Assembly: GCF_024700885.2 (NCBI RefSeq)
Contig: NZ_CP117016.1
Reading direction: 5' to 3' (one strand)
Length of the DNA stretch: 64,000 nt
DNA from: Escherichia coli
Lineage (GTDB): Bacteria; Pseudomonadota; Gammaproteobacteria; Enterobacterales; Enterobacteriaceae
In this document: positions 1 through 64,000 of the stretch, piece after piece
Position numbering within the stretch: position 1 is the stretch's first letter
How the letters are laid out: every line of letters starts with the position of its first letter
Program-made: the position numbers and the translations under genes
Notes under the pieces: model-generated
What the model saw: only the letters and a program-made list of their open reading frames with translations
Told to the model about the DNA's origin: nothing
The model's database searches: none

Positions 1-63
1 CATCAGAGCAAAAAAGAAGCTCAGCAATCCACACTCTCCGTCGAATCACCGGTACAACGTTAG
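1..63 (+). CDS. yfgG: C-terminal 20 codons of a small protein gene entering from upstream of the window
   Basis: Open from base 1 in frame 1 (HQSKKEAQQSTLSVESPVQR, TAG at 61-63). Matches my recollection of the YfgG C-terminus and the yfgG-yfgH-yfgI order. Confidence 0.5.
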   Translation, partial: HQSKKEAQQSTLSVESPVQR

Positions 64-373
64 CGGTTACCTTCTCCACTTTTACAGAACATAACGGCAC
101 CTCGCTGTCGGATGCTTTTGCTCTTTGGGATTATCAAAGCGGCAGATATTCTTTCATCTTAAATTTTACGTCTTTGTCCTGACTGATGTTTATCCTGTTT
201 GGCTGCGAAATAAATATAAAATTAATACATATGTTTTAATGATGTATTTTTATAAATTATTTTCCACATGAATTTTAATAAATTTAATCTATTCCTTTAT
301 ACGCAATACATTTACTTTCCTCTTTTGATGATCTTAAATGTCTTATTTTTCGTAATGTGTATAACAAGGAATA

Positions 374-892
374 GTGATGAAATTTAAAAAATGTCTTCTG
401 CCTGTGGCAATGTTAGCGTCATTCACTCTGGCAGGATGCCAGTCAAATGCTGATGATCATGCCGCCGATGTTTATCAAACCGATCAACTGAATACCAAAC
501 AAGAAACTAAAACCGTTAATATTATTTCCATTCTTCCCGCAAAAGTTGCCGTAGACAACTCCCAAAATAAACGAAACGCACAAGCCTTCGGCGCGCTTAT
601 TGGTGCAGTCGCTGGCGGTGTTATTGGCCACAACGTCGGGTCTGGCAGCAATTCCGGAACGACGGCAGGTGCAGTTGGCGGCGGAGCTGTTGGCGCGGCA
701 GCGGGTTCTATGGTGAATGATAAAACCTTAGTGGAAGGTGTTTCTCTAACGTATAAGGAAGGCACCAAAGTGTATACCTCCACCCAGGTGGGTAAAGAGT
801 GCCAGTTTACGACAGGTTTAGCCGTTGTTATTACCACGACGTATAACGAAACGCGTATTCAGCCAAATACCAAATGTCCTGAAAAGAGCTAA
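374..892 (+). CDS. yfgH: outer-membrane lipoprotein with glycine-zipper segment
   Basis: 172-aa ORF with signal peptide and lipobox LAGC, plus a Gly/Ala zipper (GALIGAVAGGVIGHNVG). AAGGA at 366-370. The ORF-track start is GTG 374; ATG 377 is an equally good start. Confidence 0.85.
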   Translation: MMKFKKCLLPVAMLASFTLAGCQSNADDHAADVYQTDQLNTKQETKTVNIISILPAKVAVDNSQNKRNAQAFGALIGAVAGGVIGHNVGSGSNSGTTAGAVGGGAVGAAAGSMVNDKTLVEGVSLTYKEGTKVYTSTQVGKECQFTTGLAVVITTTYNETRIQPNTKCPEKS

Positions 893-907
893 TGATCAGG
901 AGGAGTC

Positions 908-1447
908 ATGAAGAAAGTTTTTCTTTGCGCCATCTTAGCCTCCTTAAGCTATCCGGCTATCGCCTCATCATTGCAGGATCAACTCTCTGCTGTCGCAGAA
1001 GCGGAACAGCAAGGTAAAAATGAAGAGCAAAGGCAGCATGACGAATGGGTCGCGGAGCGCAACAGGGAAATCCAGCAAGAGAAGCAACGTCGCGCAAACG
1101 CCCAGGCCGCCGCTAACAAAAGAGCGGCAACGGCAGCGGCAAATAAGAAAGCTCGTCAGGATAAACTGGACGCCGAAGCCTCTGCGGACAAAAAACGCGA
1201 TCAAAGTTATGAAGATGAGCTACGCAGCTTAGAGATTCAGAAACAAAAACTGGCGCTGGCGAAAGAAGAAGCCCGCGTTAAGCGAGAAAACGAATTTATC
1301 GATCAGGAACTGAAGCACAAAGCTGCGCAAACCGATGTGGTGCAATCTGAAGCTGACGCAAACAGGAATATGACTGAGGGCGGTCGAGATCTGATGAAAA
1401 GCGTGGGCAAAGCAGAAGAGAACAAATCGGACAGCTGGTTTAATTAA
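908..1447 (+). CDS. yfgI: periplasmic/secreted charged coiled-coil protein YfgI
   Basis: 179 aa with N-terminal signal peptide (AIASS) and a Lys/Glu/Ala/Gln-rich body. GGAGGAG RBS directly upstream. Synteny with yfgH. Confidence 0.85.
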   Translation: MKKVFLCAILASLSYPAIASSLQDQLSAVAEAEQQGKNEEQRQHDEWVAERNREIQQEKQRRANAQAAANKRAATAAANKKARQDKLDAEASADKKRDQSYEDELRSLEIQKQKLALAKEEARVKRENEFIDQELKHKAAQTDVVQSEADANRNMTEGGRDLMKSVGKAEENKSDSWFN

Positions 1448-1485
1448 TCGATGTAAGTAACTTCAAGCCTATAATTCTTGAAGAT

Positions 1486-1516
1486 AAAAAACCCTCTGTA
1501 GTAACAGAGGGTTTTG
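1486..1516. terminator. bidirectional rho-independent terminator (yfgI on +, originally guaA on -)
   Basis: AAAAA-CCCTCTG-tagtaa-CAGAGGG-TTTT: perfect 7-bp stem flanked by an A-run and a T-run. Confidence 0.7.
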
Positions 1517-1538
1517 TTCATTCATAGTGCAGGGATCA

Positions 1539-1555
1539 AATCACTCCCACTCAAT
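1539..1555. repeat. attL core (aatcaCtcccactcaat)
   Basis: Identical to 40555-40571 except C/T at position 6. Corresponds to the last codons plus stop of guaA read on the minus strand. Confidence 0.7.
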
Positions 1556-1665
1556 TATTTACGACAAGCATAACCAATTGAGTGACAACATTTTTCCAAA
1601 ACTTAATTATTACCGTACCGTTTTATATACCGTCACCGAAAATCAGTACCATGAAAAATGCCATG

Positions 1666-2148
1666 CTATCTGGTCAAAGTGTCGTACTGTTTTTCGCAGA
1701 CTCTTCCGGCTTCGGCTGCCCGGTCAGCATACTCTGCCAGTTGTCTGTTTCTCTCGAGAGATTTGCTGAACACGTCGGCAAGCAAAACTCCGGTGTCTGC
1801 GGCTGACGACCCAGCGCCGACAATGGCGTTATACTGCCTGAGCTGCTCACGGATGGCAACGAGCTGTTGCTGCAACCGGCCAGCGCGAGCGGCAGCATCA
1901 AGAGCATCATTGCGCGCCTGGTCGATCCTCTGCTGAGCTTCACGTTCATTGGTCGCTTTCTCCTGTTCGTAGTGCTGACGAACTATCTCATCTTCAGCTT
2001 TGCGGTCTTCCTTCGCCTGCGCATACCCGGCGTCGTACTGACGACTGCCGTGTGCATTCCAGGCTACAACTCCTGATATGACCAGAACAGCAAGCATCGC
2101 CATGATAACCAACTGTTTCCAGTATGCTTTTGCGAATGCCAAGATCAT
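1666..2148 (-). CDS. Rz-like inner-membrane spanin (i-spanin)
   Basis: 160 aa with an N-terminal TM helix ([18 protein letters not shown]) followed by a long charged coiled coil. Last gene of the lysis cassette; start overlaps the endolysin stop. Confidence 0.75.
1674..1910 (-). CDS. Rz1-like outer-membrane lipoprotein spanin (o-spanin) embedded in the Rz frame
   Basis: Alternative frame inside 1666-2148. [14 protein letters not shown] lipobox followed by a Pro/Ser-rich mature part. Start chosen at the Met preceding the signal peptide. Confidence 0.55.
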   Translation of the reverse strand: MMLLMLPLALAGCSNSSLPSVSSSGSITPLSALGRQPQTPEFCLPTCSANLSRETDNWQSMLTGQPKPEESAKNSTTL

Positions 2149-2774
2149 ACCGCCAGCACCTTACTGGCAGTGATGTACCGCGCGCGCCGGTCGTCGATGC
2201 CGTTCCGGCCACCATTGATAATCAGAGTTACACGTGCAATATCGCCGGTATACTTCATGCATCCTTTGCTGGCGAAGAACCACGCCGCGCTACGAGCCGC
2301 ATATTCGTCCTGCGCCAGCAGTTCAGGGCTCTCCAGCAGGTCAACCTTCAGACCGTTTCCGCAATCACGATAGTTATTCAAACCGGTAATCTGGATAAGT
2401 CCGCGCCCTCGGTAATTCCAGCCATCACCAGGGGCATTGTTCCCCATGCGTTTGCTGTATACCAGATTTGCGATCGCGCGCTGGCGCTCAAGTGGCAATG
2501 GTGGTTCACCAGCACGGCGCCCCAGTGCATTAGCCTGTCCCTGGGTGAGGCGTCCAGTCCTGACAAAGCTCGCCAGTCCGGTAACGCTGTAGTTGAAATT
2601 CTCCTGCAACCTGGTGAAGCCACCAGACTCATGCCCGACTTGAGCAATAAACATTGCCTGATCTTCGGGCTTGCTGATACCAAACTCTTTCATCGCAGAA
2701 GTGATATGCGAGAACCAGCGTGCGGCCAGCGCCTCGCTGATACTAGCAGCTCGCTGGAATTGTTTAATCTCCAT
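2145..2774 (-). CDS. endolysin, glycoside hydrolase family 19 (chitinase-like) type
   Basis: Motifs QVGHESGGF and [15 protein letters not shown] are typical of GH19 phage lysozymes. Start moved to ATG 2774 (MEIKQFQ) because GAGG lies 7 nt upstream. Confidence 0.85.
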
Positions 2775-3072
2775 GTTTAGACCTCGATACTTTGAAAATT
2801 TGAACGACGTTACCGCGCGTTTTAATAACCGCAGCAAGCATGACAGCGTTGATAATGACCTCAGATAAATCAGCTACCATTGGCGTACGAAACCAGATTG
2901 CATAGGCGACGCGAACAGGAATACTTGCCGCAGCAACAATCAGGAAATAAGCAAGCCACCCACCCCATCTTCGGTGTTGGGAGCCGTTACGCCGGAATGT
3001 AACAACGCGAACTGCAATGCCAGTACAAATAACTGCATTGGTGATAAGCAAAAAAAGCTCATGAGTTACCAT
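2764..3072 (-). CDS. holin (three predicted TM helices)
   Basis: 102 aa, three hydrophobic segments and a charged C-terminus (KVSRSKHGD). Immediately upstream of the endolysin and overlapping it. Confidence 0.6.
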
Positions 3073-3463
3073 CGTCTTTTCTCCCCGGAATTAAGTCGCG
3101 TGGATTATCGGAGCGGTGATAGAGCCATATTCCAATACGCACTGCTACAATCGCTGACACGAATGCGCCAGCAGAGAAGACAACCCCTTTCTCGAAAGAA
3201 TCCTGCGTAATGGTGGGGATTAGACTGGCTATGCCTATAAGAATTGATGCTGTTGGTTTGTAAAAGAGAAGACCACAAAGAAAGCTGAGTATCGACAAGA
3301 GTACACGACGACGAACAGGATACTCTACAGCAGAGGTAACAAAAATTACCGAACCAGAGAGTGAACCCAATGCAACTTCAGGTGGAACACCAGCAAGTAC
3401 CGATACAAGCGAACACGCACTAAGATATTGATTTAAAGAAAAACTTGTAAATTGCAATGACAT
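3059..3463 (-). CDS. multi-pass membrane protein of the lysis cassette (holin/antiholin-like)
   Basis: Four hydrophobic segments; overlaps the holin start. The ORF-track start 3484 is TTG; ATG 3463 is preceded by GGTGA and was preferred. Confidence 0.45.
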   Translation of the reverse strand: MSLQFTSFSLNQYLSACSLVSVLAGVPPEVALGSLSGSVIFVTSAVEYPVRRRVLLSILSFLCGLLFYKPTASILIGIASLIPTITQDSFEKGVVFSAGAFVSAIVAVRIGIWLYHRSDNPRDLIPGRKDDGNS

Positions 3464-3643
3464 AAAAGTCACCATTTTTATCAATCAAACACAAATTCAA
3501 TTCATGAATTCACCGCCTCAATTAAACCATATTTGGTTTGCTCTTGCCTAGTGTCATTATTATTTATATAGTGACATACCAACTTTCAAATTATAATTTA
3601 TATATTTTAGGACCAAACCCAATACATTTTAAAAGGTGTAACA

Positions 3644-4768
3644 ATGGAATCTAATGCACTAAAAAAAGCACGACTATTTATAAATGACATAAAATATTGT
3701 GTTGAAAACTTTAATATCGATTCAACTTTATATACCGCTTTCAAGCCAAGTGATATTGGTGTTAAAGGAGATGAAAGCAATACAATATATGTTGCTGACG
3801 GTAAGCTTCCGGAAAAACTGATAATTGCTTTTGGAGAAAAGGCAAAAGACAGTAAAATATTTATTGGAAAAAATGTAAAATGCAGGGGATCGAGAATTGT
3901 AATAACTCACGGTGAAAGCCTTTGTTACATCGGAAATAACTCACAACTAAATAATGTAACTATGCATATATGGTGCAAATGGGATTTTGTAGTGGTTGGA
4001 GAAGGTGTATCAGTTACCTCAACAAGTAATTGGACTACTGGAATAAACCCTGGCAATCCTTGTAACGGCATTATTATTGGTGATCACTGCCTTATGAGCC
4101 AAGAAATATCTATTAGACCTGCAGATGGACACCAAATTATCGAACTCACCACGCGAAAAGTAGTCAACGCTGCAACATCACCTATTATAATCGAACCATA
4201 TTGCTGGATCGGACAGCGCACAGCAATACTAAAAAATGTAAGAATTGGTGCATGCTCCATCGTTTCACTTGGTGCTGTAGTTACAAAATCATGTAAAAAA
4301 TTCAGCGCGCTAAGTGGCGTACCAGCAAAAGCAAGATGCATTGAAGGAAAAATGTGGCTAAGAAACAATGGGGAAGAAGCCAAGAGAATAATGCTTATGT
4401 ATGAAAAAAGATTTGCAGGCACAGCAGCACAGCAGCACAGCAGCACAGCAGCACAGCAGCACAGCAGCACAGCAGCACAGCAGCACAGCAGCACAGCAGC
4501 ACAGCAGCACAGCAGCACAGCAGCACAGCAGCACAGCAGCACAGCAGCACAGCAGCACAGCAGCACAGCAGCACAGCAGCACAGCAGCACAGCAGCACAG
4601 CAGCACAGCAGCACAGCAGCACAGCAGCACAGCAGCACAGCAGCACAGCAGCACAGCAGCACAGCAGCACAGCAGCACAGCAGCACAGCAGCACAGCAGC
4701 ACAGCAGCACAGCAGCACAGCAGCACAGCAGCACAGCAGCACAGCAGCACAGCAGCACAGTGATATAA
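3644..4768 (+). CDS. hexapeptide-repeat (left-handed beta-helix) acetyltransferase with a C-terminal (AAQQHSST)x14 tail
   Basis: LbH signature runs (IIIGDHCLMSQEISI; IIIEPYCWIGQRTAILKNVRIGACSIVSLGAVV). AGGTG RBS. AT-rich, and 7 of 11 Arg codons are AGA. Opposite strand to all neighbours. Sits where, as I recall, related phages carry serotype-conversion genes. Confidence 0.8.
   Translation: MESNALKKARLFINDIKYCVENFNIDSTLYTAFKPSDIGVKGDESNTIYVADGKLPEKLIIAFGEKAKDSKIFIGKNVKCRGSRIVITHGESLCYIGNNSQLNNVTMHIWCKWDFVVVGEGVSVTSTSNWTTGINPGNPCNGIIIGDHCLMSQEISIRPADGHQIIELTTRKVVNAATSPIIIEPYCWIGQRTAILKNVRIGACSIVSLGAVVTKSCKKFSALSGVPAKARCIEGKMWLRNNGEEAKRIMLMYEKRFAGTAAQQHSSTAAQQHSSTAAQQHSSTAAQQHSSTAAQQHSSTAAQQHSSTAAQQHSSTAAQQHSSTAAQQHSSTAAQQHSSTAAQQHSSTAAQQHSSTAAQQHSSTAAQQHSSTVI
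4421..4760. repeat. perfect tandem repeat, ACAGCAGC x 42.5 (340 bp)
   Basis: Read directly: every 8-nt unit from 4421 to 4756 is identical, plus a partial acag at 4757-4760. Confidence 0.98.
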
Positions 4769-4776
4769 TTATAATA

Positions 4777-4797
4777 ATGGCCGTAATGCGCGGCCAT
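4777..4797. terminator. hairpin between the convergent acetyltransferase and tailspike genes
   Basis: ATGGCCG-taatgcg-CGGCCAT in an AT-rich context. No clean U-run on either side. Confidence 0.4.
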
Positions 4798-4818
4798 TAC
4801 ATATTATTCATTATAGCA

Positions 4819-7800
4819 TTAACTTATTAGATCCGCTATTTTCTTTTCTTGATATGCCATCCTTATTATTTCAAATTCATCCATACGCATCATGTAAATA
4901 GATCTTGTCAATACCAAATTTCCATGTTTATCTTCTTTAATTTCATCTGCACCTTCTATTAATTTAATAATCCCAAATTCATTAACTGGAATTGGACAAG
5001 ACTCAATATCAATAGGATAAAAATCACCAGATTCGTTTTCTCTTACCAAAACACTGGTTTCTTCATACGTAATAAGACCATACTTCTTCCAATCAAGACC
5101 AGCTTTTGTAATTGCATCCTTAACTTGCTGCGCTACAACTCCAAAATGATATCTGGCATGTTCACTTCCTTTTCGTAATATTTCATCCTTCATCTTCCAC
5201 ATTTGAAATTTTACACTACCCACGGCTTCAATAAGTTCAGTCGGTATATCCGAGAATTCATCTTTGTAATTAACATCTGAAACAACAGTGACAGCATTCT
5301 TGCTATATATGTTATTCCAGTATGCTGTCGTTGTACCATTATTAACTGTTCCTATCTGCCCTGTGGGAGCAAAATAAGGATTATCATTAACTGGATTAGC
5401 TATCTCGACAAGAACTTGAGTACCGCCAAAGCTCCCGCCAGGGAACATACGAAACCTGTTTGGTAAGCGATAGTCATTAGAACCATAAGCATTCCAGCCA
5501 GCCCCATTTTCTACAGTACCACGACACCTAAATTCAACAACTTCTTGTATCTGCGGTGTTACATCATATCCACCACGTATAGACCAGTACTTATTATTGT
5601 CAGATTCTCTGCGGGAATCATGAACACGAAAAGCACCATTACTAGCATACTGAATGGCTTTTTTATATTCTGAAGTATTTTCTGAATACCCCCCCAATAT
5701 CCAGTTCTCTCCTAATTTAAAGGAAACATCAAAAGCAGAACTTATAGAAGAAAGTGGTGAGTTATTAACACGAGTTGTCAAGGCGGAATTCAATGGTAGT
5801 TCATTAGCAACCCCACGCGATTGTGAAATAAGAAATATCTGTTTTCCTCGTTTCGAATACACTCCATCGCTGTACTTTTTATCATTCGAGTATTCCCCAC
5901 CACTAACTTTATTTGTTATCGCCCACATTCTAAATCCATCGGGATCATCCGGAGCAATACCAGAAGCAGTAGAAAAAGCGGAATAATTCTTTCCTTTGTA
6001 AGTTATAATAGATGCTCCAGAATCCCAATTATCCATAGTTAGAATAATAAGGTCTCCTTCATACATATCTATACCTTCAGGTTCAAATGAATGGGGGGTC
6101 CCATACTTTGGATTATCCATAAGATTTTTGTATCCATAAAGAGAACGAGCCCCCTCAAATGAAAATTCAGCAAGAATATTACCAGAATAATCAAACTTCT
6201 GAATAATATGCAACATGAACGGATGTGTATATCCCCTTAATATATAGATGTACTTACCATCACTGGCAACATCTTGAATAACATGAGTATCAGTTCCGCG
6301 CTGCGGATGTGGAATCCTGAAATAATACAATGGTCTTGCGTCCAAACTATTGTCAAGGGATTCTACGTGTATCCTGCTGTAAACAAATACATACCAGGCA
6401 TCATCATCTGCTGTGCTATCAGTTGCAACAAGAACAACATACCTTCCATCTGAAGATACACACGGGGTTGCTGAATTATAATTCTGATAAGGATGACCAG
6501 AACCAGAATATCCAAAAAGCTGATAAGTAATCACATCAGATTCAGATGTGCTGCTCCCTTTCCAAATTAATTTTGAATAACCTTTTCCTCCATCATTTCC
6601 TCGATATGTAGGCTGGGTAACCATTTGGGTATAAATAAAAAGGTCATCATCAATAACTATCGTAGATATTCCCTGATGGTTATTTAATATTGGTGCAGTG
6701 TAAGTAGTATTTTGCACTACTGAACCATCATCAGAAAACGAGTATTCAACCAGCCTGCGCTTCTCTAAAGCAGCTGCTGTTCCTGTACCAACCCCTGGAC
6801 CATTCGCCGTAAATCGTACACCAATATTATTTTCAGCAGCCCCTATAGTTGTAAAATCAGTTGAACCTATACTTACTATTTCATATTCAATTCCGGTTAT
6901 GAAGTCACCAGCTGATGTTACTTTAGAGTTGAAGTTTCCACTACCTTCAGCACTGCCAACAACCGTTTGTAAAATAAATAATTTTTTACCATTATAATTC
7001 GCATAAGCACACCCTTGACTTGTAGCCTCACCATTTGGAAAAACTTGGGACTCACCAAAACCCATAAATGCTTCCATTAAATGGCGTTGCACCAATGTAT
7101 TACTGATATTATTACGAAGAGAAAGTAGATGACCAGTTTTGGAAAGAATCATCCCTTCCCCTGTCATTTTGCTTACATCTACTTTCAACGTATCAACAAG
7201 ATATACTCCAGGTGGAACATAAGCATTTTCAGGAGCCAGAATAAAAGAATTCGTATCATCAGTTATACCATCTCCAACAGCAGCATAATCTTTCACACTT
7301 ACTGTATCACGCATCTTATCCTGGAACGTTCTGTATACAGCTCCAGCACCATACTGGATAAACCATCCGAAACCACCGACAACACCAGCAATTGCAGCAT
7401 CCACATACTTACGCATTGAACGATTATTTACAGCGTCCTGCTCAAGTGATGGATCTGCAAGGTTAGAAATTTTGTTTTGCTTTGCATCGTAATATTTTGC
7501 AAGCAGCGAGGGCTTCATCAATGCACGTCTGAACCACCCAAAACATCGCTGGATCAGCATCGTCAGGTAGTCGAATGCATCCTCATGAACTTCGGGGAAA
7601 AATTTTCCCTGATTGCGAAGATCAGTCTCCTGCACCACATCAAGCACACGCTCTATCGTAATTCGCCAGCCAGCAGCAAGCGGCGACGGAAGAACCACTT
7701 CACCGCCACTATAAGTGCCCGCTCCAGTTACCTTATAACCGGTATCAAGCACCAATTCTGTTACGTTCCCGTTCAGATCAGACACCTGAACAACCAGGTC

Positions 7801-7893
7801 GGATTTTTTGAAAATACGGAAGGTATACGGAAATGATGTCGTAACTCCGTTACCGGTGTATTCGTTGTGGTCAACTTCGGTTGAGACCGTCAT
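4819..7893 (-). CDS. tailspike / receptor-binding depolymerase with C-terminal intramolecular-chaperone (peptidase S74-like) domain
   Basis: 1024 aa. The N-terminus MTVSTEVDHNEYTGNGVTTSFPYTFRIFKKSDLVVQV matches the conserved particle-binding domain I recall for epsilon15/phiV10 tailspikes. The C-terminal 153 aa begin SDVNYKDEF, the S74 auto-cleavage pattern. Confidence 0.85.
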   Translation of the reverse strand: MTVSTEVDHNEYTGNGVTTSFPYTFRIFKKSDLVVQVSDLNGNVTELVLDTGYKVTGAGTYSGGEVVLPSPLAAGWRITIERVLDVVQETDLRNQGKFFPEVHEDAFDYLTMLIQRCFGWFRRALMKPSLLAKYYDAKQNKISNLADPSLEQDAVNNRSMRKYVDAAIAGVVGGFGWFIQYGAGAVYRTFQDKMRDTVSVKDYAAVGDGITDDTNSFILAPENAYVPPGVYLVDTLKVDVSKMTGEGMILSKTGHLLSLRNNISNTLVQRHLMEAFMGFGESQVFPNGEATSQGCAYANYNGKKLFILQTVVGSAEGSGNFNSKVTSAGDFITGIEYEIVSIGSTDFTTIGAAENNIGVRFTANGPGVGTGTAAALEKRRLVEYSFSDDGSVVQNTTYTAPILNNHQGISTIVIDDDLFIYTQMVTQPTYRGNDGGKGYSKLIWKGSSTSESDVITYQLFGYSGSGHPYQNYNSATPCVSSDGRYVVLVATDSTADDDAWYVFVYSRIHVESLDNSLDARPLYYFRIPHPQRGTDTHVIQDVASDGKYIYILRGYTHPFMLHIIQKFDYSGNILAEFSFEGARSLYGYKNLMDNPKYGTPHSFEPEGIDMYEGDLIILTMDNWDSGASIITYKGKNYSAFSTASGIAPDDPDGFRMWAITNKVSGGEYSNDKKYSDGVYSKRGKQIFLISQSRGVANELPLNSALTTRVNNSPLSSISSAFDVSFKLGENWILGGYSENTSEYKKAIQYASNGAFRVHDSRRESDNNKYWSIRGGYDVTPQIQEVVEFRCRGTVENGAGWNAYGSNDYRLPNRFRMFPGGSFGGTQVLVEIANPVNDNPYFAPTGQIGTVNNGTTTAYWNNIYSKNAVTVVSDVNYKDEFSDIPTELIEAVGSVKFQMWKMKDEILRKGSEHARYHFGVVAQQVKDAITKAGLDWKKYGLITYEETSVLVRENESGDFYPIDIESCPIPVNEFGIIKLIEGADEIKEDKHGNLVLTRSIYMMRMDEFEIIRMAYQEKKIADLIS

Positions 7894-7997
7894 GTTAAAT
7901 CTCCAGATAGTCGCAGCACCCGTTGCGCCGCATATCTGGTCATTCTATTACCTAAAAAACCACATATGGATAGACAACCCATAAATACGAACAGATA

Positions 7998-8012
7998 TTA
8001 CCTTTCAGGTAA
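7998..8012. promoter_or_regulatory. operator TTACCTTTCAGGTAA
   Basis: Perfect TTACC-N5-GGTAA palindrome. Overlaps a +strand TAGACA(7971)-N17-GATATT(7994) promoter-like pair. Confidence 0.55.
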
Positions 8013-8088
8013 TTCGCAAAACGTGCTGGATAGCAAACAAATTATTTGGTACTGTATAAATATACAGTTATTGCATGGAGAAGATAAG

Positions 8089-8346
8089 ATGCAGCAGTAT
8101 CACTATCCACTGGAAGACGGATTTACCGAAAGGATTCACACGCCGGGAGGCGTCAGGTCACTGGTGGATGGATCGCACTTGATGAAATTACTCCGGGATC
8201 TCGATAAGGATGGATTTAATGTCGATGGCCCACTTGCCGAACTGACTGCACTGATTAACTACGTCACCAGCTCACAGATGTCTATGCAGGATCTGCAAAC
8301 ACATCTCGACTATTGTGCCGAACAATTACGAAAACAAACTACATAA
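8089..8346 (+). CDS. hypothetical protein (opposite-strand moron, 85 aa)
   Basis: ATG 8089 is preceded by GGAGAAG. The ORF-track start 7966 lies inside the regulatory region and was rejected. No recognisable motifs. Confidence 0.5.
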   Translation: MQQYHYPLEDGFTERIHTPGGVRSLVDGSHLMKLLRDLDKDGFNVDGPLAELTALINYVTSSQMSMQDLQTHLDYCAEQLRKQTT

Positions 8347-8351
8347 AGAAA

Positions 8352-8369
8352 AGGCCGCGAAAGCGGCCT
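8352..8369 (-). terminator. rho-independent terminator ending the ejection-protein operon
   Basis: AGGCCGC-gaaa-GCGGCCT, followed on the minus strand by TTTTCTTT. Confidence 0.6.
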
Positions 8370-8377
8370 GTGACATG

Positions 8378-8674
8378 TCACGTTCCTTTTCTGAATGATA
8401 GCCATTCGAAAAATGATGACATTCCACCGCAGACAATAGCAAAGATGATCCCACCAAAGAAGAGAAGGCCAGCCTGCCACCACTCCCACCGCCATACATC
8501 CACAGCGCCAACCATACCAACAATCGCTCCAACAAATGGAATATAGCTCACGATGAAAGCGATGGGGGCTGCAATTATCCAGTGCAATCCCCACCATGAT
8601 TCAAGCCCAGCCATAATTGCTGCCAACTGAAAAAGACCAACGACGATATAAACAATGAATCCTATAGCTTGCAT
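8378..8674 (-). CDS. small integral membrane protein (3 TM, Trp-rich)
   Basis: 98 aa, almost entirely hydrophobic. AGGTGA RBS. Last gene of the leftward virion operon. Confidence 0.6.
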   Translation of the reverse strand: MQAIGFIVYIVVGLFQLAAIMAGLESWWGLHWIIAAPIAFIVSYIPFVGAIVGMVGAVDVWRWEWWQAGLLFFGGIIFAIVCGGMSSFFEWLSFRKGT

Positions 8675-8686
8675 GTAGTCACCTAT

Positions 8687-8860
8687 TTACCCAGTAAAAA
8701 TAAGAGGCCTCCCCTCAATAAGGCTTGCAACAAGAACTACTCCCTGCACAACAAAGATGAACCAGCAAATAGCTTGAGTCTGAGGGTTAAGAAAATATTT
8801 GTAGCGGTCAATAAATAACAATCCACCAGAAATTATCACACTCAAAATAATTAAAAACAC
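8687..8860 (-). CDS. small membrane protein (57 aa, GTG start), not in the ORF track
   Basis: Hand translation: (M)FLIILSVIISGGLLFIDRYKYFLNPQTQAICWFIFVVQGVVLVASLIEGRPLIFTG. AAGGAAG lies 4 nt upstream of the GTG. It fills the gap between two genes. Confidence 0.4.
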   Translation of the reverse strand: MFLIILSVIISGGLLFIDRYKYFLNPQTQAICWFIFVVQGVVLVASLIEGRPLIFTG

Positions 8861-8869
8861 AACACTTCC

Positions 8870-11344
8870 TTATTGCGGAGTGACATCCTGAGGTCGCCAC
8901 CAGTATGTCTGGTTAAACTCTTTCTTCGAACGTTGCTCCATTTTACGCAAATAGCCTGGTGAAAAATACTCCTGCATCTGGTTAAAGATCATGTGATCGA
9001 GAGCCGCCTTCAAGTACCAGAGATTCGCACCAGGCATCAAACCTTTCCCCAGCTTCACCAGATCACCACCAGTCTGCTCACTCTTCCCTTCCACAGCATT
9101 TAACGGTATGCCCTGAGCAATCTTCACTACGTCATCAACCAGACCAGCTACCGGGCCAAGCATCGACGCCAGCGCGCCGCTTCCGTACCTAGTGTGATCT
9201 GACAATAAAAAGTCACCGTACAGGCCAAGACCACCACCTTTCAGTAGAGCACCAAGCCAGAATTTTGCGGCATCTTCTCCTGTCATCTCTCGAGGATTAC
9301 GACCAGACGCAAGGTCGTTAAGTTGCTGCGACAAAGCGCCAAGAATGGTCGTACTGGCAATAAACGTCGCAATATATGCCGCACGCCCACCAGCAGACGG
9401 CATACCCATAGCGCGTGACCAGTGACGCATAACAACCGAGATAGGGAACGATTTAAACAGGAAAACACTTCTCGTTAATTCACCTTTCCATGTTCCACGC
9501 TGAATACCAGAACCGGTTATCAGTTGCTCACGTGCTCCCGGTGTAATAACAGCCATATCAACTTCTTCAGTTACGGCACCGAGCAGTTTACGCATTGCCT
9601 CAAATTTCACGCGTTCAGGCTCACCAAGATGTTTAACTGCTGAATCAGGGATACGCATAATGCTTTCCGGCGTCAGCATCGTATTATTACCGTTCCCCCA
9701 GTCCTCCTGTTGCGCCAACTTCCATACGCTCCAGTCTGTGTCAGTAATCCCTTTGCTTTTCAGGATACGAAAATCAGAGTCATCAAGGCTACGAAGGTCT
9801 GGTGTCCGTGACACTACTTCTCCCAGGCTTCCCATCATGGTTACGCCATAGGCGCGCTTGTGCGCATCTGACCATGCTGTAAGCCCACTGGCACGCATTA
9901 CCGCCGTTGCCGCCCAACGAGACACTGACGGCCCCATATTATCCATCGCCCAGCGGTTAACGCTGCCAAGTAGAGATTCCATCGCCAGACCAGCGCGGCG
10001 CGCCCGCACAAGTTCTGTACGGTTCGTTGGGTCCATAGCTTCAAGCTGGTTGCGGAATAACTGGTTCATTGGAAGGTTGGTAACCTTCGCAGACAGATAC
10101 ATGGTTCCAAGATCAGAGAACGATGACAGCAACGCGGATCCGAGCCTGCTGGCAACCAGCCAGTTGCGGATATTGTCAGACCATCGCGCGATGTGCGGAT
10201 TCGCTACAGGCTGTGTCTTTCCGGAAATAAAGTTGTACAGATTCTCTGTGTTGTTCGCCAGCCGCTCGACTTTACCGGTTTTACTCGGGTTAGCTGTTGC
10301 CGTTTCTGCCTTAACCTGATCAAGAAGGGAGCGGAAAACATGATCGGGGTTTGGACCATATGTTTCCACCAGAGCAATATCTTTACTGATACCTTCCAGG
10401 TGACCGACCATGATTTCCCATAGAGAGCGATCGCCATAAAGTTGTTGATATTGGAGATAGGAATCTGCATCTTTGAAATGTATCTGTCGTGATGCATTAC
10501 CACGGTTAGCACGTGCGCCGGAAATTCGCATTCCGGTATCAGTAAGCTTATTCAGCCCACCAGTAGCGATCGTGTTATAAGCCTCTCCAAGAAATGCAGA
10601 CAACTCGGCATCGTTCATCAGTTGTCCATCGGCTCTGGTATAATATTTGCGATCCAGCTTACCTATAACATCGCTAACCCACTTATCCTTTGATACCGCC
10701 CCAACCTTTTCCATAGAATGATGTTGAGGGATCCCCCAGTTTTCGAGATAGCCAATGTCCCCACCAGCATCATTAAACCGGCGGCGCAGCAGCTCTGCAA
10801 CTTCTCTCCACGCTTTAGCACCTTTTCTTGCTTTAGCATTGCCAGTATTTTGCCCCCGCATTTCATATACCAGGTCACGTACGCCCGCTTCATCTTCAAA
10901 CAGGCCAAAAAAGCGAGGATCAACTGCTTCAAATGCCTCCTGCAATTGACTCAATGCATAATCACGAGTGGCTTTTGTTCTGGATTCAACAGAGAGGAAA
11001 TTCGATTTACCGTCTGCATTAAAAGCAATAGTACGGTTAAGAGCGCCAAGTTTCCCATCAGCCCCTTGATAGCTATTGATAAATTTATCCAATCTCTGAC
11101 GTGCGGCTATAGTGAGAGCCACACGACGTTTCTTTAATGCCGCTTCTCGCTGTAATTCTTCAGATGCCAATTGTGCTGCACGATACAACCGTTCTGATTC
11201 GGAAAGTTGTCGCCACGACATCGGGTCATCACGAGCAATGGAGCGCATATTTCGATAAATGCGGTCTTCAATGTTCTGTATTTCTCGCGCCGTTAACGTG
11301 CGCTGCGCCGCCTGCTGGACCGCTTGTATACATTCCTGTCTCAT
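8870..11344 (-). CDS. large internal virion (ejection) protein
   Basis: 824 aa. Position and size fit the third of three large proteins downstream of the tail-tube genes in this phage group. Hydrophobic Gly/Ala-rich C-terminal segments. Confidence 0.6.
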   Translation of the reverse strand: MRQECIQAVQQAAQRTLTAREIQNIEDRIYRNMRSIARDDPMSWRQLSESERLYRAAQLASEELQREAALKKRRVALTIAARQRLDKFINSYQGADGKLGALNRTIAFNADGKSNFLSVESRTKATRDYALSQLQEAFEAVDPRFFGLFEDEAGVRDLVYEMRGQNTGNAKARKGAKAWREVAELLRRRFNDAGGDIGYLENWGIPQHHSMEKVGAVSKDKWVSDVIGKLDRKYYTRADGQLMNDAELSAFLGEAYNTIATGGLNKLTDTGMRISGARANRGNASRQIHFKDADSYLQYQQLYGDRSLWEIMVGHLEGISKDIALVETYGPNPDHVFRSLLDQVKAETATANPSKTGKVERLANNTENLYNFISGKTQPVANPHIARWSDNIRNWLVASRLGSALLSSFSDLGTMYLSAKVTNLPMNQLFRNQLEAMDPTNRTELVRARRAGLAMESLLGSVNRWAMDNMGPSVSRWAATAVMRASGLTAWSDAHKRAYGVTMMGSLGEVVSRTPDLRSLDDSDFRILKSKGITDTDWSVWKLAQQEDWGNGNNTMLTPESIMRIPDSAVKHLGEPERVKFEAMRKLLGAVTEEVDMAVITPGAREQLITGSGIQRGTWKGELTRSVFLFKSFPISVVMRHWSRAMGMPSAGGRAAYIATFIASTTILGALSQQLNDLASGRNPREMTGEDAAKFWLGALLKGGGLGLYGDFLLSDHTRYGSGALASMLGPVAGLVDDVVKIAQGIPLNAVEGKSEQTGGDLVKLGKGLMPGANLWYLKAALDHMIFNQMQEYFSPGYLRKMEQRSKKEFNQTYWWRPQDVTPQ

Positions 11345-11349
11345 TTAAT

Positions 11350-13152
11350 TTAACCTCTCAAGAAACACGCCACAGCAACATCAAACAGGCTGGAATCCTG
11401 TATTGCCTGCTCACTTTCCCTGTTCGCTTCATCCAGTACTTCTCGCGCGCTGCGCGATTGTGGATTACCATCATCATCCAGCACGGTGATTATCATGTCA
11501 GGTGATTCAAGCAGCGAGTCTTCAGCTATGCGAAGATCAATACCTCCCGCCTGATCCGCCATCATTTTTTGTTCTGCCTGTTGCAATATTTTACCAGGCT
11601 CAAAAGGAGCTACTTCGTCTGGCGTCCTGACCTCTGCTGTTTTATAGAATGAAACAGCCTGAGCATTAAGTTCACTTTCTGCCTGCTGTCTCCGAGCCAG
11701 TTCTGCTCGAGCTTCAAAAAACTGACCGCCAGGCTCGTGCGGTGCCAACGCGTTACGGGAAAATTCCAGGCGTTCTTGTGCCTGCCGGATTCGTTGATCA
11801 ATATCGCGAAGTCTGGCCTGTTTATCTGATCGAGCACGAGACAAAGCTTTACCGCTACCGGTTGGCTCTTCTGCAAGAATTTGTGCCCGCTGTTCAGTGA
11901 GATTTTCAATAATTCGTTGGCTATTAGCGATTTCAGACTGGTAAACCTGTCTATCGCCACGCGGCAAAAGCTGCGCGGCCTGTTCTTCAAGCAACCGATT
12001 TTCTATAGCGCGCGCCGTTACTCCATCATCTACAGATGACAGAGCCTCATTAACTGCCTGAGACAGCAGACTCTTGCGCCCAGGAATTTCACTGAAAGAT
12101 GCAGACTCAACAATGCTGGCAACGTCTACAGGTCTCCCCTGGCTAACATCAGACATAGCTTTTCGCAGAGCCTGAATGTGAGAATTGCGCGAAAGCACGT
12201 TGATCGGCACGCCGGGCGCAATATCAATTTCAGCATGATGAGCGGCATTCGCCGCCAGTGCAGCATCGATATCAACTGGTGAAAAATTTGGTGCGTTTGT
12301 AGACTCGCCGCGAGAGTTAATAAATCTGCCGACACCACCAAACGCCACCCCAAGAACAGCATCAATAGCAATTGACTGTCGATCCAACACATCATACTGG
12401 TTAGCCATTTCGCTATAGCCACCATCACGAAGCGTTTTTGCAGTAAGCCCACGCTGTGCCATACCGAACGCAATATTTGTACCTGCGGCATAGGCAATAT
12501 CTGGCGTTGCACGTACTGCTGTTGCTGCGGCGCGTCGCACTGAACTCTCACCCGTCCGCGCAAGCTGAGCCGCCACACCTTCCGCCAGCGCACCACCAGC
12601 ACGTAACCCGAGGCTCATAGGGATCAGTGTTCCGACACCAGCAGTAATGCCCTGCACTAATCCCGCTTCCTGCGCCGTCCTGAAATCAACACCCTGTGCT
12701 GTCAGCCGTTCAAACTCAGAAAAACCCTGTAGCGAAGTTACCGCCGCTGCACCTCCGACAGGACCACCGAGCGTTGTACCGACAACAGCCTGCCCGCCCA
12801 TATCGAACAACCCATAAAGAACCTGCCCGGCGGTTCCGGTTGTCGCGGCATCAGGCGTCAGCCGCTTAACCTGCTGCTCTGCTAGTTTTCTCTGCTCGGC
12901 AATGTATGAAACTGAAGTGTCATTGAGCGAGGTGTTTTCGTTAACAAACTGAGCAATCGGGGATACGATTTTATCCATCCCTGCCCAGAGCAACTGATCT
13001 GGCTTTGCCACCAGCCCGGAGTACAAACCAGACAATGCCGCTCCTACAGCATTGTCGAAAAAACCAACATCGCTGTTAAAGCCAGCTGGATTTGATGCTG
13101 CTTCGTCAAGCTGCTGATTCTGGTTTACTGGATTAAGGCCAAAGTAACTCAT
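11350..13152 (-). CDS. internal virion (ejection) protein, Gly/Ala-rich
   Basis: 600 aa. N-terminal half has TM-like Gly/Ala stretches; C-terminal half is a charged coiled coil. Confidence 0.6.
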
Positions 13153-15956
13153 TGCGGAATATCTCCGGAGAATCTCTGACGCTTCTGTGTCAGATTAAGA
13201 ACAACGGGAGAACCATCATCTTTCAGCAGATAACCAGTACCAAGTTTCACCAGGTACTGACTATCGCCGTAACTTTGCAAACCATACTGACCAGGCGGTG
13301 TTTTTATCCCGGAGCCGACAACTTGTTCATTCCAAGCCTGATTAACCTGCTTATCGAATTGCTCTGCAGACATTCCCCACGGCAAAAGGACATTCCCCAT
13401 TCCGTTATAGTCATGCACGCCACCTGTAGCTACGTTAACAGCCTGTTTCCAGATATCATTGTCAATTTCGCCTGATACCACGCCTTTTTTCGCCATCACA
13501 CCAGCGTAATAATCCTTTGCGATCTCGTATGCCATTGATGCCCCCTGAGCGTCACCAGCAAATGCATCCTTCACCATGTCAGAAAACTCAAGGCGAAGAT
13601 CAGCATCTTTAGGCATCGGAATACCTTTCGCATCATCAGTACCTTTACGAGCCGCCGCGCCAGCAAGAATTGTCTGCGCAGCGGTTTCAGGAGACACGGA
13701 AACATCCGGATTAAACCAGTTTTTTTCTGCCAAAATACCACCAGGCTTATCCATCAGTATCCCGGCAACGGCAGCAGATGGAGCGTTGGCACTGATCTGC
13801 TGTAGTGCTGACATATACACCTGCCCACCACCAGTGCTCTGCCTGATGGTATCGAGATATGCTGCCTGTTGGGAAACTGGAGCATCACGAAAGAAAACAC
13901 CGATCTGATTGGCCTCGTCTTTGGAAAAGAACGTCAGTGGAGTGCCATATGACTTAGCAAGGTCACTGACCTGAGCGGCACGCAAGGCAACGCTCTGTCC
14001 AAAGTTATCCTTATTGCTCATGTCGATAGGCTTTGCCTGTCCGGAGGCAAGAGAGAACTGCACAGGATCCGACTGCCGCTGCTTTATCACCTGATTTGCA
14101 GCCGAAACAACGTTGTCATAAAGAGCTGCTCGTGCCGCATAGCCCTCCCCTGTATCACCAGTATCCGGGCGTAATTGCTCAACATATGCTGTAATGCTGC
14201 TTGTCGGCATGTTGCGGAAAGAGCCTATATACTGTCCAGCGATCTGCGTATTCTTAAACTCGGTATATCGCAGGTTTCCTTCTCTGACTCCATAAGCTGC
14301 AATAAAATCATCCTCACCAGGTGGGTTAGGAAATTCAACGCCACGCATATATGCAGCTGTCGCATCGCGAACCTGGCTGTCAATCATCGTTTTATATTCA
14401 GCCTGCTGCTGCCGACGCAGTTGATCCGCCTGTCGCATAAAACTTGCCTGCGCCTCAGGAGATGCCGCATCGAATGCTGCATTACCGGTATAGCGTTTGG
14501 TGTTGGTTGGAATTGTTGATAAACCAAGTGCTGCACTGACACCAGCAGTTAACTGCTGATCACTGTATGGCTGGCTACCGTTCTCATGATGGATAATGGC
14601 TGCACAAAGCGCCTTCAGGGTATCAGGATTTGATGCATCGAGAGGCTCATCAGCAGAAACGCCAAGTTGTTCGCACACTGCTTTGATATATGACATAGTG
14701 TCATTTTTATCAGTAGGCGGTGCCCAGCGATTAATTATCTCGCTGACTGTATCAATACCCTGCCGCTGATACGACATCAGGTTCCGCCCTAATGCACGAA
14801 TCCCGTGTTCAGGTGTTTCGAATTTAGCAAATCGACCATCATCACCGGTCTGGCCTACCCACGGATTAGTTTTGCTGTATTCGAGATTTCCTGGGTTGTT
14901 ATTACGGATACCGCGAGCACCACCTTTTACGTAATACTGATCCTGCTGTTCGTGAAGTTTCTCAGCATAGGCGGTCGCATTCTCAGGGTTATCGAATATT
15001 CCAAGGTGTTTTCCAGTTTTTTCATACAGAGCAATAGCTTCGTCATCGGAAAGCAATTTTCCATCATCACTGACGGTGGGAATGAGAACTTCTCCAGCTT
15101 CCGTGCCTATAGAAATTGTTCGAACGGTACTGATAGTCCCATCTTCATTTTTGACAGATGGGCGGTTGAAGAGATTAATATTTCCTTGAACAACCATTCC
15201 CTTTGTGGACTTTGGCTCTCCACCATAAGGATTAACAATAGCCCGCTTTGATCCAGCAGCAGTATCGCTTAGCTCGCCATTACTTTGGATAAATGAGATC
15301 GCATTGTTTGCCGACCACTGGGACAATGCTGCATCAGCAACCTTCTCTTTAAACTCGATTTTCTTGGCCTGTATTTGCTCGTCGCTCCAGCCATGTGCAG
15401 CACCGTACTCCTCAATTTGCTGGAAAGTTTGCTTATTAGCCAATATGTATGCGGCATTGTCGCCATACAATGCTGCGGCATTTTTACCATTGTTCAGCAG
15501 CGTCGCCTGAAACTGACCTTCTTCGTAGGCATTAATTTGCCCTATCTCGTGCCGCCCGGCCTGCGTAGTGAACTGAATGCGCTGCTGCTGTGCCTGCTGC
15601 ATGAAAGCATTACGAGTCTGTTCATCCGGCAGCGACATAGCCAGTTGTTCGACCTGAGCATCAAACTGCTGCGTATACTCCTGACCTTTTCCAATAGCAT
15701 TTTTCCCTTTCAGGTTAAGCAATCCTGTTTCAGTATTATTCAGCAGATCACTGCTTATCTGACTGAGGTTAAGAGATGCCTCCTGAGCCAGAGCGATATT
15801 GGCACGCTGTTTTGCCTGCCCCAAAACATCAATTGCCTCTGTCCCTGCCCGAACAAAAGCATCACTAATACCTGGCTGAGAAAACGTCTGCAAGCCTGCT
15901 GACTGAACTCCACGACTCTCAACCTGACGTCCGGATACTGTTGGTACGACTGGCAT
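13149..15956 (-). CDS. large internal virion protein with conserved central RNNNPGN domain (possible cell-wall-degrading function)
   Basis: Start set at ATG 15956 (MPVVPTVSG), overlapping the upstream stop as TAATG. Central motif [12 protein letters not shown]...GIRALGRNL...WAP. The enzymatic assignment is unverified. Confidence 0.6.
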
Positions 15957-16501
15957 TATAATCCTCCGGGTAATCTGGTTCCTGCTGCTGCCCCGATTGG
16001 CGCAGGGGTGCTTTGAGTAAACGGACTCCACGTCCCACCAAACATCTGGTACGCACCGTATGCCTTCAGAGGCGCAGTGAGCAATGTTGTTGCTGCTCCC
16101 ACATTCCCCTGTTTACGGGCTGAACTGGCTTCTGCTTTATAGTTGGCAGCCTGAACCTGATAACCGTAAGCCTCGCGTTGCGCGTTATTCACCGTCGTCA
16201 GCGAATCAAGAGCGCCAAACTGGGCAGTGTCGCCAAATATATCCAGCGCGTTACCGGTAGATAAATCGGCGCCGGTCGCCCCCATTGTCGCCGCCTGTGT
16301 ACCAAGCCGCTGTCGGGTCTCTCTGCGCCGTTGCTCAGCTTCAGCGTTACCTCTGTTTATTGCATCATTTGCCTGAGCTGTGGCTATATCTGCGTTCGCT
16401 TCTGCAACCTTCGAGGCATACTTTCCCTGTTGGTACTGGGTGTATGCCTGAATGCCACTCATGGCGAGCATTGCGCCACCAGCAATAACCGGATCGCACA
16501 T
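15956..16501 (-). CDS. virion internal protein (Ala/Gly/Gln-rich)
   Basis: 181 aa; translationally coupled on both sides within the tail/ejection operon. Confidence 0.5.
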
Positions 16502-16965
16502 TATTTTCTCTCCATGTGAAATCTGTGGAAATTAAGACCAAGAGCACCATAAGGCGCGGCTTCTTCAAGCCTGAATCCAAGCCAGTGCAGCCATGCTTTG
16601 GCAACATGGTTTCGCTCGTCGACGTAGTTTTCCAGGCGTGGATAAACTGCCAGCATCTGCTGCAATACAGGGCGGCAGTGGCGAAGAAATGTCTTCTGAT
16701 ATTTTTCAATACGGCTGGTTCCTACCAGCCAGGGCGTACCATTGCCACCGATCATTGACGCCGGAGATACGCCAAACATGGTTACCAGTTCTCCGTTCGC
16801 AAATCCTGACCAGGCCATAGTCGCAGTGCGAAGACCAACACGCAGCGCATCTTCGGTAGTCATCAGCGATACCGCATACAGTTCGTCAATATCAGCCTGA
16901 CGAACATCCGGAAAAATCATCTGAAGATGCTCTTCGGTAGCGGGAACAATTCGAACATCGATCAT
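16501..16965 (-). CDS. conserved podovirus morphogenesis protein (acetyltransferase-fold-like?)
   Basis: 154 aa. C-terminal ...ENYVDERNHVAKAWLHWLGFRLEE resembles a GNAT-type beta-alpha-beta element. Resemblance by eye only. Confidence 0.4.
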   Translation of the reverse strand: MIDVRIVPATEEHLQMIFPDVRQADIDELYAVSLMTTEDALRVGLRTATMAWSGFANGELVTMFGVSPASMIGGNGTPWLVGTSRIEKYQKTFLRHCRPVLQQMLAVYPRLENYVDERNHVAKAWLHWLGFRLEEAAPYGALGLNFHRFHMERK

Positions 16966-19436
16966 CAGAATCCCCCAACAGTAAGGCGAGGAATAACGGC
17001 AAGAACAGACAGCGGCAACGGGTCAAGCTGACGGATTCTTACACGTCCGTTTTTGCCCCAGTTACTGTCCAGTTTCACTTCTACTTTTCCGGTAGCGTCA
17101 TCAACAGGATCATCGTAGAACTCGAATTCACGCTGTGGATATTCGTACCATTTACCGCCGGGCGTAGTCGCCCAGATGCCGCGGCTGGCATTCACAACCA
17201 GAGTAACGGATGGGATCACCTGTTTTTTGTCCAGCAGCGTTTCCTGTCCGTTAATGTTGATATCCAGTGTTTCGAATTCAGCAGTTATTGGCAGGCCGAT
17301 GTGCACTACAGCCCCCGGTGATTCCAGCGTGACGGCGCCTCCGGAAACTACTTTCTGTGGTTCCACGTTCGCATCAGAGAGGATGTTTACGGTCTGACCT
17401 TCAAGATGAGACAAGCCGCCAAATGCCCGGCGCGCCATCTGCCAGTTCGTGGTGGCCACATTCCTGAGGGATGGCGGGACGTTCCTGTTAGCACGAACCA
17501 CTACAGCGGTGTTGCTGGTTACAGAAATAATGTCGCAACGTAATTCTTTTGACACTTCATCGCCAGTATCAGGATCAGTTCCGGTATAAGGGAACTGTAG
17601 TTGCGCACCGACATCACTACTGGTGAAGTACGCACCGCCAGAAATACTGATTGTATATTCCGCGCGGTAATCCCATTCGCCAGAACCACCAGTGATGGTC
17701 ATCGTTCTGTCAGACGTATTTCTTCCATCATAGCTAAGGCCAGAATCAACAAAGAAAGCATCTTCATCGCTGGTAAATAAACGGCTGGACAGTCTCTCGA
17801 TGTATCTCACTGTTTGCCCGTTAACGGTTCGGTTAACGACGAAATACACCGCATCTTCATTTCCTTCGCTGATACTGCATGTGCTTTCATATTTTCCGGT
17901 ACTGGATTGTGGTGCCCATGCAAAAACCTGCTGATCACGCAAATAGGTCATCACCAGTAATTTACCGTCATCACGAATGCAGAAGGCGCTGGAGTAAGGG
18001 ACAATAGAGAAGCACCAGTCAACAATGCTGTGCTTCTGAAAAAGATGATTGGCAAGGATGGTCAGGTCGTTCCCCTGATAGCCGTCAACATCGAATGAGT
18101 AGGCCAGATCACGGACAACACTGCCTTTCTCCTGGACGAACAGAGCAATATTCGCCACGGCAATTGGTGGGACATTGCTCGAGCCATTTGATCCCTGAGA
18201 GCTGAATGCAAATGATGATGGGGTTAACACTTTGTTCTGGTCGCCGGTGATGACGTACTCACCTCCGGAAGTCAGTGCCACCAGCGAACCGACATCAATC
18301 AGGTGGCGGATCTCATTAACCTGACGCCCGGCATAGGTGTAGATAATTCTGTCGTTATCCTGCGTAGGATTGCTTTTGCCAAAATCCTTATAATCCCCAG
18401 TACGGCTGGCCCAGATAGTCTGAGGGAACGCAGTCGATGCGGCGAAGTAAAGACGTTGTTGATAATAAACAACAGTGCCAGGATAACCATTAACACTGTT
18501 CCAGGCATATTTAGCCCATTTATAGCTGGCATTATCCTCGCCAACGACCTGCGAAGGGATATAGGAAATCACCTCGGCAGTTGCAGTAGTGCCGTTTACA
18601 GCAGTGATACGGGCAATGCCAAACCCACTGTGCAGATACTCCCACTCAATGCCAGTATTATCATCACCGGATCCGCCCCAGCCATCCCATGATGTGCCTT
18701 CTGTATGCGAAGGGCGCAAAGTACCAGTTTTGCCTGCTGTAACGGCGCGATAGTAGTTACTGTCTGCACGGCGAATATCACCAATCGACGTACTCTTACT
18801 GGTTTCCCATACCGGCACTGAATCCACTGCTGGCTGTTCCAGATAGAACAATTTGCCTACCTGCTCCGCGCCAAAAATAGAGGCGCTTGCCGTTAACGTA
18901 ATTGTCCCGGTGCTGGCGCTGGCATAAACCGTCACTGACTCGTCAATATTGATATCTTCAAATGGCCCGTTCTTCGTTACCACATCAACCAGTTGCCAGT
19001 TGTCATGCGCATAGCGGCGCAACTCTTTCGGCGGGTATGCCGGATGAACCAGCGTAAGCACGTCTGCGCTTTGCGTGAATTTAATTCTGAACAGATCGGC
19101 TTCAGTATATGGCGTGGCAATTTCATAAATAACATTGCTGCTGTTCAGCACCAACGCACCATCTTTGATAACGCGCATGTACTGGTGTCCGAACTCCAGA
19201 GCATAAGTCTGAACCGTCGAGAACTGGAACGGGATCAGGCGGCATTTCCGATTTGGGTATTTGGCGGCACCGACAAAACGCGTACCAGGTCGATTCTCAA
19301 CGCCGCCATACTGCCGCACGATAAAGTTATCGCACTTGCGCAATGCCACCTGGTACTTCGCCATGTCGATACGACCGTACAACGACGGTCCAATCTCACC
19401 ACCGGCAAAGCTGGGCTGGATCCAACTGATAGCCAT
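16965..19436 (-). CDS. tail tubular protein B-like (nozzle)
   Basis: 823 aa. N-terminus MAISWIQPSFAGGEIGPSLYGRIDMAKYQVALRKCDNFIV is characteristic of T7 gp12-class proteins. Confidence 0.7.
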   Translation of the reverse strand: MAISWIQPSFAGGEIGPSLYGRIDMAKYQVALRKCDNFIVRQYGGVENRPGTRFVGAAKYPNRKCRLIPFQFSTVQTYALEFGHQYMRVIKDGALVLNSSNVIYEIATPYTEADLFRIKFTQSADVLTLVHPAYPPKELRRYAHDNWQLVDVVTKNGPFEDINIDESVTVYASASTGTITLTASASIFGAEQVGKLFYLEQPAVDSVPVWETSKSTSIGDIRRADSNYYRAVTAGKTGTLRPSHTEGTSWDGWGGSGDDNTGIEWEYLHSGFGIARITAVNGTTATAEVISYIPSQVVGEDNASYKWAKYAWNSVNGYPGTVVYYQQRLYFAASTAFPQTIWASRTGDYKDFGKSNPTQDNDRIIYTYAGRQVNEIRHLIDVGSLVALTSGGEYVITGDQNKVLTPSSFAFSSQGSNGSSNVPPIAVANIALFVQEKGSVVRDLAYSFDVDGYQGNDLTILANHLFQKHSIVDWCFSIVPYSSAFCIRDDGKLLVMTYLRDQQVFAWAPQSSTGKYESTCSISEGNEDAVYFVVNRTVNGQTVRYIERLSSRLFTSDEDAFFVDSGLSYDGRNTSDRTMTITGGSGEWDYRAEYTISISGGAYFTSSDVGAQLQFPYTGTDPDTGDEVSKELRCDIISVTSNTAVVVRANRNVPPSLRNVATTNWQMARRAFGGLSHLEGQTVNILSDANVEPQKVVSGGAVTLESPGAVVHIGLPITAEFETLDININGQETLLDKKQVIPSVTLVVNASRGIWATTPGGKWYEYPQREFEFYDDPVDDATGKVEVKLDSNWGKNGRVRIRQLDPLPLSVLAVIPRLTVGGF

Positions 19437-20041
19437 CAGGACAACCTCGCAATGGTAAACTCGTCAACCGGTGGCTGTGGTTCCTGTGATTCATTCTGGC
19501 TATGCGAGCCAGCACTAAGAATCACGCGATTGTACATATTGAGGGCAAACGTACCGAGGTCTGCATTCCCAGTCAGCGCCATGTTAATAGCTGCCGCAAG
19601 ACGCCAGGCCAACGCCTCCATAAAAATGGCATCAAACATGTTCACATCTGTAACACGAGAGACATACTTGAGCCATGCCTGAGGCTGGTCTGTGTAGATC
19701 AACTTTCCTGTTCCGTTGGTGTCTACACCTACTTCGTACTGAACGCGCATTGCTGCTGTTGGATTGCGTACACCAGGAAGCATAATTTCAGTAATGCGCA
19801 GACAATCGGACGGGTACTGATACGCATATTCCCAGTCAGGCGGTAGATTGCTCGTATCTGCAAGCGCCACGCGTTTGGTAGCAAAGTTCCAGTCAAAATC
19901 AGAAAGCACAGCATCACGGCAGGCCTCAAAGTGCAGCGAACATTCCCCCGCTTCCTTGCTGGCTTCCGTCAGGCTGTTAATGCTGCGGCTATTGCCAATA
20001 TTGGACAGCGCACGATTGCAGATCTCTACTACAGAGGCCAT
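19436..20041 (-). CDS. tail tubular protein A-like (adaptor/gatekeeper)
   Basis: 201 aa. N-terminus MASVVEICNRALSNIG...FDWNFA is typical of T7 gp11-class proteins. ATGA-type coupling with the neighbouring gene. Confidence 0.65.
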   Translation of the reverse strand: MASVVEICNRALSNIGNSRSINSLTEASKEAGECSLHFEACRDAVLSDFDWNFATKRVALADTSNLPPDWEYAYQYPSDCLRITEIMLPGVRNPTAAMRVQYEVGVDTNGTGKLIYTDQPQAWLKYVSRVTDVNMFDAIFMEALAWRLAAAINMALTGNADLGTFALNMYNRVILSAGSHSQNESQEPQPPVDEFTIARLS

Positions 20042-20370
20042 TACTCACCCCCATTGCCGTACAGGGTTTCAGCCGCTGATTTTTCTACATCCCCGGAAAC
20101 AGGAGCGATCGCCATATCAGTGATCTGCAGATCGGCACTGCGATTAACACCATCGTCAGTTTCTCTGGCAGACAGGCCTCGAATAACAGCCTTTGCAGTT
20201 ATCATCACTTCTGTTCCGACGCCCTGAGGTTGCGCCTTCAGCTTATTCAATGTGTCGTTATTAAGAGTGATGCACAGCCCCCACGGGTATTCATCGCGAG
20301 TTCTGGTTTCTCCGCTCTCATCCTGGTAGCTGTCAGTGCCGGTTTTGAGGTTTACGAGTTCCATATACAC
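20041..20370 (-). CDS. hypothetical head/tail-joining protein
   Basis: 109-aa ORF in the structural operon. Confidence 0.45.
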   Translation of the reverse strand: MYMELVNLKTGTDSYQDESGETRTRDEYPWGLCITLNNDTLNKLKAQPQGVGTEVMITAKAVIRGLSARETDDGVNRSADLQITDMAIAPVSGDVEKSAAETLYGNGGE

Positions 20371-20414
20371 TCCTGCAATAAAGGGGCCGAAGCCCCTTGT
20401 CTGATCCGCGAGGC

Positions 20415-20759
20415 TTACACGCCCAGTTCTTTACGCTTATCTGCGATCTTCTCGCGGAGCGTTTCGGCTTTGGCGTTATGGTGTGGCTTCTCGTTAAAGA
20501 GCAATTCGTACTCTTCACGGAGCTTATCCAGTTCACCATCATCTGACACATCGTTGATGATTTTGGTGCTGGTTGCTGCCATTGACACCTTTCCTGCAAC
20601 TTTTGCTTTTGCCTGTCTGGCTGCATCGTTAACAGGTTCCAGTGCGCTACCAGGCTCACCTTCGTATTCGATTTCTGCCCCCTCCGGCCACAGTGTGTTA
20701 TGGATATGAGAGAGGCGCAGAACGCGGTATCTTGGTTTCTCACCTGACATCGATATCAC
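20415..20759 (-). CDS. hypothetical structural-module protein
   Basis: 114-aa ORF, preferred over the overlapping alternative frame 20333-20743 for its acidic, coding-like composition. Confidence 0.45.
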   Translation of the reverse strand: MISMSGEKPRYRVLRLSHIHNTLWPEGAEIEYEGEPGSALEPVNDAARQAKAKVAGKVSMAATSTKIINDVSDDGELDKLREEYELLFNEKPHHNAKAETLREKIADKRKELGV

Positions 20760-20760
20760 C

Positions 20761-21198
20761 TTAACCAGTTACTTTTGAGCGGATCGGGTACGGCGTATTG
20801 GCATCAACATCCAGACTGATACCAGCAGTGAATTTGCCATCCGTTAGTGGGCCAGTTGCGACGGAGTAGTTAACACGCAGATATCGCTGAACACCGGCTG
20901 GCACCTTTGCAGAAACAACTCGCTTACCTGCTGTCAGGGTGGCCTTTGCCAGTGCGCCACTATCATAAATAGTGGTCCAAGAGCTGTTATTCTCACTCGT
21001 CTGCAACTGGATGTTTACAGTTGCCTCACCACTTGCCGTGGCGGCTTCGTTAACCAGCGCCCAAAACTCAAGCGGGTAACCCACGTCGATATCGCGACGG
21101 TTTCCATCAATTGGACCGAGATCGATTACGTCAGTAGAAGCCGCGGTATCAGTTACCGCCTGTGCTTCGGAGAACATCAACAGTTTGTCGGTGATCAT
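20761..21198 (-). CDS. capsid accessory/decoration-like protein
   Basis: 145 aa, directly downstream of the major capsid gene, with beta-rich composition. Confidence 0.5.
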   Translation of the reverse strand: MITDKLLMFSEAQAVTDTAASTDVIDLGPIDGNRRDIDVGYPLEFWALVNEAATASGEATVNIQLQTSENNSSWTTIYDSGALAKATLTAGKRVVSAKVPAGVQRYLRVNYSVATGPLTDGKFTAGISLDVDANTPYPIRSKVTG

Positions 21199-21249
21199 CT
21201 TCTTTCTCCATTAGTGGGTCTGTTACGACCCACAGGTTAATAACAGGCG

Positions 21250-22242
21250 TTACACCACGCGGGCTTCTGTTTCCAGAAGCGCATCAGTTTCACGGATTGG
21301 TACACCACGGAATGACGTCCACCACTCGCCTTCTGTCTCTTTTACGCTGATAGCCAGAGATGTTTTCTCCAGAGACTGCAGATCAAGAGCCTGGCCTACA
21401 GTGCGGTTCATGTAGAACACCGGGCGGCCCATGCCACGGTTTGGAATGCGATGTAGTGCTTTAACCATCAACTTCGCAATATTTGCGGCAGAGGAAGGTT
21501 CTGAAAGATTGCTGACATCGATGTTTGCAATGCGAACAACATAACGCCAGTCACGCAGAGCAAGCCCGTTGTCCCATTTGTAATGGGTACGGTAGCCTTC
21601 GTACTTGCCGCCATTCGCATCTTCCAGTGTCACCTGGCCTTTATCTTCCATCTGGATGCCAGCCTTCTGCCCTTTCGGGAAGATGCCATGCACGGTGTTT
21701 TCACCCCACACCACTAACCAGATTGAGGTGTTATCTGTACCCGTGCCACCAGCATCAATGATGTTCTGAGCATTACCCGCAGACAGGCTGGAATAGCGGG
21801 AGGACAGTCCCATAAACTGCTGAGGGTTAACGCTGGAATCACCATAAAACAACGTCTGCGCCATCTGCTGATTCATCGCTTCAATAAATGCGCGGTCTTC
21901 AGACAGGCGGAACTCGGCGGTATTGCCGTTCAGATCAGCCAGTGACTTATCGACTTCAGCATAGGTTTCCAGCATGCCAACGGAATCGGTTACCTGCACT
22001 GTGGTTGATTTGCTTGGCTGTACGCCATAGTTCAGCAAACGCCAGGTAGCTGAAGGTAAACCAGAACGAATGGTGGTTCGGTGTCCGGTAGGAAGGTTCC
22101 CTTCGACAAAAGGCATATCCTGAAGGATCGGGTTAGTTTGACCGAGAAGCTCGATAATCTTATCGACTTTCCCGTTTGGATCGACGCGCTTACCCCAGTC
22201 AGCCAGCGTTAGCGCAGTTAAGCCTTTAACAGCCATTGTCAT
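21250..22242 (-). CDS. major capsid protein
   Basis: 330 aa. Lies between the scaffold and decoration genes; size and position fit the epsilon15-type capsid gene. Confidence 0.8.
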   Translation of the reverse strand: MTMAVKGLTALTLADWGKRVDPNGKVDKIIELLGQTNPILQDMPFVEGNLPTGHRTTIRSGLPSATWRLLNYGVQPSKSTTVQVTDSVGMLETYAEVDKSLADLNGNTAEFRLSEDRAFIEAMNQQMAQTLFYGDSSVNPQQFMGLSSRYSSLSAGNAQNIIDAGGTGTDNTSIWLVVWGENTVHGIFPKGQKAGIQMEDKGQVTLEDANGGKYEGYRTHYKWDNGLALRDWRYVVRIANIDVSNLSEPSSAANIAKLMVKALHRIPNRGMGRPVFYMNRTVGQALDLQSLEKTSLAISVKETEGEWWTSFRGVPIRETDALLETEARVV

Positions 22243-22250
22243 TTCCTCTC

Positions 22251-22952
22251 TTATTTGCCATAGAGCACTTCGGCCGCACTACGCTGGCCTTCATTACCAC
22301 CGGTGACCATGCCATCTTCAGACATCGCCTTTCCGATTTTCACGAACGTTTTGACCAGATCAGGGTGATTACCCAGCCCGGTGGTGTTCAGATATTCTTT
22401 GAGTTCAGGTGTCCCGAACTGGTCAAGCGCACGCTGTGCGGCGCTAAGGTTAGAAATCAACTTGTCGCCACCGATTTCTTTGTCAGCTTTTACATCCGCA
22501 GCCCACTGCTCGGTTGTTTTCTGCCAGGCTTCTGCCTGGCGCTGCTGAACACCTGCCAGAATCTTCGGATAAGCATCAACCAGCTTTTGCGCTTGCTCGT
22601 TGGTCAGGTTAAGTTCTCGCGCCACTGGCTCGAATTCCTTCAACGCTTCTGTATCCAGCTCTACGCCTTCGGCAGCATGAAATTCGTACTTCTCCGGCGC
22701 ACCCTCTGGTTTATCGCCGTCCTTTTTTTCACCCTGCTTATCGTTTTCAGATTTTTTTTCATCATCAGGTTTATCGACATCAACAACAGGTTGTGGCTTA
22801 TCACCTTCCTGTTGTGATGGATCACCAGCTGGAGCAGGGTTATCACCTGCATGCGCTGACGGTTCTGACGCAGCCGGAGCTGCCCCACCATCGACTTGTT
22901 GCTCATTGCAAAGACGGCGATACAGCAAACGCTCAAATAAACTCATGATCAC
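22251..22952 (-). CDS. scaffolding protein
   Basis: 233 aa, acidic, Pro/Ala/Glu/Lys-rich N-terminal half. Lies between portal and capsid genes. Confidence 0.65.
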   Translation of the reverse strand: MIMSLFERLLYRRLCNEQQVDGGAAPAASEPSAHAGDNPAPAGDPSQQEGDKPQPVVDVDKPDDEKKSENDKQGEKKDGDKPEGAPEKYEFHAAEGVELDTEALKEFEPVARELNLTNEQAQKLVDAYPKILAGVQQRQAEAWQKTTEQWAADVKADKEIGGDKLISNLSAAQRALDQFGTPELKEYLNTTGLGNHPDLVKTFVKIGKAMSEDGMVTGGNEGQRSAAEVLYGK

Positions 22953-23245
22953 TCCTGTTCACTGGCCTCTTTGGCCATCTTCAAATACTGTTCAGGGCAA
23001 TGCGCCATAACGCGCTGAAACAGTTCCAGCGCCAGATTGCGTTGCCCCTCATTAAATGCCATTGCCATAGCATCCATCGGAGAGATAGCGGAAAACACCC
23101 GGCCTTTCTCCAGCACCGACCAGACAACGCGACGCCCCTGTTCACTGCTCATGACAAAGCGAATGTCATCAATTTCACGCTGTGCCATGTCACGTTGCTT
23201 ACGGGCGTTTTCTTCTTTCAGTTGATCGTCTTCGTAATCTGTCAT
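22949..23245 (-). CDS. small conserved head-module protein
   Basis: 98 aa, coupled to the portal stop and the scaffold start. Confidence 0.5.
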   Translation of the reverse strand: MTDYEDDQLKEENARKQRDMAQREIDDIRFVMSSEQGRRVVWSVLEKGRVFSAISPMDAMAMAFNEGQRNLALELFQRVMAHCPEQYLKMAKEASEQE

Positions 23246-24921
23246 TGTGATTGCCCACCCTGACCACTAACTGCATTCGCCATAGCTGACAAAACACTCG
23301 GATCCGAAGTTTTAGCTTCGCTTAGCGTCTTGGCACCCTGTGCCGCCGCCATCCCCATCGCCATCATTTGTTGCTGCTGTTGTTGCTGTGCCCGTTGCTG
23401 GCGAGCCTGCTCAACCTGTTCCTGCGGAACAATGACGGTTGGAGACACTCCGGACATATCAGCGAATGCATCGATCGCCTGATCAACGTTGAGTTTGTCG
23501 AGAGCTTCTGGTTTCGCTTGCGCAAGTTGACCAATAAAGTTGACCGTGGATGCCAGACTGGACAGGCCGATAGACTTCTGCGCCTGAGCCATGACGGAAA
23601 TGTATTCGACCTTCAGGGGCATACCTTCCATCGCGTCAGGCGGTGGCGGCAGCATGTTTTTACGCACCATCATCGAGAAAGCGCGGTCAATGAGAGGATT
23701 AAGACATTCGTCGTTCAGACGCTCCAGAACCGGCCCCAACATCAGAAGTTTTTCTTCTTTCATTTCGATCACCGCTTCAACAGGCATCGAGCGGGTATTG
23801 ATGTTCTGCAACATCATGAACAGATCGACAAAGTAGGCGCTGTTAATGATTTGACGAGTGTCCTGAATGTCTGCCACCAAATCTGCTGTACTGGGGTTAA
23901 CCAGATAAGCAGGCCTGAAACCATCCTGACCAGTAATCTGATCGATATACGTGATGTCGCCAGGAAGAAGGGAGGCACGCTGATTCTTGAGGGAAATCGG
24001 AGCAACCATCGGCGGATTGGTGGCTTTATCAATCAACTGCGACTTGCGCTTCTGGAGAAGCTGCAATGCCTTAACAGGTCCAAGCGCCAGCATACCCGGG
24101 CATGATGATCCATAAACATCTTCGCCGTTAACTTCCCAGCGCGGAGCCATAATTGGAAACTCATCGAATCCGGACTCACGCAACAACTTGTCGTTATCGC
24201 CACCAACCTCGTAATAAACCGATTTGAATGGCTTGTTCTTGCTATCCAGCTTCGATGTATCGCGGTCAATGTTCGGGTAAACCGAATGCATCACTTCAAT
24301 CCACTTCTCGTAGGTGCCGCTTTCCCACATGCTTTTTACGGATTCGCTGACGTTATTTAGCCCGAACTCCTGAACAAGCTGACGAACAGTCATAGAGAAC
24401 TTGCGAAAACAGGTGTCAACACTGCCACGAGGTGAGTTAGCCAGGTAGTAACTTCCTATCGGGAATGGCATTGTACGAATGATGTCCTCGTCATCCTCCA
24501 GCACCGCCATTGCGCCAGTGCTGTATGTGCCGAGGCTTCCGTATAACTGCGGCAGCGACTGATAGAGATTCGACTTATTGAACATATCGTTCATGCGGTT
24601 CTGCACCGCCTCAAGCCACAACTTAACAGGGCCATAATCCATCATTTCAGGATCTGGCGTAGCCAGGCGAAACCACGGACGCGCTGGGCTTGTGATGCCT
24701 GACATCATGCCGCTGGCGAGAGTGCGCGCCGCCATAGTCCCGGTCGAATCAATAATGCGTGTATTGCGTCGATCGTTACGGTTGACCTCAGAAGTCAGAA
24801 AGCGGGAACCACGCGGGTTGATGTAATCACTCAACTCGCGCCAGTGCGGCTCGAACGACTGACGCTCGCTTTCAAGTTGTGCGAACTGTTTGTTCAATCG
24901 CTCTTTAGTTGTTTCCGCCAT
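23242..24921 (-). CDS. portal protein
   Basis: 559 aa. Near the start of the leftward head operon, with a Gln/Ala-rich C-terminus; size and position are typical of portals. Confidence 0.85.
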   Translation of the reverse strand: MAETTKERLNKQFAQLESERQSFEPHWRELSDYINPRGSRFLTSEVNRNDRRNTRIIDSTGTMAARTLASGMMSGITSPARPWFRLATPDPEMMDYGPVKLWLEAVQNRMNDMFNKSNLYQSLPQLYGSLGTYSTGAMAVLEDDEDIIRTMPFPIGSYYLANSPRGSVDTCFRKFSMTVRQLVQEFGLNNVSESVKSMWESGTYEKWIEVMHSVYPNIDRDTSKLDSKNKPFKSVYYEVGGDNDKLLRESGFDEFPIMAPRWEVNGEDVYGSSCPGMLALGPVKALQLLQKRKSQLIDKATNPPMVAPISLKNQRASLLPGDITYIDQITGQDGFRPAYLVNPSTADLVADIQDTRQIINSAYFVDLFMMLQNINTRSMPVEAVIEMKEEKLLMLGPVLERLNDECLNPLIDRAFSMMVRKNMLPPPPDAMEGMPLKVEYISVMAQAQKSIGLSSLASTVNFIGQLAQAKPEALDKLNVDQAIDAFADMSGVSPTVIVPQEQVEQARQQRAQQQQQQQMMAMGMAAAQGAKTLSEAKTSDPSVLSAMANAVSGQGGQSQ

Positions 24922-24935
24922 TTCAATGACTCCGG

Positions 24936-25142
24936 TTACTGACCAAGCAGCGTTTTACCGCTGGTATTAGCGGTTGATGTGTCGCCCTGAGAACCGGTAA
25001 GCAGCGTAGAACTACGACCAGCAGCAGCGCGACGGCGACGAGTTTCTTCGTCGCGGGCATCAACAACGGCGGCATCCTGCTCCTGTGGTGCTGCCTGAAC
25101 TTCTGGTGTTGCAGGCACTGATGGTGAGCTACCCATGCACAT
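24936..25142 (-). CDS. small Ala/Arg-rich protein preceding the portal
   Basis: 68 aa with ACGGAG RBS. The overlapping frame 24923-25162 was rejected. Confidence 0.45.
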   Translation of the reverse strand: MCMGSSPSVPATPEVQAAPQEQDAAVVDARDEETRRRRAAAGRSSTLLTGSQGDTSTANTSGKTLLGQ

Positions 25143-25232
25143 ATCAATGACTCCGTACGCAATTAAATTATTACCAATTTAACCACATATGATTTATTTA
25201 TCGTAGATAGTTGACATTTAACGCACAAATTA

Positions 25233-25247
25233 TTACCTTTAAGGTAA
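25233..25247. promoter_or_regulatory. operator TTACCTTTAAGGTAA with adjacent TTGACA (25211-25216)
   Basis: Perfect TTACC-N5-GGTAA. A consensus -35 lies 17 nt upstream on the + strand. Confidence 0.55.
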
Positions 25248-25569
25248 CTAAAGAGTTCATTCCGGTTACTAACCTGACTGGCTTGTCGTTAAATTGAACA
25301 GGTGGAGTGAGCTTTTATTTTGAGCAGTACGGCGTATGGCACATGCGCCGATAGCGGTCTGGATACGTTTAAGGGGCACCCTCCCTTGCTCGGGCAAACG
25401 AACCAGGTAGCCGGAATGTGCAAGTCGAGCGGTTTTATTCCGCGCACGGGGATTCACCATCCCGGCTATTCGGTGTGACGCCTCGGAATAGACGAGGGTA
25501 CAACGATGAGAGCATTTATGGAGCTGCGACAAAGTGTGGCGCATTAACAGGCTAAGTGCTCTCAGCGTT

Positions 25570-25646
25570 GTGGCATTAGCTCAGCTGGACAGAGCAACCG
25601 CCTTCTAAGCGGTTGGTCGCAGGTTCGAATCCTGCATGCCACGCCA
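25570..25646 (+). tRNA. tRNA-Arg (anticodon UCU, reads AGA)
   Basis: Hand-folded cloverleaf: acceptor GTGGCAT/ATGCCAC, D-arm GCTC/GAGC, anticodon arm ACCGC-CTTCTAA-GCGGT, T-arm GCAGG-TTCGAAT-CCTGC, discriminator G, encoded CCA. Confidence 0.9.
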
Positions 25647-25689
25647 GAATCACGCCTAAGGACCGTGATGCCAGAAGTTCCAGGTGCTT

Positions 25690-25732
25690 GGCGGTGATGG
25701 TTTCCCTTGAAGGACTATCACCGCCCTTTTTT
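25690..25732 (+). terminator. rho-independent terminator after the tRNA
   Basis: GGCGGTGAT...ATCACCGCC followed by CTTTTTT. Confidence 0.7.
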
Positions 25733-25810
25733 ACAGCAGGACGCCATTGCGATGACTTCATGCTGTAAACCCGTACAGCCACGGAAGGCATAACTCATTG
25801 CTTCCAGTTC

Positions 25811-25834
25811 GCCCGGTTCGCCGGGCATTTTTTT
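25811..25834 (+). terminator. second rho-independent terminator
   Basis: GCCCGG-ttcg-CCGGGC followed by ATTTTTTT. Confidence 0.65.
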
Positions 25835-25942
25835 GGCGTGATACGTCACAATTATGATATCGATGCAGATTACGACATACATGAAAAACATGTCATAGTA
25901 TCTCCTGAGGTTAATCTCGATTCAAAAAGAGGATGATTTATA

Positions 25943-26290
25943 ATGATTAAAATCAATAACGTACGTGGTGCTAACGTTAGCGTCAACGGAGAAGACTTCA
26001 CTGGTCATCATATTACGATTAACAATGGAAAAGTGATCGTTGATGGTGTCGAAAAAAATAGCAATCTTGACGGACAGATTAACGTAACAATTAATGGAAG
26101 CGTGGAAGGCGTTGAGATTGAAAATGGATCAGTGACTGTAAGCGGTGATGCACATTATGTGAAAACTATGTCTGGTGATGTCCATTGTTCCAATGTATTG
26201 GGAAATGTAAACACCATGTCTGGAGATGTAATCTGCGAAACTGTTGGTGGAAACGCCAGCACAATGTCTGGAAATATTATCAAGAAATAA
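25943..26290 (+). CDS. beta-strand-repeat protein with three 16-aa TMSG(D/N)(V/I) repeats (function unknown)
   Basis: 115 aa with AAGAGGA RBS. Alternating V/I-x-V/I-x-G pattern; 48-bp DNA periodicity (ATG of TMSG at 26168, 26216, 26264). A hairpin-like GC-rich element and TTTGTTTT follow the stop. Confidence 0.6.
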   Translation: MIKINNVRGANVSVNGEDFTGHHITINNGKVIVDGVEKNSNLDGQINVTINGSVEGVEIENGSVTVSGDAHYVKTMSGDVHCSNVLGNVNTMSGDVICETVGGNASTMSGNIIKK

Positions 26291-26375
26291 TTATTTAAAA
26301 ATAAAGCCCGCCAAATGCGCGCGCTTTGTTTTATCCTCACCAGAGGATATCAACGACATTATCCCCACCAGCGGA

Positions 26376-27851
26376 TTAAGCATAGGGATCGTAATCTGTA
26401 ATGGCCTTGCCTTGCTGGTTCTGCTGACCTGGAATTCGCAGACGCTTCGACACAGGGAACGCAAACGTCAGCAGTAGCGCATCGCCTTTACCCGGCGAAC
26501 GCCCAAGCCGCTCCTTGATATCCTCCTTCGGTTCGATAACGATTTTACCGTCCACGCGAACTTTGTACTCTGCCGCCGACAGGTCGTCTGCAGTTTCCTG
26601 GTCATCCAGCATGCCGCCCAGCCTCAGCCATGTCTTGCATGAGTTGAACATCTCCCCGCGCTTGTTGAGCATCTGAGGGTCAGTTGACGCGCCACCGAAC
26701 GGAACAAGTTGCCATGTGCGCCCCCAGCCGTCACCGATTGACTTCAGGCCAGTACCGTAACCGAAGTCGATGAACACCGCGTCGGCCTGATACTGGTCTT
26801 CAAAGTCAGCGATACGCTTCGCCATAATCAGATCGTCGGTGGTCTTGTTGCCAGTCCACAGCACCTTACTGTGCAGCCCCTGCCGCAGGTATATCACCGC
26901 GTCATCAACGCCGGAGTATGCCGGGTCAACTCCGATTATCACCGGAGCATGTGCCACCTGCGCAGCGGTTACCACCCGTTTCATTGCCTCGTCAGTAAGA
27001 CCGGTAGGGATAAACTGCAATTCAGATGCATCAGGGAATATGCCACGCACACGGATTTTAACGAAGTCGCTGTCTTCCCCGTAGTCATCAACCCATTTCT
27101 GCAACTGCTGTTTGTTAGTGCCTTCCACCGTCCGGCTGTCAATCTGCGCAGTTTTCCAGCGGTGTTTATATTTGCGGAAACATTCTCGGAAACGTCCGGT
27201 ATTACGCGTCGGGTTTCCGAACGCCACCCAGATAATCTCAGTGTCTTCGTCCGTAAGCGCACCCTCGGCAACTTCCCACACCAGATCCGCAATGTTCGAC
27301 GCTTCATCGAATACCACGATGATACGTTTGCGCTCGTTGTGTAGTCCGGCGAACGCCTCAGTATTGTGCTCAGACCAGGGGATTGCGTCAGCTCGCCACC
27401 GCTTGTCGTGCCCAGGATCATTGCTGTACATCGCGGTAGCGGTACAGGTGAACCAGTCTTTCGTGATAGCAAGGTTCGACCACTTGATAATTTCCGGCCA
27501 GGTCTTCGTTCGTAGCTGGTTGTCGGTGTTGGCGGTCACCACGATCTTACAATCCTCGCAAGTGGACATGCCCCAGTTGATCAGCATTGAGATGAATGCG
27601 GATTTACCAATACCGTGACCAGAAGCGCGTGCCAGCATAAGCGGCTGATAGCGCGTCTCTGGATTCTGCAGGTGATCACGTATCTCTCGGAACGCATCAG
27701 CCTGCCACTGACGTGGGCCGGTGGCATGTGCCAGTTCAGTCCCCTCTTCCCCCCACGGGAACGCATAGAGGGCATAGCCAAGCGGATCGTGAGTGAACCC
27801 TGCAATATCCTCGATCAACTGCTCTTCAGGAGATAACGCTGTATCTGTCAC
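26376..27851 (-). CDS. terminase large subunit
   Basis: 491 aa with Walker A-like ASGHGIGKS. Overlaps the terS stop. Confidence 0.9.
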   Translation of the reverse strand: MTDTALSPEEQLIEDIAGFTHDPLGYALYAFPWGEEGTELAHATGPRQWQADAFREIRDHLQNPETRYQPLMLARASGHGIGKSAFISMLINWGMSTCEDCKIVVTANTDNQLRTKTWPEIIKWSNLAITKDWFTCTATAMYSNDPGHDKRWRADAIPWSEHNTEAFAGLHNERKRIIVVFDEASNIADLVWEVAEGALTDEDTEIIWVAFGNPTRNTGRFRECFRKYKHRWKTAQIDSRTVEGTNKQQLQKWVDDYGEDSDFVKIRVRGIFPDASELQFIPTGLTDEAMKRVVTAAQVAHAPVIIGVDPAYSGVDDAVIYLRQGLHSKVLWTGNKTTDDLIMAKRIADFEDQYQADAVFIDFGYGTGLKSIGDGWGRTWQLVPFGGASTDPQMLNKRGEMFNSCKTWLRLGGMLDDQETADDLSAAEYKVRVDGKIVIEPKEDIKERLGRSPGKGDALLLTFAFPVSKRLRIPGQQNQQGKAITDYDPYA

Positions 27852-28444
27852 TGATTACCATCCTGACGTTCTTTGAGTCGCTTCCTGGCTGCTGCTATGC
27901 GATCAGCAATTGTCACATTCACATTAACATCCAGACGTTCTTTGAACGCGTTGACATCAACATGCTTACCAATCAGCTCAAGGTTCTTCACCTTGTCAGG
28001 CCATTTAATTTTTTTGAGGATTGTCTCTATCGAATCCTCGTTCATGTTCATGATGGTCGATGACAGATCAAAGCCACTAAGCGTAGTGCGCCAGATTTTC
28101 GGCCACTCGCGGATTGGCTTAAGGCTCCCATCGTCGTTGAGGATGTCGATCACATCCATCTGGTCGATCTCCACCAGGCGCATAAGAACGTAATCGGCAC
28201 TGACGCGCATTCGTTTGTTGCGCTCCTCCATCAGCTCGGCAATCCGTTTTTGAATGCGTTCATCGCGCATCATGACACTGGCTTTAACTGCCGCTGTATT
28301 TGGGGAGAATCCTGCGTTAATCGCTGCCTGAGTCTGGTTTTCAGGCGTTTTGATGTATGACTGGCAATAAGCCTCCTGCATTGCTGTTAGTGGCTTAAAT
28401 TGCGTTGATTTGCGTTTATAGGTTTTAGGTTCAGCAGGCATCAT
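27848..28444 (-). CDS. terminase small subunit
   Basis: N-terminal HTH-like region (AMQEAYCQSYIKTPENQTQAAINAGFSPNTAAVKA). Start moved to ATG 28444 (MMPAEPK), which has GGTGG upstream. Confidence 0.75.
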   Translation of the reverse strand: MMPAEPKTYKRKSTQFKPLTAMQEAYCQSYIKTPENQTQAAINAGFSPNTAAVKASVMMRDERIQKRIAELMEERNKRMRVSADYVLMRLVEIDQMDVIDILNDDGSLKPIREWPKIWRTTLSGFDLSSTIMNMNEDSIETILKKIKWPDKVKNLELIGKHVDVNAFKERLDVNVNVTIADRIAAARKRLKERQDGNQ

Positions 28445-28452
28445 AACCACCG

Positions 28453-28483
28453 TGGTAATAGTTACCGTTTTGGTAATAGTACC
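28453..28483. repeat. two direct copies of tGGTAATAGT(T)ACC, each an inverted pair of operator half-sites
   Basis: 28453-28466 and 28471-28483, between a terminator and the terS start. Confidence 0.6.
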
Positions 28484-28484
28484 A

Positions 28485-28513
28485 TGCAAAACAAAGCCGC
28501 CATAGTTGGCGGC
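28485..28513 (-). terminator. rho-independent terminator between the regulator-like gene and terS
   Basis: Minus strand reads GCCGCC-aactat-GGCGGC-TTTGTTTTG. Confidence 0.55.
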
Positions 28514-28562
28514 AGTATTCAAAACCCATCAAATTCATCATGCATAATCTACTCGTGACATG

Positions 28563-28904
28563 TCACACTATTAATTTCGTTTCATGCCAGCCTTTAGTCA
28601 CCCAGCATTGCGAGTCACCATTACACGGGCATGAATTAACTGGAACTCTCCCGCCGCACTTACCGCAACGTTTTCTGCTGATCGATTTTATACGCCCGCG
28701 CACGCGTGCATCATCCTGGCGGATCAGTAACGCTATATACTCACCAAATTCGTAAGGCGCACGCCCGGGGCGACGCGTGGCACAGTTACGCTCCAGCATT
28801 TCAATTTCCTGAGCATCAAGCACAATTTCCAGCTTACGCACACCAGATGCAGCTTGTCTGGCTCTCTGAGCGGCTTTGCGCTCTGCTGCTGATTTAGCCA
28901 TCAA
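28563..28904 (-). CDS. putative DNA-binding regulator (basic N-terminus plus C-terminal Cys cluster), candidate late-gene regulator
   Basis: 113 aa: MMAKSAAERKAAQRARQAASGVRKLEIVLDAQEIEMLE..., then CGKCGG-x8-CPC-x5-C. It is the last early-operon gene before the packaging genes. Confidence 0.45.
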   Translation of the reverse strand: MMAKSAAERKAAQRARQAASGVRKLEIVLDAQEIEMLERNCATRRPGRAPYEFGEYIALLIRQDDARVRGRIKSISRKRCGKCGGRVPVNSCPCNGDSQCWVTKGWHETKLIV

Positions 28905-28936
28905 TATTTACCTTTATCGCGAACACCTTTACCGGT

Positions 28937-29179
28937 TTATCTCCTTTGCATGGCACGTAATTTTTTCAGATGGTTCTCCTGTTCTGTTTCAGCCAGGATC
29001 TGGTGATATTCTCTGTGATCAATGTGTTCGAATAAATTATTGAATTTTCTGATGCACACCCTTCCAGGATAGCCATCCATCCTCTTGAAGAACACTGAGT
29101 GATCAGTACTACGAATGATTTTTACTGGATAGCCGGCGCTATCGGTGTATATCTGACCACGTTGAATCAGAGAGAACAT
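28937..29179 (-). CDS. hypothetical early protein
   Basis: 80-aa ORF in the leftward early operon. Confidence 0.5.
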   Translation of the reverse strand: MFSLIQRGQIYTDSAGYPVKIIRSTDHSVFFKRMDGYPGRVCIRKFNNLFEHIDHREYHQILAETEQENHLKKLRAMQRR

Positions 29180-29240
29180 TCGCTTATCCCCAGATAAAAA
29201 TATAGCAATACCAATTACATAAAATACTTCAGGCCAAGCA

Positions 29241-30026
29241 TCATTTCACCTCCTGCGGCGGTTCTGGTAGAGGCATCCAGTGTGACGGTTTCCACGACGC
29301 ACCAGGAATTATCCACCCATCATTAGCGTCAGGATGCCCGGGGATGTAAGTAGCCCATTTCATTCGCCAGTCACCTTTCCTGTCAAACTCCACGGCAACA
29401 AGAACGGCTGTTTTGGTATTCGGCATTCGCTCACTACAGCTTATCCAACCATCCGGAGTTACCGGAGAGTTGACAGCCAGTCTGCGCAAAACAGCCTTAA
29501 CAGCCTCAATACGGTCATCATCGCAATTTTCCAGCGTATCTATGCGGTCGAGCATGATGATGGCGTTATCAATATCAGGATTGCCAGTCCACTCATTACT
29601 GCGATTGGATTCGGCAGCCTGGTTGCCAGATGCTGGTTGATTGTCGGCTTGGCTATAGCTAACAGCACGGCAGGCATCCTCTACGCCTTTAACTGCATCT
29701 GCGCAGTAGTTATAGCGATTGCATTCCACTAACTTCTGCTTGAGGTTTTCAATTGCTTGCGCGACATTAGCCTGTGTTACCGGCACAGGTGGAGCGGCGA
29801 ATAGATATCCTCCAAAGTCAGGAAGCTCTCCAATGGCCTGTACGAACTTTTGTTTGCCTACGTCAATTCCTAATGGGTAGTGAGCTATAATTTTTGCCAC
29901 TGGCTCTGCCTCCAGCGATGCCAGAGCAATTTCATAAGCACGGCGCTCAATATTGTCTCGCACGTCCAGGCTGCCGATTCGCTCTTTGATTTCTTTAATC
30001 AGTTCTTTGTCGGTTAAAGTGGTCAT
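29241..30026 (-). CDS. early protein with C-terminal DUF551-like domain
   Basis: C-terminus WISCSERMPN...VLVAV...W...SHWMPLPEPP matches the DUF551 pattern I recall from lambdoid prophages. Confidence 0.6.
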   Translation of the reverse strand: MTTLTDKELIKEIKERIGSLDVRDNIERRAYEIALASLEAEPVAKIIAHYPLGIDVGKQKFVQAIGELPDFGGYLFAAPPVPVTQANVAQAIENLKQKLVECNRYNYCADAVKGVEDACRAVSYSQADNQPASGNQAAESNRSNEWTGNPDIDNAIIMLDRIDTLENCDDDRIEAVKAVLRRLAVNSPVTPDGWISCSERMPNTKTAVLVAVEFDRKGDWRMKWATYIPGHPDANDGWIIPGASWKPSHWMPLPEPPQEVK

Positions 30027-30232
30027 TTGTTAATCCTCAAAACTTTATGCCCGGGCGCAAAAGCACGCGTTTTGTCTTTGCTTATTCGCCACCCGTCTTT
30101 ACGGGCCTCTTTTGCACAACCAGACCATGACGTACCGATATACTCACCGAAGTTTGGCACTGGATATACACCTTCCGTACACTGGCGACAATCACAATAG
30201 AGATGCATGGTGTAACTTGCGGCAATAGCCAT
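30023..30232 (-). CDS. hypothetical small Cys-rich early protein
   Basis: Start set at ATG 30232 (MAIAASYTMHLYCDCRQC). Confidence 0.45.
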   Translation of the reverse strand: MAIAASYTMHLYCDCRQCTEGVYPVPNFGEYIGTSWSGCAKEARKDGWRISKDKTRAFAPGHKVLRINK

Positions 30233-30233
30233 A

Positions 30234-30422
30234 TCACTCTCCTTTAGTACGCAAGTGGTTTTTCCAGCGGTTTTGCGCCGCGCTGGGCTTTTTGCAAAAA
30301 CCACAATCCATCATCCCGTAATGTTTCATTAACCCCATCCGTCGGTTGCTGAGTCTCACCCACTGCCAGACGCCAGGACCGTTTCTGCGAACTAATAGGA
30401 TTTTTGCTTTACGGTTTTTCAT
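30234..30422 (-). CDS. hypothetical small basic protein
   Basis: 62 aa from the internal Met of ORF 30234-30587 (MKNRKAKILLVRRNG). Begins 5 nt after the upstream stop. Confidence 0.35.
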   Translation of the reverse strand: MKNRKAKILLVRRNGPGVWQWVRLSNRRMGLMKHYGMMDCGFCKKPSAAQNRWKNHLRTKGE

Positions 30423-30426
30423 CGCT

Positions 30427-31158
30427 TTACTCTTCTTCCTCACGCCCAAGATATGAAAGAGATGTGACTGCTGTTGCATGGAAACAACAAACCTTGCTAA
30501 GTGCGCTTTTAAACTCTTCAAGGTCGGATTGCGATTTGATTCTGAAAGGTGACTGCGCAATCCCGGACATGGTAATGCCGCTAACATTGCTCACTGCGCT
30601 GTAGTGATATACGTGCCTATTAGCTGATTGAGCCACGTGTTCCTGTTGGCTGTTTATATTGGCGTCCTGTCTTGTGTTGGCCTGCTCCAACTCTTCGATA
30701 CGTTCAGCCATCGCAGCACACTCTTCAAAGTTGCTTAATGCTTTTCGCTCCGATTCAGCGCATTGTTTTTCCAGTTCTGCTATGCGCTTACCTCCATCCA
30801 CGATTACTCCCTCGTAATGCTCGCGCTGCTCGTTGAGTTTTGATTTTGCCGACTCCAGTTGTTTTGTTAGTTCCGCAATACGGCAAACATCGTTGATACG
30901 CGTTTCCTCTAATGCGTTGATCTCATCCAGTAGTGCCAGCGCAACTTTTGGTGGGATAGCCGCGATATAACGGGCATTAGCACCAGCATTCCTTTGCCCA
31001 TCAATGCCAGGCCAGTCAATAAAGTATCCGCAATGCCTACCCTCAGACGTGCGCGCAGGATAAATGCCGTTATGACCCGGCAAAATATATGCTACCCATT
31101 CATCTTGCGTTGCCTGTTCCGCCGCCTCGCGCAGTGCCTGATAATTAATCTTGCTCAC
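30427..31158 (-). CDS. Ea22-like coiled-coil early protein
   Basis: 243 aa. The N-terminal YQALREAAEQATQDEW... and central coiled coil resemble the ead/Ea22-like family. Confidence 0.5.
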   Translation of the reverse strand: MSKINYQALREAAEQATQDEWVAYILPGHNGIYPARTSEGRHCGYFIDWPGIDGQRNAGANARYIAAIPPKVALALLDEINALEETRINDVCRIAELTKQLESAKSKLNEQREHYEGVIVDGGKRIAELEKQCAESERKALSNFEECAAMAERIEELEQANTRQDANINSQQEHVAQSANRHVYHYSAVSNVSGITMSGIAQSPFRIKSQSDLEEFKSALSKVCCFHATAVTSLSYLGREEEE

Positions 31159-31808
31159 TGGCTGCCTCCTTTGCGAAGCTGTTCAGCGATATCTTCGAGA
31201 ACGCCATCAGAGAATGAGCGGTCAAAATCGCCTTCCCGCGCATTAGCCATAAACTCAGTAGAGGTAAGAATCATCCGGGCAATATCCGCGGCGTTCTTCG
31301 CAGTATCATCAATAAAACCAGCTTCCCAAGCAGCCAGCATTCTGTTCGCCACAAAGTAAGCGCCCTCCTTGCGTGCTTCAGTCTTCACTTCATCCAGGAA
31401 AGTGTCGGTCGCAGGAGTGGTTTTTTGTGGTGATAGGGCGATACGAATTGTTTCAAGAGCTGGATCTATTTCCACTGTTGGCACTTTGATAAAACCAAGC
31501 TGCACGCCATTCATAATGAACGTGCGGCGATCCTCACATATCGCCTTCAGCGCCGCATTCTCCGCTGCCAGCGCCGAAAACTTCTCATGTGCCAACTTAA
31601 CAGCCGAATCAGCCTGCTTAATTGACTCAATCGCTCTCTGGTGGTCTTCGGCCAGCGCATTAGCACGCACCAGTTGCACTTCAAGTTGCGTTGCCAAATC
31701 GCTGATCAGCTTTGCCACACTGCGCATATCAACGGCACCACATTCTGCTTTCAGTTCCGAAGCCATCTCATGCCCGGTGGAAACTAACCCTTTGATATTA
31801 CTTTCCAT
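31155..31808 (-). CDS. coiled-coil early protein
   Basis: 217-aa ORF with GAGGG RBS. Confidence 0.5.
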   Translation of the reverse strand: MESNIKGLVSTGHEMASELKAECGAVDMRSVAKLISDLATQLEVQLVRANALAEDHQRAIESIKQADSAVKLAHEKFSALAAENAALKAICEDRRTFIMNGVQLGFIKVPTVEIDPALETIRIALSPQKTTPATDTFLDEVKTEARKEGAYFVANRMLAAWEAGFIDDTAKNAADIARMILTSTEFMANAREGDFDRSFSDGVLEDIAEQLRKGGSQ

Positions 31809-31869
31809 CTTTACCCTCGCTTATCCACATAACTTATTGATAACATTGATAACTAAAAAGATCGTCGAT

Positions 31870-32214
31870 TCAGAACTCTTCGATTTTCCATCCGCCACCT
31901 GCTTTCTTTGGCTTAACCGTTACCCCGATGATTCGGAACGGATACTGATCTGCGGCGATTTTGGTTTTCACCCTGGCGTCGTCTGTCCAGAAACCTTTCA
32001 CTTCGTGCAGTTCCATCTCTCCGGTGGCGAGCATCACAGCAAAATCTGGCGTATAGAACGTGTTGTCAGCTAACCGCAGCTTGATACCCTCGAATCGATA
32101 CCAGGCGATTTCCCCTGCACGTTTACGCTGCTCAAGGTGCTGGCAATACGCAGATTCTGTTTTGTTCATCTGGCCTGTTTTGAGTCGACCAAGAGCCTGC
32201 ATCTGTTTTCTCAT
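31870..32214 (-). CDS. DUF1064-like protein (RecU/resolvase-like fold family)
   Basis: 114 aa. The pattern SAYCQHLE...YTPDF...ELHEVKG... fits my recollection of DUF1064. Confidence 0.55.
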   Translation of the reverse strand: MRKQMQALGRLKTGQMNKTESAYCQHLEQRKRAGEIAWYRFEGIKLRLADNTFYTPDFAVMLATGEMELHEVKGFWTDDARVKTKIAADQYPFRIIGVTVKPKKAGGGWKIEEF

Positions 32215-32217
32215 GAT

Positions 32218-32232
32218 TTACCTCTGAGGTAA
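32218..32232. promoter_or_regulatory. operator TTACCTCTGAGGTAA
   Basis: Perfect TTACC-N5-GGTAA, 4 nt upstream of start codon 32214. It contains that gene's GAGG RBS. Confidence 0.5.
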
Positions 32233-32279
32233 TTAAAAACCACATAAGACACGAAATCAATAGAGTTTAGAATATTTTA

Positions 32280-32294
32280 TTACCTGATGGGTAA
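32280..32294. promoter_or_regulatory. operator TTACCTGATGGGTAA
   Basis: Perfect TTACC-N5-GGTAA. A minus-strand TTGATT-N17-TTTAAT promoter-like pair lies between it and 32218-32232. Confidence 0.5.
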
Positions 32295-32331
32295 TTATTT
32301 GAGCGTAAAAAAATGCGCTATCGCGCTGGTA

Positions 32332-33117
32332 TTACTTGATAAATCCTGCCGCCTTTCCCCGCCTGTATTCCTCCATCAGCCACTGCGCCGGTGTTATTCC
32401 CCCAAGGGTGGCGGCGTTAGGCATGCATCCGAAACTTCGCCCTGGTGGATGGTAAACGTCTCTCCCTGTGTCCGGAGGTGTACTCATGGGCTCTGGCTTT
32501 GCCTGTATGCTGATCACCGGATCGGGTATCTGCTGTCCGGAAGCCACCTTTTTCGCCCAATCATCGAGCAGCCTGCGCGCGTGTTTCTCAACCTCAATCT
32601 CGCTAAGCTGGCGCTGATACATTGCACGGCGGGTATCACATACGACCCAGTACATAACCGGATGTCGCCACGGGAATCTTTCGGGACCACCAGGATATAA
32701 ACTTTTTTCCTTGCTGTACCGGTGAAACTCCGCCATCACATCGTCAATGGTGACGCCAAGAACCATCTTGCTGTCTTTACACCACTTGATGAATTGCCCA
32801 GGCGACGGCCAGAACGGAGATTCACTGGCGCGGGCGTGGCGCATACCAGCAGAAACCTGTTCACGGGTTCGGATCCCCCCTTCGGCAAACGCAGCAATCC
32901 ACTGCTGTTTTGCAGCTACTTCCTGCCCTGGCGTCTTCAGGTTGGTTACCACTGCCGCCGGAAACAGTTGTTTCAGCTGTTTGAAAAGGGCATCAACAAG
33001 CCTCTCTGCTGACATGTTAACCACATTGTCATTGTTGACGTACTGATGCTCATAACCTGACATGCGAGAAAGGGCTTCTCCGTCACGGTTTTGTATCGCG
33101 GTAAAAACGTTGTTCAC
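32332..33117 (-). CDS. lambda P-like replication (helicase loader) protein
   Basis: Alignable by eye to lambda P (QWI.AF.E.GI.T.EQV.AGMR.AR....PF.PSPGQF..WC). GTG 33117 overlaps the O-like stop as GTGA, with GGAGGA upstream. Confidence 0.75.
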   Translation of the reverse strand: MNNVFTAIQNRDGEALSRMSGYEHQYVNNDNVVNMSAERLVDALFKQLKQLFPAAVVTNLKTPGQEVAAKQQWIAAFAEGGIRTREQVSAGMRHARASESPFWPSPGQFIKWCKDSKMVLGVTIDDVMAEFHRYSKEKSLYPGGPERFPWRHPVMYWVVCDTRRAMYQRQLSEIEVEKHARRLLDDWAKKVASGQQIPDPVISIQAKPEPMSTPPDTGRDVYHPPGRSFGCMPNAATLGGITPAQWLMEEYRRGKAAGFIK

Positions 33118-33929
33118 AAGAAATCCTCCCATGCTTCAGGGCTGTTCCAGTGCGGAACGTTGTTATCAGGTAATGTTGATTGCTTCTGTCTGCTAATCTG
33201 CAGCCGCCTTGCCAGCTTCTGCTCCCACTGTGCCTGATGGTATGCCTTACCCTCAGCCATCCAGTAAATTCTGAACTCTGCAAGTTCCTGTGCCGTTGGC
33301 AGACTGTCCAGGTAGATCCCCTGCAATGAGCTTTTCCGAAGAAAGTCATCTGATGGCTGCCATTGTTCATGCATGACAAATTTTCCTAATTGCCCTGGTC
33401 CACCAGGAGGAACAAAGTTATTCATCACGGCGTTGTTTGCTCCGGGGTCATGAGGCACAGAATCCCCGCTTTTTGTCCTGCTCTCCCTCTCTTGGTTAAA
33501 TGACTGGTTATATGACTGGTTCTGGATCCCGTTTTTGGGATCATTCAACATCCCGTTTTTGGGATCATTCAACATCCCGTTTTTGGGTATATTCCCGTTT
33601 TCGGGAACATTACCGTTTTCGGGTTCATTACGTCCTTCTAGGTTGCCTTTAATGTTCCCTTTTTTGGTTATATTAAGAGAGAAAACCCGCACTCTTTTCG
33701 TCGCTCCCTTTCTCTCTCCGGTATCTGAAATAAGCCCCATTTTCATGAGCGATATAAGCCCGGCCTGCACGGTTTTTTTATTCAGGCAAGTGTCTTTAAC
33801 GAGGCGTTCTATGCTGGGGTAGCAGAGGTTATATTCATCGGCTCTGTCAGCCATCGAGAGCAGTATGAGCTTTAATGACGAGCTACCTGGATCTGTCTCC
33901 CAGGCCCAATCTGTTGCATGTCTGCTCAT
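33114..33929 (-). CDS. lambda O-like replication initiator (N-terminal winged-HTH), contains the origin iterons
   Basis: 271 aa. N-terminal DNA-binding-like region and an internal NG-rich repeat encoded by the iterons. Immediately upstream of the P-like gene. Confidence 0.7.
   Translation of the reverse strand: MSRHATDWAWETDPGSSSLKLILLSMADRADEYNLCYPSIERLVKDTCLNKKTVQAGLISLMKMGLISDTGERKGATKRVRVFSLNITKKGNIKGNLEGRNEPENGNVPENGNIPKNGMLNDPKNGMLNDPKNGIQNQSYNQSFNQERESRTKSGDSVPHDPGANNAVMNNFVPPGGPGQLGKFVMHEQWQPSDDFLRKSSLQGIYLDSLPTAQELAEFRIYWMAEGKAYHQAQWEQKLARRLQISRQKQSTLPDNNVPHWNSPEAWEDFL
33528..33623. repeat. origin iterons: five copies of (C/A)CCGTTTT(T/C)GGG spaced 24, 24, 18, 18 bp
   Basis: Cores at 33528, 33552, 33576, 33594 and 33612, inside the O-like gene as in ori-lambda. 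Confidence 0.7.
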
Positions 33930-33944
33930 GATTAATCTCCGCTA

Positions 33945-34145
33945 TCAGCTTGAATGTTGTGGGGAGGAATTAATCATGATCTGCTTAATCTCAGCCCTGA
34001 TGCGACGGTTTGATTCCATGGTGCACTCAACACAGTGTCCGTTGTAAACCCAGCGTTCACTGTCATGTCCGTGCTTACATGGTTTTCCGGTGTAGTAGCG
34101 TTTAAGTCCGCGCTTTGCGGCATCAATACGTGTAATGATTTCCAT
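33945..34145 (-). CDS. small zinc-ribbon-like protein
   Basis: MEIITRIDAAKRGLKRYYTGKPCKHGH...NGHCVEC. The ORF-track start 34214 falls inside a regulatory box, so ATG 34145 was preferred. Confidence 0.45.
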   Translation of the reverse strand: MEIITRIDAAKRGLKRYYTGKPCKHGHDSERWVYNGHCVECTMESNRRIRAEIKQIMINSSPQHSS

Positions 34146-34225
34146 GGTAAGCCCTGTTATTAGTATTGGGATTACGGTCATTTTGTGCTGACACAAAAAA
34201 AAGATCAACCACATTTGGTTTTTTA

Positions 34226-34240
34226 TTACCCTTAAGGTGC
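34226..34240. promoter_or_regulatory. imperfect operator TTACCCTTAAGGTGC
   Basis: One half-site degenerate. Adjacent to the AACCACATTTGGTT box at 34207-34220. Confidence 0.4.
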
Positions 34241-34295
34241 GAATAGATATGAAAAGACCGCCGGATGGCGGTCTACAGAGGGTTGTGGCTGGATA

Positions 34296-34526
34296 TCATG
34301 AGTAGAAGAAGTATGCCAATTCTGCTTTTGAGCGCAGCCATTGTCTTGTTTTACAGGCTTTAAAAAGCCCATTCATCAATACCTTACCTGGCATTTTGCG
34401 CTTACCTGTTAAGTGAGTCTGGATATAGTGACTCGTCGTTCCGGCTTCCTGTGCGAAGGCTTCACGCTCATCCGGAGTAAGTGCAAGCCAGTGCTTTTTG
34501 AAATCGAAATGTCCGTTATCGCTCAT
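34296..34526 (-). CDS. Cro-like HTH regulator, first gene of the leftward early operon
   Basis: 76 aa with HTH candidate AQEAGTTSHYIQTHLTG. Divergent from the repressor gene across the tripartite operator. Confidence 0.6.
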   Translation of the reverse strand: MSDNGHFDFKKHWLALTPDEREAFAQEAGTTSHYIQTHLTGKRKMPGKVLMNGLFKACKTRQWLRSKAELAYFFYS

Positions 34527-34562
34527 AGCTATTGCCTGATATTTATTTCAGATAATAAATAT

Positions 34563-34625
34563 TCACCCATAAGGTAACAAAAATCAAGGATAGTTACCCA
34601 TGAGGTGCATTTACCTGTTGGGTAA
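34563..34625. promoter_or_regulatory. tripartite operator region between the cro-like and repressor genes
   Basis: Three sites: TCACCCATAAGGTAA (34563), TTACCCATGAGGTGC (34594), TTACCTGTTGGGTAA (34611). A minus-strand TTGATT(34587-34582)-N17-GAATAT overlaps the first site. Confidence 0.65.
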
Positions 34626-34680
34626 TATTGCTTTAAATTGAATCATCTTCTGATTCATATATGAGGCGATTTTCCAGAAA

Positions 34681-35265
34681 ATGAAAAGTATCCAAGACGT
34701 CCGCAGGCAAAATCTCAACGACTTGATCGACCGTGAATTCAATGGTGTTCAGACGCGGATGGCTGAAAAACTTGGAACTCAGGCAAATCTGGTAAACCGC
34801 TGGGCTCTTGGCAAGAAGGTTATCGGCGACCAGGTTGCGCGAAAAATTGAAGCTGCCGCCAATAAACCACGTAACTGGCTTGATATCGATCGCTCGCTTT
34901 CTCAGGAGGGTTTTCAGCCTGTCGGACCAAGCGACATTGGTCAGCTGGCGGCTCACAACCTGGAACGCTGGATGAGCGAAAGCCGCGACCTTTCAACACA
35001 GGGAAAACTTCACCGCGCATCCGGCGTCGCCCAAGTGACAATCAGCCGCCTGTTAAACAATGAGGTCAGCGTTTCCATTTCCACCCTGGAGAATGTTGCA
35101 TCTGCATTCGGACGTCACGGATATGAACTACTGATTCACCCGCACGACCCTGCAACTATCAACTATGACCGCTCGCGCTACGCATTGTTACCTGAAACCG
35201 AGAAAGCAAAGATCGAAAGTTACATTGAATTTGTCATCAACCAGAACGAAAAAAACAAACAATAA
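34681..35265 (+). CDS. prophage repressor with two tandem XRE-type HTH domains, no S24 peptidase domain
   Basis: 194 aa. HTH1 is TRMAEKLGTQANLVNRWALGKK; HTH2 is KLHRASGVAQVTISRLLNNE. No Ala-Gly / Ser-Lys autocleavage module is visible. Confidence 0.75.
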   Translation: MKSIQDVRRQNLNDLIDREFNGVQTRMAEKLGTQANLVNRWALGKKVIGDQVARKIEAAANKPRNWLDIDRSLSQEGFQPVGPSDIGQLAAHNLERWMSESRDLSTQGKLHRASGVAQVTISRLLNNEVSVSISTLENVASAFGRHGYELLIHPHDPATINYDRSRYALLPETEKAKIESYIEFVINQNEKNKQ

Positions 35266-35286
35266 AATCATATTTTTCAGTAAGTA

Positions 35287-35309
35287 AGCCGCCAAATGGC
35301 GGCTTTTTT
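35287..35309 (+). terminator. rho-independent terminator after the repressor gene
   Basis: AGCCGCC-aaat-GGCGGCT-TTTTT. Confidence 0.7.
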
Positions 35310-35322
35310 ATTGTCTATTTAA

Positions 35323-35399
35323 TTACCTTGCAGGTAATTTTTTCAACTCATACCTATTGACATCAAACCAAATACGCATAATCATTACCTCAACGGTAA
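35323..35399 (+). promoter_or_regulatory. rightward early promoter flanked by two operators
   Basis: TTACCTTGCAGGTAA (35323-35337); TTGACA (35357-35362)-N17-AATCAT (35380-35385); TTACCTCAACGGTAA (35385-35399). Confidence 0.55.
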
Positions 35400-35418
35400 C
35401 AAGCTGAGGTAACAAGTT

Positions 35419-35571
35419 ATGCAGTGGAAAATCATCAACGGTTGGTACTGCGTTACTGCATGCGGATTCATGAGCTGGAAGTTCCGCACCTTACAGGAAG
35501 GCATTAAGTGGGCTTTCGTCAGCAAAGAAGCTCGCGATGTGGCCAACGATAACGAGATATGGGAGGGCTGA
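35419..35571 (+). CDS. possible 50-aa ORF (not in the ORF track)
   Basis: Hand translation MQWKIINGWYCVTACGFMSWKFRTLQEGIKWAFVSKEARDVANDNEIWEG. It is the first ORF after the rightward promoter. No clear RBS. Confidence 0.3.
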   Translation: MQWKIINGWYCVTACGFMSWKFRTLQEGIKWAFVSKEARDVANDNEIWEG

Positions 35572-35573
35572 TA

Positions 35574-35873
35574 ATGAACGTTAATCAGCAGCAAAATCTT
35601 CAAAAAATCATGCTGGCATTCGACAAGGACTACCGCCTGTCAGAACAGCTATATGACCGACAAGTTGAACTGATCGAAAGCATCCGGCTTCATCAACTAG
35701 CCTCAACTTTCGACGCTGTAACAGGTAAAGGCGTTCGCCAGGAAGTACTGGAGGCCGCTAAAGACAGTCCAGAGTTCGAAGAACTGATGGATTCCTACCG
35801 GCGCGAGGCAATGGCAATTATCGCCCGCTGGGATCTGGCTGATCAGCTTGATGGGCAGAGGGACGCGGCATGA
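35574..35873 (+). CDS. hypothetical protein at the Gam-equivalent position
   Basis: ATG 35574 is preceded by GGGAGGG. 99 aa, acidic and helical. No similarity to lambda Gam is visible. Confidence 0.5.
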   Translation: MNVNQQQNLQKIMLAFDKDYRLSEQLYDRQVELIESIRLHQLASTFDAVTGKGVRQEVLEAAKDSPEFEELMDSYRREAMAIIARWDLADQLDGQRDAA

Positions 35874-36691
35874 AGCCGGGAATTTATTTCGACATCAGCA
35901 ACGAAGACTACCACGCCGGGGACGGCGTGAGTAAGTCGCAACTGGACATGGTTGCCAAGAATCCGGCGCTTCTTAAATGGGTTCAGGCAGCACCAGAAGA
36001 CGAAGAGAAAAAGTCTGCACTGGATATGGGAACCGCATTGCACTGTCTGCTTCTGGAGCCTGGAGAATTCAACAAACGCTTCATTGTTTCACCGAAATTC
36101 GATCGTCGGACGAAACAAGGTAAAGCTGACGAAGAAGCATTTCTTCGTGATGTAGCGGATATGGGGATTACGGTACTTGATGCCGAGCAGTGGCGGAAAC
36201 TGGAGCTGATGCGTGATAGCGCAATGGCTCACCCGGCGGCACGCTGGATGCTGGAAGCACCTGGTTACTGCGAAGCATCAATGTACTGGAATGATGAAGA
36301 GACTGGTGAGTTGTGCCGCATTCGTCCAGACAAATGGCTGAACGAGCACAACGTGATCGTCGACGTGAAAAAGGTTGCAGATATGGACCGTTTTGCACGC
36401 CACATCGAGGAATTCCGCTACCACGTGCAGGACGCAATGTACCGCGAAGGAGCGATGAGGGTTACTGGTCAGTCGCATGGTTTTTTCTTTCTTGCCGTGA
36501 GCGAAAGCATTGATTGTGGTCGGTATCCGGTACGCGTGTTCGAGCTGGATGCGCCGGATGTCGATGCCGGGCACGCTCTGTTCCGCCGGGATCTGAATAC
36601 CTATCACGAATGCCGCATCAATGATGAATGGGGCGGCGTGGAAATTATTAAACGCCCTGACTGGGCACGTAAACAGGATATGTACGTATGA
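35870..36691 (+). CDS. PD-(D/E)XK recombination exonuclease (RecE C-terminal / DUF3799-like)
   Basis: N-terminal GIYFDISNEDYH and a D...(D/E)xK-like IVDVKKV. Directly upstream of, and overlapping, recT. Confidence 0.7.
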   Translation: MKPGIYFDISNEDYHAGDGVSKSQLDMVAKNPALLKWVQAAPEDEEKKSALDMGTALHCLLLEPGEFNKRFIVSPKFDRRTKQGKADEEAFLRDVADMGITVLDAEQWRKLELMRDSAMAHPAARWMLEAPGYCEASMYWNDEETGELCRIRPDKWLNEHNVIVDVKKVADMDRFARHIEEFRYHVQDAMYREGAMRVTGQSHGFFFLAVSESIDCGRYPVRVFELDAPDVDAGHALFRRDLNTYHECRINDEWGGVEIIKRPDWARKQDMYV

Positions 36692-37569
36692 GCAATGATA
36701 TCGCAATCACATCACAACCAGGCGCAACTGTAGGTACTGCTGCGGCAATCTTCAGCCCGGAGGGCATGAATCAACTGGTGCGTTTCGCGGAGTTGATGTC
36801 ACAAAGCAAAGCGACTGTACCGAAACATCTTGAAGGCAAACCTGCCGATTGTCTGGCGGTGACCATGCAGGCGGCACAGTGGGGAATGAACCCTTTCGCC
36901 GTGGCGCAGAAAACGCATGTGGTAAACGGAACGTTAGGCTACGAAGCACAGTTGGTAAACGCGGTCGTATCCTCTTCCAGCCTGCTAGCGACACGCCTGA
37001 ATTATCGCTGGAGCGGTGACTGGTCGAATGTTAACGGCAAAACAGATAAATCACCGAATCTGACGGTAACTGTGTCAGCAGTTCTTAAAGGAGAAGCAGA
37101 ACCCCGTGAGCTTACCATCAGTATGGCGCAAGCCGGAGTGCGTAACTCTCCATTGTGGGAACAGGATCCGCGCCAGCAGCTTGCCTATCTTTGCACGAAA
37201 CGATGGGCTCGCCTGCACGCTCCTGATGTACTTCTCGGTGTTTACACCCCTGACGAATTACAGGAAACGGCACCGCGCGTTGAGCGAGACATTACTCCGC
37301 AAACGACTACTGCTGCGGGAATGAACAGTCTGATCAACGCTAAACCAGTGAAAAAGCCTGATGAGCAAACGCGTAAAGCGGATAGCCGTGATCCAGAAGA
37401 AATGCTGATGGCCTTTACCAGCGCAGCGATGAATTACAGCACTGTCTCCGAACTGGATAAGGCTTACAAATACATTGCACAAAAACTTTCAGATGATGAC
37501 GAACTGCTGGCAAAAGCCACCGACGTTTACAGCGTTCGTCGGGAAGAATTAAACGAAACATCTATGTAA
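36688..37569 (+). CDS. recT: RecT-family single-strand annealing protein
   Basis: 293 aa. QLVRFAELMSQSKATVPKHLEGKPADCLAVTMQAAQWGMNPFAVAQKTHVVNGTLGYEAQL is typical of RecT. Confidence 0.85.
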   Translation: MSNDIAITSQPGATVGTAAAIFSPEGMNQLVRFAELMSQSKATVPKHLEGKPADCLAVTMQAAQWGMNPFAVAQKTHVVNGTLGYEAQLVNAVVSSSSLLATRLNYRWSGDWSNVNGKTDKSPNLTVTVSAVLKGEAEPRELTISMAQAGVRNSPLWEQDPRQQLAYLCTKRWARLHAPDVLLGVYTPDELQETAPRVERDITPQTTTAAGMNSLINAKPVKKPDEQTRKADSRDPEEMLMAFTSAAMNYSTVSELDKAYKYIAQKLSDDDELLAKATDVYSVRREELNETSM

Positions 37570-37618
37570 CCACCACCGCGGCGCCACGCGCGCCGCACTG
37601 CAACCAAGAGAGGTATTT

Positions 37619-37867
37619 ATGAAAGGTGCATTAGGTAAGAAGGAACTCCTGGCGGTGGTGCCACTGTCATGGAGCACTATCGACCGTATGGAGCGCGCAG
37701 GGGAATTTCCTAAACGCTGGTATATCACCGATAAACGCTGCGCATGGAACCGTGATGAAGTTGAGCGTTGGCTTGATGAACGTCAGGCAGCAAGCCCGGC
37801 AGAGTTCCAGGGTAAAAAACCTCCTGTTCAGCAACGTGTATATCGTCCTGTGAGCAACGCGGCATGA
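37619..37867 (+). CDS. AlpA-family HTH protein (excisionase/regulator)
   Basis: 82 aa; the pattern ...STIDRMERAGEFPKR...W...EVERWL fits AlpA/Xis-type MerR-like HTH. Confidence 0.65.
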   Translation: MKGALGKKELLAVVPLSWSTIDRMERAGEFPKRWYITDKRCAWNRDEVERWLDERQAASPAEFQGKKPPVQQRVYRPVSNAA

Positions 37868-38009
37868 GTGTGCTGCTAAGGCACTGGAGCAAATGGTCAG
37901 GATGGTACTTATTCCTGGCCTCTGTTTCAGCATGGCTTTATCTGCTGGCATTAATTTTCAGAGAGGGTTGGATTAAGTGAGAAAGTTAAGCCGACTTGAA
38001 AAATATCAC

Positions 38010-38276
38010 ATGAACAAGGTTTCAATGCGCAGCCCTTCAAAGGTTGTTGCCGTTACTCCTGCGGCGATAGAGATCGAAAAACGCGCGATTGAAAGAGAGA
38101 AAAAAGGGCAGTTCCGCATTGCCGCCCACCTTTGGCTTCAGTGTATGGATGTTGCTTCTGGTGATGTTGAACGTGCAAGGATCGCGGTTCGCAGGGACCA
38201 ATGTATCACAAAAGGTAACGGCCTTCGCCGTGGCGACTATAGCGGCATAGGATGTTGTGGGGTGGTTTATGACTAA
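38010..38276 (+). CDS. PerC/ANR-like small regulator
   Basis: IEKRAIEREKKGQFRIAAHLWLQCMDV...ERARIAVRRDQCI follows the LE..G..R.AA..W...ER..I..RR.QC pattern I recall for PerC/Pch proteins. Start uncertain (GTG 37977 or ATG 38010). Confidence 0.4.
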   Translation: MNKVSMRSPSKVVAVTPAAIEIEKRAIEREKKGQFRIAAHLWLQCMDVASGDVERARIAVRRDQCITKGNGLRRGDYSGIGCCGVVYD

Positions 38277-38919
38277 GAAATACACACTAATCTATGCAGA
38301 TCCACCCTGGGCATACCGGGACAAAGCCACAGATGGTAATCGCGGTGCCGGTTTTAAATATCCGGTTATGAGTGTGCTGGATATCTGCCGCCTTCCTGTG
38401 TGGGATTTGGCCGGTGAAAACTGTCTGTTGGCCATGTGGTGGGTGCCAACACAACCACTCGAAGCACTAAAAGTTGTTGAAGCCTGGGGATTCCGTCTGA
38501 TGACCATGAAGGGCTTCACGTGGATAAAATGTGGTAGTCGACAACCAGATAAACTGGTTATGGGGATGGGACACATGACTCGCGCCAACAGTGAAGATTG
38601 CCTGTTTGCGGTAAAGGGAAAACTACCTCCGCGCATTAATGCAGGTATCGTTCAGTCATTTACCGCACCGCGGCTTGAGCATTCAAGAAAACCAGATGTC
38701 GTTCGTGAAAAACTTGTGCAATTGTTAGGCGATGTTTCTCGCATTGAACTGTTCGCCCGCCAGTCGTCTCATGGCTTCGATGTTTGGGGTAATCAGTGCG
38801 AAGACCCGGCAGTGCAACTACACCCAGGATACGCGTTGGATATTGCCGGATTAACAAATGCATTCAGCAATGCTCCGCTGTCACCAACAGACAACCAGGG
38901 GCGGGAGCGTGCAGCATGA
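38269..38919 (+). CDS. MT-A70-family N6-adenine DNA methyltransferase (orphan)
   Basis: DPPW catalytic motif (IYADPPWAY). ATG 38269 is preceded by GGGGTGG. Confidence 0.8.
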   Translation: MTKKYTLIYADPPWAYRDKATDGNRGAGFKYPVMSVLDICRLPVWDLAGENCLLAMWWVPTQPLEALKVVEAWGFRLMTMKGFTWIKCGSRQPDKLVMGMGHMTRANSEDCLFAVKGKLPPRINAGIVQSFTAPRLEHSRKPDVVREKLVQLLGDVSRIELFARQSSHGFDVWGNQCEDPAVQLHPGYALDIAGLTNAFSNAPLSPTDNQGRERAA

Positions 38920-39110
38920 ACAGGGCATCACCAGCAGATTTAAGGAAATGCCTTGAAACTGCAAACATGCTTGCACACAGCGGGATCAGGTTTGTTCCAA
39001 TTCCCGCTGTCACTGATGCTGAATTTGCAACACTGTCAGCAATATTCACAGATAAAATTGAATCACTGGCAGCAGAAGCCGAGATGGAAGAAAATCAGCA
39101 GAACTATTAA
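38916..39110 (+). CDS. hypothetical small protein
   Basis: 64 aa from ATG 38916, which overlaps the methylase stop (ATGA). Confidence 0.5.
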   Translation: MNRASPADLRKCLETANMLAHSGIRFVPIPAVTDAEFATLSAIFTDKIESLAAEAEMEENQQNY

Positions 39111-39113
39111 ACG

Positions 39114-40364
39114 TTATTCCCCCGCCATCCACTTCTCAAACTTCGACGGGGAGAACGGAATCAGATCCGTATGCTCCCCGTTAATCCAGGAATCAATCAT
39201 ATCGGCCCACTGCTGCAACATGTAGGCGCGCTGTCTGGCGTATTCCGCTTTGTTATATACGGCGCGCACACCTTTCTGCTCATGTGCCAGAGCCTTTTCA
39301 ATCCAGTCTGAAGGATAACCAGCCTCATGCAACAACGTACTGGCTGTACGGCGCATATCGTGTACGGTGAAGTCCTGAATATGCTCACCATCTTCATTTA
39401 TTATTTTCACCGTTCTGTCGATCAGAGAGTTCAGCGCGGCATTAGATAATGGCTTCCGGAAATTGTAACGACCAGGAACCAGATATTCACTTCCACCAGC
39501 GCACATCTGCAACCCGACCAATATATCCTGAACCTGTTTAGGCAGGTAAATAACATGCGCCCGGCTTCCCTTCATGCGGTCTGAAGGAATTGTCCATGTC
39601 CATTTTTTAAAATCTATTTCATCCCACGTTGCATTGGTGAATTCGCCCTTACGAACCATAGTGATAAGCACCAGTTTTAAAGCCATTTTCATAGTGCCCA
39701 TAGCACCAATGGCATCCAACGTGCGGAAGAACAGGCCAATTTCTTCTGGTGTCAGTGTTCGCTCTCGTGGTTTAAATATGGCGATAGACGAAGGTTTAAT
39801 GTCAGCCGCAGGATTAAACAAACCATGACCACGGTCATTGGCGTGACGGTATACGCTGCTGATGATCTCCCTGGCCTGTACTGCTGTTGCCCGACCACCG
39901 CGTTCGACAATCCGGTCACACAAATCACGAACCATCGATGTGGTAATTTCAGCCATCATTTTGTTGCCAAGAACCGGAAGTATGTCACGGTCGATCACCG
40001 CCTGCTTCATTGCGCGGGTACTGTCAGCCAGGATGACGTGTTTCATATAACTGTCGGTATGTACCGCAAACGTCTCGGCACCACGAATTTTTTTGATACC
40101 GTCACGTTTAGCCGCAGCCGGCGACTGGCCTGCTTTAAGCAGCTTCTTTGCAGCAATCAGTTCTTCTCGCGCTTCTGCCAGGCTGATACCGTCACGCCCA
40201 TACTGCCCGATTACCAGTGTTTCGCGGCGACCGTTGATACGGTAGTCATAGCGAAACGAGACCGTGCCTGACGTAAGCACAGCTACATACAGCCCGTCAC
40301 GATCGGAGACCTTGTACAGTTTGTCCTGCGGCTTGAGGTTTTTTAATTTTGTATCGGTAAGCAC
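39114..40364 (-). CDS. int: tyrosine integrase, P4-like
   Basis: 416 aa. N-terminal MLTDTKLKNLKP..LYKVSD..GLYV arm-binding-type domain. C-terminal catalytic residues R...HDMRRT...H...Y. Confidence 0.9.
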   Translation of the reverse strand: MLTDTKLKNLKPQDKLYKVSDRDGLYVAVLTSGTVSFRYDYRINGRRETLVIGQYGRDGISLAEAREELIAAKKLLKAGQSPAAAKRDGIKKIRGAETFAVHTDSYMKHVILADSTRAMKQAVIDRDILPVLGNKMMAEITTSMVRDLCDRIVERGGRATAVQAREIISSVYRHANDRGHGLFNPAADIKPSSIAIFKPRERTLTPEEIGLFFRTLDAIGAMGTMKMALKLVLITMVRKGEFTNATWDEIDFKKWTWTIPSDRMKGSRAHVIYLPKQVQDILVGLQMCAGGSEYLVPGRYNFRKPLSNAALNSLIDRTVKIINEDGEHIQDFTVHDMRRTASTLLHEAGYPSDWIEKALAHEQKGVRAVYNKAEYARQRAYMLQQWADMIDSWINGEHTDLIPFSPSKFEKWMAGE

Positions 40365-40406
40365 AATTCACCCGTATAGAAACCATTTTCATGACGGTAT
40401 GAGAGT

Positions 40407-40421
40407 ATACCTTTAAGGTAA
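40407..40421. promoter_or_regulatory. imperfect operator ATACCTTTAAGGTAA nested in a larger palindrome upstream of int
   Basis: Flanked by TGACGGTAT (40392-40400) and ATACCGTCA (40421-40429). Confidence 0.4.
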
Positions 40422-40477
40422 TACCGTCACCTGTACCGCCGAAAAATATGGTGTAGAGTGAATAGAAATGAATACAT

Positions 40478-40510
40478 AAAAACAAAAACCCCCTGCAAAA
40501 ACAGAGGGTT
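40478..40510 (-). terminator. phage-supplied rho-independent terminator for guaA
   Basis: Minus strand reads CCCTCTG-tttttg-CAGGGGG-TTTTTGTTTTT, about 50 nt after the guaA stop. Confidence 0.55.
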
Positions 40511-40554
40511 GAGTTGGCATCTGAATAGGAATGATTTGCTATGAGTTAGCTGTT

Positions 40555-40571
40555 AATCATTCCCACTCAAT
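40555..40571. repeat. attR core (aatcaTtcccactcaat)
   Basis: Direct repeat of 1539-1555. Contains the guaA stop codon and last four codons. Confidence 0.7.
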
Positions 40572-42134
40572 GGTAGCTGGCGGCTTGCCGCTGATGTCAT
40601 ACACCACGCGGGAAATACCGTTCACTTCATTGATAATGCGGTTGGAAACGCGACCGAGGAAATCGTACGGCAGATGCGCCCAGTGTGCGGTCATAAAGTC
40701 GATGGTTTCGACAGCACGCAGAGAAACAACCCAGTCATACTTACGACCATCGCCCATTACACCAACGGAACGTACCGGCAGGAAGACGGTGAACGCCTGG
40801 CTGACTTTGTCGTACAGGTCCGCTTTACGCAGTTCTTCAATAAAGATGGCGTCAGCACGGCGCAGCAGGTCGCAGTACTCTTTCTTCACTTCGCCCAGTA
40901 CACGAACGCCGAGGCCTGGTCCCGGGAACGGGTGACGGTACAGCATGTCGTACGGCAGGCCCAGCTCCAGACCAATCTTACGCACTTCGTCTTTGAACAG
41001 CTCTTTCAGCGGTTCAACCAGCCCCATCTTCATCTCTTTCGGCAGGCCGCCCACGTTGTGGTGAGATTTGATGACGTGTGCTTTACCGGTTGCAGACGCC
41101 GCAGATTCGATAACGTCAGGGTAGATAGTACCCTGCGCCAGCCACTTCACGTCTTCCAGTTTCAGCGCTTCTTCATCGAATACTTCAACGAAAACGCGCC
41201 CGATGATTTTACGTTTTGCTTCCGGATCGTTTTCGCCGGCCAACGCTGACAGGAAGCGATCTTCTGCCGGAACGTGAACAATGTTCAGACCAAAGTGATC
41301 GCCAAACATATCCAGAACCTGCTCTGCTTCGTTGAGACGCAGCAGGCCGTTGTCGACGAATACGCAAGTCAGGTTTTTACCGATAGCGCGGTGCAGCAGC
41401 ATTGCGGTTACGGAGGAATCCACACCACCAGAGAGGCCGAGGATGACTTTATCGTCGCCTACCTGCTCGCGGATGCGAGCTACAGCATCGTCGATAATTT
41501 TCGCTGGCGTCCACAGGGCTTCACACTGGCAGATATCTCGCACAAAGCGCTCCAGCATGCGCATACCCTGGCGGGTGTGAGTCACTTCCGGGTGGAACTG
41601 TACGCCATAGAAGCGTTTTTCTTCGTTAGCCATAATGGCAAACGGGCAGCTTTCGGTGCTGGCTACGGTGACGAAGTCGGACGGGATAGCGGTAACTTTA
41701 TCGCCGTGGCTCATCCAGACATCGAGCAGAGGTTTACCGTCTGCGGTCAGAGCATCTTCAATACCGCGAACCAGTGCGCTGTCGTTTACGACTTCAACCT
41801 GCGCGTAGCCAAATTCACGTTCGTTAGAGGCTTCAACGTGACCGCCCAACTGCATTGCCATGGTCTGCATGCCATAGCAAACGCCGAATACCGGTACGCC
41901 TGCTTCAAAAACATACTGCGGCGCACGCGGGCTGTTTTCTTCGGTGGTGCTTTCCGGGCCGCCGGAAAGAATAATGCCGCTTGGGTTGAAGTCACGAATT
42001 TGTGCTTCTGTCACATCCCACGCCCACAGTTCGCAGTAAACGCCCAGCTCACGCACGCGGCGCGCAACCAGTTGAGTATACTGGGAACCGAAGTCCAGAA
42101 TGAGGATGCGATGCTTATGAATGTTTTCCGTCAT
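40557..42134 (-). CDS. guaA: GMP synthase (glutamine-hydrolysing)
   Basis: 525 aa with an N-terminal class-I amidotransferase domain and the SGGVDSS ATP-pyrophosphatase motif. Ends ...PATIEWE. Confidence 0.95.
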
Positions 42135-42202
42135 TGACGCTTATTCCGAGGCAAGTGAAACAGATAATATAAATCGCCCGACATGAAGTCGGGCGAAGAG
42201 AA

Positions 42203-43669
42203 TCAGGAGCCCAGACGGTAGTTCGGGGACTCTTTAGTAATGGTCACGTCGTGAACGTGGCTTTCCTGAATGCCCGCACCGCTGATACGTACAAACTCCG
42301 CTTTAGTACGCAGTTCGTCGATAGTACCACAGCCGGTCAGGCCCATACAGGAGCGCAGGCCGCCCATCTGCTGGTGAATGATCTCTTTCAGGCGACCTTT
42401 ATAAGCTACGCGACCTTCGATACCTTCCGGCACCAGTTTGTCGGCAGCGTTATCGCTCTGGAAATAACGGTCAGAAGAACCTTTGGACATCGCGCCCAGG
42501 GAACCCATACCACGGTAAGATTTGTAAGAACGGCCCTGGTAGAGTTCAATTTCTCCCGGAGATTCTTCAGTACCTGCCAGCATGGAACCCACCATTACCG
42601 CGCTTGCGCCAGCGGCGATAGCTTTGGCGATATCGCCTGAGAAACGGATACCACCGTCAGCGATAACCGGAATACCGGTGCCTTCCAGGGCTTCTACTGC
42701 ATCAGCAACGGCGGTGATCTGCGGAACACCTACGCCAGTCACGATACGAGTCGTACAGATAGAGCCAGGGCCGATACCGACTTTAACCGCGCTGCAACCA
42801 GCTTCTGCCAGAGCGCGTGCCCCCGCAGCTGTTGCCACGTTGCCGCCGATGATTTGCAGATCCGGATATTTAGCACGAGTTTCACGGATACGCTGCAGAA
42901 CGCCTTCAGAGTGACCGTGAGAGGAGTCGATCAGCAGAACGTCAACGCCTGCGGCAACCAGCGCATCAACACGTTCTTCGTTACCCGCACCTGCGCCAAC
43001 CGCTGCACCAACACGCAGACGACCTTGTTCGTCTTTACAGGCGTTCGGTTTACGTTCTGCTTTCTGGAAATCTTTCACGGTGATCATGCCGATCAGGTGG
43101 AATTCGTCATCAACCACCAGCGCCTTTTCAACGCGTTTTTCGTGCATTTTTGCCAGCACCACTTCACGGGCTTCGCCTTCACGCACGGTGACCAGACGCT
43201 CTTTCGGCGTCATGTAAACGCTAACCGGTTGATTCAGATCGGTCACAAAACGCACGTCACGACCGGTGATGATGCCGACCAGTTCGTTTTCTTCGGTAAC
43301 GACCGGGTAACCCGCAAAGCCGTTACGTTCAGTCAGTTCTTTCACTTCGCGCAGCGTCGTGGTTGGCAAAACAGTCTGCGGGTCAGTTACCACGCCAGAT
43401 TCGTGTTTTTTCACACGGCGAACTTCTTCTGCCTGGCGTTCAATGGACATGTTTTTGTGGATAAAGCCGATACCGCCTTCCTGAGCCAGAGCAATAGCCA
43501 GGCGCGCTTCCGTTACGGTATCCATTGCTGCGGAAAGCATAGGGATATTCAGACGAATAGTTTTCGTCAGCTGGGTGCTGAGGTCAGCAGTATTCGGCAG
43601 AACGGTAGAATGAGCAGGAACGAGGAGAACGTCGTCAAACGTCAGAGCTTCTTTAGCGATACGTAGCAT
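42203..43669 (-). CDS. guaB: IMP dehydrogenase
   Basis: Start at [18 protein letters not shown] (488 aa). CBS pair and catalytic loop [11 protein letters not shown]. Confidence 0.95.
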
Positions 43670-43800
43670 GGGCAATATCTCGACCAGAGTGGTTAATAAA
43701 TATTGCCGCGGCATTATACAGAGCGTAACCGATTGCATCTACCCCTTTTTGCAAAAAATGCTTGCTATCCCCGGAGGGCGGGTTACTATCGACTGAATAA

Positions 43801-45413
<1,613 letters not shown>

Positions 45414-45482
45414 ATGAATTCCTCCGGTAGCCATTCCCTCTACATTTATAGAGGGAATGGCAGATAAAATACTTACGGATAA

Positions 45483-46955
45483 TTATTTATTTTTCTTGAT
45501 ATGCTTCATCAGGCGCTTACGCTTGCGCATCTGGGTTGGCGTCAGGGTATTACGCTTGTTCGCATACGGGTTTTCCCCTTCTTTGAACTGAATACGAATC
45601 GGCGATCCCATTACGTCCAGCGATTTGCGGAAGTAGTTCATCAGGTAACGCTTGTAGGAATCAGGCAGGTCTTTCACCTGGTTACCGTGAATCACCACAA
45701 TCGGCGGGTTATAACCACCGGCGTGGGCATATTTCAGCTTCACACGACGACCGCGTACCAGCGGCGGTTGGTGATCTTCAACAGCCATCGTCATGATGCG
45801 CGTCAGCATAGAGGTCCCCACACGACGGGTGGAGCTGTCATACGCTTCACGTACTGATTCAAACAGGTTACCAACACCACTGCCGTGCAAGGCTGAGATA
45901 AAATGCACACGAGCAAAATCGATAAAGCCCAGACGGAAGTCCAGCGTTTCTTTCACCTGCTCTTTCACTTCCTGGCTCAGGCCATCCCACTTATTCACCA
46001 CAATGACAAGTGAGCGCCCACTATTGAGAATAAAGCCCAGCAGGGAGAGATCCTGATCGGAAATACCTTCGCGCGCATCAATCACCAACATCACCACGTT
46101 GGCATCTTCAATGGCCTGCAACGTTTTGATTACCGAGAATTTCTCTACAGCATCGGTGATTTTGCCGCGTTTACGTACGCCTGCGGTGTCAATGAGCACA
46201 TACTCACGTCCATCGCGCTCCATTGGAATGTAGATACTGTCACGCGTCGTGCCAGGCATGTCGTAAACAACAACGCGCTCTTCACCAAGAATACGGTTAG
46301 TGAGTGTAGACTTACCTACGTTCGGACGACCCACAATCGCCAGTTTGATCGGCAGACTTTGCGGGTCGAAGTCATCTTCCTCTTCTTCTTCGCCGTTTTC
46401 TTCTGCTTCAAATTGCGCCCAGTATTCAGCATCTTCGTCGACTTCTTCTTGCGGTGCGAGATCTTCCATCCACGGCAGCAGCACGTGCTCCAGCAGACTT
46501 AATACGCCACGACCGTGAGACGCGGCGATCGGGTAGATTTCCCCTAAACCAAGCGAGTAGAAATCAACCACTGCCTGATCGGGATCCAGACCGTCAGTTT
46601 TGTTTGCCACCAGGAAGGTCGGTTTTTCACGGGAGCGCAGATGTTTAGCAATCGCTTCATCCGCCGGCATCAGGCCCGCGCGCGCATCCACCATAAACAG
46701 TACGACGTCCGCTTCTTCAATCGCCAGCAGCGACTGTTCCGCCATGCGGGTTTCTACACCGTCTTCTGTGCCATCAATCCCGCCGGTATCAATGCAGATA
46801 AACTCACGGCCTTCAATTTCTGCACGACCGTACTTACGGTCACGAGTCAGACCCGGGAAATCCGCAACCAGCGCATCTCGGGTGCGAGTTAGACGGTTAA
46901 ATAACGTGGATTTTCCTACGTTAGGGCGCCCGACAAGCGCGACCACAGGTACCAT
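45483..46955 (-). CDS. der: ribosome-associated GTPase Der (EngA)
   Basis: 490 aa from [16 protein letters not shown]. Second G-domain at [10 protein letters not shown]. Lys-rich C-terminus. Confidence 0.95.
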
Positions 46956-47072
46956 GTTTAAAGCCTCATTTTTATAAATCATCAGACAACGCACGCTATA
47001 TTCGTGTCGTTGTTAAAAACAGGAAAACGGCCCCTGTCCAGGAGCCGTTTTCAAAGTGAACGACAGAGACGA

Positions 47073-48251
47073 TTAACGTGTAATAGAGTACACGGTTCCG
47101 TCTTTTGCCTGGATCAGCAGTTTGCCGTCAGCGGCAACCGGTTCAGTCTGGAAACCGGAACTATCAACTTTTTGCTGGGCAACGAAACGACCATCTTCGA
47201 CGTTAATCCAGTGCAGATAACCTTCACTGTCACCTACCACCAGGTTGCCATTATACAGCACCGGAGAAGTCAGCAGGCGATGCAACAGATCGCTTTGTGT
47301 CCACAGCGTAACGCCGCCATCAATGGTCAACGCCATCACCCGGTCATTTTGATCGACCAGATAGATGCGATTGCCGTCGACGATGAAATCATTCACCGAA
47401 CCCAGTTCGCGTTTCCACATAATCTGACCACTGCGCAGATCAAGCGCCGTCAGGTTACCATTATAGGCCAGCGCGAAAACAACGCCGTTAACAACGACGG
47501 GAGTCGTGTCAACATCGCTCAGACGGTCAATTTCGGTAGAACCGGTCGCCTGGGAAATACGCTGCTGCCAAATCATCTGGCCCTGTTCCATCAGCACTGC
47601 GCTGACGCGACCATTATCGCCACCCACGACAGCCGCACCAAAAGCCGTTGCCGGCGCAGACTCGCCACGCAAAGAGAGCGAAGGCATATCGAGGTTAACT
47701 GTCCATTTGACAGCGCCGTCAGCTTCGTTCAGCGCTTGTAACTGACCGTTACTGGTGTGGATTAACACCAGACCGTCGCTGACCACCGGGCGAGAAAGAG
47801 CTTCACCCGCGACTTTAGTTTGCCATGCCACAGTACCATCGCTGGTATTCAGCGCGTAAACCTGCGCCTTTTCACTGCCAATGTAGACATGCCCGCCAGA
47901 CACGGTCACGCCGCCAGAAAGTAATGCAGGCTCTTTAGAGAACCAGCCATCTTTCTCGGCCAGGCTGACAGACCAGATTTCTTTGCCATCATCCGCATTC
48001 AGCGCTTTTACTAAACCAGCGCGGTCCGCTGCATAGACAACGTTGTCCGCCAGTGCCGGATGAAGATTGGAATAGAAGTTGCCAATGCCGCTACCAACGG
48101 AAGTACTCCACGCCGTGGTCGGCGTAAACTGGTTTTCAACGGTCGGCAATGGGGACATCTTTACCACATCTTCTTCGCTGTTAAACAGCGAACAGCCGCT
48201 TAAAAGGGTAACGGAAAGCAGTCCTGGCAGCAGTAATTTACGCAATTGCAT
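47073..48251 (-). CDS. bamB: BAM complex lipoprotein BamB
   Basis: 392 aa with lipobox LLSGCS and PQQ-like beta-propeller repeats. Confidence 0.95.
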   Translation of the reverse strand: MQLRKLLLPGLLSVTLLSGCSLFNSEEDVVKMSPLPTVENQFTPTTAWSTSVGSGIGNFYSNLHPALADNVVYAADRAGLVKALNADDGKEIWSVSLAEKDGWFSKEPALLSGGVTVSGGHVYIGSEKAQVYALNTSDGTVAWQTKVAGEALSRPVVSDGLVLIHTSNGQLQALNEADGAVKWTVNLDMPSLSLRGESAPATAFGAAVVGGDNGRVSAVLMEQGQMIWQQRISQATGSTEIDRLSDVDTTPVVVNGVVFALAYNGNLTALDLRSGQIMWKRELGSVNDFIVDGNRIYLVDQNDRVMALTIDGGVTLWTQSDLLHRLLTSPVLYNGNLVVGDSEGYLHWINVEDGRFVAQQKVDSSGFQTEPVAADGKLLIQAKDGTVYSITR

Positions 48252-48261
48252 CGGGTCCCTC

Positions 48262-48882
48262 TCAGATGGACAAATTATTAATTTTCATCTGCATCATTTC
48301 GCTCAGTGCCGGGGTAACATCGCTTTTCACGCCTGCTTCCCATGCACTACGCGCACCTTGCTTATCACCTTTGCTCAGCAATGCTTCACCACGCAGGTCG
48401 GCAACAATGGCAGCCCACCCTTCACCTTTGATGGTATCAAGGGTTTTCAGCGCGGCATCAGCCTGCTTGAGCTGAACCTGAACGCGAGCAAGACGCAGAT
48501 TTATCACGGCTTTGAGATTTTCATCGCTCGTGTCTGCCAGCCCCTGTTGTAACTGGGCGGCAGCTTTCTCTAGTTCATTTTTGTCAACAAATTGCTGCGC
48601 AAGTTCCAAAGAAGCCAGCGCACCATAAGTATTTTTATTTTCAGCAGCAAATTTTTCCGCCGCCGGGATGCTATCCGGTTTGCCTTCGCTCACTGCGGTA
48701 ACCGCATTTTGATAGGCAAGAGAAGCGGAGCGTGCAGAATCAACCTGATGGCTGTTCCAGTAGCGCCAGCCAATTAGTGCGCCAACGCCCAAAATCACCC
48801 CAACAGCCAGTGCTTTGCCATTTTCAGCAAAAAAGCGTTTAACCGCTTCTACCTGGTCGTTTTCGTTCTCGTAAATTTCCAC
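48262..48882 (-). CDS. yfgM: membrane-anchored TPR-like ancillary SecYEG protein YfgM
   Basis: 206 aa, single N-terminal TM, helical-repeat periplasmic domain. Synteny with bamB and hisS. Confidence 0.9.
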   Translation of the reverse strand: MEIYENENDQVEAVKRFFAENGKALAVGVILGVGALIGWRYWNSHQVDSARSASLAYQNAVTAVSEGKPDSIPAAEKFAAENKNTYGALASLELAQQFVDKNELEKAAAQLQQGLADTSDENLKAVINLRLARVQVQLKQADAALKTLDTIKGEGWAAIVADLRGEALLSKGDKQGARSAWEAGVKSDVTPALSEMMQMKINNLSI

Positions 48883-48899
48883 GCTGTCCTTCTCCTTCC

Positions 48900-50174
48900 T
48901 TAACCCAGTAACGTGCGCAAATGCGCGGCTACGCTATCCTGCGCAACTGCTGTTTGCTCACCAGAGCGCAAATCCTTCACTACTGCTGTGCCGTTAGCCA
49001 CTTCAGACTCACCCAGCACCACAGCAACGCGGGCACCCCATTTATCAGCACGGGCAAACTGTTTCTTAAAGTTGCCGCCGCCGTGGTTGGTCATCAATTT
49101 CACGCCCGGTAATTCATCACGCAGACGCTCAGCTAATGCCATAGCCGCAGATTGTGTATCAGCACCTGAAGCCACCAGGTATATATCGACAACAGGATCG
49201 GCTTTAAATTCCGGATTAACGGCCTGTACTAACAATACAAGACGTTCGAGGCCCATCGCAAAACCGACAGCCGGTGTTGCACGACCGCCCAGTTGTTCCA
49301 CCAGACCGTCATAACGACCGCCTGCACACACGGTGCCCTGGGAGCCGAGACTGTTAGTCACCCACTCGAAAACGGTACGGTTATAGTAATCCAGACCACG
49401 CACCAGACGCTGGTTTACGGTGTAAGCGATCCCCGCGCTCTCCAGCAGTTTGCACAGACCGGCAAAATGCTCACGAGATTCCTCGTCCAGATAATCGCCT
49501 AATGCCGGAGCGTCGTTGAGAAGCGCCTGCACTTCCGGATTTTTTGAATCCAGCACGCGCAGCGGGTTAGTGTACATGCGGCGTTTGCAGTCTTCGTCCA
49601 GCTTTTCTTTATGCTGCTCAAGGAATGCCACCAGCGCATCGCGGTAATTGGCTCGTGCTTCCAGCGAACCGATAGAGTTCAGCTCAAGAGTTACGTGCTC
49701 GGAGATACCCAGCGCGCGCCACCAGCGGGCGGTGAGCATAATCAGTTCAGCGTCGATATCCGGACCTTGCAGACCGAAAACTTCGCAGCCCAACTGATGG
49801 AACTGACGATAACGCCCTTTCTGCGGACGCTCGTGACGGAACATCGGCCCGATATACCACAGACGCTGTTCCTGATTGTACAGAAGACCATGCTCGATGC
49901 CGGCGCGTACACAGCCCGCCGTCCCTTCAGGGCGCAGAGTCAGGCTGTCGCCATTGCGATCCTCAAAGGTGTACATCTCTTTTTCAACCACGTCGGTGAC
50001 TTCACCAATCGCACGTTTGAATAGCGGGGTCTGCTCTACAATCGGCAAGCGGATTTCACTGTAACCGTAGCTGCCGAGCACGTTTTTCAGTGTGCCTTCA
50101 ATGCGCTGCCAGATGGCCGTTTCGCCAGGCAGGTAATCGTTCATGCCGCGAATGGCTTGAATGTTTTTTGCCAC
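48900..50174 (-). CDS. hisS: histidine--tRNA ligase
   Basis: 424 aa with class II motifs ([24 protein letters not shown]). Confidence 0.95.
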
Positions 50175-50284
50175 GTTTATTCTCTTTCTGAATATAAAAA
50201 TGAACCCTCAACGCTTCCCTCAATGTTTCGGGAGCCATGCGGGTTCAATCATACACGGGAAGCGAGGCGCTTCCCATCACGTTA

Positions 50285-51403
50285 TTATTTTTCAACCTGC
50301 TGAACGTCAATTCGACGCGCTTCGTCCAGCTGACTGGCTTTCGCACGAATGCGCGCTTCCAGCTGGTCGATCATATCGTTGTTGTCCAGACGGTCTTTGC
50401 GCACGCCATCTTCATAGAGGCCGCTTTTCTTGTTACCGCCGGTGACGCCGAGTGTAGAAACCAGCGCCTCACCTGGGCCATTCACCACACAGCCGATAAT
50501 CGAAACGTCCATCGGAGTGATGATATCTTCCAGGCGTTGCTCCAGCGCGTTAACCGTACCGATAACATCAAACTCCTGACGCGAACAGGTTGGACAGGCG
50601 ATGAAGTTGATCCCGCGCGAACGGATACGCAGCGATTTCAAAATATCGAAACCGACTTTGATCTCTTCGACCGGATCAGCCGCCAGCGATACGCGCAGCG
50701 TGTCGCCGATGCCTTCAGACAGCAGCAGACCTAAACCAATGGAGGATTTAACCGCCCCGCTGCGCGCACCACCCGCTTCGGTGATCCCCAGATGCAGCGG
50801 CTGATCGATCTGTTTTGCCAGCAAACGATAAGACTCAACAGCGAGGAATACGTCTGACGCTTTCACGCTGACTTTGAACTGATCGAAGTTCAGGCGATCG
50901 AGATGATCAACATGACGCATGGCGGATTCCAGCAACGCCTGCGGCGTCGGTTCGCCATACTTTTCTTGCAGATCTTTTTCCAGCGATCCGGCGTTAACGC
51001 CAATACGGATCGGAATGTTTTTATCGCGCGCACAGTCAACCACCATGCGAATACGCTCTTCATTACCGATATTGCCAGGGTTAATACGCAGACAATCGAC
51101 GCCGTATTCCGCTACTTTCAGCGCAATGCGATAGTCGAAATGGATGTCAGCCACCAGCGGCACGTTAACCTGCTGTTTGATGAGTTTGAACGCTTCTGCC
51201 GCGTCCATCGTCGGTACTGAGACACGAACGATATCAGCGCCAACGCGTTCCAGCGCCTTGATTTGATTGACCGTTGCTTCGACATCTGTCGTGCGCGTAT
51301 TGGTCATGGACTGTACGGCGATGGGAGCACCATCGCCAATCGGCACATTCCCAACGTAAATACGTGTTGATTTTCTACGTTGAATTGGAGCCTGGTTATG
51401 CAT
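50285..51403 (-). CDS. ispG: 4-hydroxy-3-methylbut-2-enyl diphosphate synthase
   Basis: 372 aa, GcpE family, with Cys ligands in ACPTCSR and [11 protein letters not shown]. Confidence 0.95.
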
Positions 51404-51429
51404 GAAAAATCTCCCGCGTTACCCGTCTG

Positions 51430-52443
51430 TTACTGCGCCGGTGATTGTTCGGCATTGAGGGTCAGACGCGCAACCTGGTTAGTTCTGATAAAACGACTCA
51501 GATCGACAGGTTTCCCTTGATACTGGATCTGTACTGCGGCTGGCGCACCAATTTTCAGTTTGTACGGTGCCTGGCCGGTTAAGTTCAAATTACCGTCTTT
51601 ACGTTGCATACCGCTAAACAATTTTTTACCGGTAGCATCAGTGACCTCCAGCCAGCAATCGGCAGTAAAGTTCATCACCAGCGCATTCGGATCAGCCGCC
51701 GGCGTAGTCACGCCTGCCTGATCGGTTGGCAACGGCGCAGCGCCATCTGGCGTTGTTGTTGCCGTTGGTGCCGGGGTCGCGGCGGTATCCACATTTGCCT
51801 GCGAAGGCGAAACAACCGCATTCTGTTGCGGATCAACAGCTGGTGCTGGCGCAGTTACGGCAGGTGTTTGCGTGTTGGTTGCGGTAGTATCCACAGACGC
51901 TGGCGGCGTGGACGTTGTAGCCGGGTCTGTAGTTGTCGACGTATTTAACGGAACACTCTGCCCCTGCTCACTATTACTGCTTAGTTCCGCCGAAGATTGA
52001 TCGGCCATAGTGGTGATCTCTTCCTGCTGAGCCTTGTGGTCTTGCCACCACCAGGCACCGCTCAGGCCAATGACAACAAACAACACCAGCCAGGTGAAGG
52101 TCATCAGCCAGCCGTCGCGTTTTTTGCGGCGTTTACCGAGGGAAAAACTCTGCATCGGCGCAACTTTTGCAGCCCGTAGTGGAGCCTGCTTTTCCAGCCC
52201 TGGCAGCAGTTCTTCTTCTGGAATATGTACCAGACGCGCATAAGAGCGGATATATCCGCGCAGGAATGTTGAAGCAAGATCGGCGGGGGCCTTATCTTCT
52301 TCAATGTCGCGTACCGTGGAAACCTTCAGGCAAAGTCGCTCGGCAACGGCCTGCTGACTAAGTCCTAGTTGTTCGCGAGCATTACGCAGGCGAGCGCCGG
52401 TAGTAAGTGCTTCATTTTGGTCGTGCGTGGCTTCAGTATTCAT
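51430..52443 (-). CDS. rodZ: cytoskeleton protein RodZ
   Basis: 337 aa: N-terminal HTH, central TM helix, Thr/Pro/Ala-rich linker. Confidence 0.9.
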
Positions 52444-52687
52444 TCGCTGCAGGTACGTTTAAATGAGAATTGAGATGCCGGTGAACCATCATGCTCACCC
52501 ACACCGCGAAACATCCGTTAAGTTAACCGTTATCATACAGTATAAGACCGTCTGTGTGCTCGTGACAAAGCCCACATTCACTAAGGCTAACTTACTGTTG
52601 CATCGTTACATACTGCCTTAAAGTCAGCAAAAACGCACCGTTAATATTGACCAGACAATTGCAACTTAATACTTCATTCATAAAAGA

Positions 52688-52721
52688 TTACGCCACGGTA
52701 CATAAAGTAACCGTGGCGTAA
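52688..52721 (-). terminator. terminator downstream of rlmN
   Basis: 12-bp stem TTACGCCACGGT / ACCGTGGCGTAA, with a T-rich tract on the minus strand. Confidence 0.65.
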
Positions 52722-52727
52722 TGGCTA

Positions 52728-53882
52728 TCAGACCGCTTTAATGTCGATGGCTTCACCCTGCATCCGTTTACGCAGAGTACGTTTCGTACGGTCGATAACA
52801 TCGCCCGCCAACTGTCCACAGGCAGCATCGATATCATCACCACGAGTTTTACGCACAATAGTGGTGAAACCGTAGCTCATCAGCACTTTTGAGAAACGGT
52901 CGATACGGCTGTTCGAACTGCGTCCATACGGCGCGCCAGGGAACGGGTTCCACGGGATCAGGTTGATCTTACACGGCGTATCTTTCAGTAGCTCCGCCAG
53001 TTGGTGCGCGTGTTCAGTGCCGTCGTTAACGTGGTCAAGCATCACGTATTCAATAGTGACTCGGCCCTGATTGGCGTTGGATTTCTCCAGATAACGGCGC
53101 ACCGCAGCAAGGAACGTTTCGATATTGTACTTTTTGTTGATCGGCACAATTTCGTCACGAATTTCATCGTTCGGCGCGTGCAGGGAAATTGCCAGTGCAA
53201 CGTCGATCATATCGCCCAGTTTATCCAGCGCCGGAACTACACCGGAAGTGGAAAGCGTCACGCGACGTTTAGACAGACCAAAGCCAAAGTCATCCAACAT
53301 GATTTCCATCGCCGGAACGACGTTGTTCAGGTTGAGCAGCGGCTCGCCCATGCCCATCATCACTACGTTAGTGATTGGGCGCTGACCGGTGACTTTTGCT
53401 GCGCCGACAATTTTCGCCGCACGCCACACCTGGCCGATAATTTCCGATACCCGCAGGTTGCGGTTAAAGCCCTGCTGGGCGGTGGAACAGAATTTACACT
53501 CCAGCGCACACCCTACCTGCGAAGAGACGCAGAGCGTGGCACGGTCGTCTTCCGGGATATACACCGTTTCAACGCGCTGATCGCCAACGGCGATCGCCCA
53601 TTTAATGGTGCCGTCAGATGAACGCTGTTCTTCAACCACTTCCGGTGCACGGATTTCCGCCACCTCTTTCAGTTTGCCGCGCAACACTTTATTGATGTCG
53701 GTCATCTCATCAAAGTTGTCGCAGCAATAGTGATACATCCACTTCATCACCTGATCGGCGCGGAAGGGTTTTTCACCTAAATCTTTAAAAAACTCCCGCA
53801 TCTGCTGACGGTTGAGATCCAGCAGGTTGATTTTTCCATCTTTCGTGGTGACGTTTTCAGGTGTGACTAATTGTTCAGACAT
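52728..53882 (-). CDS. rlmN: 23S rRNA/tRNA A2503/A37 C2-methyltransferase (radical SAM)
   Basis: 384 aa with radical-SAM cluster [10 protein letters not shown]. Confidence 0.95.
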
Positions 53883-54031
53883 ATGCTATTCCGGCCTCGT
53901 TATTACACGTTATGGCCCCTGGAGGGTTGAAAAAAGAAACGCCCCGGTGAGCGGCTGCTCGTCCGGGGGCGCTGCATTGTACAAATTCTGGCGCATGGAT
54001 GCCACGTTTGCACGCGGCATTTACGAAATTA

Positions 54032-54463
54032 TTAACGGGTGCGCGGGCACACTTCGCCTTCGCCGAAGAAATAAGCGATTTCGCGAGCGGCAGATTCGAC
54101 GGAATCAGAACCGTGGGTACCGTTTTCGGTCAGGCTGTCAGCGTAATCAGCGCGCAGAGTACCGGCCAGTGCATTTGCCGGATTGGTCGCGCCCAGCAGA
54201 TCGCGGTGACGCTGAACGGCGTTTTCACCTTCCAGCACGGAAACCACGATCGGGCCAGAGGTCATGAATTCAACCAGACCATCAAAGAACGGTTTTCCAT
54301 CGTGTTCAGCATAAAAGCCACGAGCCTGTTCAACGGTCAGGTGCAGCATTTTGGTGCCGACAATTTTGAACCCTGCAGCTTCAAAGCGCGCAAAGATATT
54401 ACCAATGACGTTTTTTGCTACCGCGTTCGGTTTGATGATGGAAAAAGTACGTTCAATAGCCAT
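54032..54463 (-). CDS. ndk: nucleoside diphosphate kinase
   Basis: 143 aa with active-site NGTHGSDS. Confidence 0.95.
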
Positions 54464-54611
54464 TTTTACCTCTGTAAATTGTTCTGTTGTTGTCTGTACC
54501 AGCGTACGAGATGGCGCGGATTATAATGAGCAACAGGGCCGTTGACTATTGATGAAGGTAACATTTTTTTAAAATAAACCTAGTTTAAGCAACAATCAGG
54601 GACAAAACAGA

Positions 54612-56924
54612 CTATTGCATGACAAATTTCACTGTCGCGATTTGCCCCACCTCATCCATCACCAGCAATTGATAATCGCCTTTATCCATCAAATGCAGGG
54701 TCACGTTGCGCCCGCGTTCAGTTAACGGTTCGCCATTCAGAAACCACCAGCGTTCACCTGCCCCTCCACTTGATTGCAACGGCAAAGTCGCTTCCGCTGC
54801 GCCCGGTAAACGTTTAATAATCGCGCCATCGCGAACACCTGTCAGCTGCAGTGGGAGTTGTGCATCGTGACCGTATGGCGGGCAAATTGTCGAGGCCGGT
54901 GGTAAGCGCACAGCGCGGCGTTCTGATGCGGGCAACCAGGGTTCCAGCGGTAGCGGCCAGACATTTATCATTTCTTGTCGCGCTTGCGGGCAATCAGCGG
55001 CAACACGTTTGCCATTTTCATCCAGCCAGATGGGGAAACGAATGCCATTAATGCCTTCCTGCTCCGGCAGTAATAGAGTTGGCGGCTGGCTCCCGTCCAG
55101 CAGCCAGGTTGCCAGGCGGCGGCGACAGTTACCGTCACCTTCCGGCAAAGACTGTCCGCCCGGCCAGCAGATAACACCACGACTTACAGAGTCAGGACGT
55201 GGGTCTTCCGGCAGATTCGCACTGCGCGACAGTAAGATATTATTAACCTGATTCAACAATGGTACGGCGCTGGCAAAGCCAAACTGACCAACAACGGGCG
55301 TGCCGTCCGGTCTGCCAGTCCAGATCCCAATAACATAGCGAGCGTTAACCCCAATCGCCCAGGCGTCACGATAGCCATAGCTGGTGCCCGTTTTCCATGC
55401 CAGTGGGGCGACGCGCGGCAAGGCACTATCCGGCAAGGGTTGCGCTTCATCAGCCATAATCCGGCGGATGATCCACGCAGCCCCCGACGACATTAAAGGC
55501 CGTTCAAGCAGCGGATCGTCAGGCTGTAAGCGCAATTTACCTGCCTTGCCGTGGCGAGCAAACGCGGTATACGCTGCCGCCATATCTTCCAGTTTTGCAC
55601 CAGCGCCGCCGAGAATGAGCGAAAGATTCGGTGCAGCACCGTTGGGCAAATATAGCGGCAATCCAACATTGCGTAACTTTGCCGCAAACCGTTTCGGTCC
55701 ATAGGCTTCCAGCACCTGCACAGCAGGTAAGTTCAGCGAGCGCACCAGCGCCTCACTCATGCTGATCGGGCCATGAAAACCGCTGTCAAAGTTGCCAGGT
55801 CGGTAATCACCGGTGCGCCGGGGTACGTCTTGCAACAGCGATGCCGGGTGGATCAAGCCTTCATCCAGCGCCAGACCATAAACAAACGGTTTGAGCACCG
55901 ATCCTGGCGATCGGATCGCATTGACCATATCAACATGACCAAAGCGTGAATCATCGTTGAGATCAACCGATCCCACCCAGCCGCGAACACGCATATCGGT
56001 ATGATCAACAACGATCATCGCCAGTGAGCTGCGCGGTGGTAATCGTCCTTTCCAGTTTTGCGCCAGTTCTTCCAGACGTCGTTGAAGACCGGCATCCAGC
56101 GTCGTAACGATTTTGTCGCTTTTGCTTTTACCGAGCATCATGCGCGAAAACAGCGGTGCCAGTTGCGGCATTTGTCGGGGTGCCAGCCAGATGGGTTCTT
56201 CCCTTGACTCTTTTACCTGCTCACGGGACCACACACCTTGCACGGCCATCCGTTCGAGCACTTTATTACGCGCGGCTTCGGCACGCTCCGGCCAACGATC
56301 CGGGCGTAGTCGGCTGGGTGCTTGCGGCAAAACCGCCAGCATTGCCGCCTCGGAATAGCTTAAATTCGCAGGCGACTTTCCGAGATAAGCCCAACTTGCC
56401 GCACCGATCCCCTGCAACGTACCGCCAAACGGAGCGCGGTTAAGATACAAGGTCAGAATTTCACGCTTAGGCAGATGCCATTCCAGTTGCAACGCGCGCC
56501 AGAGCTGGCGAATTTTGCCGCCAAATGTTTTGGGGTGAGGATCAAGCAGACGAGCAACCTGCATAGTGAGCGTGCTGCCACCGGAAATAACCCGTCCCGA
56601 AGTGAGATCTTGCCATGCTGCGCGCGCCACCGAGAATGGATTCACCCCCGGATGCTTCCAGAACCAGCGATCTTCATAATTGATCAGCGCTTCAAGGTAA
56701 CGTGGAGAAACATCTTCGATTGTTACCGGATAACGCCAGATGCCGTCAGCATCGGCGAAGCGCCAGAGCGGCGTCCCATCCTGAGCCACAACCACTCGTG
56801 CGGGATTGACTTCATGCAGCGGTAGAGGCCAGAGTTTATCTGCTCCCCACGCTGCAAGAAAAAGGAGAAAGGGCGCGGCTGCCAGCGTTATCCAGCAGCC
56901 GCGTTTGGTTAACAGGCGAGGCAT
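54612..56924 (-). CDS. pbpC: penicillin-binding protein 1C
   Basis: 770 aa with glycosyltransferase motif EDRWFWKHPGVNP and a transpeptidase module. Abuts the yfhM stop. Confidence 0.9.
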   Translation of the reverse strand: MPRLLTKRGCWITLAAAPFLLFLAAWGADKLWPLPLHEVNPARVVVAQDGTPLWRFADADGIWRYPVTIEDVSPRYLEALINYEDRWFWKHPGVNPFSVARAAWQDLTSGRVISGGSTLTMQVARLLDPHPKTFGGKIRQLWRALQLEWHLPKREILTLYLNRAPFGGTLQGIGAASWAYLGKSPANLSYSEAAMLAVLPQAPSRLRPDRWPERAEAARNKVLERMAVQGVWSREQVKESREEPIWLAPRQMPQLAPLFSRMMLGKSKSDKIVTTLDAGLQRRLEELAQNWKGRLPPRSSLAMIVVDHTDMRVRGWVGSVDLNDDSRFGHVDMVNAIRSPGSVLKPFVYGLALDEGLIHPASLLQDVPRRTGDYRPGNFDSGFHGPISMSEALVRSLNLPAVQVLEAYGPKRFAAKLRNVGLPLYLPNGAAPNLSLILGGAGAKLEDMAAAYTAFARHGKAGKLRLQPDDPLLERPLMSSGAAWIIRRIMADEAQPLPDSALPRVAPLAWKTGTSYGYRDAWAIGVNARYVIGIWTGRPDGTPVVGQFGFASAVPLLNQVNNILLSRSANLPEDPRPDSVSRGVICWPGGQSLPEGDGNCRRRLATWLLDGSQPPTLLLPEQEGINGIRFPIWLDENGKRVAADCPQARQEMINVWPLPLEPWLPASERRAVRLPPASTICPPYGHDAQLPLQLTGVRDGAIIKRLPGAAEATLPLQSSGGAGERWWFLNGEPLTERGRNVTLHLMDKGDYQLLVMDEVGQIATVKFVMQ

Positions 56925-59900
56925 TTACGGTCTGACAATCAGCAAATCTTCAGCCGCGCCGGTCGCCCGCCATTGGGGAACATACATTGATTCCACCATC
57001 GGTTGCGGTACCTGATACGTTCCCGGCGTCACCGCCCGCGCCAGATACACCAGCGTTACCGGTTGGTATTCATCAACGGCAACCGCCGCCACAAAGCGAT
57101 CGTCACGGAACTCAATGTGCTTAATGCTCGCCTGCTGCATCTGGTTCAGTAAGTTTTGCACTTCGCCACCACTTTGCTCCAGGCTGGCGCTACCGTTCGC
57201 CAGATTCTGGTTTTCCAGTTCCAGACCCGCAGGCAGCAGATCCACGACTAACGCATCCGGCACGCTGTTACTGGCTTTAACCTGCAACCAGACCAGCACC
57301 AGATCGCCGCTACGTAACGAGTCCAGCGATTTGCTCTTACCATCAGTACCAAGAATATGACGCTCGATTTGCAGCACATTGTTCGCCGGTAAAGGTGCGG
57401 ATTGCGGATAACCGTTGGCATCCACACGCAGCCATAACGGCTGATCGCCACTGTTGGTCACCTGCAAGGTGGCAAGTTGATCGCTATTCAGATTGCTGTT
57501 TTGCGCTTTCTCGCCTGTCAGCGGCTCAGCTGAGAAAGAGGTTTGCGCCTGCCATTTACCCGGTAAATCCTGGATCGTACGGGCAGCCATGAACAACGCG
57601 TTGCTTTCCTGCGTCGATAGCCAGCGTTCACCAAACGCCTGCTGCGAAAGCGTGTTCAGCAAAGTGTTTTGCTCATCGGGTAGCAGTTTATTTTCTTCCA
57701 GCAAGGAGAGCATTAACGCGTTGTCGCGCAGTGGGCTACCGTAATCACCCAGCCATTTCCGCTCATCATTACGCGGCGTTTTCAGCGCCAGCGCAATCGC
57801 TTCTTCACTACGCGTCGCATCCCCCATGGTTTTCAGCGCAACGCCAAGTTGCAGCAGCGGTAATCCAGACGCAGCATCTGCACGATGCTCCCAGATTTCA
57901 CGCAGCGCACCCAGTGGTGCTTTTTGCTGACGGGCCAGCACCAGCGCAGCGTAAGACTGTACGGCGAATTTACTGGCTTTGAGATTATCCGCGTACGGGA
58001 TCGACATCATGCCCGGATCTTGTAAATAGCGCAGCAGACGCTCATTTCCCCGGTTAATGACGTCTGTCGGCACGCTGTAACCCTGCTCACCTGCGCGGAC
58101 CAGGAAATCCATCACGTAAGCCGTCAGCCAGTACTCTTCGTCACCGTTTTTATCCCACAGCGCAAAGCCGCCGTTATCACGTTGCATTTGCAGCAAACGG
58201 GAAATGCCGATATCGACCGATGCACGGCGCTTCTCATCACTGTCGCCTTTGATGCCCAACGCCTGCAGTTGGGCTGCGTTGGTATAAAGTGACGGGAACA
58301 GGCCGCTGGCGGTTTGCTCAAGACAGCCGTACGGATACGCTTTTAACTCTTTGATATAACGTGCGATGTTCAGCGGTGGTTTGCCGCTCAACAACAATTG
58401 CCCTTCCAGTGTAACAGGCGAGAAGTTTTGCAATCCATCCGCCGGAATCGCCCATGTCTCACCAGGCTGCAACGCCGTACCGTAATTAACCGTTTGTGCC
58501 GGGAACGCCGGACGGACGCCGATTTTCCACTGCTTATGCTGATCGGCAACGGTTTCACCCGGTAACGCTAACCCGCTAATGGTGGCCTGAATTTCTCCAT
58601 CGCCATAACCCGGCAATGCTCGCACCGGGATAAACAGCGTAGTACGCACACCTGGCGCTAATTCAACGGCTGCGGGTGAAACGCTGACCAGTTCAAGCAA
58701 ACCACTGGCGGTCAGGGCAACGTTCAGTTTTTGCGGTTTATCGGTAAGATTAGTGATATCCAGCGTCAGACGCGAGGTATCGCCACTCGCCATAAAGCGC
58801 GGCATGTTCAGTTCAGCAATCACCGGTGCGGCAACTATCACTTTGCTTTCGTTGCTACCGAAGTCATCTGCCGTCCAGGCTTGCGCCATGACGCGTAGTT
58901 CACCGTTAAAATCGCCAATCGGCAGTGTAACCGAGCCTTCGCCCTGTTCGTTGAGCGTTACCGGCAGCGCCTGCTGCGCGACAATATTGACGTGATTGAC
59001 CGGCGGTTTACCACCACGTTTCAGCTCATCACCATCGCCACCAAAACGCAGAGCTGCCAGACGCCCCTGACCTTCAATGACCTGACCGTAAATATCGTAA
59101 ATGTCTGCACCATAGCGTTTCTGACCAAAGAACGCCTGCCACGGATCGGGGGTAACGTAATCAGTAATATTCAGCACACCGCTATCAACGGCAGACACCA
59201 GCACATTCACCTGTTTTGGCATCTCACCATTTTTATTGCTGGCTTTAATTTTCACGGTTAATGGCTGATTGGGGCGCATTTTGGTGGGGGTTTCCAGCGC
59301 CAGATCGAGACGACGGTTTTCATCGCCAAGCGGCAGATGCAACACCCCAACTGCGCGTTTTGGCGTCGCAGAGCGAGATTTATCGCCAGGACGTACCACC
59401 AGCGTACTTAAATACAAATCATGACGATTCCAGGTTTTATCGACCGGAATCGTCAGATCCAGCCCTTGAGCCGGAACATCAATCTCTTGCCACCACAGCG
59501 GCCCTTCACTGGACTCGACCATCGCATAACCTTTACCCGCCGTTGGCGCGGCGATATGCAACTTAATGGTGTCGCCAGGGCGATAACTGGCTTTATCCAG
59601 TTTCAGCGTGACACGGTCCGGACGCACTGCGCCGCTCCCGTCGCTGTTGTCCTGCCAGCTATAGCCAGCCCAGAAACGCACACTACTGACCGCTTCATTC
59701 GGCGCTTTGACTTCCAGACGATAAGCGCCCCACTCTACCGGGAAACTGACCTTGCCGGTTTCGTCCGCTTTCAGATCCAGAGTTTGTTCATTTTCAATCA
59801 GATCTTTTTGATCAAACTGTGATTGCCAGCCTTCATCTTCTGACCAGTTCCAGTAGTAATCGCGGCGTTCGCGAATCAGGCGCACCTGCAAGCCCGACAC

Positions 59901-61883
59901 GGCTTTTTTCACGCCTTGCGCATCGCTATAAACGATGTCAAAAGCGGCGTTACTGCCTTCATCAACAATGGGCTGTTTCACCGTGCTGTCAGTGCGATAA
60001 TCGTAAACCGATTTCGAGGCGAACTGCGGACGGATCCCCGGCAATGCATCGGCAGGCCAGATAGCCTGCTCAGCGCGGCGCGTCACCGGGCGACCGCCCG
60101 ATTCCAACAAACTACCCTGGAAAATAACCTGTAATGGGGAATGCGTTTCCTTCCACTGGCTTTCTGTAGAAACTTCGCCACGCCCTTTATCATCCAGCGT
60201 CAACTGAACTTCATCCAGCGTGCGGGAAAGATTTTCGGCAGCTATATCGCCGAATTCGAAACCAGGTAAGGCTGACACAGCTTCACGCAGTGGGCGCAGG
60301 AAAAGTTGCCCTTGCAAAGTATTACCATTAGCAGGCGCACCATACAGGTAGTACCCCACCACGGAAAATCTCACTTCATCTTTCGGCGTTAGCGGGGTTT
60401 TCTCACCAGTCAGATTCAGCGCCATGCGCTCTGGCATAAAATCTTCGACGTGGAAATCCCACATCCGGTACTGGTTATCGCCCGTGTTAGCGCGAATATG
60501 CCACATACCGGTTGCCGCATTGCTATCGAGTGGCCAGGTAAAGTGGTAGAGGCCATTCTCCGGCTGACTAACGACGCTCCTGAGTACCTGCCCGTCGGGT
60601 TTAATCACGTCTAACTTGATGGGTTGATCGGGCAATGCTTTACCATCTGCATCACGCAATAAACCATTGAGGATAACTGTTTCACCAGGGCGATAAAGAT
60701 CGCGCGGGCCAAACATGAAAAACTGTTTGCTATAGCCTGGCGCGCCAGCAATGATAAATTCTGCTAAGTCCAGCGCCGGAAGTTTTAAATCGAGTAGCGT
60801 TGTCTGACCGTCTTTACGCGCCAGCAGTAATGCCGCGTTTTTATCATTTTCCAGCTGCACATGCCCCTGAGCATCACTGGTTGCCTGAGTCAGAGTCTGC
60901 CCTTTCTCATTTAATAAAGAGACTTCTATTCCTTGCTGGGCCGCGCCGTTTTCCAGACTTTGGGTAAAGATATCCAGACGATTGTGATAACGGTGAGCTG
61001 AAACGCCGATATCACTTAACGTAAACAGCGTCGCGGGATTACTGTAATCGTAACGTCCAGCCTGATTCATCACAGCCAGGTACACGCCTGCCTGCTGAAG
61101 CGGTTTGATATCGCCCAACGGCAGCAATAATTTTTCACGGGTGTTACGCGCAGGATTGAGATCAAACCGTCCGGTGTAGACCAGATCCGCCATCTGCAGC
61201 AGTTTGTCAGACTGCCAGTTCGCCAGCGAATTGCGGTATTCCCATTGGCTAATGAATGCTGGCAGAGATTCTGGCTTAACACGGAAGAAGTTAACATCGA
61301 CATTATTAACATTGAGCGCCATTACCGGCAGCCCTTCAATAACTTTACCAGGTAACAACGAGCCACGGCTGGCAAAACCGACGCTGGGTTGGATATCGCG
61401 GGTAGTTATAGTTTTTTCGTAATCTTTACTGAAGGTTGCGTTGTTGAGTGCTTTGACCTCCTTGCCAATAGTGACGATCAAATCACGTTTCGGTTCGAGG
61501 TGGCGTAAACGCAACTCTTTAAGATTATCTGACAGCTCCCAGGCACCATCCACTTTGCCGCTTTTCTTATCGACGACATGGATAACGCGTGAGAAATCCT
61601 GATCCGGGTCGAGAGGGATGGAGAACGTCAGCACCAGCGTGGCTGCGCCATCAAGTTGAACTTCAGAGAGATCCAGCAATGTCAGCGCCTTACCGGCACT
61701 CTGTTGTGCCAGTTTTTGTCGCTCCGGCACGGAGAGTTTTGCTGAACTCGCGTTTTCTGAAGAGACCGCTTTAGTAACTTCAGAAGGCGCATCTTTTTTC
61801 ACCGCTGTTGGCGCGTTATCGTTGTTGTCGCACCCTGCCAGCGCCAGCATTAGCATGCAGGCGGCTACGCGTAACTTTTTCAT
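56925..61883 (-). CDS. yfhM: bacterial alpha-2-macroglobulin lipoprotein
   Basis: 1652 aa with lipobox LAGC and thioester motif GCLEQ (YPYGCLEQT). Confidence 0.9.
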   Translation of the reverse strand: MKKLRVAACMLMLALAGCDNNDNAPTAVKKDAPSEVTKAVSSENASSAKLSVPERQKLAQQSAGKALTLLDLSEVQLDGAATLVLTFSIPLDPDQDFSRVIHVVDKKSGKVDGAWELSDNLKELRLRHLEPKRDLIVTIGKEVKALNNATFSKDYEKTITTRDIQPSVGFASRGSLLPGKVIEGLPVMALNVNNVDVNFFRVKPESLPAFISQWEYRNSLANWQSDKLLQMADLVYTGRFDLNPARNTREKLLLPLGDIKPLQQAGVYLAVMNQAGRYDYSNPATLFTLSDIGVSAHRYHNRLDIFTQSLENGAAQQGIEVSLLNEKGQTLTQATSDAQGHVQLENDKNAALLLARKDGQTTLLDLKLPALDLAEFIIAGAPGYSKQFFMFGPRDLYRPGETVILNGLLRDADGKALPDQPIKLDVIKPDGQVLRSVVSQPENGLYHFTWPLDSNAATGMWHIRANTGDNQYRMWDFHVEDFMPERMALNLTGEKTPLTPKDEVRFSVVGYYLYGAPANGNTLQGQLFLRPLREAVSALPGFEFGDIAAENLSRTLDEVQLTLDDKGRGEVSTESQWKETHSPLQVIFQGSLLESGGRPVTRRAEQAIWPADALPGIRPQFASKSVYDYRTDSTVKQPIVDEGSNAAFDIVYSDAQGVKKAVSGLQVRLIRERRDYYWNWSEDEGWQSQFDQKDLIENEQTLDLKADETGKVSFPVEWGAYRLEVKAPNEAVSSVRFWAGYSWQDNSDGSGAVRPDRVTLKLDKASYRPGDTIKLHIAAPTAGKGYAMVESSEGPLWWQEIDVPAQGLDLTIPVDKTWNRHDLYLSTLVVRPGDKSRSATPKRAVGVLHLPLGDENRRLDLALETPTKMRPNQPLTVKIKASNKNGEMPKQVNVLVSAVDSGVLNITDYVTPDPWQAFFGQKRYGADIYDIYGQVIEGQGRLAALRFGGDGDELKRGGKPPVNHVNIVAQQALPVTLNEQGEGSVTLPIGDFNGELRVMAQAWTADDFGSNESKVIVAAPVIAELNMPRFMASGDTSRLTLDITNLTDKPQKLNVALTASGLLELVSVSPAAVELAPGVRTTLFIPVRALPGYGDGEIQATISGLALPGETVADQHKQWKIGVRPAFPAQTVNYGTALQPGETWAIPADGLQNFSPVTLEGQLLLSGKPPLNIARYIKELKAYPYGCLEQTASGLFPSLYTNAAQLQALGIKGDSDEKRRASVDIGISRLLQMQRDNGGFALWDKNGDEEYWLTAYVMDFLVRAGEQGYSVPTDVINRGNERLLRYLQDPGMMSIPYADNLKASKFAVQSYAALVLARQQKAPLGALREIWEHRADAASGLPLLQLGVALKTMGDATRSEEAIALALKTPRNDERKWLGDYGSPLRDNALMLSLLEENKLLPDEQNTLLNTLSQQAFGERWLSTQESNALFMAARTIQDLPGKWQAQTSFSAEPLTGEKAQNSNLNSDQLATLQVTNSGDQPLWLRVDANGYPQSAPLPANNVLQIERHILGTDGKSKSLDSLRSGDLVLVWLQVKASNSVPDALVVDLLPAGLELENQNLANGSASLEQSGGEVQNLLNQMQQASIKHIEFRDDRFVAAVAVDEYQPVTLVYLARAVTPGTYQVPQPMVESMYVPQWRATGAAEDLLIVRP

Positions 61884-62089
61884 TTTTCATCCCTGCCACA
61901 ATGGCCCGTTAGCAACGTCGAATAATTATTATGCGTGAGAATTTACGTTATGTAATTCAGTATCACGCCCATACAATCCGAATTTTAGTGAGAATTGTGG
62001 CTCAGACAGCCAAATCAGCCTCTTTTGCTTGTCGCTTTTCACTAAACATCCGACAATTTAGCCTAACCCCGGCAAAAATGGAGATGCCT

Positions 62090-62935
62090 ATGTCCACGAC
62101 ATGGTTTGTAGGAGCCGACTGGCTCGCCGAACATATTGATGACCCGGAAATTCAGATTATCGATGCCCGCATGGCGTCGCCTGGACAGGAAGATCGTAAC
62201 GTTGCTCAGGAGTATCTGAATGGACATATTCCCGGCGCAGTGTTTTTTGATATAGAAGCGCTTTCTGATCACACTTCCCCGCTTCCGCACATGCTGCCGC
62301 GCCCGGAAACGTTCGCCGTGGCGATGCGTGAATTAGGCGTTAACCAGGACAAGCACCTGATTGTCTATGACGAAGGTAATCTTTTCTCAGCCCCACGAGC
62401 ATGGTGGATGCTGCGCACCTTTGGTGTAGAGAAAGTGTCGATTCTGGGTGGTGGACTTGCAGGCTGGCAGCGCGATGATCTGCTGTTAGAAGAAGGTGCA
62501 GTAGAGCTGCCGGAAGGAGAGTTTAACGCCACGTTTAATCCTGAAGCCGTGGTGAAAGTCACCGATGTGTTATTGGCAAGCCATGAAAATACGGCGCAAA
62601 TTATTGATGCCCGCCCGGCTGCACGTTTTAACGCAGAAGTTGATGAACCTCGCCCAGGTTTACGTCGCGGACATATTCCCGGTGCATTGAACGTTCCGTG
62701 GACGGAACTGGTGCGCGAAGGCGAACTAAAAACGACCGATGAACTGGATGCTATATTTTTTGGTCGCGGCGTCAGCTATGACAAACCGATTATCGTCAGC
62801 TGCGGCTCTGGTGTAACGGCAGCCGTGGTTTTGTTGGCACTCGCGACGCTGGATGTGCCAAACGTGAAAATGTACGACGGCGCATGGAGTGAATGGGGCG
62901 CACGGGCAGATTTACCGGTTGAGCCAGTGAAATAA
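62090..62935 (+). CDS. sseA: 3-mercaptopyruvate sulfurtransferase
   Basis: 281 aa from MSTTWFVGADW (ATG 62090). Tandem rhodanese domains; catalytic CGSGVTA. Confidence 0.9.
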   Translation: MSTTWFVGADWLAEHIDDPEIQIIDARMASPGQEDRNVAQEYLNGHIPGAVFFDIEALSDHTSPLPHMLPRPETFAVAMRELGVNQDKHLIVYDEGNLFSAPRAWWMLRTFGVEKVSILGGGLAGWQRDDLLLEEGAVELPEGEFNATFNPEAVVKVTDVLLASHENTAQIIDARPAARFNAEVDEPRPGLRRGHIPGALNVPWTELVREGELKTTDELDAIFFGRGVSYDKPIIVSCGSGVTAAVVLLALATLDVPNVKMYDGAWSEWGARADLPVEPVK

Positions 62936-62951
62936 GCTTTTTACAGGCAAT

Positions 62952-62980
62952 AAAAAACCGCCGAATTTGGCGGTTTTTTA
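62952..62980 (+). terminator. sseA rho-independent terminator
   Basis: AAAAAACCGCC-gaattt-GGCGGTTTTTT. Confidence 0.7.
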
Positions 62981-62983
62981 TTG

Positions 62984-63695
62984 TGCACAGAAAACCCCCA
63001 GCTAGGCTGGGGGTTCCGGAAAGCTTTCAGCTTTGAGCCAGTTATTAAAACCCCTTTTGATTTGTTAAAACACCTTGCGGTCTGGCAACTGCAAGTGTCA
63101 AACAAGAAATCAAAAGGGGGTCCCAATGGGGGACGAAAAGAGCTTAGCGTACACCCGCTGGAACTGTAAATATCACATAGTTTTTGCGCCGAAATACCGA
63201 AGACTGGCGTTTTACGGAGAGAAGCGTAGGGCGATAGGCAGTATTTTGAGAAAGCTGTGTGAGTGGAAAAGCGTACGGATTCTGGAAGCAGAGTGCTGCG
63301 CAGATCATATCCATATGCTTGTGGAAATCCCACCCAAAATGAGCGTATCCGGCGTTATGGGATATCTGAAAGGGAAAAGCAGTCTGATGCTTTACGAGCA
63401 GTTTGGGGATTTGAAATTCAAATACAGAAACAGGGAGTTCTGGTGCCGAGGGTACTATGTCGATACGGTGGGTAAGAACACGGCGAAGATACAGGACTAC
63501 ATAAAGCACCAGCTTGAAGAGGATAAAATGGGGGAGCAGTTATCGATTCCATATCCGGGCAGCCCGTTTACGGGCCGTAAGTAACGAAGTTGAATGCAAA
63601 TGTCAGATCGTATGCGCCTGTTAGGGCGCGGCTGGTAACAGAGCCTTACAGGCGCATTTGAAAAACCTCCGGCTATGCCGGAGGATATTTATTTG
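62984..63695 (+). mobile_element. IS200 insertion sequence (~712 bp)
   Basis: Contains a Y1 transposase gene. Left-end hairpin CCCCCAGC-tag-GCTGGGGG (62995-63013) and right-end hairpin CCTCCGGC-tat-GCCGGAGG. Boundaries were inferred by comparison with the uninterrupted duplicate module at 63931-63993. Confidence 0.75.
63126..63584 (+). CDS. tnpA: IS200/IS605-family Y1 transposase TnpA
   Basis: 152 aa from MGDEKSLAYTRWNCKYHIVFAPKYRR, with the HUH motif (DHIHMLV) and catalytic Tyr region. Confidence 0.9.
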   Translation: MGDEKSLAYTRWNCKYHIVFAPKYRRLAFYGEKRRAIGSILRKLCEWKSVRILEAECCADHIHMLVEIPPKMSVSGVMGYLKGKSSLMLYEQFGDLKFKYRNREFWCRGYYVDTVGKNTAKIQDYIKHQLEEDKMGEQLSIPYPGSPFTGRK

Positions 63696-63726
63696 CTGGT
63701 CTGGTTCGCGGCCTTTCCAGCAGGTT
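63696..63726. repeat. 31-nt box ctggtCtggttcgcggcctttccagcaggtt, copy 1
   Basis: Repeated at 63963-63993 with one C/T difference. In both copies it follows an AAAACCGCC...GGCGGTTTTTT hairpin; in copy 1 the IS200 separates them. Confidence 0.8.
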
Positions 63727-63962
63727 GTATTACTGCAAGTGTATCTCGTCTACTCAATACTCGCTTTATGCATCAACGATGTCAAGTAGATAAAAAAGGA
63801 TAGATTTTGAATTCATTTGGCTTATCAGTCCGAATTCAGACAAATATAAACAAATCCCGCTTAATATTAAAATATACTAACTGGTAAAAGATATTACTTA
63901 AACGTGTAATTTCACTTTCTTTAAACAACAAAAAACCGCCAAAATCAGGCGGTTTTTTGTTG

Positions 63963-63993
63963 CTGGTTTGGTTCGCGGCCTTTCCAGCAGGTT
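63963..63993. repeat. 31-nt box, copy 2 (with its terminator-like hairpin at 63931-63958)
   Basis: Direct sequence comparison with 63696-63726. Confidence 0.8.
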
Positions 63994-64000
63994 CACTTGT

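What the first reader, a model, noticed from the sequence alone, without database searches (positions are those of the whole stretch)
4401..4830. The repeat is frame-neutral: all three frames encode the same octapeptide but exit into three different C-termini
All three + frames are open across the tract and read as circular permutations of AAQQHSST; the ORF track shows this for 3644-4768 and 4401-4763. Adding or losing units therefore never truncates the protein inside the tract. It only selects the exit. The current frame ends ...SSTVI with its stop at 4766-4768. The second frame ends ...AAQ with its stop at 4761-4763. The third frame ends ...QQHS followed by DIIIIMAVMRGHYILFIIALTY with its stop at 4828-4830. 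That third exit is a 23-aa, largely hydrophobic extension that reads through the 4777-4797 hairpin and 12 bp into the tailspike 3' end. Unit number mod 3 could thus toggle between a soluble enzyme and a hydrophobic-tailed, possibly membrane-associated one, while absolute unit number sets linker length. This would be a phase-variation logic different from classical on/off switching.
Basis: seen in the sequence. Interest (0 to 1): 0.7.

Follow-up and report, generated by a model that had tools for sequence, protein, structure and literature searches.

The report
Unstable repeat tail on capsule acetyltransferase
A perfect 8-base repeat at the very end of a prophage gene for a capsule-acetylating enzyme changes length between near-identical E. 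coli strains and so switches the protein between three different tail ends; the enzyme is also a strong candidate for the unidentified gene that distinguishes capsule types K18 and K22.

Summary
Window 4419-4760 is a perfect octanucleotide repeat (GCACAGCA x42.75) at the 3' end of an acetyltransferase gene, and the three exits are as described. "Same peptide in all three frames" is arithmetic, true for any repeat unit whose length is not divisible by 3. Natural alleles occupy all three exits. The window and strain MLI114 have identical flanks but differ by one unit, which moves the gene from exit A to exit B. The tract lies after the last conserved helix, is predicted disordered, and is absent from all homologues and from the commonest E. 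coli allele. The exits are accidental readings of the terminator region. Exit B has no extension in one lineage and 46-62 aa in others. The exit C stop lies beyond a conserved terminator hairpin. The soluble/membrane toggle is therefore untested and weakly supported, although the exit C tail is genuinely hydrophobic. The enzyme's closest solved relative is NeuO. It sits in the lysogenic-conversion slot of a phiV10-like prophage. In complete E. coli genomes it occurs only in strains with the K18_K22 capsule locus. I read it as a 3'-end variant of the NeuO/CUS-3 theme and the likely missing K18 O-acetyltransferase.

The parts
3544..3572 (+). Promoter-like site (TTGCCT-17-TATAGT) upstream of the acetyltransferase gene. 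This is a weak consensus match only.
3644..4768 (+). Acetyltransferase CDS as it stands in the window (374 aa, exit A). It is a left-handed beta-helix (hexapeptide-repeat) O-acetyltransferase of the NeuO/OatWY type, with 36.5% GC against about 50% for the phage backbone.
3644..4418 (+). Conserved catalytic core (aa 1-258). H163 and W188 align with the NeuO catalytic His147/Trp171 and are invariant in 43 homologues. The last conserved helix, aa 244-258, is encoded at 4373-4417.
4419..4760 (+). Perfect octanucleotide VNTR, GCACAGCA x42.75. It encodes a (AAQQHSST)n tail that is predicted disordered (pLDDT below 55).
4761..4763 (+). Exit B stop (TGA). It is present only in the lineage with GTGATATAA after the tract. 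The other lineage has GCGAAATAA and no stop here.
4766..4768 (+). Exit A stop (TAA). This is the ancestral stop codon, shared with the short non-repeat alleles (...SSTAK*).
4762..4830 (+). Exit C extension: 22 codons (DIIIIMAVMRGHYILFIIALTY) plus TAG. It reads through the terminator hairpin. Its stop is the antisense of a tailspike Leu codon.
4775..4799 (.). Hairpin between the convergent genes, terminator-like on the + strand and followed by CATATTATTC. The RNA fold is -20.4 kcal/mol with z = -3.1. The stem is identical in both lineages and only the loop differs.
4819..7893 (-). Convergent tailspike (1024 aa). It has a phiV10-type N-terminal adaptor and a central region 25.6% identical to the Bacillus phage GA1 gene 12 appendage. 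The C-terminus is a Peptidase_S74 chaperone domain.

Best explanation
What it is. The gene at 3644-4768 is a lysogenic-conversion gene of a phiV10-like prophage. It encodes a cytoplasmic NeuO/OatWY-type O-acetyltransferase. The enzyme most likely O-acetylates the host's ribosyl-ribitol-phosphate group 2 capsule, converting the K22 backbone into K18. Its probable role is to alter the receptor and antigenicity for the lysogen.

How the repeat works. Its 3' end carries a hypermutable octanucleotide VNTR. The VNTR probably grew from a CAG-rich proto-repeat (...GCAGACACAGCAGACAGCAGCACAGCG...) in the non-conserved C-terminal tail. Slipped-strand mispairing adds or removes 8-bp units, and each unit rotates the reading frame by 2. 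The tract lies after the last conserved helix, so catalysis is never truncated. Only the length of a disordered AAQQHSST tail and the choice among three ends change.

Nature of the exits. The three ends are accidental readings of the intergenic terminator region:
- Exit A uses the ancestral TAA.
- Exit B uses a lineage-specific TGA, or else gives a 46- or 62-aa read-through.
- Exit C gives a 22-aa hydrophobic read-through of the terminator hairpin.

Shown: the anatomy, the hypervariability, the natural use of all exits, the NeuO relationship, the conversion slot and the exclusive K18_K22 association.

Inferred: the substrate. I also infer that the tail and exit variation is tolerated and has at most graded effects on enzyme level or activity. 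On this view it is not a designed soluble/membrane switch.
For: Tract and exits.

Hypermutability:
- The window and MLI114 have 0 mismatches over 3314 + 3100 nt of flanks and a 100.0% identical 24.9-kb prophage body. They carry 42.75 and 43.75 units.
- Five loci share an identical 3.1-kb downstream sequence. They carry 42.75, 52.75, 43.75 and 16.75 units, plus one interrupted tract of 16.5 + 13.75.

All exits occur in nature.

Dispensable position:
- Forty-two homologues of 255-325 aa end 5-20 variable residues (about 65 in one) after the conserved ...YExRFA. None has the repeat.
- The commonest E. coli allele (267 aa, listed in 150 index blocks) has no tract.
- AlphaFold gives a confident core and a tract with pLDDT below 55.
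- C-terminal frameshifts are known to be under reduced constraint (PMC3315296).

Exits accidental: (hairpin stem conserved; exit C codons mostly non-synonymous; the TGA is lineage-specific).

Enzyme identity:
- The best PDB sequence hit is NeuO 3JQY (E = 2.8e-18). The best Foldseek hits are NeuO, then OatWY.
- The NeuO catalytic His and Trp are conserved.

Conversion slot: phiV10 carries oac in the same place and orientation.

Capsule link:
- Homologues in Aeromonas, Pantoea and one other assembly lie inside kps-like loci with a TagF-like polymerase and a CDP-ribitol synthase.
- MLI114 has a kps region 2 with such a polymerase and synthase but no acetyltransferase.
- All 10 records with this gene (6 strains) are among the 18 records (14 strains) of 5426 genomes that have this region 2. 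None of the 113 genomes with the 88% variant carries it (hypergeometric 8.5e-17).
- The two variants differ by 81.9 / 98.9 / 97.1% aa. The published K18_K22 versus K100 values are 82.1 / 98.9 / 97.1%.
- The literature states that K18 is acetylated K22, that the loci are identical, and that the acetyltransferase is probably outside the locus and unknown (PMC13171606).
Against: - No expression, activity or localisation data exist.
- The K18 and K22 reference genomes could not be queried. Which of the two kps variants is K18_K22 rests on relative frequency and on ST131 strains being typed K100. Ecol_448 being ST131 is my own recollection.
- The association could be inflated by shared ancestry among carriers.
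- The same acetyltransferase is paired with two tailspikes whose central domains are unrelated. A simple 'one capsule, one tailspike' picture does not explain this.
- Under strict neutrality it is a notable coincidence that two prophage-borne NeuO-type genes in E. coli independently acquired long non-triplet repeats.
- The exit C tail is more hydrophobic than chance readily gives.
- Exact unit counts in single assemblies may contain errors.
Confidence: 0.55

Rival explanations
1. First reader's model. Unit number mod 3 is a three-way switch that toggles the enzyme between a soluble form (exits A and B) and a membrane-anchored form (exit C), with the repeat acting as an adjustable linker.
For: - The exit C tail is strongly hydrophobic. 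The best 19-residue Kyte-Doolittle mean is 2.32, and 2.38 in the second lineage, where R is replaced by S.
- Only 0.4-1.7% of comparable AT-rich 66-mers are both open and this hydrophobic.
- Exit C alleles exist in nature in at least three versions: SW070919, P0081 and P0076.
- Capsule synthesis takes place at the inner membrane, so tethering could matter (inference).
Against: - The tail is the translation of a conserved terminator hairpin and an AT-rich spacer.
- It shows 4 non-synonymous against 2 synonymous codon differences between lineages, with an invariant hairpin stem.
- R-G-H interrupts the hydrophobic run. The summed insertion energy is about 0 kcal/mol, using a scale recalled from memory.
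- Its stop codon lies beyond the predicted termination point and is fixed by a tailspike codon.
- Exit B is not a constant 'soluble' state, because it adds 46-62 aa in other lineages.
- No homologue has a hydrophobic tail.
Confidence: 0.1
2. 3'-end ON/low switch. Exits that read past the terminator are exit C everywhere and exit B where the TGA is missing. These yield non-stop or junk-tailed products. The products are tagged by tmRNA or degraded through their non-polar C-termini. Frame therefore sets enzyme abundance: a high/low phase variation implemented at the 3' end.
For: - A terminator-like hairpin at 4775-4799 lies between the A/B stops and the exit C stop at 4828-4830.
- The stem is conserved between lineages.
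- A TGA arose in one lineage and caps exit B immediately after the tract. This could reflect selection against read-through.
- tmRNA rescue of non-stop mRNAs and degradation of proteins with non-polar C-termini are established in E. coli (own knowledge).
Against: - Terminator efficiency on the + strand is unknown. The U-tract is poor (CAUAUUAUUC).
- A translating ribosome can suppress hairpin formation.
- Read-through alleles are frequent in nature: exit B-long is the commonest class among the expanded alleles listed. That argues against strong counter-selection.
Confidence: 0.15
3. NeuO-like rheostat. The number of AAQQHSST octapeptides tunes catalytic efficiency or acceptor binding. Tract length rather than frame would be the selected variable, producing graded, non-stoichiometric capsule acetylation.
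For: - In NeuO, catalytic efficiency rises linearly with the number of disordered RLKTQDS heptads (PMC3046976).
- The tail here is likewise predicted disordered and ranges from about 2 to 53 units.
- K-serotype modifications are described as non-stoichiometric (PMC13171606).
Against: - The NeuO heptad carries two positive charges, proposed to bind the polyanionic acceptor. AAQQHSST is uncharged apart from His.
- The tail is C-terminal rather than N-terminal.
- One allele has a stop inside the tract and leaves 110 nt of repeat untranslated.
- The commonest allele has no tract.
Confidence: 0.15
4. Assembly artefact. The differences in unit number, and hence in exit class, reflect errors of long-read assembly or polishing rather than biology.
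For: - The window and MLI114 (assembly version 2) are otherwise identical and differ by a single unit.
- Several short-read proteins are flagged partial at the tract.
Against: - The tract is present in at least seven independent assemblies, with lengths from 16.75 to 52.75 units. This range is far larger than plausible error for an 8-bp unit.
- Short alleles with complete, distinct tails in all three frames come from many contigs.
Confidence: 0.05

Closest known systems
NeuO of prophage CUS-3 (E. coli K1 polysialic acid O-acetyltransferase; 'mobile contingency locus')
   Same: - It is the closest solved relative by sequence and by fold, with the catalytic His and Trp conserved.
- It is prophage-borne, lies next to the tailspike gene and acts on a group 2 capsule.
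- It carries a long perfect repeat with a non-triplet unit. That repeat encodes a disordered peptide repeat which reads the same in all three frames.
- Copy number is highly variable (2-93 in NeuO; about 2-53 here).
   Different: - Identity is only about 20-36%.
- NeuO has a 7-bp unit placed 2 nt after the start codon. Two of its three frames stop within 3 and 18 codons, giving a true ON/OFF switch. Here the 8-bp unit follows the catalytic domain, so no frame inactivates by truncation.
- The prophage type differs: P22-like CUS-3 against a phiV10-like element.
- The likely substrate differs: polysialic acid against ribosyl-ribitol phosphate.
oac of phage phiV10 (O157 O-antigen O-acetyltransferase, superinfection immunity)
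   Same: - It occupies the same genomic slot, between the tail fibre gene and the holin-like gene, convergent with the tail fibre.
- It lies in a 97.8%-identical phage backbone.
- It has the same inferred role of modifying the phage's own receptor polysaccharide.
   Different: - phiV10 Oac is annotated as a 338-aa O-acetyltransferase. It gave no match to this gene in either the DNA or the protein search of the phage collection. That it belongs to the integral-membrane acyltransferase-3 family is my own knowledge.
- It has no repeat tract.
Classical SSR contingency loci with three expression states (e.g. Haemophilus influenzae lic1 CAAT repeats; own knowledge)
   Same: A non-triplet repeat inside an ORF is altered by slipped-strand mispairing, and unit number mod 3 gives three distinct outcomes.
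   Different: Those repeats sit at the 5' end, and their outcomes are strong, weak or no translation. Here the repeat is 3'-terminal, and the outcomes are three C-termini on an intact enzyme.
Helicobacter pylori FutA/FutB C-terminal heptad repeats ('enzymatic ruler', Nilsson et al. 2006, cited in PMC2806470)
   Same: A variable number of peptide repeats lies C-terminal to the catalytic domain of a surface-glycan-modifying enzyme. Repeat number is linked to variation in activity.
   Different: Those are 21-bp in-frame repeats, so changes in number do not shift the frame. On/off switching is handled by separate poly-C tracts.

Membership tests
NeuO/OatWY-type capsule O-acetyltransferases (left-handed beta-helix family) | Left-handed beta-helix fold built from hexapeptide repeats | tested here: met
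   The Pfam Hexapep match is weak. The AlphaFold core is confident. Foldseek top hits are NeuO 3JQY (E = 2e-10) and OatWY 2WLG.
NeuO/OatWY-type capsule O-acetyltransferases (left-handed beta-helix family) | Catalytic His and Trp (NeuO His147/Trp171 in 3JQY numbering) | tested here: met
   They align to H163 and W188. Both are invariant in 43 homologues. The residues are named in PMC3046976.
NeuO/OatWY-type capsule O-acetyltransferases (left-handed beta-helix family) | Specificity for polysialic acid | not testable with these tools
   Genomic context instead points to a ribitol-phosphate capsule.
NeuO mobile contingency locus (CUS-3) | 5' heptanucleotide VNTR that gives ON only when copy number is a multiple of 3 | tested here: not met
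   The repeat here is an octanucleotide at the 3' end. All three frames keep aa 1-262 intact.
NeuO mobile contingency locus (CUS-3) | Prophage-encoded, next to the tailspike gene, modifying the host capsule | tested here: met
   Adjacency and prophage location are shown. Capsule modification is inferred from the association.
SSR-mediated phase-variable (contingency) gene | Intragenic repeat with a unit not divisible by 3, and hypervariable copy number among near-identical backgrounds | tested here: met
SSR-mediated phase-variable (contingency) gene | Reversible ON/OFF switching of the gene product | tested here: not met
   No frame truncates the catalytic domain. Whether some exits lower protein level was not testable.
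Tail-anchored membrane protein (exit C form) | A single C-terminal hydrophobic helix of about 19 or more residues | tested here: inconclusive
   The 19-residue Kyte-Doolittle mean of 2.3-2.4 passes the classical 1.6 threshold. However, the run is split by R-G-H (S-G-H in the second lineage). The summed insertion energy is about +0.15 and -1.2 kcal/mol on a scale recalled from memory.
Tail-anchored membrane protein (exit C form) | Demonstrated membrane localisation | not testable with these tools
   Needs cell fractionation.
Intrinsic (rho-independent) terminator | GC-rich hairpin followed by a T-run at the end of a gene | tested here: met
   There is a pattern match at 4775-4799 on the + strand. 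The fold is -20.4 kcal/mol with z = -3.1. The stem is conserved between lineages. The T-run is imperfect, and function is not shown.
Determinant of E. coli K18 versus K22 (capsule O-acetyltransferase outside kps) | Located outside the kps cluster and restricted to strains with the K18_K22 cluster | tested here: met
   All 10 carrier records fall among the 18 K18_K22-type records of 5426 genomes. None of the 113 K100-type genomes carries the gene.
Determinant of E. coli K18 versus K22 (capsule O-acetyltransferase outside kps) | Present and intact in K18 reference strains, absent or inactive in the K22 reference strain | not testable with these tools
   GCA_977946865, GCA_977946875 and GCA_977947955 are not in the searchable collections.

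The most novel reading that the evidence does not exclude
The 3' octanucleotide VNTR is a genuine three-state contingency switch on the K18 capsule O-acetyltransferase. Frame selects a normal enzyme, a junk-extended enzyme, or a hydrophobic-tailed enzyme that is membrane-tethered or degraded. Tract length fine-tunes activity. Together these set the degree of capsule O-acetylation in a lysogen population. This would account for the unexplained K22 / K18a / K18ab serological forms, in the way the NeuO VNTR accounts for K1 form variation.
Probability: 0.15. Interest if true: 0.8.

Novelty: new variant of a known kind. Interest (0 to 1): 0.6.

Why it matters
1. A 2026 typing study states that K18 and K22 have identical capsule loci and differ by an acetylation whose gene is unknown and probably lies elsewhere. 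This prophage gene is a specific, immediately checkable candidate. If confirmed, it would let genome-based typing separate the two serotypes.
2. It would be a second, independent case in E. coli of a prophage pairing a capsule-directed tailspike with a NeuO-type acetyltransferase that carries a long non-triplet repeat. That suggests a recurrent evolutionary route rather than a one-off.
3. The repeat is 3'-terminal, and all three exits exist in nature. The locus is therefore a clean natural test of whether SSR variation can do more than switch genes on and off.

Tried and rejected
- Megablast of 3400-5000 against 50,697 phage records gave no match.
- A pattern scan of one genome per species for the tract's left junction gave 0 hits.
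- An apparent C-terminal repeat in Yersinia massiliensis proved to be a tandem fusion of two acetyltransferase domains with no SSR.
- I tested the idea that the tract forms unusually stable single-strand hairpins that promote slippage. Both strands fold no better than shuffles.
- Homologues in other genera were tested for phiV10-like neighbours. None was found; they lie in capsule loci instead.
- The exact 374-aa window protein is not on record.
- The carrier assemblies were not found in the held, truncated part of the kTYPr supplement.
- Polymerase length does not separate K18_K22 from K100, since both are 1107 aa.
- A PDB sequence search of the tailspike matched only the N-terminal adaptor and the C-terminal chaperone, not the central enzymatic part.
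- A chi-square test on exit classes of listed alleles (A 2, B 9, C 3; p = 0.046) is not interpretable. The alleles are neither independent nor evenly sampled.
- Literature searches found no description of this octanucleotide locus or of a K18 acetyltransferase.


Full report
**1. The observation**

Window 4419-4760 is a perfect tandem repeat of GCACAGCA: 342 bp, 42.75 units, 100% matches. It is the only repeat of this kind in the 64-kb window. It forms the 3' end of an ORF at 3644-4768 on the + strand (374 aa). That ORF is convergent with a 1024-aa tailspike ORF at 4819-7893 on the - strand.

All three + frames are open across the tract and read as permutations of AAQQHSST.
- Exit A, the current frame, ends SSTVI with TAA at 4766-4768.
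- Exit B ends AAQ with TGA at 4761-4763.
- Exit C ends QQHS-DIIIIMAVMRGHYILFIIALTY with TAG at 4828-4830. It runs through a hairpin at 4775-4799 and 12 bp into the tailspike ORF.

The extension is 22 aa, or 23 if the boundary Ser is counted.

One caveat concerns the headline. "The same peptide in all three frames" holds automatically for any repeat unit whose length is not divisible by 3. In 5000 of 5000 random 8-mers the three frames had the same open/closed status, and 65% were open. The NeuO heptanucleotide tract likewise reads RLKTQDS in all three frames. What is particular here is the position of the tract, not its frame-neutrality.

**2. Natural alleles**

Ten complete E. coli records, representing six strains, carry the locus. 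Their tracts and exits are:

| Strain | Units | Exit |
|---|---|---|
| window | 42.75 | A |
| MLI114 | 43.75 | B |
| E100341 | 52.75 | B |
| AST205 | 16.75 | B |
| SW070919 | 50.75 | C (annotated as 416 aa) |
| PAR | 22.9 | B, with a 62-aa read-through |
| EC0026B | about 1.6, imperfect | protein ends GTADSSTAK |

The 90%-identity protein cluster has 125 members. The listed tails include:
- exit A (P0078);
- exit B capped by TGA (P0073);
- exit B read-through of 46 or 62 aa (P0079, P0001, P0080, P0082);
- exit C in two sequence versions (P0081, P0076).

All three classes are found.

The tract mutates far faster than its surroundings:
- The window and MLI114 show 0 mismatches over 3314 + 3100 nt of flanks. 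Their 24.9-kb prophage body is 100.0% identical, and the next-best genome is 97.6% identical. Yet they differ by one unit and therefore by exit.
- Five loci with an identical 3.1-kb downstream sequence carry five different tracts.
- One of these, an IMG/VR contig, has an interruption (CACTGTGATAAG). It puts a stop inside the tract and leaves 110 nt of repeat untranslated.

Exact counts from single assemblies should be treated as provisional.

**3. Where the tract sits in the protein**

Forty-two homologues from other taxa (255-325 aa) all end 5-20 non-conserved residues, about 65 in one case, after the conserved motif ...GKMWLRN..EAK.I...Y..RFA. None has the repeat. The commonest E. coli allele is 267 aa and ends ...EKRFADTADSSTAK. 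It is listed in 150 index blocks and also lacks the tract.

AlphaFold2 with this alignment gives a confident core. The last helix is at aa 244-258, and pLDDT is below 55 from aa 263 onward. The tract is therefore an expansion inside a dispensable, disordered C-terminal tail. It probably grew from a CAG-rich proto-repeat still visible in the short alleles. This is the position where frameshifts are expected to be least constrained (PMC3315296).

**4. The exits**

Two sequence lineages of the 70 nt after the tract differ at 7 positions.
- In the exit C frame, these give 4 non-synonymous and 2 synonymous codon changes.
- The 10-bp hairpin stem is identical in both lineages, and only its loop differs.
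- The exit B TGA exists only in the window lineage (CAGTGA against CAGCGA). Elsewhere exit B runs 46-62 codons antisense into the tailspike gene.
- Exit A uses the ancestral TAA in both lineages.
- The exit C TAG is the antisense of a tailspike Leu codon.

The hairpin scores as a terminator on the + strand and folds at -20.4 kcal/mol with z = -3.1. The exit C stop lies about 20 nt beyond the likely transcript end. Exit C messages may therefore be non-stop.

Its best 19-residue Kyte-Doolittle mean is 2.3-2.4. Only 0.4-1.7% of comparable AT-rich 66-mers are open and this hydrophobic. However, the run is split by R-G-H and is borderline on an insertion-energy scale that I recalled from memory. 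I conclude that the exits are by-products of the terminator region. Exit C may have consequences, namely anchoring, degradation or tmRNA tagging, but none is demonstrated.

**5. What the gene is**

The core's best solved relative is NeuO, the K1 polysialic acid O-acetyltransferase of prophage CUS-3.
- By sequence, 3JQY scores E = 2.8e-18.
- By fold, Foldseek ranks NeuO first and OatWY second.
- The NeuO catalytic residues His147 and Trp171 (PMC3046976) align to H163 and W188. Both are invariant in the family alignment.

The prophage backbone is phiV10-like, at 97.8% identity. In phiV10, the slot between the tail fibre gene and the holin-like gene holds oac in the same convergent orientation. 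That gene is annotated as acetylating the host O-antigen for superinfection immunity. The gene here is AT-rich, with 36.5% GC against about 50% for the backbone. It is absent from all 50,697 phage records at the DNA level.

**6. Likely substrate (found in passing)**

Homologues in Aeromonas caviae, Pantoea anthophila and another assembly lie inside kps-like capsule loci. These loci contain TagF-like polyol-phosphate polymerases, a CDP-ribitol-synthase-like gene, KpsC/S-like genes and a KpsD-like gene.

MLI114 has a group 2 kps locus next to yghD. Its region 2 encodes three proteins and no acetyltransferase:
- a 1107-aa CDP-glycerol glycerophosphotransferase-family protein;
- a cytidylyltransferase/SDR protein;
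- a hypothetical protein.

Megablast of that region 2 finds 18 records at 99% identity or more and 113 at about 88%. All 10 records with the acetyltransferase are among the 18, and none is among the 113. For 6 independent strains among 14, the hypergeometric probability is 8.5e-17. Phylogeny is not controlled.

The three proteins differ between the two groups by 81.9, 98.9 and 97.1%. These are essentially the published K18_K22 versus K100 values of 82.1, 98.9 and 97.1%. K100 is much the commoner type in that study's tables and is the serotype reported for ST131. The 18-record group is therefore K18_K22.

That study states the following (PMC13171606):
- K18 is the acetylated form of the K22 backbone.
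- The clusters are 100% identical and contain no acetyltransferase.
- The K18a/K18ab distinction is unexplained.

I found no paper that identifies the gene.

The tailspike's central region is 25.6% identical (E = 5e-65) to the gene 12 appendage of Bacillus phage GA1. The phi29 counterpart of that protein degrades wall teichoic acid (Myers et al. 2015, cited in PMC6116005). This fits a polyol-phosphate capsule target. A second tailspike of 923 aa with an unrelated central domain is also found next to the same acetyltransferase, which I cannot explain.

**7. Mechanism and rivals**

I commit to the following mechanism. A hypermutable 3' VNTR, changed by slipped-strand mispairing, generates length and exit polymorphism in the dispensable tail of a prophage-borne capsule O-acetyltransferase. 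The catalytic domain is never lost. The phenotypic effect of tail and exit is most likely small or graded.

The rivals are:
- a 3'-end high/low switch through non-stop or junk-tailed products (0.15);
- a NeuO-like length rheostat (0.15);
- assembly error (0.05).

These are not mutually exclusive and need the experiments listed under next steps.

**8. Comparison and novelty**

The locus works like the NeuO/CUS-3 mobile contingency locus in most respects. Both are prophage-borne, adjacent to a tailspike gene, encode a NeuO-type enzyme and carry a long non-triplet repeat encoding a disordered peptide.

It fails the defining NeuO feature of a 5' repeat giving ON only at multiples of three. It also fails the ON/OFF criterion of classical phase variation. 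I therefore class it as a new variant of a known kind.

Its interest lies less in the proposed membrane toggle than in two points. It offers a concrete candidate for the missing K18/K22 determinant. It is also a second, independently evolved repeat-bearing capsule acetyltransferase on an E. coli prophage.

Noticed in passing
window 3644-4768; L056 (MLI114 816291-832038): Every complete E. coli genome with this acetyltransferase has the K18_K22-type kps region 2, which lacks an acetyltransferase of its own. None of the 113 K100-type genomes has the gene. It may be the unidentified K18 versus K22 determinant (PMC13171606).
   Followed up: partly
window 4819-7893 (-): The tailspike central region (aa 258-966) is 25.6% identical (E = 5e-65) to the gene 12 neck appendage of Bacillus phage GA1. 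The phi29 counterpart degrades teichoic acid, which suggests a depolymerase for a polyol-phosphate capsule. The PDB sequence search matched only the N-terminal adaptor and the C-terminal chaperone.
   Followed up: partly
L005 4315-7086, L006 4154-6925, L058, L060: The same acetyltransferase is paired with a second tailspike type of 923 aa. It shares only the N-terminal 209 aa (95%) and a weak C-terminal chaperone match (31%) with the 1024-aa type. The central domains are unrelated, although both types occur in K18_K22-type strains.
   Followed up: partly
L049 1778-2027 (IMG/VR UViG_2585427789_000028): The tract is interrupted by CACTGTGATAAG, which resembles the tract's own 3' boundary. This creates a stop (protein 303 aa, ...STAAL*) and leaves 13.75 units untranslated. 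It may result from unequal recombination or from an assembly error.
   Followed up: partly
L004 (AST205) and L049: These are defective prophages. The tail and head genes are deleted, so the tailspike abuts the replication genes. The lysis cassette, acetyltransferase and tailspike are retained.
   Followed up: no
L002 7022-7665 (SW070919): An IS3-family element lies next to a shortened (825-aa) tailspike gene in the one complete genome that is in exit C.
   Followed up: no
L009 5953-7614 (Yersinia massiliensis): A 553-aa protein is made of two tandem copies of this acetyltransferase domain (54% and 43% identical to the window core). This is a natural domain duplication with a linker of about 40 aa.
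   Followed up: partly
window 33493-33631: There is a cluster of short tandem repeats (12-nt x2.4, 24-nt x2.6 perfect, 18-nt x3.1) inside or next to the replication-gene region of the prophage. They look iteron-like and recur in L049.
   Followed up: no
L053 5091-5996 (Pantoea anthophila capsule locus): A 301-aa gene directly upstream of the acetyltransferase homologue has a faint hit to Phage_RBD_prop. The window tailspike weakly hits the same Pfam family.
   Followed up: no
L054-L056 (MLI114 810-950 kb): The carrier strain, which is identical to the window, has an enteroaggregative-type island next to the kps locus. The island carries pic, the aai type VI secretion system and a second type VI secretion system.
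   Followed up: no

Follow-up and report, generated by a model that had tools for sequence, protein, structure and literature searches.

Palindromic boxes scattered through a phiV10-like prophage of Escherichia coli are probably the operators of its own repressor

How far beyond its immunity region does the repressor of a prophage reach? This question is raised by a prophage of about 39 kb lying in a 64,000-nucleotide stretch of Escherichia coli DNA (here, the window), in which the palindrome TTACC-N5-GGTAA recurs far from the repressor gene. The element is about 97% identical to phage phiV10 (Uetakevirus) and is a phiV10/epsilon15-like podovirus made of many short transcription units. It sits at the 3' end of guaA, and its ends are marked by att cores (1539 and 40555) matching the published attP core ATTGAGTGGGAATGATT (PMC9782041):

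1539 to 1555, minus strand: att core copy with one mismatch, at the prophage end adjoining the lysis cassette
40555 to 40571, minus strand: perfect att core copy at the 3' end of guaA, at the prophage end adjoining int

A guaA-sized open reading frame occupies 40557-42134, and the int-guaA arrangement is also present in a relative.

An exact search of the window identified eight perfect palindromes, at 7998, 25233, 28462, 32218, 32280, 34611, 35323, and 35385. The initial annotation had listed seven, all of which were recovered; the site at 28462 had escaped it. Across 100 dinucleotide-preserving shuffles of the whole 64 kb, the mean was 0.04 perfect sites, the same chance expectation that had been given before, and no shuffle reached eight. 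With up to one mismatch allowed, the window holds 12 matches against 1.02 expected; those beyond the perfect set lie at 28444, 34563, and 40407 in the prophage and at 55792 in host coding DNA, the last being consistent with chance. Two further boxes, at 34226 and 34594, each carry two changes within a single half-site (GGTGC) and rank 12th and 13th in the window by a position weight matrix trained on 57 perfect sites from relatives. The 13 top matrix matches are exactly the eight perfect sites and five variants (28444, 34226, 34563, 34594, and 40407), four of which had already been reported as sites with one altered half. The frequent extension to ATTACC or GGTAAT noted earlier is present on at least one side of all eight perfect sites and on both sides of three.

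All 13 sites fall within the att-bounded prophage (1539-1555 to 40555-40571) and outside genes, as had been predicted for a pattern search. The pair at 28462 and 28444 overlaps a TTG-started open reading frame; in the alignment, however, the terS start of epsilon15 corresponds to an ATG shortly after both boxes, and we count the pair as intergenic. A control of 125 kb of E. coli chromosome contained no perfect and four one-mismatch sites; in the 39-kb prophage, eight sites are perfect, and the number is 11 when up to one mismatch is allowed. In epsilon15, all 11 perfect sites lie in intergenic DNA, which makes up 6.6% of that genome. We consider it likely that the prophage's own Rep uses the palindromes as its operators, with boxes at nearly every transcription-unit boundary.

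Part of this proposed set lies between two divergent regulatory genes, where the three-site cluster described earlier is indeed found:

34681 to 35265, plus strand: rep, an SPC32H Rep-type repressor with an N-terminal HTH (phmmer against PDB 5d50_A, E=4e-42)
34296 to 34526, minus strand: cro-like gene of 76 amino acids, divergent from rep (phrog_35, "transcriptional repressor")
34611 to 34625, no strand: perfect OR site nearest rep, overlapping the region of the likely rep promoter; unchanged in 80 of 80 same-Rep prophages
34594 to 34608, no strand: middle OR site with a GGTGC variant half-site, 17 bp from 34611 and 31 bp from 34563
34563 to 34577, no strand: OR site over the cro promoter, a TCACC variant, between a conserved -35 (TTGATT) and the -10
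34226 to 34240, no strand: post-cro variant box (GGTGC), just behind the cro terminator (34274-34255)

The homologue of Rep in SPC32H is a tetrameric, non-cleavable protein that LexA-controlled Ant inactivates. The prophage Rep is 100% identical to the phiV10 repressor and 42% identical to both the epsilon15 repressor and SPC32H Rep, with an ANLVNRW helix that is invariant across five diverged phages; a Pfam search of Rep found HTH families only and no S24 peptidase domain. The promoter-like match for cro spans 34580-34552 on the minus strand. At 34594, the half-sites, including GGTGC, are invariant across 80 loci and variation is confined to the spacer, and the 34226 box has one-mismatch equivalents in phiV10, Tyrion, BUCT711, and L088.

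Over a set of about 170 genomes and prophage loci of relatives, the half-sites do not vary and paired sites keep their 62-bp spacing. Boxes of this kind fill equivalent positional classes in phiV10, epsilon15, SPC32H, Tyrion, Klebsiella BUCT711, and three prophages with 52-65% Rep identity. Of 80 E. coli prophages carrying this very Rep, 75 to 80 retain the half-sites, while the spacers of the upstream operators come in 14-20 variants. Spacer G+C content is 12% in 41 loci with an epsilon15-type Rep, 5% in 39 loci with a Klebsiella-type Rep, and 35%, about the level of the flanks, in 80 loci with a phiV10-type Rep. Spacer composition thus follows Rep type (p=2e-5), which ties the sites to Rep.

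Could the cro-like protein, rather than Rep, bind the sites outside the immunity region and lower early and accessory promoters during lytic growth? In lambdoid phages, Cro and CI use common operators. The cro-like protein matches phrog_35, is 75% identical to epsilon15 gp39 with an invariant GTTSHYIQTHLTG stretch, and is 57-84% identical among the motif-sharing phages, its predicted recognition stretch being invariant. It is even better conserved than Rep, so conservation of the HTH cannot tell which of the two is the binder. The spacers, however, follow the strongly bimodal Rep types, whereas the cro-like protein is far less variable among the same phages, and the fixed 62-bp pairing described below suits a two-unit tetrameric Rep better than a 76-residue Cro. 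We therefore regard this alternative as unlikely, with the cro-like protein probably sharing Rep's boxes. Far less credible still is that another phage DNA-binding protein (the 112-residue regulator at 28563-28904, or an AlpA- or PerC-like one) is the binder, or that the boxes are mere junctions of module exchange. Several small regulators are conserved across the genus and the boxes do fall on module boundaries, but a triple cluster exactly between rep and cro and a pair just after rep are what an immunity repressor would be expected to have, and homology at junctions would preserve flanks and spacer, whereas invariance is confined to the two 5-bp half-sites.

If Rep is the binder, how are its sites arranged relative to promoters? 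A generic promoter scan gave no enrichment over shuffles, so the promoter assignments rest on conservation rather than on mapped start sites: the spacing between the box and a conserved -35 is constant at PL, PR, the second early promoter, and the tRNA promoter. Two of these promoters are paired with two operators each:

35323 to 35337, no strand: perfect upstream operator of the PL equivalent, centered at about -62; spacer hypervariable, half-sites invariant
35385 to 35399, no strand: perfect downstream operator of the PL equivalent, spanning about -7 to +8
32280 to 32294, no strand: perfect upstream operator of the second early promoter, at about -62, behind the terminator that ends the replication genes
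32218 to 32232, no strand: perfect downstream operator of the second early promoter, overlapping -10/+1 and holding the ribosome-binding site of the DUF1064 gene

The PL operators lie 712 bp from OR, on the other side of rep, and bracket a putative promoter as had been proposed: TTGACA-17-AATCAT at 35357-35385, the best promoter-like match of the region, ends at the first base of the downstream operator, a geometry kept in seven of eight genomes. The two sites noted around the start of the DUF1064 gene turn out to be the same two-operator module, in which a -35 TTGATT, 17 nt, and TTTAAT are followed by the 32218 box and the ATG at 32214; GAGG lies four bases from the end of this box, the downstream gene matches Pfam DUF1064, and the terminator near 32280 is annotated at the equivalent place in phiV10. 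Neighboring perfect sites are 62 bp apart in 149 of 152 cases. These pairs would form a promoter sandwich, with one operator over -10/+1 and its partner exactly 62 bp upstream (35323/35385 and 32280/32218). SPC32H Rep is a tetramer on palindromic sites that is dismantled by Ant (PMC9986798; bioRxiv 10.1101/2021.09.07.459249 = PMC9638917). Since such a tetramer would have two DNA-binding units, one Rep tetramer could clamp a 62-bp pair. A second arrangement is the three-site OR between rep and cro (34563, 34594, and 34611; spacings of 31 and 17 bp).

In a third putative arrangement, seen at the tRNA-Arg unit (25233) and probably at Pint (40407), an accessory promoter would have its -10 covered by a lone box:

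25233 to 25247, no strand: perfect box separating the portal operon from the divergent tRNA-Arg unit and covering a plus-strand -10
25570 to 25646, plus strand: tRNA-Arg(UCU) (ARAGORN; Rfam tRNA), first gene of the unit downstream of 25233
40407 to 40421, no strand: int box with a variant GGTAT half-site, within a stable hairpin of the leader, 43 bp before int
39114 to 40364, minus strand: int, tyrosine integrase (Pfam Arm-DNA-bind_3, Phage_int_M, and Phage_integrase)

The 25233 box begins 16 nt past a TTGACA (25211-25216) that all relatives keep, and TTGAC with a 16-nt gap to TTACC is kept in eight genomes. The site previously placed in front of int is a conserved variant box about 40 bp before the gene, with invariant half-sites and a variable spacer (13 variants); its GGTAT change creates TATACT, a -10-like hexamer. 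The position of the boxes relative to the promoters speaks for direct repression at PL, at PR, at the second early promoter, and at the tRNA-Arg unit; for int, direct repression is probable.

The hairpin at int raises the question as to whether the palindromes act as RNA, in the form of leader hairpins or RNase III processing sites, instead of as protein-bound DNA. The int-leader region around 40407 folds stably (-16 kcal/mol, z=-4.6), and the epsilon15 record has an RNase III site annotated at the equivalent place, yet outer-stem changes of this hairpin are uncompensated in relatives. Elsewhere, single boxes form weak structures (-3.5 to -5.9 kcal/mol) that for the most part do not outperform shuffles; Rfam has no match at the boxes; many of them lie upstream of start sites or between divergent genes; and the half-sites never covary but are simply invariant, while the "loop" varies. 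Such a role in RNA is very improbable.

The fourth arrangement places a box behind a terminator and before a start codon, where it probably blocks read-through (28444/28462 and 34226):

28444 to 28476, no strand: terS box doublet, 18 bp apart, with 28462 perfect and 28444 carrying one mismatch, between a terminator and the terS start

The gene matches Pfam Terminase_2 if read from the ATG at 28441, and the doublet is also present in epsilon15, phiV10, Tyrion, and L087. Might the dispersed boxes be mainly roadblocks or insulators, like the stoperators of mycobacteriophage L5, that stop read-through RNA polymerase instead of occluding promoters? Several lie directly behind terminators and before start codons, with no space for a promoter. 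The terS doublet begins 19 bp past the terminator stem (28513-28496) and ends at the ATG, and terminase made in a lysogen would presumably be harmful. The 34226 box likewise follows its terminator (34274-34255), as does the upstream box of the second early promoter. However, palindromic sites could not act in one direction as L5 stoperators do, and the boxes at PL, PR, the second early promoter, and the tRNA unit overlap -10/+1 at a conserved distance from the -35, the classical geometry of occlusion. Roadblocking as the main function is therefore doubtful; it is compatible with the boxes being Rep operators.

At the tailspike and portal operons, the likely promoter is not overlapped by the box. 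The relevant features at the tailspike are as follows:

7998 to 8012, no strand: perfect tailspike/ant box between the tailspike and ant genes
8052 to 8067, plus strand: perfect LexA box CTGTATAAATATACAG, 21 bp before the ant ATG; kept in epsilon15, SPC32H, Tyrion, and BUCT711
8089 to 8346, plus strand: ant, antirepressor, 87% identical to SPC32H Ant (PDB 5d50_E, E=3e-47)

The match to SPC32H Ant and 5d50_E, together with the LexA box, corrects the earlier label of the gene at 8089 as a moron. Overlap of a box with -10/+1 of a plus-strand promoter had been proposed at three sites; it is supported at 25233 and 35385 and not at 7998, where the promoter at 7971-7999 is not conserved in epsilon15-type relatives. 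The 7998 box precedes the LexA-covered ant promoter by about 60 bp, which would match the upstream-partner position, and the putative tailspike start site by about 67 bp. Downstream of the box by a further 29-41 nt, both the tailspike and the portal operon have a distinct, conserved, late-promoter-like element, CATATGTGGTT, with a -10-like hexamer after it. The distance from box to putative late start site is about 65-80 bp at the tailspike and portal operons and in the lysis regions of relatives, which is not a classical repressing position. (Relatives carry a lysis-region box; this prophage has none.) Thus, of the direct repressor control proposed for structural, moron, tRNA, and integrase transcription units, that of the tRNA-Arg unit and probably of int is supported and that of the tailspike and portal operons is not; these operons may be reached by a cascade through an activator or antiterminator. 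In relatives, a box also stands 25-41 bp before serotype-conversion genes, whose expression would be expected in lysogens; simple repression cannot account for a box there.

Taken together, the scattered boxes are real and most likely functional, and behave as operators of the prophage repressor beyond the immunity region, as the initial annotation held. The analysis shows where the boxes lie, that they are enriched, conserved, regularly spaced, and linked to Rep type, and that Rep and Ant have known homologues; occupancy by Rep, the location of promoters, clamping, and any outcome for transcription are inferred. We propose that in the lysogen Rep would silence all boxed units simultaneously. 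DNA damage would remove LexA and allow Ant to be produced, and Ant would dismantle the Rep tetramers and release all boxed units together.

How does this arrangement compare with known systems? As in lambda CI/Cro, the divergent repressor and cro genes are separated by a tripartite operator, with more operators at the leftward promoter across the repressor gene, and looping between the OR and PL operators is conceivable. Unlike in lambda, Rep has no S24 domain and depends on an antirepressor, PL carries a pair of operators spaced by 62 bp in place of three adjacent ones, and operators reach far outside the immunity region. The 434 and P22 c2 repressors read non-contacted central operator bases indirectly; here too, the central spacer is not fixed in sequence, but the type of repressor sets limits on its A/T content (epsilon15-type and Klebsiella-type Rep), whereas phiV10-type Rep shows almost no such constraint. 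P1 C1 is a dispersed-operator repressor, and mycobacteriophage L5/L1 gp71 and P1 C1 resemble Rep in that a single repressor has many short-gap intergenic sites genome-wide, beyond the immunity region. The L5 and P1 sites are asymmetric, and orientation dependent in L5, in contrast to the perfect palindromes with fixed 62-bp pairing seen here, and their repressors appear unrelated to Rep in architecture. Binding of multiple operators by mycobacteriophage repressors has been described (PMC1934351).

Closer still is SPC32H, which has the same boxes at the same places and shares with this prophage homologous Rep (42% identical) and Ant (87% identical) proteins, a LexA box before ant, and a Rep with no autocleavage domain. 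Its Rep-Ant lytic switch is reportedly the subject of Kim and Ryu (2013) and Kim et al. (2016), with structures 5d4z and 5d50 in the PDB. The epsilon15 genome (NC_004775) was reportedly described by Kropinski et al. (2007). This congeneric phage carries the same (A)TTACC-N5-GGTAA(T) motif at equivalent scattered positions, although the repressors are only 42% identical and its spacers are A/T rich (G+C about 12%) as opposed to unconstrained in this phiV10-type prophage (about 35%). The phiV10 record has no repressor-site annotation. In the GenBank record of epsilon15, seven sites of the motif are annotated as protein_bind "repressor": before terS, before the portal operon, between ant and the tail fiber gene, at PL, and after the replication gene. 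These are seven of its 11 perfect sites, with none marked at OR. Scattered repressor sites are thus not a new idea, and the observation made here is essentially already known, sound rather than new.

The TTACC-N5-GGTAA palindromes of the window (boxes, named here by their start positions) are, judged by sequence, a real and conserved regulatory feature, the predicted operators through which a phiV10-like prophage is controlled by its SPC32H-type repressor. The prophage is inserted at the 3' end of guaA and bordered by two copies of the att core ATTGAGTGGGAATGATT (1539-1555 and 40555-40571), a core published in PMC9782041. Its identity to Escherichia phage phiV10 and related phages is about 97%; like Salmonella phage epsilon15, these podoviruses are classified in the genus Uetakevirus. 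The window is inverted relative to phiV10: the late genes, the cro-like gene, the replication genes and int lie on the - strand, and rep, the recombination operon, ant and the tRNA-Arg unit on the + strand. Within the gene for a DnaT-like replication initiator are three neighbouring tandem-repeat arrays (33493-33631; periods 12, 24 and 18), the 24-bp unit being 100% identical across 2.6 copies; by analogy with lambda O, these are probably origin iterons.

An exact search of the 64-kb window returned eight perfect sites (7998, 25233, 28462, 32218, 32280, 34611, 35323 and 35385). The initial annotation had listed seven, all of which we recovered, and had overlooked the one at 28462; its chance expectation was about 0.04 sites in 39 kb, and dinucleotide-preserving shuffles of the whole window had a mean of 0.04, with none reaching eight. 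Allowing one mismatch gave 12 matches in the window against 1.02 expected, adding 28444, 34563, 40407 and 55792, the last of these in host coding DNA. Two further sites called earlier for an altered half-site, 34226 and 34594, carry two changes in it (GGTGC). When a weight matrix was derived from 57 perfect sites in diverged relatives, its top 13 hits in the window were exactly these 13 boxes, with 34226 and 34594 still ranking 12th and 13th, and 55792 came 14th.

The motif, (A)TTACC-N5-GGTAA(T), is strongly enriched in the prophage and falls there in intergenic DNA only. The 39-kb prophage holds 8 perfect sites and 11 at up to one mismatch, against 0 perfect and 4 one-mismatch sites in 125 kb of host control DNA (two 50-kb E. 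coli chromosome pieces plus the host flanks of the window), so that the proposed restriction to the prophage holds for perfect sites in the host DNA sampled. A host-wide motif is ruled out by the lack of any perfect site in these 125 kb, and a chance origin by the shuffles, the matrix ranking and the clean host control. A full-text literature search with the motif string yielded nothing useful; the repressor-site consensus in the epsilon15 paper is reportedly ATTACCWDWWNGGTAAT.

Beyond the OL/OR region, boxes lie at 7998, 25233, 28444/28462, 32218/32280, 34226 and 40407, which bears out the earlier claim that operators extend far outside the immunity region. Equivalents are already marked in the GenBank record of epsilon15, as seven protein_bind features labelled 'repressor / lysogeny' with the sequence ATTACC-N5-GGTAAT.

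Repressor features in the epsilon15 GenBank record
12-27, before terS
2931-2947, before the portal operon
19895-19911, between gp19 and the tail fibre gene
32479, 32554 and 32616, at PL
35906, after the replication gene

All 11 perfect sites of epsilon15 fall within the intergenic 6.6% of its genome. The same positional classes carry the motif in phiV10 (whose record has no repressor-site features), SPC32H, Enterobacter phage Tyrion and Klebsiella phage BUCT711, as well as in three prophages with a Rep 52-65% identical to that of the window, and the window boxes cover the epsilon15-equivalent classes (terS, portal, ant/tailspike, PL and post-replication). One class is absent from this prophage by matrix and motif search: the lysis-region box, which in relatives sits 25-41 bp before serotype-conversion genes and is missing here, where a different conversion cassette is carried. 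Between the tailspike and lysis genes, the cassette at 3400-4800 is unlike the O-acetyltransferase of phiV10; its 374-aa product matches hexapeptide repeats only weakly. The repressor family is encoded by at least 300 IMG/VR stretches, and relatives were found in E. coli, Salmonella, Klebsiella, Enterobacter, Citrobacter and Serratia. Because the epsilon15 record and the relatives show the same sites, the scattered operators are correct but not new; the window boxes are essentially the feature already annotated for epsilon15, and for that reason the biological novelty is low.

Three genes bear on the identity of the binding protein.

8089-8346, + strand, ant, antirepressor
34296-34526, - strand, cro-like gene
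34681-35265, + strand, rep, prophage repressor

Rep (194 aa) is identical to the phiV10 repressor and matches the SPC32H repressor structure (PDB 5d50_A, E=4e-42, residues 1-190). Pfam finds N-terminal HTH families only, with no S24 autocleavage domain. Across five diverged phages, Rep has an invariant ANLVNRW and a conserved C-terminal block, and the layout is that of SPC32H Rep, an N-terminal HTH followed by a C-terminal tetramerisation/Ant-binding region. Secondary sources (PMC9986798; bioRxiv 10.1101/2021.09.07.459249 = PMC9638917) describe SPC32H Rep as having DNA-binding, dimerisation and p53-like tetramerisation domains, with about 100 Angstrom between two pairs of domains, as binding palindromic sites as a tetramer, and as being dismantled by Ant; its repression mechanism, in the words of PMC9986798, 'has not been extensively characterized'. 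The gene at 8089-8346, formerly taken for a moron, is reassigned here to Ant on the basis of 87% identity to SPC32H Ant and a match to PDB 5d50_E (E=3e-47), with a perfect LexA box, CTGTATAAATATACAG, at 8052-8067, 21 bp 5' of its ATG. Rep is only 42% identical to SPC32H Rep, compared with 87% for Ant, and its conserved part is the C-terminal, Ant-binding block. The cro-like protein matches a phage 'transcriptional repressor' family and is 75% identical to its epsilon15 counterpart.

To place the boxes relative to promoters, we used only promoter matches conserved across genomes, since a generic sigma-70 scan gave promoter-like matches no commoner than in shuffles; the promoter positions, among them 25211, 32260, 34587 and 35357, are therefore those inferred from cross-genome conservation.

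Arrangement of boxes at individual sites
PL equivalent, downstream of rep: rep terminator, box 35323, T-run, conserved TTGACA (35357), 17 nt, AATCAT, box 35385
Second early promoter: terminator after the replication genes, box 32280, TTGATT, 17 nt, TTTAAT, box 32218
OR: conserved TTGATT, 4 nt, box 34563; box 34594 at 31 bp; box 34611 at a further 17 bp
terS doublet: two boxes 18 bp apart (28444, 28462), filling the gap from the terminator (28513-28496) to the start codon
Post-cro box: variant box 34226, directly behind the cro terminator

At the PL equivalent, box 35385 begins on the final base of the -10, and the two operators are centred near -62 and 0. The second early promoter is the same two-operator module, and the DUF1064 gene has its ribosome-binding site, GAGG, inside box 32218. 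The three sites of OR form the lambda-OR-like cluster recognised earlier between the divergent rep and cro-like genes; box 34563 occupies the spacer of the predicted cro promoter and box 34611 lies over the likely rep promoter. Other palindromes occur in the immunity region (34536-34551 and 34643-34659), with CTGATATTTATTTCAG in the cro leader and GAATCA-N5-TGATTC, just preceded by CATATATG, in the rep leader; both palindromes are conserved in phiV10-type but not in epsilon15-type relatives. At the tRNA unit, eight genomes keep TTGAC(A) separated by 16 nt from TTACC, and TACCNT would therefore be the -10 of a + strand promoter, which at box 25233 is predicted to serve tRNA-Arg(UCU) and a small conserved gene. 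The centre of box 7998 is about 55 bp from that of the LexA box, or about 60 bp upstream of the inferred ant start site, a position relative to ant that matches that of upstream operators elsewhere. The + strand promoter previously read at 7971-7999 is a scan match that is not conserved in epsilon15-type relatives, and for this reason we do not rely on it.

The int box (40407) always has GGTAT, giving TATACT, with GTGACG 15 nt upstream, and its spacer varies while its half-sites are constant. The int leader (40385-40430, - strand) forms a stable hairpin (-16 kcal/mol, z=-4.6) enclosing this variant Rep box, as would be expected if the boxes acted as RNA hairpins. That explanation is weak: hairpins of single boxes fold poorly and their half-sites lack covariation, stem changes of the int hairpin in relatives come with no compensatory changes, and Rfam finds only tRNA and no family for the boxes. 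Several functions may overlap in the int leader. In the epsilon15 record the corresponding stretch carries two labels, RNase III site and integrase binding site.

The terS doublet and the post-cro box both sit behind terminators with no promoter between, the arrangement predicted if boxes were pure roadblocks to transcription. A roadblock role is plausible for the terS doublet, but as a general account it leaves the fixed -10/+1 overlaps unexplained. The terS ORF as listed (27848-28522, TTG start at 28522) overlaps both operators and the terminator, and phiV10p01 is annotated alike; comparison with epsilon15 and the Pfam match indicate that the true start is probably an ATG at about 28441-28444.

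Among 80 IMG/VR prophages with an identical Rep, both half-sites are kept in 75-80 of 80 at each of the five classes examined. The spacers of the two upstream operators take 14 and 20 sequences in this set (20-50% non-consensus per column), flanking columns are mostly 0-10% non-consensus, and the variant half-site GGTGC of the middle OR site (34594) is itself invariant. In the related prophage loci L006-L085 and L089-L168, boxes equivalent to 35323 and 32280 (at -62) have a hypervariable 5-bp spacer and a few hypervariable flanking bases (14-20 variants) in otherwise near-identical prophages, with half-sites unchanged; relaxed constraint, diversifying selection or a mutational hot spot may be responsible. 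At phiV10-type loci, 149 of 152 pairs of neighbouring perfect sites have a spacing of 62 bp; where Rep is of the epsilon15 or Klebsiella type, the spacing is 17, 62-63 or 76 bp.

A first IMG/VR scan yielded no loci other than those with a 100% identical Rep. Across all Reps compared the half-sites are the same, homologues down to 52% identity keeping TTACC-N5-GGTAA even with the helix variants NLVSRW and NLISRW. As the half-sites gave no covariation with the recognition helix, we tested the spacers instead.

Spacer composition by Rep type
epsilon15-type: 41 loci, 328 sites; spacer G+C 12%; 17 distinct spacers; flank G+C 38%
Klebsiella-type: 39 loci, 271 sites; spacer G+C 5%; 15 distinct spacers; flank G+C 38%
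phiV10-type: 80 loci, 513 sites; spacer G+C 35%; 54 distinct spacers; flank G+C 34%

Counted over distinct spacers, composition differs from the phiV10 type in both the epsilon15 type (p=0.006, Fisher) and the Klebsiella type (p=1e-4), and a separate count over seven genomes gave p=2e-5. The cro-like protein diverges much less than Rep among the three groups. Because spacers track Rep type while the cro-like protein differs far less, the comparison favours Rep as the protein constraining the boxes, and both proteins may bind them; the cro-like protein as sole binder would leave the link between spacer and Rep, as well as the paired sites, unexplained.

A second conserved element, CATATGTGGTT, is half of a palindrome, AACCA-N4-TGGTT. 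At the portal and tailspike regions, and in relatives also at the lysis region, this element stands 29-41 nt past the box in the late direction, and a -10-like hexamer (AATAAT, TAGAAT or TGTGTATAAT) comes 7-10 nt after it. At up to one mismatch, CATATGTGGTT has 5 matches in the window against 1.2 expected. The lysis-region element is kept in this prophage, where no Rep box accompanies it.

Positions of AACCA-N4-TGGTT
Window: 7958-7971, 25181-25194, 3525-3538 and 34207-34220; half-element at 32238-32248
Relative L001: 3311, 20924 and 24742
Relative L002: 2991 and 24754

The palindrome has no annotation in the epsilon15 record and resembles a late promoter or a regulator site peculiar to this family. 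Should the CATATGTGGTT elements be late promoters, the centres of the Rep boxes would stand about 65-80 bp upstream, which is not a classical repressing position, and an activator or antiterminator may still be needed for the late genes. The earlier proposal of direct repressor control can accordingly be divided: predicted direct repression by Rep is well supported by geometry at PL, PR, the second early promoter, the tRNA unit and int, whereas that of the portal and tailspike operons is unproven. Within 28496-28566, a promoter-like match (GTGACA-18-CATGAT, - strand, 28566-28537) lies where a conserved gene for a 112-aa regulator (28563-28904, phrog_536) ends, and is followed within about 20 nt by a terminator, then by the operator doublet and terS. 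This regulator-terminator-terS layout resembles that of lambda, where Q is encoded immediately before PR'-tR'. The AlphaFold model of the regulator (mean pLDDT 57.6) is too poor for fold classification; an RHH domain with a zinc-binding tail is our own impression only.

A more far-reaching joint reading, tentative and as a whole rather doubtful, is that one p53-like tetrameric Rep would directly hold at least eight transcription units, including terminase, a tRNA and int, through a fixed module in which two operators exactly 62 bp apart sandwich the promoter. Immunity class would be set by the non-contacted 5-bp spacer and not by the half-sites, which are identical across Reps only 42% identical. 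The epsilon15-type and Klebsiella-type Reps would need A/T spacers and the phiV10-type Rep would accept any, which predicts one-way cross-immunity. AACCA-N4-TGGTT would mark activator- or antiterminator-dependent late promoters beside Rep boxes. With the motif as a rule, regulatory maps can readily be annotated in this prophage family, which is very common. phiV10 and SPC32H serve as reporter phages for pathogen detection (PMC6630733, PMC7472331), and the units held by a single repressor are relevant to engineering them. The parts worth experiments are the fixed 62-bp pairs, the Rep-type-specific spacer rule and the second palindrome at late regions.

With lambda CI/Cro, this prophage shares three operators between divergent repressor and cro genes. 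Lambda CI, however, carries an S24 autocleavage domain and is induced through RecA, whereas Rep has only an HTH and the prophage has an Ant homologue and a LexA box instead; and lambda operators are confined to OL/OR, while boxes here occupy six further places. In having many dispersed repressor sites in short intergenic gaps, the system resembles the L5 gp71 stoperators and the P1 C1 sites, but those are asymmetric and, in L5, orientation-dependent, whereas the sites in the window are perfect inverted repeats.

Follow-up and report, generated by a model that had tools for sequence, protein, structure and literature searches.

The leader of the plus-strand block that lies between the large terminase gene (terL) and the head genes of an Escherichia coli prophage is a strongly covarying, pseudoknot-capable RNA without an Rfam model. 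The block itself, found in a 64,000-nucleotide stretch of E. coli DNA (the window), is ordinary: comparison with related phages shows that epsilon15-like (Uetakevirus) prophages normally carry such a module between terL and gp3. This known, genus-wide module combines a tRNA with a moron, both probably under repressor control, which corrects the idea of an insertion. The new part is the leader RNA, which carries no annotation in the RefSeq records examined, and which also heads the early-left operon of many N-less lambdoid prophages and, in the classic phage P1, lies within the ban operon. Taken alone, the architecture and the RNA family are very probably as we describe them; with the proposed antitermination function joined to them in a single statement, we lean only slightly towards the whole being correct.

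The terL-gp3 block in epsilon15-like prophages

An earlier note on this DNA had read the block as an insert splitting terL from the portal gene, on the premise that terL normally directly abuts the portal gene in phages of this type. The premise is untrue for the genus, in which the block and a 68-aa gp3-like gene intervene (Table 1), and all of the relatives checked, i.e., TL-2011b, phiV10, epsilon15, SPN9TCW, and two Klebsiella phages, carry a plus-strand block at the same site between terL and gp3/portal. The gp3-like gene is the first gene of the leftward head operon and lies between the block and the portal gene. Alignments with those six relatives recovered the elements that define the Uetakevirus terL-gp3 module, namely the plus-strand block, the promoter/operator region, the T1-T2 tail, and T2. 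Position, orientation, promoter/operator, leader hairpin, T1-T2 tail, and terminators are the same in epsilon15, phiV10, TL-2011b, SPN1S, SPN9TCW, and other Uetakevirus phages related to them as in the window, and TL-2011b is 97.1% identical to the window across the whole 1.8 kb. Conservation of 25143-25834 at 75-98% in Escherichia, Salmonella, Klebsiella, and Enterobacter phages makes this stretch a genus-shared backbone, the conserved parts of which are the promoter/operator, the leader, T1, the ~85-nt tail, and T2. Uetakevirus records already annotate the tRNA-Arg, the terminators, repressor and IHF sites, and an RNase III site; the structured RNA is annotated in none of the Uetakevirus records examined. 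The epsilon15 block differs in that most of the structured RNA, the tRNA, and half of T1 have been deleted from it.

Table 1. Positions of the features of the terL-gp3 region in the window.
Feature	Position	Strand	Description
Portal gene	23242-24921		PF12236 match, E=9.8e-187
gp3-like 68-aa gene	24936-25142	-	phrog_831, E=2.4e-36; homologues epsilon15p03, PhiV10p06, TL-2011b gp25
Genus-conserved regulatory region	25163-25247	.	Direct repeat AAATTATTACC, -35 TTGACA, operator palindrome
Rightward sigma-70-type promoter (predicted)	25212-25240	+	TTGACA (25212-25217), 17-nt spacer, TACCTT (25235-25240)
Operator (putative)	25233-25247	.	TTACCTTTAAGGTAA; perfect palindrome overlapping the -10 hexamer
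Leader hairpin H0	25251-25316	+	Long stem AAGAGUUCAUUCC / GGAGUGAGCUUUU; MFE fold
Core of conserved structured RNA	25329-25501	+	Helices P1, P2, P3 (variable), P4, possible pseudoknot P5, P6; conserved joining strands
Hairpin P8	25501-25570	+	CAACGAUGAGAGCAU ... AGUGCUCUCAGCGUUG; last base is tRNA base +1
tRNA-Arg(UCU), CCA encoded	25570-25646	+	ARAGORN (tct); Rfam RF00005, 71.7 bits vs gathering score 29
Intrinsic terminator T1	25690-25734	+	14-bp stem 25690-25725 then U6; -22.8 kcal/mol, z = -5.0
Conserved tail	25730-25810	+	Invariant ACGCCATTGCGATGAC, two hairpins
Intrinsic terminator T2	25811-25834	+	GCCCGG-UUCG-CCGGGC at 25811-25826 then U7
Exchangeable cargo (moron) slot	25835-26304	+	AT-rich spacer 25835-25942 and ORF 25943-26290 (115 aa)
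Bidirectional terminator T3	26298-26332	.	Common to cargo ORF (+) and terL (-)
terL	26376-27851	-	Homologous to annotated large terminases of TL-2011b, phiV10, epsilon15

The features that had been listed for the block, i.e., a TTGACA promoter with an operator, a ~320-nt leader, tRNA-Arg(UCU), two terminators, a 115-aa repeat protein, and a terminal hairpin, are all present, and the block is indeed oriented against the packaging/head genes with its promoter overlapped by the operator. In the regulatory region, the AAATTATTACC direct repeat occurs at 25165 and 25227 (6 matches vs 0.76 expected), and a 38-nt run as well as the TTGAC and TTACC-N5-GGTAA elements are kept across Escherichia, Salmonella, and Klebsiella phages. 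The predicted promoter gave 9 of 12 matches in a dedicated scan, its -10 hexamer falling below the 4-of-6 rule of the stock scanner; the -35 hexamer TTGACA is invariant across the genus, and the predicted transcription start lies near 25247. The palindrome overlapping the promoter is almost certainly the operator of the prophage repressor, because repressor and IHF sites are entered at the corresponding position in the GenBank record of epsilon15 and because the motif is enriched in the window: searched with up to 3 mismatches, TTACCTTTAAGGTAA gave 19 strand-matches at ~13 sites vs 1.05 expected, and these cluster round the gene of the 194-aa HTH repressor at 34681-35265 and also occur in front of terS, which is preceded by a terminator plus an operator. 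We propose that this sigma-70 promoter, under the repressor's operator, would fire rightward, against the packaging/head genes.

For the leftward late transcript, the earlier note had allowed either antisense read-through of the block or a restart, of which the restart is favoured. Head-gene transcription most likely restarts rather than continuing from terS-terL, because terS-terL ends at a bidirectional terminator. Transcription of gp3/portal would start anew from the conserved regulatory region (about 25163-25247), which the block shares with the gp3/head operon and in which the conserved 38-nt stretch precedes gp3. On the minus strand, no sigma-70 promoter for gp3 was found at the scanner's threshold.

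The tRNA behind the leader decodes AGA, a codon with a frequency of 5.05 per 1000 in prophage genes vs 0.79 per 1000 in flanking host genes, i.e., about six times the usage of the host flank, and in matching the prophage AGA excess the tRNA-Arg(UCU) is like phage rare-codon tRNA systems. The T1 stem covaries with SPN9TCW, and the T2 stem shows a compensatory change in Salmonella phages, from GCCCGG/CCGGGC to GCCCAC/GTGGGC. The tail, with an ACAGCA...TGCTGT inverted repeat at 25730-25769, is present in 35 phage records, all of them epsilon15-like and including the tRNA-less epsilon15. No promoter of its own was found for the tail, which is possibly an sRNA-like 3' segment. Antisense control of the portal start region by the tail was considered and rejected: 14 of 15 positions could pair in the window, but the match count is not above chance, and the portal start differs in epsilon15, SPN9TCW, and Klebsiella phages although the tail is invariant. 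Taken together, H0, the ~240-nt RNA, tRNA-Arg(UCU), T1, the ~85-nt tail, and T2 would form an untranslated transcript akin to that of a stable-RNA operon.

Beyond T2, the block is exchangeable. The swap between relatives is limited to 25835-26304 (470 bp), with homology breaking at 25834/25835, right after the T2 U-run, in every comparison and resuming at 26305 in phiV10 or else within or beside terL, at about 26380-26442. The GC content of the cargo is 33-39% vs ~55% in its neighbours. An identity that varies among close relatives, an atypical base composition, and sharp breakpoints mark it as a moron. As with the phage morons lambda bor/lom and those of HK97, a small ORF of foreign composition, with a terminator behind it, sits amid essential genes; unlike in those morons, the cargo ORF of the relatives stands directly after T2 and hence depends on the upstream module. 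The slot holds a 115-aa repeat protein here and in TL-2011b, Sf6-gp66-like proteins of 121-123 aa in phiV10 and epsilon15, a 168-aa protein in SPN9TCW, and a DUF2829 protein in Klebsiella. The cargo ORF in the window has a 33-nt repeat within it four times over and, at 18% identity, is not related to the same-slot ORFs of phiV10 and epsilon15. Its product matches phrog_3163 and has at least 1101 homologues, and no Pfam domain was found in it at E <= 0.1 or among those homologues. The predicted structure is all beta (pLDDT 86), and this model suggests a beta-solenoid-like repeat protein. Assignment to a Bactofilin/DUF4097-type beta-helix was rejected, the Bactofilin match (E=0.28, sequence only) and the best Foldseek PDB match (E=1.3) being resemblances only.

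The spacer before this ORF had been taken for an AT-rich promoter region, and it is AT-rich (25843-25942, 33% GC) but has no sigma-70 match; for the whole of 25835-25942, none was found on the plus strand for the cargo ORF at the scanner's threshold. In epsilon15, phiV10, SPN9TCW, and Klebsiella ST512, the cargo RBS begins right after the T2 U-run and leaves no room for a promoter, so the cargo ORFs of those relatives are reachable only via T2 read-through. The cargo would end at the bidirectional terminator that also closes the terS-terL unit, T3, with predicted energies of -14.3 (+) and -14.8 (-) kcal/mol here and -21.4 and -23.5 in TL-2011b. A minus-strand terminator is annotated at the T3 position in phiV10. 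The Rfam Trp_leader match at 26239-26332 (25.3 bits vs a gathering score of 41) is the T3 terminator only.

A self-contained, horizontally acquired cassette inserted in this particular phage would account for the orientation opposite to the flanks, for the block having its own promoter, operator, and terminators, and for an ORF part that is foreign in base composition and differs between relatives. Yet the block is placed alike in every relative, 25143-25834 is conserved with only 470 bp swapped, and the regulatory region is common to the gp3/head operon, so that the cassette view is, on these sequence comparisons, largely refuted, and we regard it as improbable. What stands of the regulated cargo cassette is that 25835-26304 is exchangeable; it is not self-contained, the rest being genus backbone. 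The alignment with relatives that had been suggested as a check, with a block shared by all of them speaking against the cassette, gave half of that outcome, i.e., a same-site block in all and a cargo that differs.

A covarying RNA in the leader

The leader opens with H0, the stem of which is retained via compensatory differences in epsilon15 and Klebsiella phages; in the epsilon15 record, the hairpin homologous to H0 is labelled as an RNase III site, written on the minus strand. The core and P8 then make up a ~240-nt multi-helix RNA (25329-25570). The covariance model R1 matches it with 139.8 bits (E=5.5e-39), and this is the sole copy within the window. In the core, 93.5% of the cells are paired vs 28-50% in slid controls, there are 12 compensatory pairs, and the observed value was reached by 0 of 500 shuffles. 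For P8, about 35 distinct stem variants with compensatory changes were found across loci. The G-U pairs of the core work on the plus strand only, which fixes the strand. The multi-helix junction of the core also holds about 60 highly conserved unpaired bases, plus a candidate pseudoknot, and RNAalifold returned a competing alternative to the covarying P1, an invariant pairing of 6 bp. The sequence GGUAGCCGGAAUGUGCAAG lies within the structured RNA element.

Scans of the structured RNA against Rfam 15 (E <= 1) gave no match in the window or in six other loci, and the same scans recovered tRNA, C4, and isrK, indicating that the method worked. A literature text search with the invariant 19-mer and its parts returned nothing relevant, and a mention in the epsilon15 or P1 genome papers or in a 2026 ncRNA-mining preprint is possible; the papers on the prophage sRNAs Pas, AgvB, and AsxR concern other loci. 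No tandem repeats were found in the leader. A type III toxin-antitoxin RNA was rejected on that ground and because the downstream ORF differs between relatives.

Distribution and contexts of the RNA family

The RNA family is present in 1,832 of 5,426 complete E. coli genomes (about a third), at no fewer than 120 IMG/VR loci, in 86 phage records, and in 24 species representatives, almost all of them Enterobacterales, and the RefSeq features under the match are listed as 'none'. Its carriers include Stx2-converting lambdoid phages and O157-associated phiV10-like prophages. In N-less lambdoid prophages, the element follows closely on PL, next to cI; in P1, it stands behind trnI within the ban operon; and in the window, it lies between terL and gp3. 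Apart from the element, the phages that share it look unrelated. It is always on the transcribed strand, in repressor-controlled early operons and often near the operon start, and at a single place per phage record. The leader had been described as that of the tRNA, a description which does not hold for a family that mostly occurs without any tRNA; about 60% of the loci have no tRNA nearby.

The P1-type and lambdoid contexts can be described more closely. The P1-type copies stand last in tRNA arrays, beginning about 15 nt past a tRNA 3' end; their promoter is 2.4 kb away, and no terminator follows them. In mEp460, the element starts about 25 nt after a PL-like promoter adjoining cI and is followed by a -19 kcal/mol terminator and then by 11 early-left genes; a pairing is possible between GUUGUGGUGA, which follows P8, and UCACCACAAC, about 130 nt further downstream. 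The annotations of mEp460 and WGPS2 list no N gene. A hammerhead-like self-cleaving motif stands 20 nt past the core in one locus, and with only 1 of 157 copies showing it, the hammerhead ribozyme was rejected as a general neighbour.

A same-strand terminator lies within 700 nt downstream at 92 of 125 loci, vs 43 of 125 for the opposite strand; among non-redundant loci the association is weak (21 of 37 vs 13 of 37). Promoter-like sites within 130 nt upstream were found for 21 of 37 non-redundant representatives, vs 10 of 37 on the control strand. Since no phage protein was seen that is common to the contexts of the RNA, we infer that it acts via a host component.

Possible functions of the leader RNA

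The reading that we prefer, tentatively and at somewhat less than an even chance, is that the nascent RNA is a host-directed, put-like cis element that makes RNA polymerase pass downstream terminators. The RNA would render polymerase resistant to T1 and T2 here, and to PL-proximal terminators in lambdoid phages without N, and such resistance would allow expression of the cargo ORF and of the early-left genes. The pointers to antitermination are circumstantial: the mEp460 PL context, the cargo ORFs that abut T2, and the enrichment of terminators downstream and promoters upstream. Against it stand the weak terminator association among non-redundant loci, the P1-type copies that have no terminator downstream, and the single copy per phage, unlike the one per early operon of put. 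T3 would likewise fail to stop a terminator-resistant polymerase, which would then transcribe terL antisense; this, too, counts against antitermination. Furthermore, the loss of two thirds of the element in epsilon15, along with that of the tRNA, has left a viable phage, so the element is dispensable.

The put RNA of HK022 is ~70 nt long, has two stem-loops, lies at both PL and PR, and is a cis-acting processive antiterminator that needs no phage protein, binding RNA polymerase and thereby suppressing pausing and termination with no protein factor at all (PMC9378689). Like put, the element is a promoter-proximal untranslated structured RNA heading an early (PL) operon, with no N-dependent antitermination and with terminators downstream; unlike put, it measures ~170-240 nt, folds into at least 6 helices, and is present in one copy per phage. 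A search of HK022 24000-34000 (the PL/PR region) with the covariance model found no match, and homology to put was rejected on this negative result, the size, and the helix number. By analogy, the element may be functionally put-like while being structurally unrelated to put. If it controls termination, it would explain early-left expression past the strong PL-proximal terminator in these lambdoid phages and would be a second, structurally different case of RNA-only control of RNA polymerase.

A wider proposal, which is plausible but has the balance of probability somewhat against it, is that the ~240-nt RNA (core and P8) belongs to a new class of host-directed phage RNA without relatives among described families. 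Such a class would be either a put-independent polymerase-reprogramming RNA or a processed effector, riboswitch, or ribozyme, and it would have been exchanged horizontally between phages of Enterobacterales and Stenotrophomonas, among them lambdoid, P1-like, and epsilon15-like ones.

The flanking tRNA (in one locus, the hammerhead-like motif) and the long hairpins that bracket the core fit the release of a discrete RNA equally well as they fit a cis role. The main rival to antitermination, which we think rather unlikely, is a processed, trans-acting stable RNA, e.g., a decoy or regulator of a host factor or defence system. RNase III would cut at H0 and P8 and RNase P at the tRNA 5' end, giving a ~200-240-nt RNA, and the downstream terminators would merely end a stable-RNA operon. 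That P8 abuts tRNA base +1, that P1-type elements stand about 15 nt after a tRNA 3' end, that a hammerhead-like motif follows the core after 20 nt in one locus, and that H0 is entered as an RNase III site in the epsilon15 record all argue for processing, and the conserved junction strands and possible pseudoknot would suit a specific binding partner. The placement in early, repressor-controlled operons fits as well, these being where anti-defence functions are usually placed in phages. However, no target or partner emerged, about 60% of the loci are without a nearby tRNA, the hammerhead-like motif is confined to 1 of 157 copies, many lambdoid copies are without any 3'-end mark, and the processing sites are predictions only. 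If trans-acting, the RNA would be a very common phage effector awaiting its target. The RNA can be tested directly in the well-developed genetic systems of P1, mEp460, and phiV10.

The multi-helix junction, its about 60 conserved unpaired bases, and the candidate pseudoknot are also what one would look for in a ligand-sensing riboswitch or in a self-cleaving or other ribozyme, by which the core would gate tRNA maturation or downstream expression. Candidate switches are the P1 loop GCACAU with AUGUGC and the base of P8 vs downstream helices; the invariant 6-bp pairing of RNAalifold that rivals P1 and the GUUGUGGUGA/UCACCACAAC pairing of mEp460 point the same way. Nevertheless, the alternative pairings are without covariation support, because those bases are invariant, and the terminators are 145-330 nt off, with a whole tRNA between here, unlike in a classical expression platform. 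With no match to any Rfam model of a riboswitch or ribozyme either, we consider this explanation improbable.

That the conservation is due to small protein-coding genes rather than to RNA is barely credible. The candidates are a 52-aa plus-strand ORF (25320-25478), minus-strand ORFs over the leader, and a minus-strand ORF over the tRNA and T1-T2 (phiV10p04 / TL-2011b gp24, phrog_4647), and in their favour some records annotate ORFs there, phrog_4647 matches 25576-25791 (-) with E=1.5e-29, and minus-strand frames of 88-98 codons are open in phiV10, SPN9TCW, and ST512. However, the core has no codon signal (variable columns 23/41, 26/41, and 25/42 by codon position), no codon periodicity appears in the leader, and lengths are not multiples of three, core lengths falling in all three classes modulo 3. 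The phrog_4647 ORF is frameshifted in the window, short in epsilon15 and BUCT711, and antisense through the tRNA gene; in its best-conserved stretch, 4 of 4 changed codons are non-synonymous while third positions are invariant, and its peptide is rewritten by the T2 compensatory changes. On the codon-position and frame tests, small ORFs in the leader or on the minus strand were rejected as the source of conservation.

Other known systems offer partial likenesses. Stable RNAs linked to phage tRNAs include the T4 species 1 and 2 RNAs and ROOL/GOLLD, which lie next to tRNAs in prophages. Like these, the element is a structured RNA linked to tRNA genes in phage genomes; unlike ROOL/GOLLD, it has no sequence or model match to them, is much smaller, and has most of its copies away from tRNAs. 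In lambda N/nut and rrn boxA, a signal in the leader RNA stands ahead of terminators of early or stable-RNA operons. The string UGCUCUUU, which equals rrn boxA over its first 8 bases, turns up in some P8 variants, but unlike boxA it is base-paired within a stem, covaries with the opposite strand of that stem, and is missing from other variants, e.g., GUGCGCUCCC. A boxA/nut site in P8 was rejected, the string being base-paired and not conserved and the carrier phages having no annotated N, and the resemblance to boxA is probably due to chance.

The block between terL and the gp3-like gene

The region is about 97% identical to Escherichia phage TL-2011b, with phiV10 also a close relative in the sequence comparison, and on this relatedness the prophage in the window classes as epsilon15-like (Uetakevirus). 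The att core ATTGAGTGGGAATGATT occurs once in the window, at 40555 in the guaA 3' end, which is the integration site reported for the genus (PMC9782041). The window begins within the prophage, crosses the attachment site there, and ends in the guaB/xseA host flank.

Every sequence feature that the earlier note had listed for the + strand block at 25143-26375 (leader, tRNA, terminators, repeat, ORF, hairpin, and promoter with operator) is present. The promoter reads TTGACA-17-TACCTT, its -10 hexamer lying within the perfect palindrome TTACCTTTAAGGTAA; the tRNA-Arg(UCU) occupies 25570-25646 and is followed by terminators T1 (14-bp stem and U6, -22.8 kcal/mol) and T2 (GC stem, UUCG loop and U7), with the ACAGCA/TGCTGT inverted repeat at 25730-25769; the 115-aa ORF contains four internal repeats, and a terminator-like hairpin, T3, closes the block at 26298-26332. 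The "AT-rich promoter region" proposed upstream of this ORF is AT-rich, but a promoter scan found no recognizable sigma-70 promoter in it. The block's direct neighbor is the gp3-like gene, which intervenes before the portal gene.

A window-wide scan for the palindrome motif gave 19 strand-matches against 1.05 expected, concentrated around a 194-aa HTH_3 protein (34681-35265) and also found in front of terS, and the epsilon15 GenBank record annotates "repressor" and "IHF" sites at the position homologous to the block's operator. Operator-like TTACC-N5-GGTAA palindromes lie around the HTH repressor gene, ahead of terS, downstream of the tailspike gene and near the integrase/att end. As a sequence pattern, this scatter suggests P1-like multi-site repression that would include the packaging and head operons.

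The block had been read as an insertion; however, a + strand block also separates terL from gp3 in each of TL-2011b, phiV10, epsilon15, SPN9TCW and two Klebsiella phages. In alignment, the regulatory region 25163-25247 is near-invariant in Escherichia, Salmonella and Klebsiella phages; this holds for its -35 hexamer, for its operator, and for a second AAATTATTACC box whose start lies 62 bp upstream of that of the other. The leader, T1, the ~85-nt tail with its invariant ACGCCATTGCGATGAC, and T2 are likewise conserved across relatives, with compensatory stem changes in both terminators, and the tail was found in 35 phage records, every one epsilon15-like. Homology breaks at 25834/25835, directly 3' of the T2 U-run, in every relative compared, and restarts at 26305 in phiV10 or within or adjoining terL in the others; the exchangeable part is therefore 470 bp only, made up of an AT-rich spacer plus the ORF. 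The idea of a self-contained cargo cassette is not supported, only those 470 bp being cargo, and the block is an ordinary genus feature, previously sequenced and partly annotated, whose interest lies in its leader and not in the island.

Coordinates of genes, RNAs and sequence motifs in the window and in comparison loci (L-numbers)
Feature	Location	Strand	Remark
Portal gene	23242-24921	-	PF12236, E=9.8e-187
gp3-like gene, 68 aa	24936-25142	-	
terL	26376-27851	-	
terS	about 27848-28522	-	
Cargo ORF, 115 aa	25943-26290	+	phrog_3163
phrog_4647 hypothetical protein	window 25576-25791; L001:3677-3928; L002:3677-3928	- (window)	antisense through tRNA, T1 and T2
TTACC-N5-GGTAA operator-like palindromes	7998, 28462, 32218, 32280, 34563, 34611, 35323, 35385, 40407, plus 25233		
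Structured-RNA remnant and deletion, epsilon15	L003:4047-4125		mid-P2 joined to 3' half of T1
Second multi-hairpin domain, mEp460	L008:2735-2880		equivalent places in other lambdoid loci
tRNA-like fragments	L004:3526-3645 (SPN9TCW); L012:about 2690-2790 (Stx2a_WGPS2)		
C4, isrK, mEp460	L008:206-293, 318-394		
Hammerhead-like motif	L065:384-430 (IMG/VR contig 3300011242_000058)		28.7 bits vs gathering score 34; E=5.5e-05, local scan

Cargo and leftward transcription

The cargo slot has a GC content of 33-39% versus ~55%, and the ORFs that relatives carry in it are unrelated (18% identity). In epsilon15, phiV10, SPN9TCW and Klebsiella ST512, the ribosome-binding site of the cargo ORF follows immediately 3' of the T2 U-run, so these four ORFs rely on transcription through T2. 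The window's cargo product belongs to an uncharacterized small protein family with at least 1101 homologues of 105-125 aa, none with any Pfam domain; its predicted structure is all-beta and solenoid-like with confident scoring (pLDDT 86), and no significant PDB match was found for the model. The protein has an MSGD-type repeat, and its homologues come from Enterobacter, Shewanella, Acinetobacter and Fusobacterium as well as from many metagenomes. AGA codons number 5.05 per 1000 in prophage genes versus 0.79 in the host flank, an excess that fits codon supplementation by the tRNA-Arg(UCU). The phrog_4647 ORF (TL-2011b gp24, phiV10 p04) is frameshifted in the window and is a probable mis-call.

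Leftward, the late transcript had been expected either to read antisense through the block or to restart, and restart is favored. Ahead of terS lie an operator (28462-28476) and, on the - strand, a terminator (28488-28512), and 3' of terL the T3 hairpin, with an A-run on one side and a U-run on the other, could terminate both ways; the phiV10 record annotates a - strand terminator at this position. The terS-terL pair therefore looks like a separate transcription unit, with gp3-portal transcription most likely restarting from the conserved regulatory region. However, the promoter scan found no sigma-70 promoter for gp3-portal, and so this restart may depend on an activator. T3 is weaker in the window (-14.3/-14.8 kcal/mol) than in TL-2011b (-21.4/-23.5), and a sub-threshold Rfam "Trp_leader" match at 26239-26332 is only the T3 terminator. 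The terminator and operator before terS fall inside the 5' end of its 224-aa TTG-start ORF; the true start is probably an ATG near 28441, agreeing with the 197-aa TL-2011b annotation.

A conserved structured RNA in the leader

Part of the leader is a conserved structured RNA, observed in its anatomy, conservation, structure, strand and distribution, and apparently an undescribed and very common phage RNA. Positions 25329-25569 are ~80% identical to unannotated DNA of otherwise unrelated-looking phages, namely the lambdoid mEp460, cdtI and Stx2c- and Stx2a-converting phages, P1/P7/D6/SJ46/RCS47, Klebsiella SopranoGao, and Stenotrophomonas phages. An exact scan for the invariant 19-mer GGTAGCCGGAATGTGCAAG retrieved at least 120 IMG/VR loci and 24 species representatives, nearly all Enterobacterales; the 19-mer was also near-invariant in a second scan keyed on another block, where it was not selected for. 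By blastn, 1,832 of 5,426 complete E. coli genomes carry the element, in 2,462 places (550 plasmid-borne), and the annotated features beneath it are "none" for all matches listed. The region is 100% identical in E. coli strain MLI114 (NZ_CP117013.1, 1476935-1477175).

In alignments, the element alternates between invariant blocks and variable hairpins, the latter differing widely in length. A helix model comprising P1, P2, P4, the possible pseudoknot P5, the long-range P7, and P6 was tested against slid partners and 500 shuffles: 93.5% of cells are paired in the model versus 28-50% with slid partners, 12 pairs changed on both sides, and the observed value was reached in 0 of 500 shuffles. The weakest helix is P7, with one position mismatched nearly always. 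The long hairpin P8 (25501-25570) is rich in covariation, and its final base is tRNA base +1. G-U pairs are frequent and would become A-C on the opposite strand, so the RNA is read from the + strand, as is the tRNA. Protein-coding signal is absent, the element having no codon periodicity and lengths that are not multiples of three. No Rfam 15 family matched it at E <= 1 in the window and six other loci; an alignment-derived covariance model detected a single window copy, at 139.8 bits, and the epsilon15 remnant, at 39 bits.

Genomic contexts and possible roles of the element

In lambdoid phages, the element shares the strand of the cI-like repressor gene and lies just 3' of it. In mEp460, which has a Q-like protein and no annotated N, it comes ~25 nt after a cI terminator and an operator-bearing PL-like promoter, and a -19 kcal/mol terminator and then 11 early-left genes follow. 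In P1 the element is part of the C1-controlled ban operon, where trnI precedes it and ban follows, and P1-like elements have tRNA arrays just upstream; a tRNA adjoins about 40% of loci, the remainder having none. By deletion, epsilon15 has lost everything from mid-P2 into T1, tRNA included, and retains just the element's 5' third; element and tRNA are therefore dispensable for that phage.

Upon derepression, the promoter would fire and the transcript would give rise to both the tRNA and the structured RNA. No phage protein common to the lambdoid, P1-like and epsilon15-like contexts was seen and junction sequences are nearly identical among them, so the element's partner is probably a host component. 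We tentatively favor a cis-acting RNA that would render RNA polymerase resistant to downstream terminators. This would explain the two strong terminators ahead of cargo ORFs lacking their own promoter, the strong terminator ahead of the early-left genes in lambdoid phages without N, and the element's closeness to promoters (a promoter-like site within 130 nt upstream in 21 of 37 non-redundant representatives versus 10 of 37 on the control strand). However, the terminator statistics weaken once redundancy is removed, from 92/125 on the same strand versus 43/125 on the opposite strand to 21/37 versus 13/37 non-redundant representatives (within 700 nt downstream). Further points against it are the setting in P1, the occurrence of only one copy in each phage, and the danger that transcription would run antisense into terL.

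In the main rival, judged slightly less likely, RNase III (cutting at the upstream leader hairpin H0 and P8) and RNase P (at the tRNA) would release a discrete RNA that acts in trans. Flanking tRNAs, hairpins bracketing the element and an RNase III label in the epsilon15 record support this reading, as is a type I hammerhead-like motif (CUGAAGAG ... CGAAAC ... GUC) that starts ~20 nt after the core at one locus, the only one among 157 element copies in a regex check. Functionally, HK022 put (PMC9378689) would be the closest analogue of cis-acting antitermination by the element; however, the element differs from the put family in size, structure and copy number, and the covariance model gave no match in the HK022 put region.

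SPN9TCW and Stx2a_WGPS2 carry, between the core and whatever feature follows it, tRNA-like fragments with the perfect T-arm-like CUGGUUCAAUUCCAG and CCGUUCGAUUCGG; ARAGORN did not call these as tRNAs, and they may be scars of tRNA clusters. In mEp460, Rfam also places C4 antisense RNA (83.6 bits) and isrK (67 bits), both known families, inside or adjoining an antirepressor-like gene. After P8, lambdoid copies have a second, ~130-nt multi-hairpin domain with a perfect 10-bp closing helix (GUUGUGGUGA / UCACCACAAC), which takes the tRNA's position in the window, has the same GUGG start and is followed by a strong terminator.
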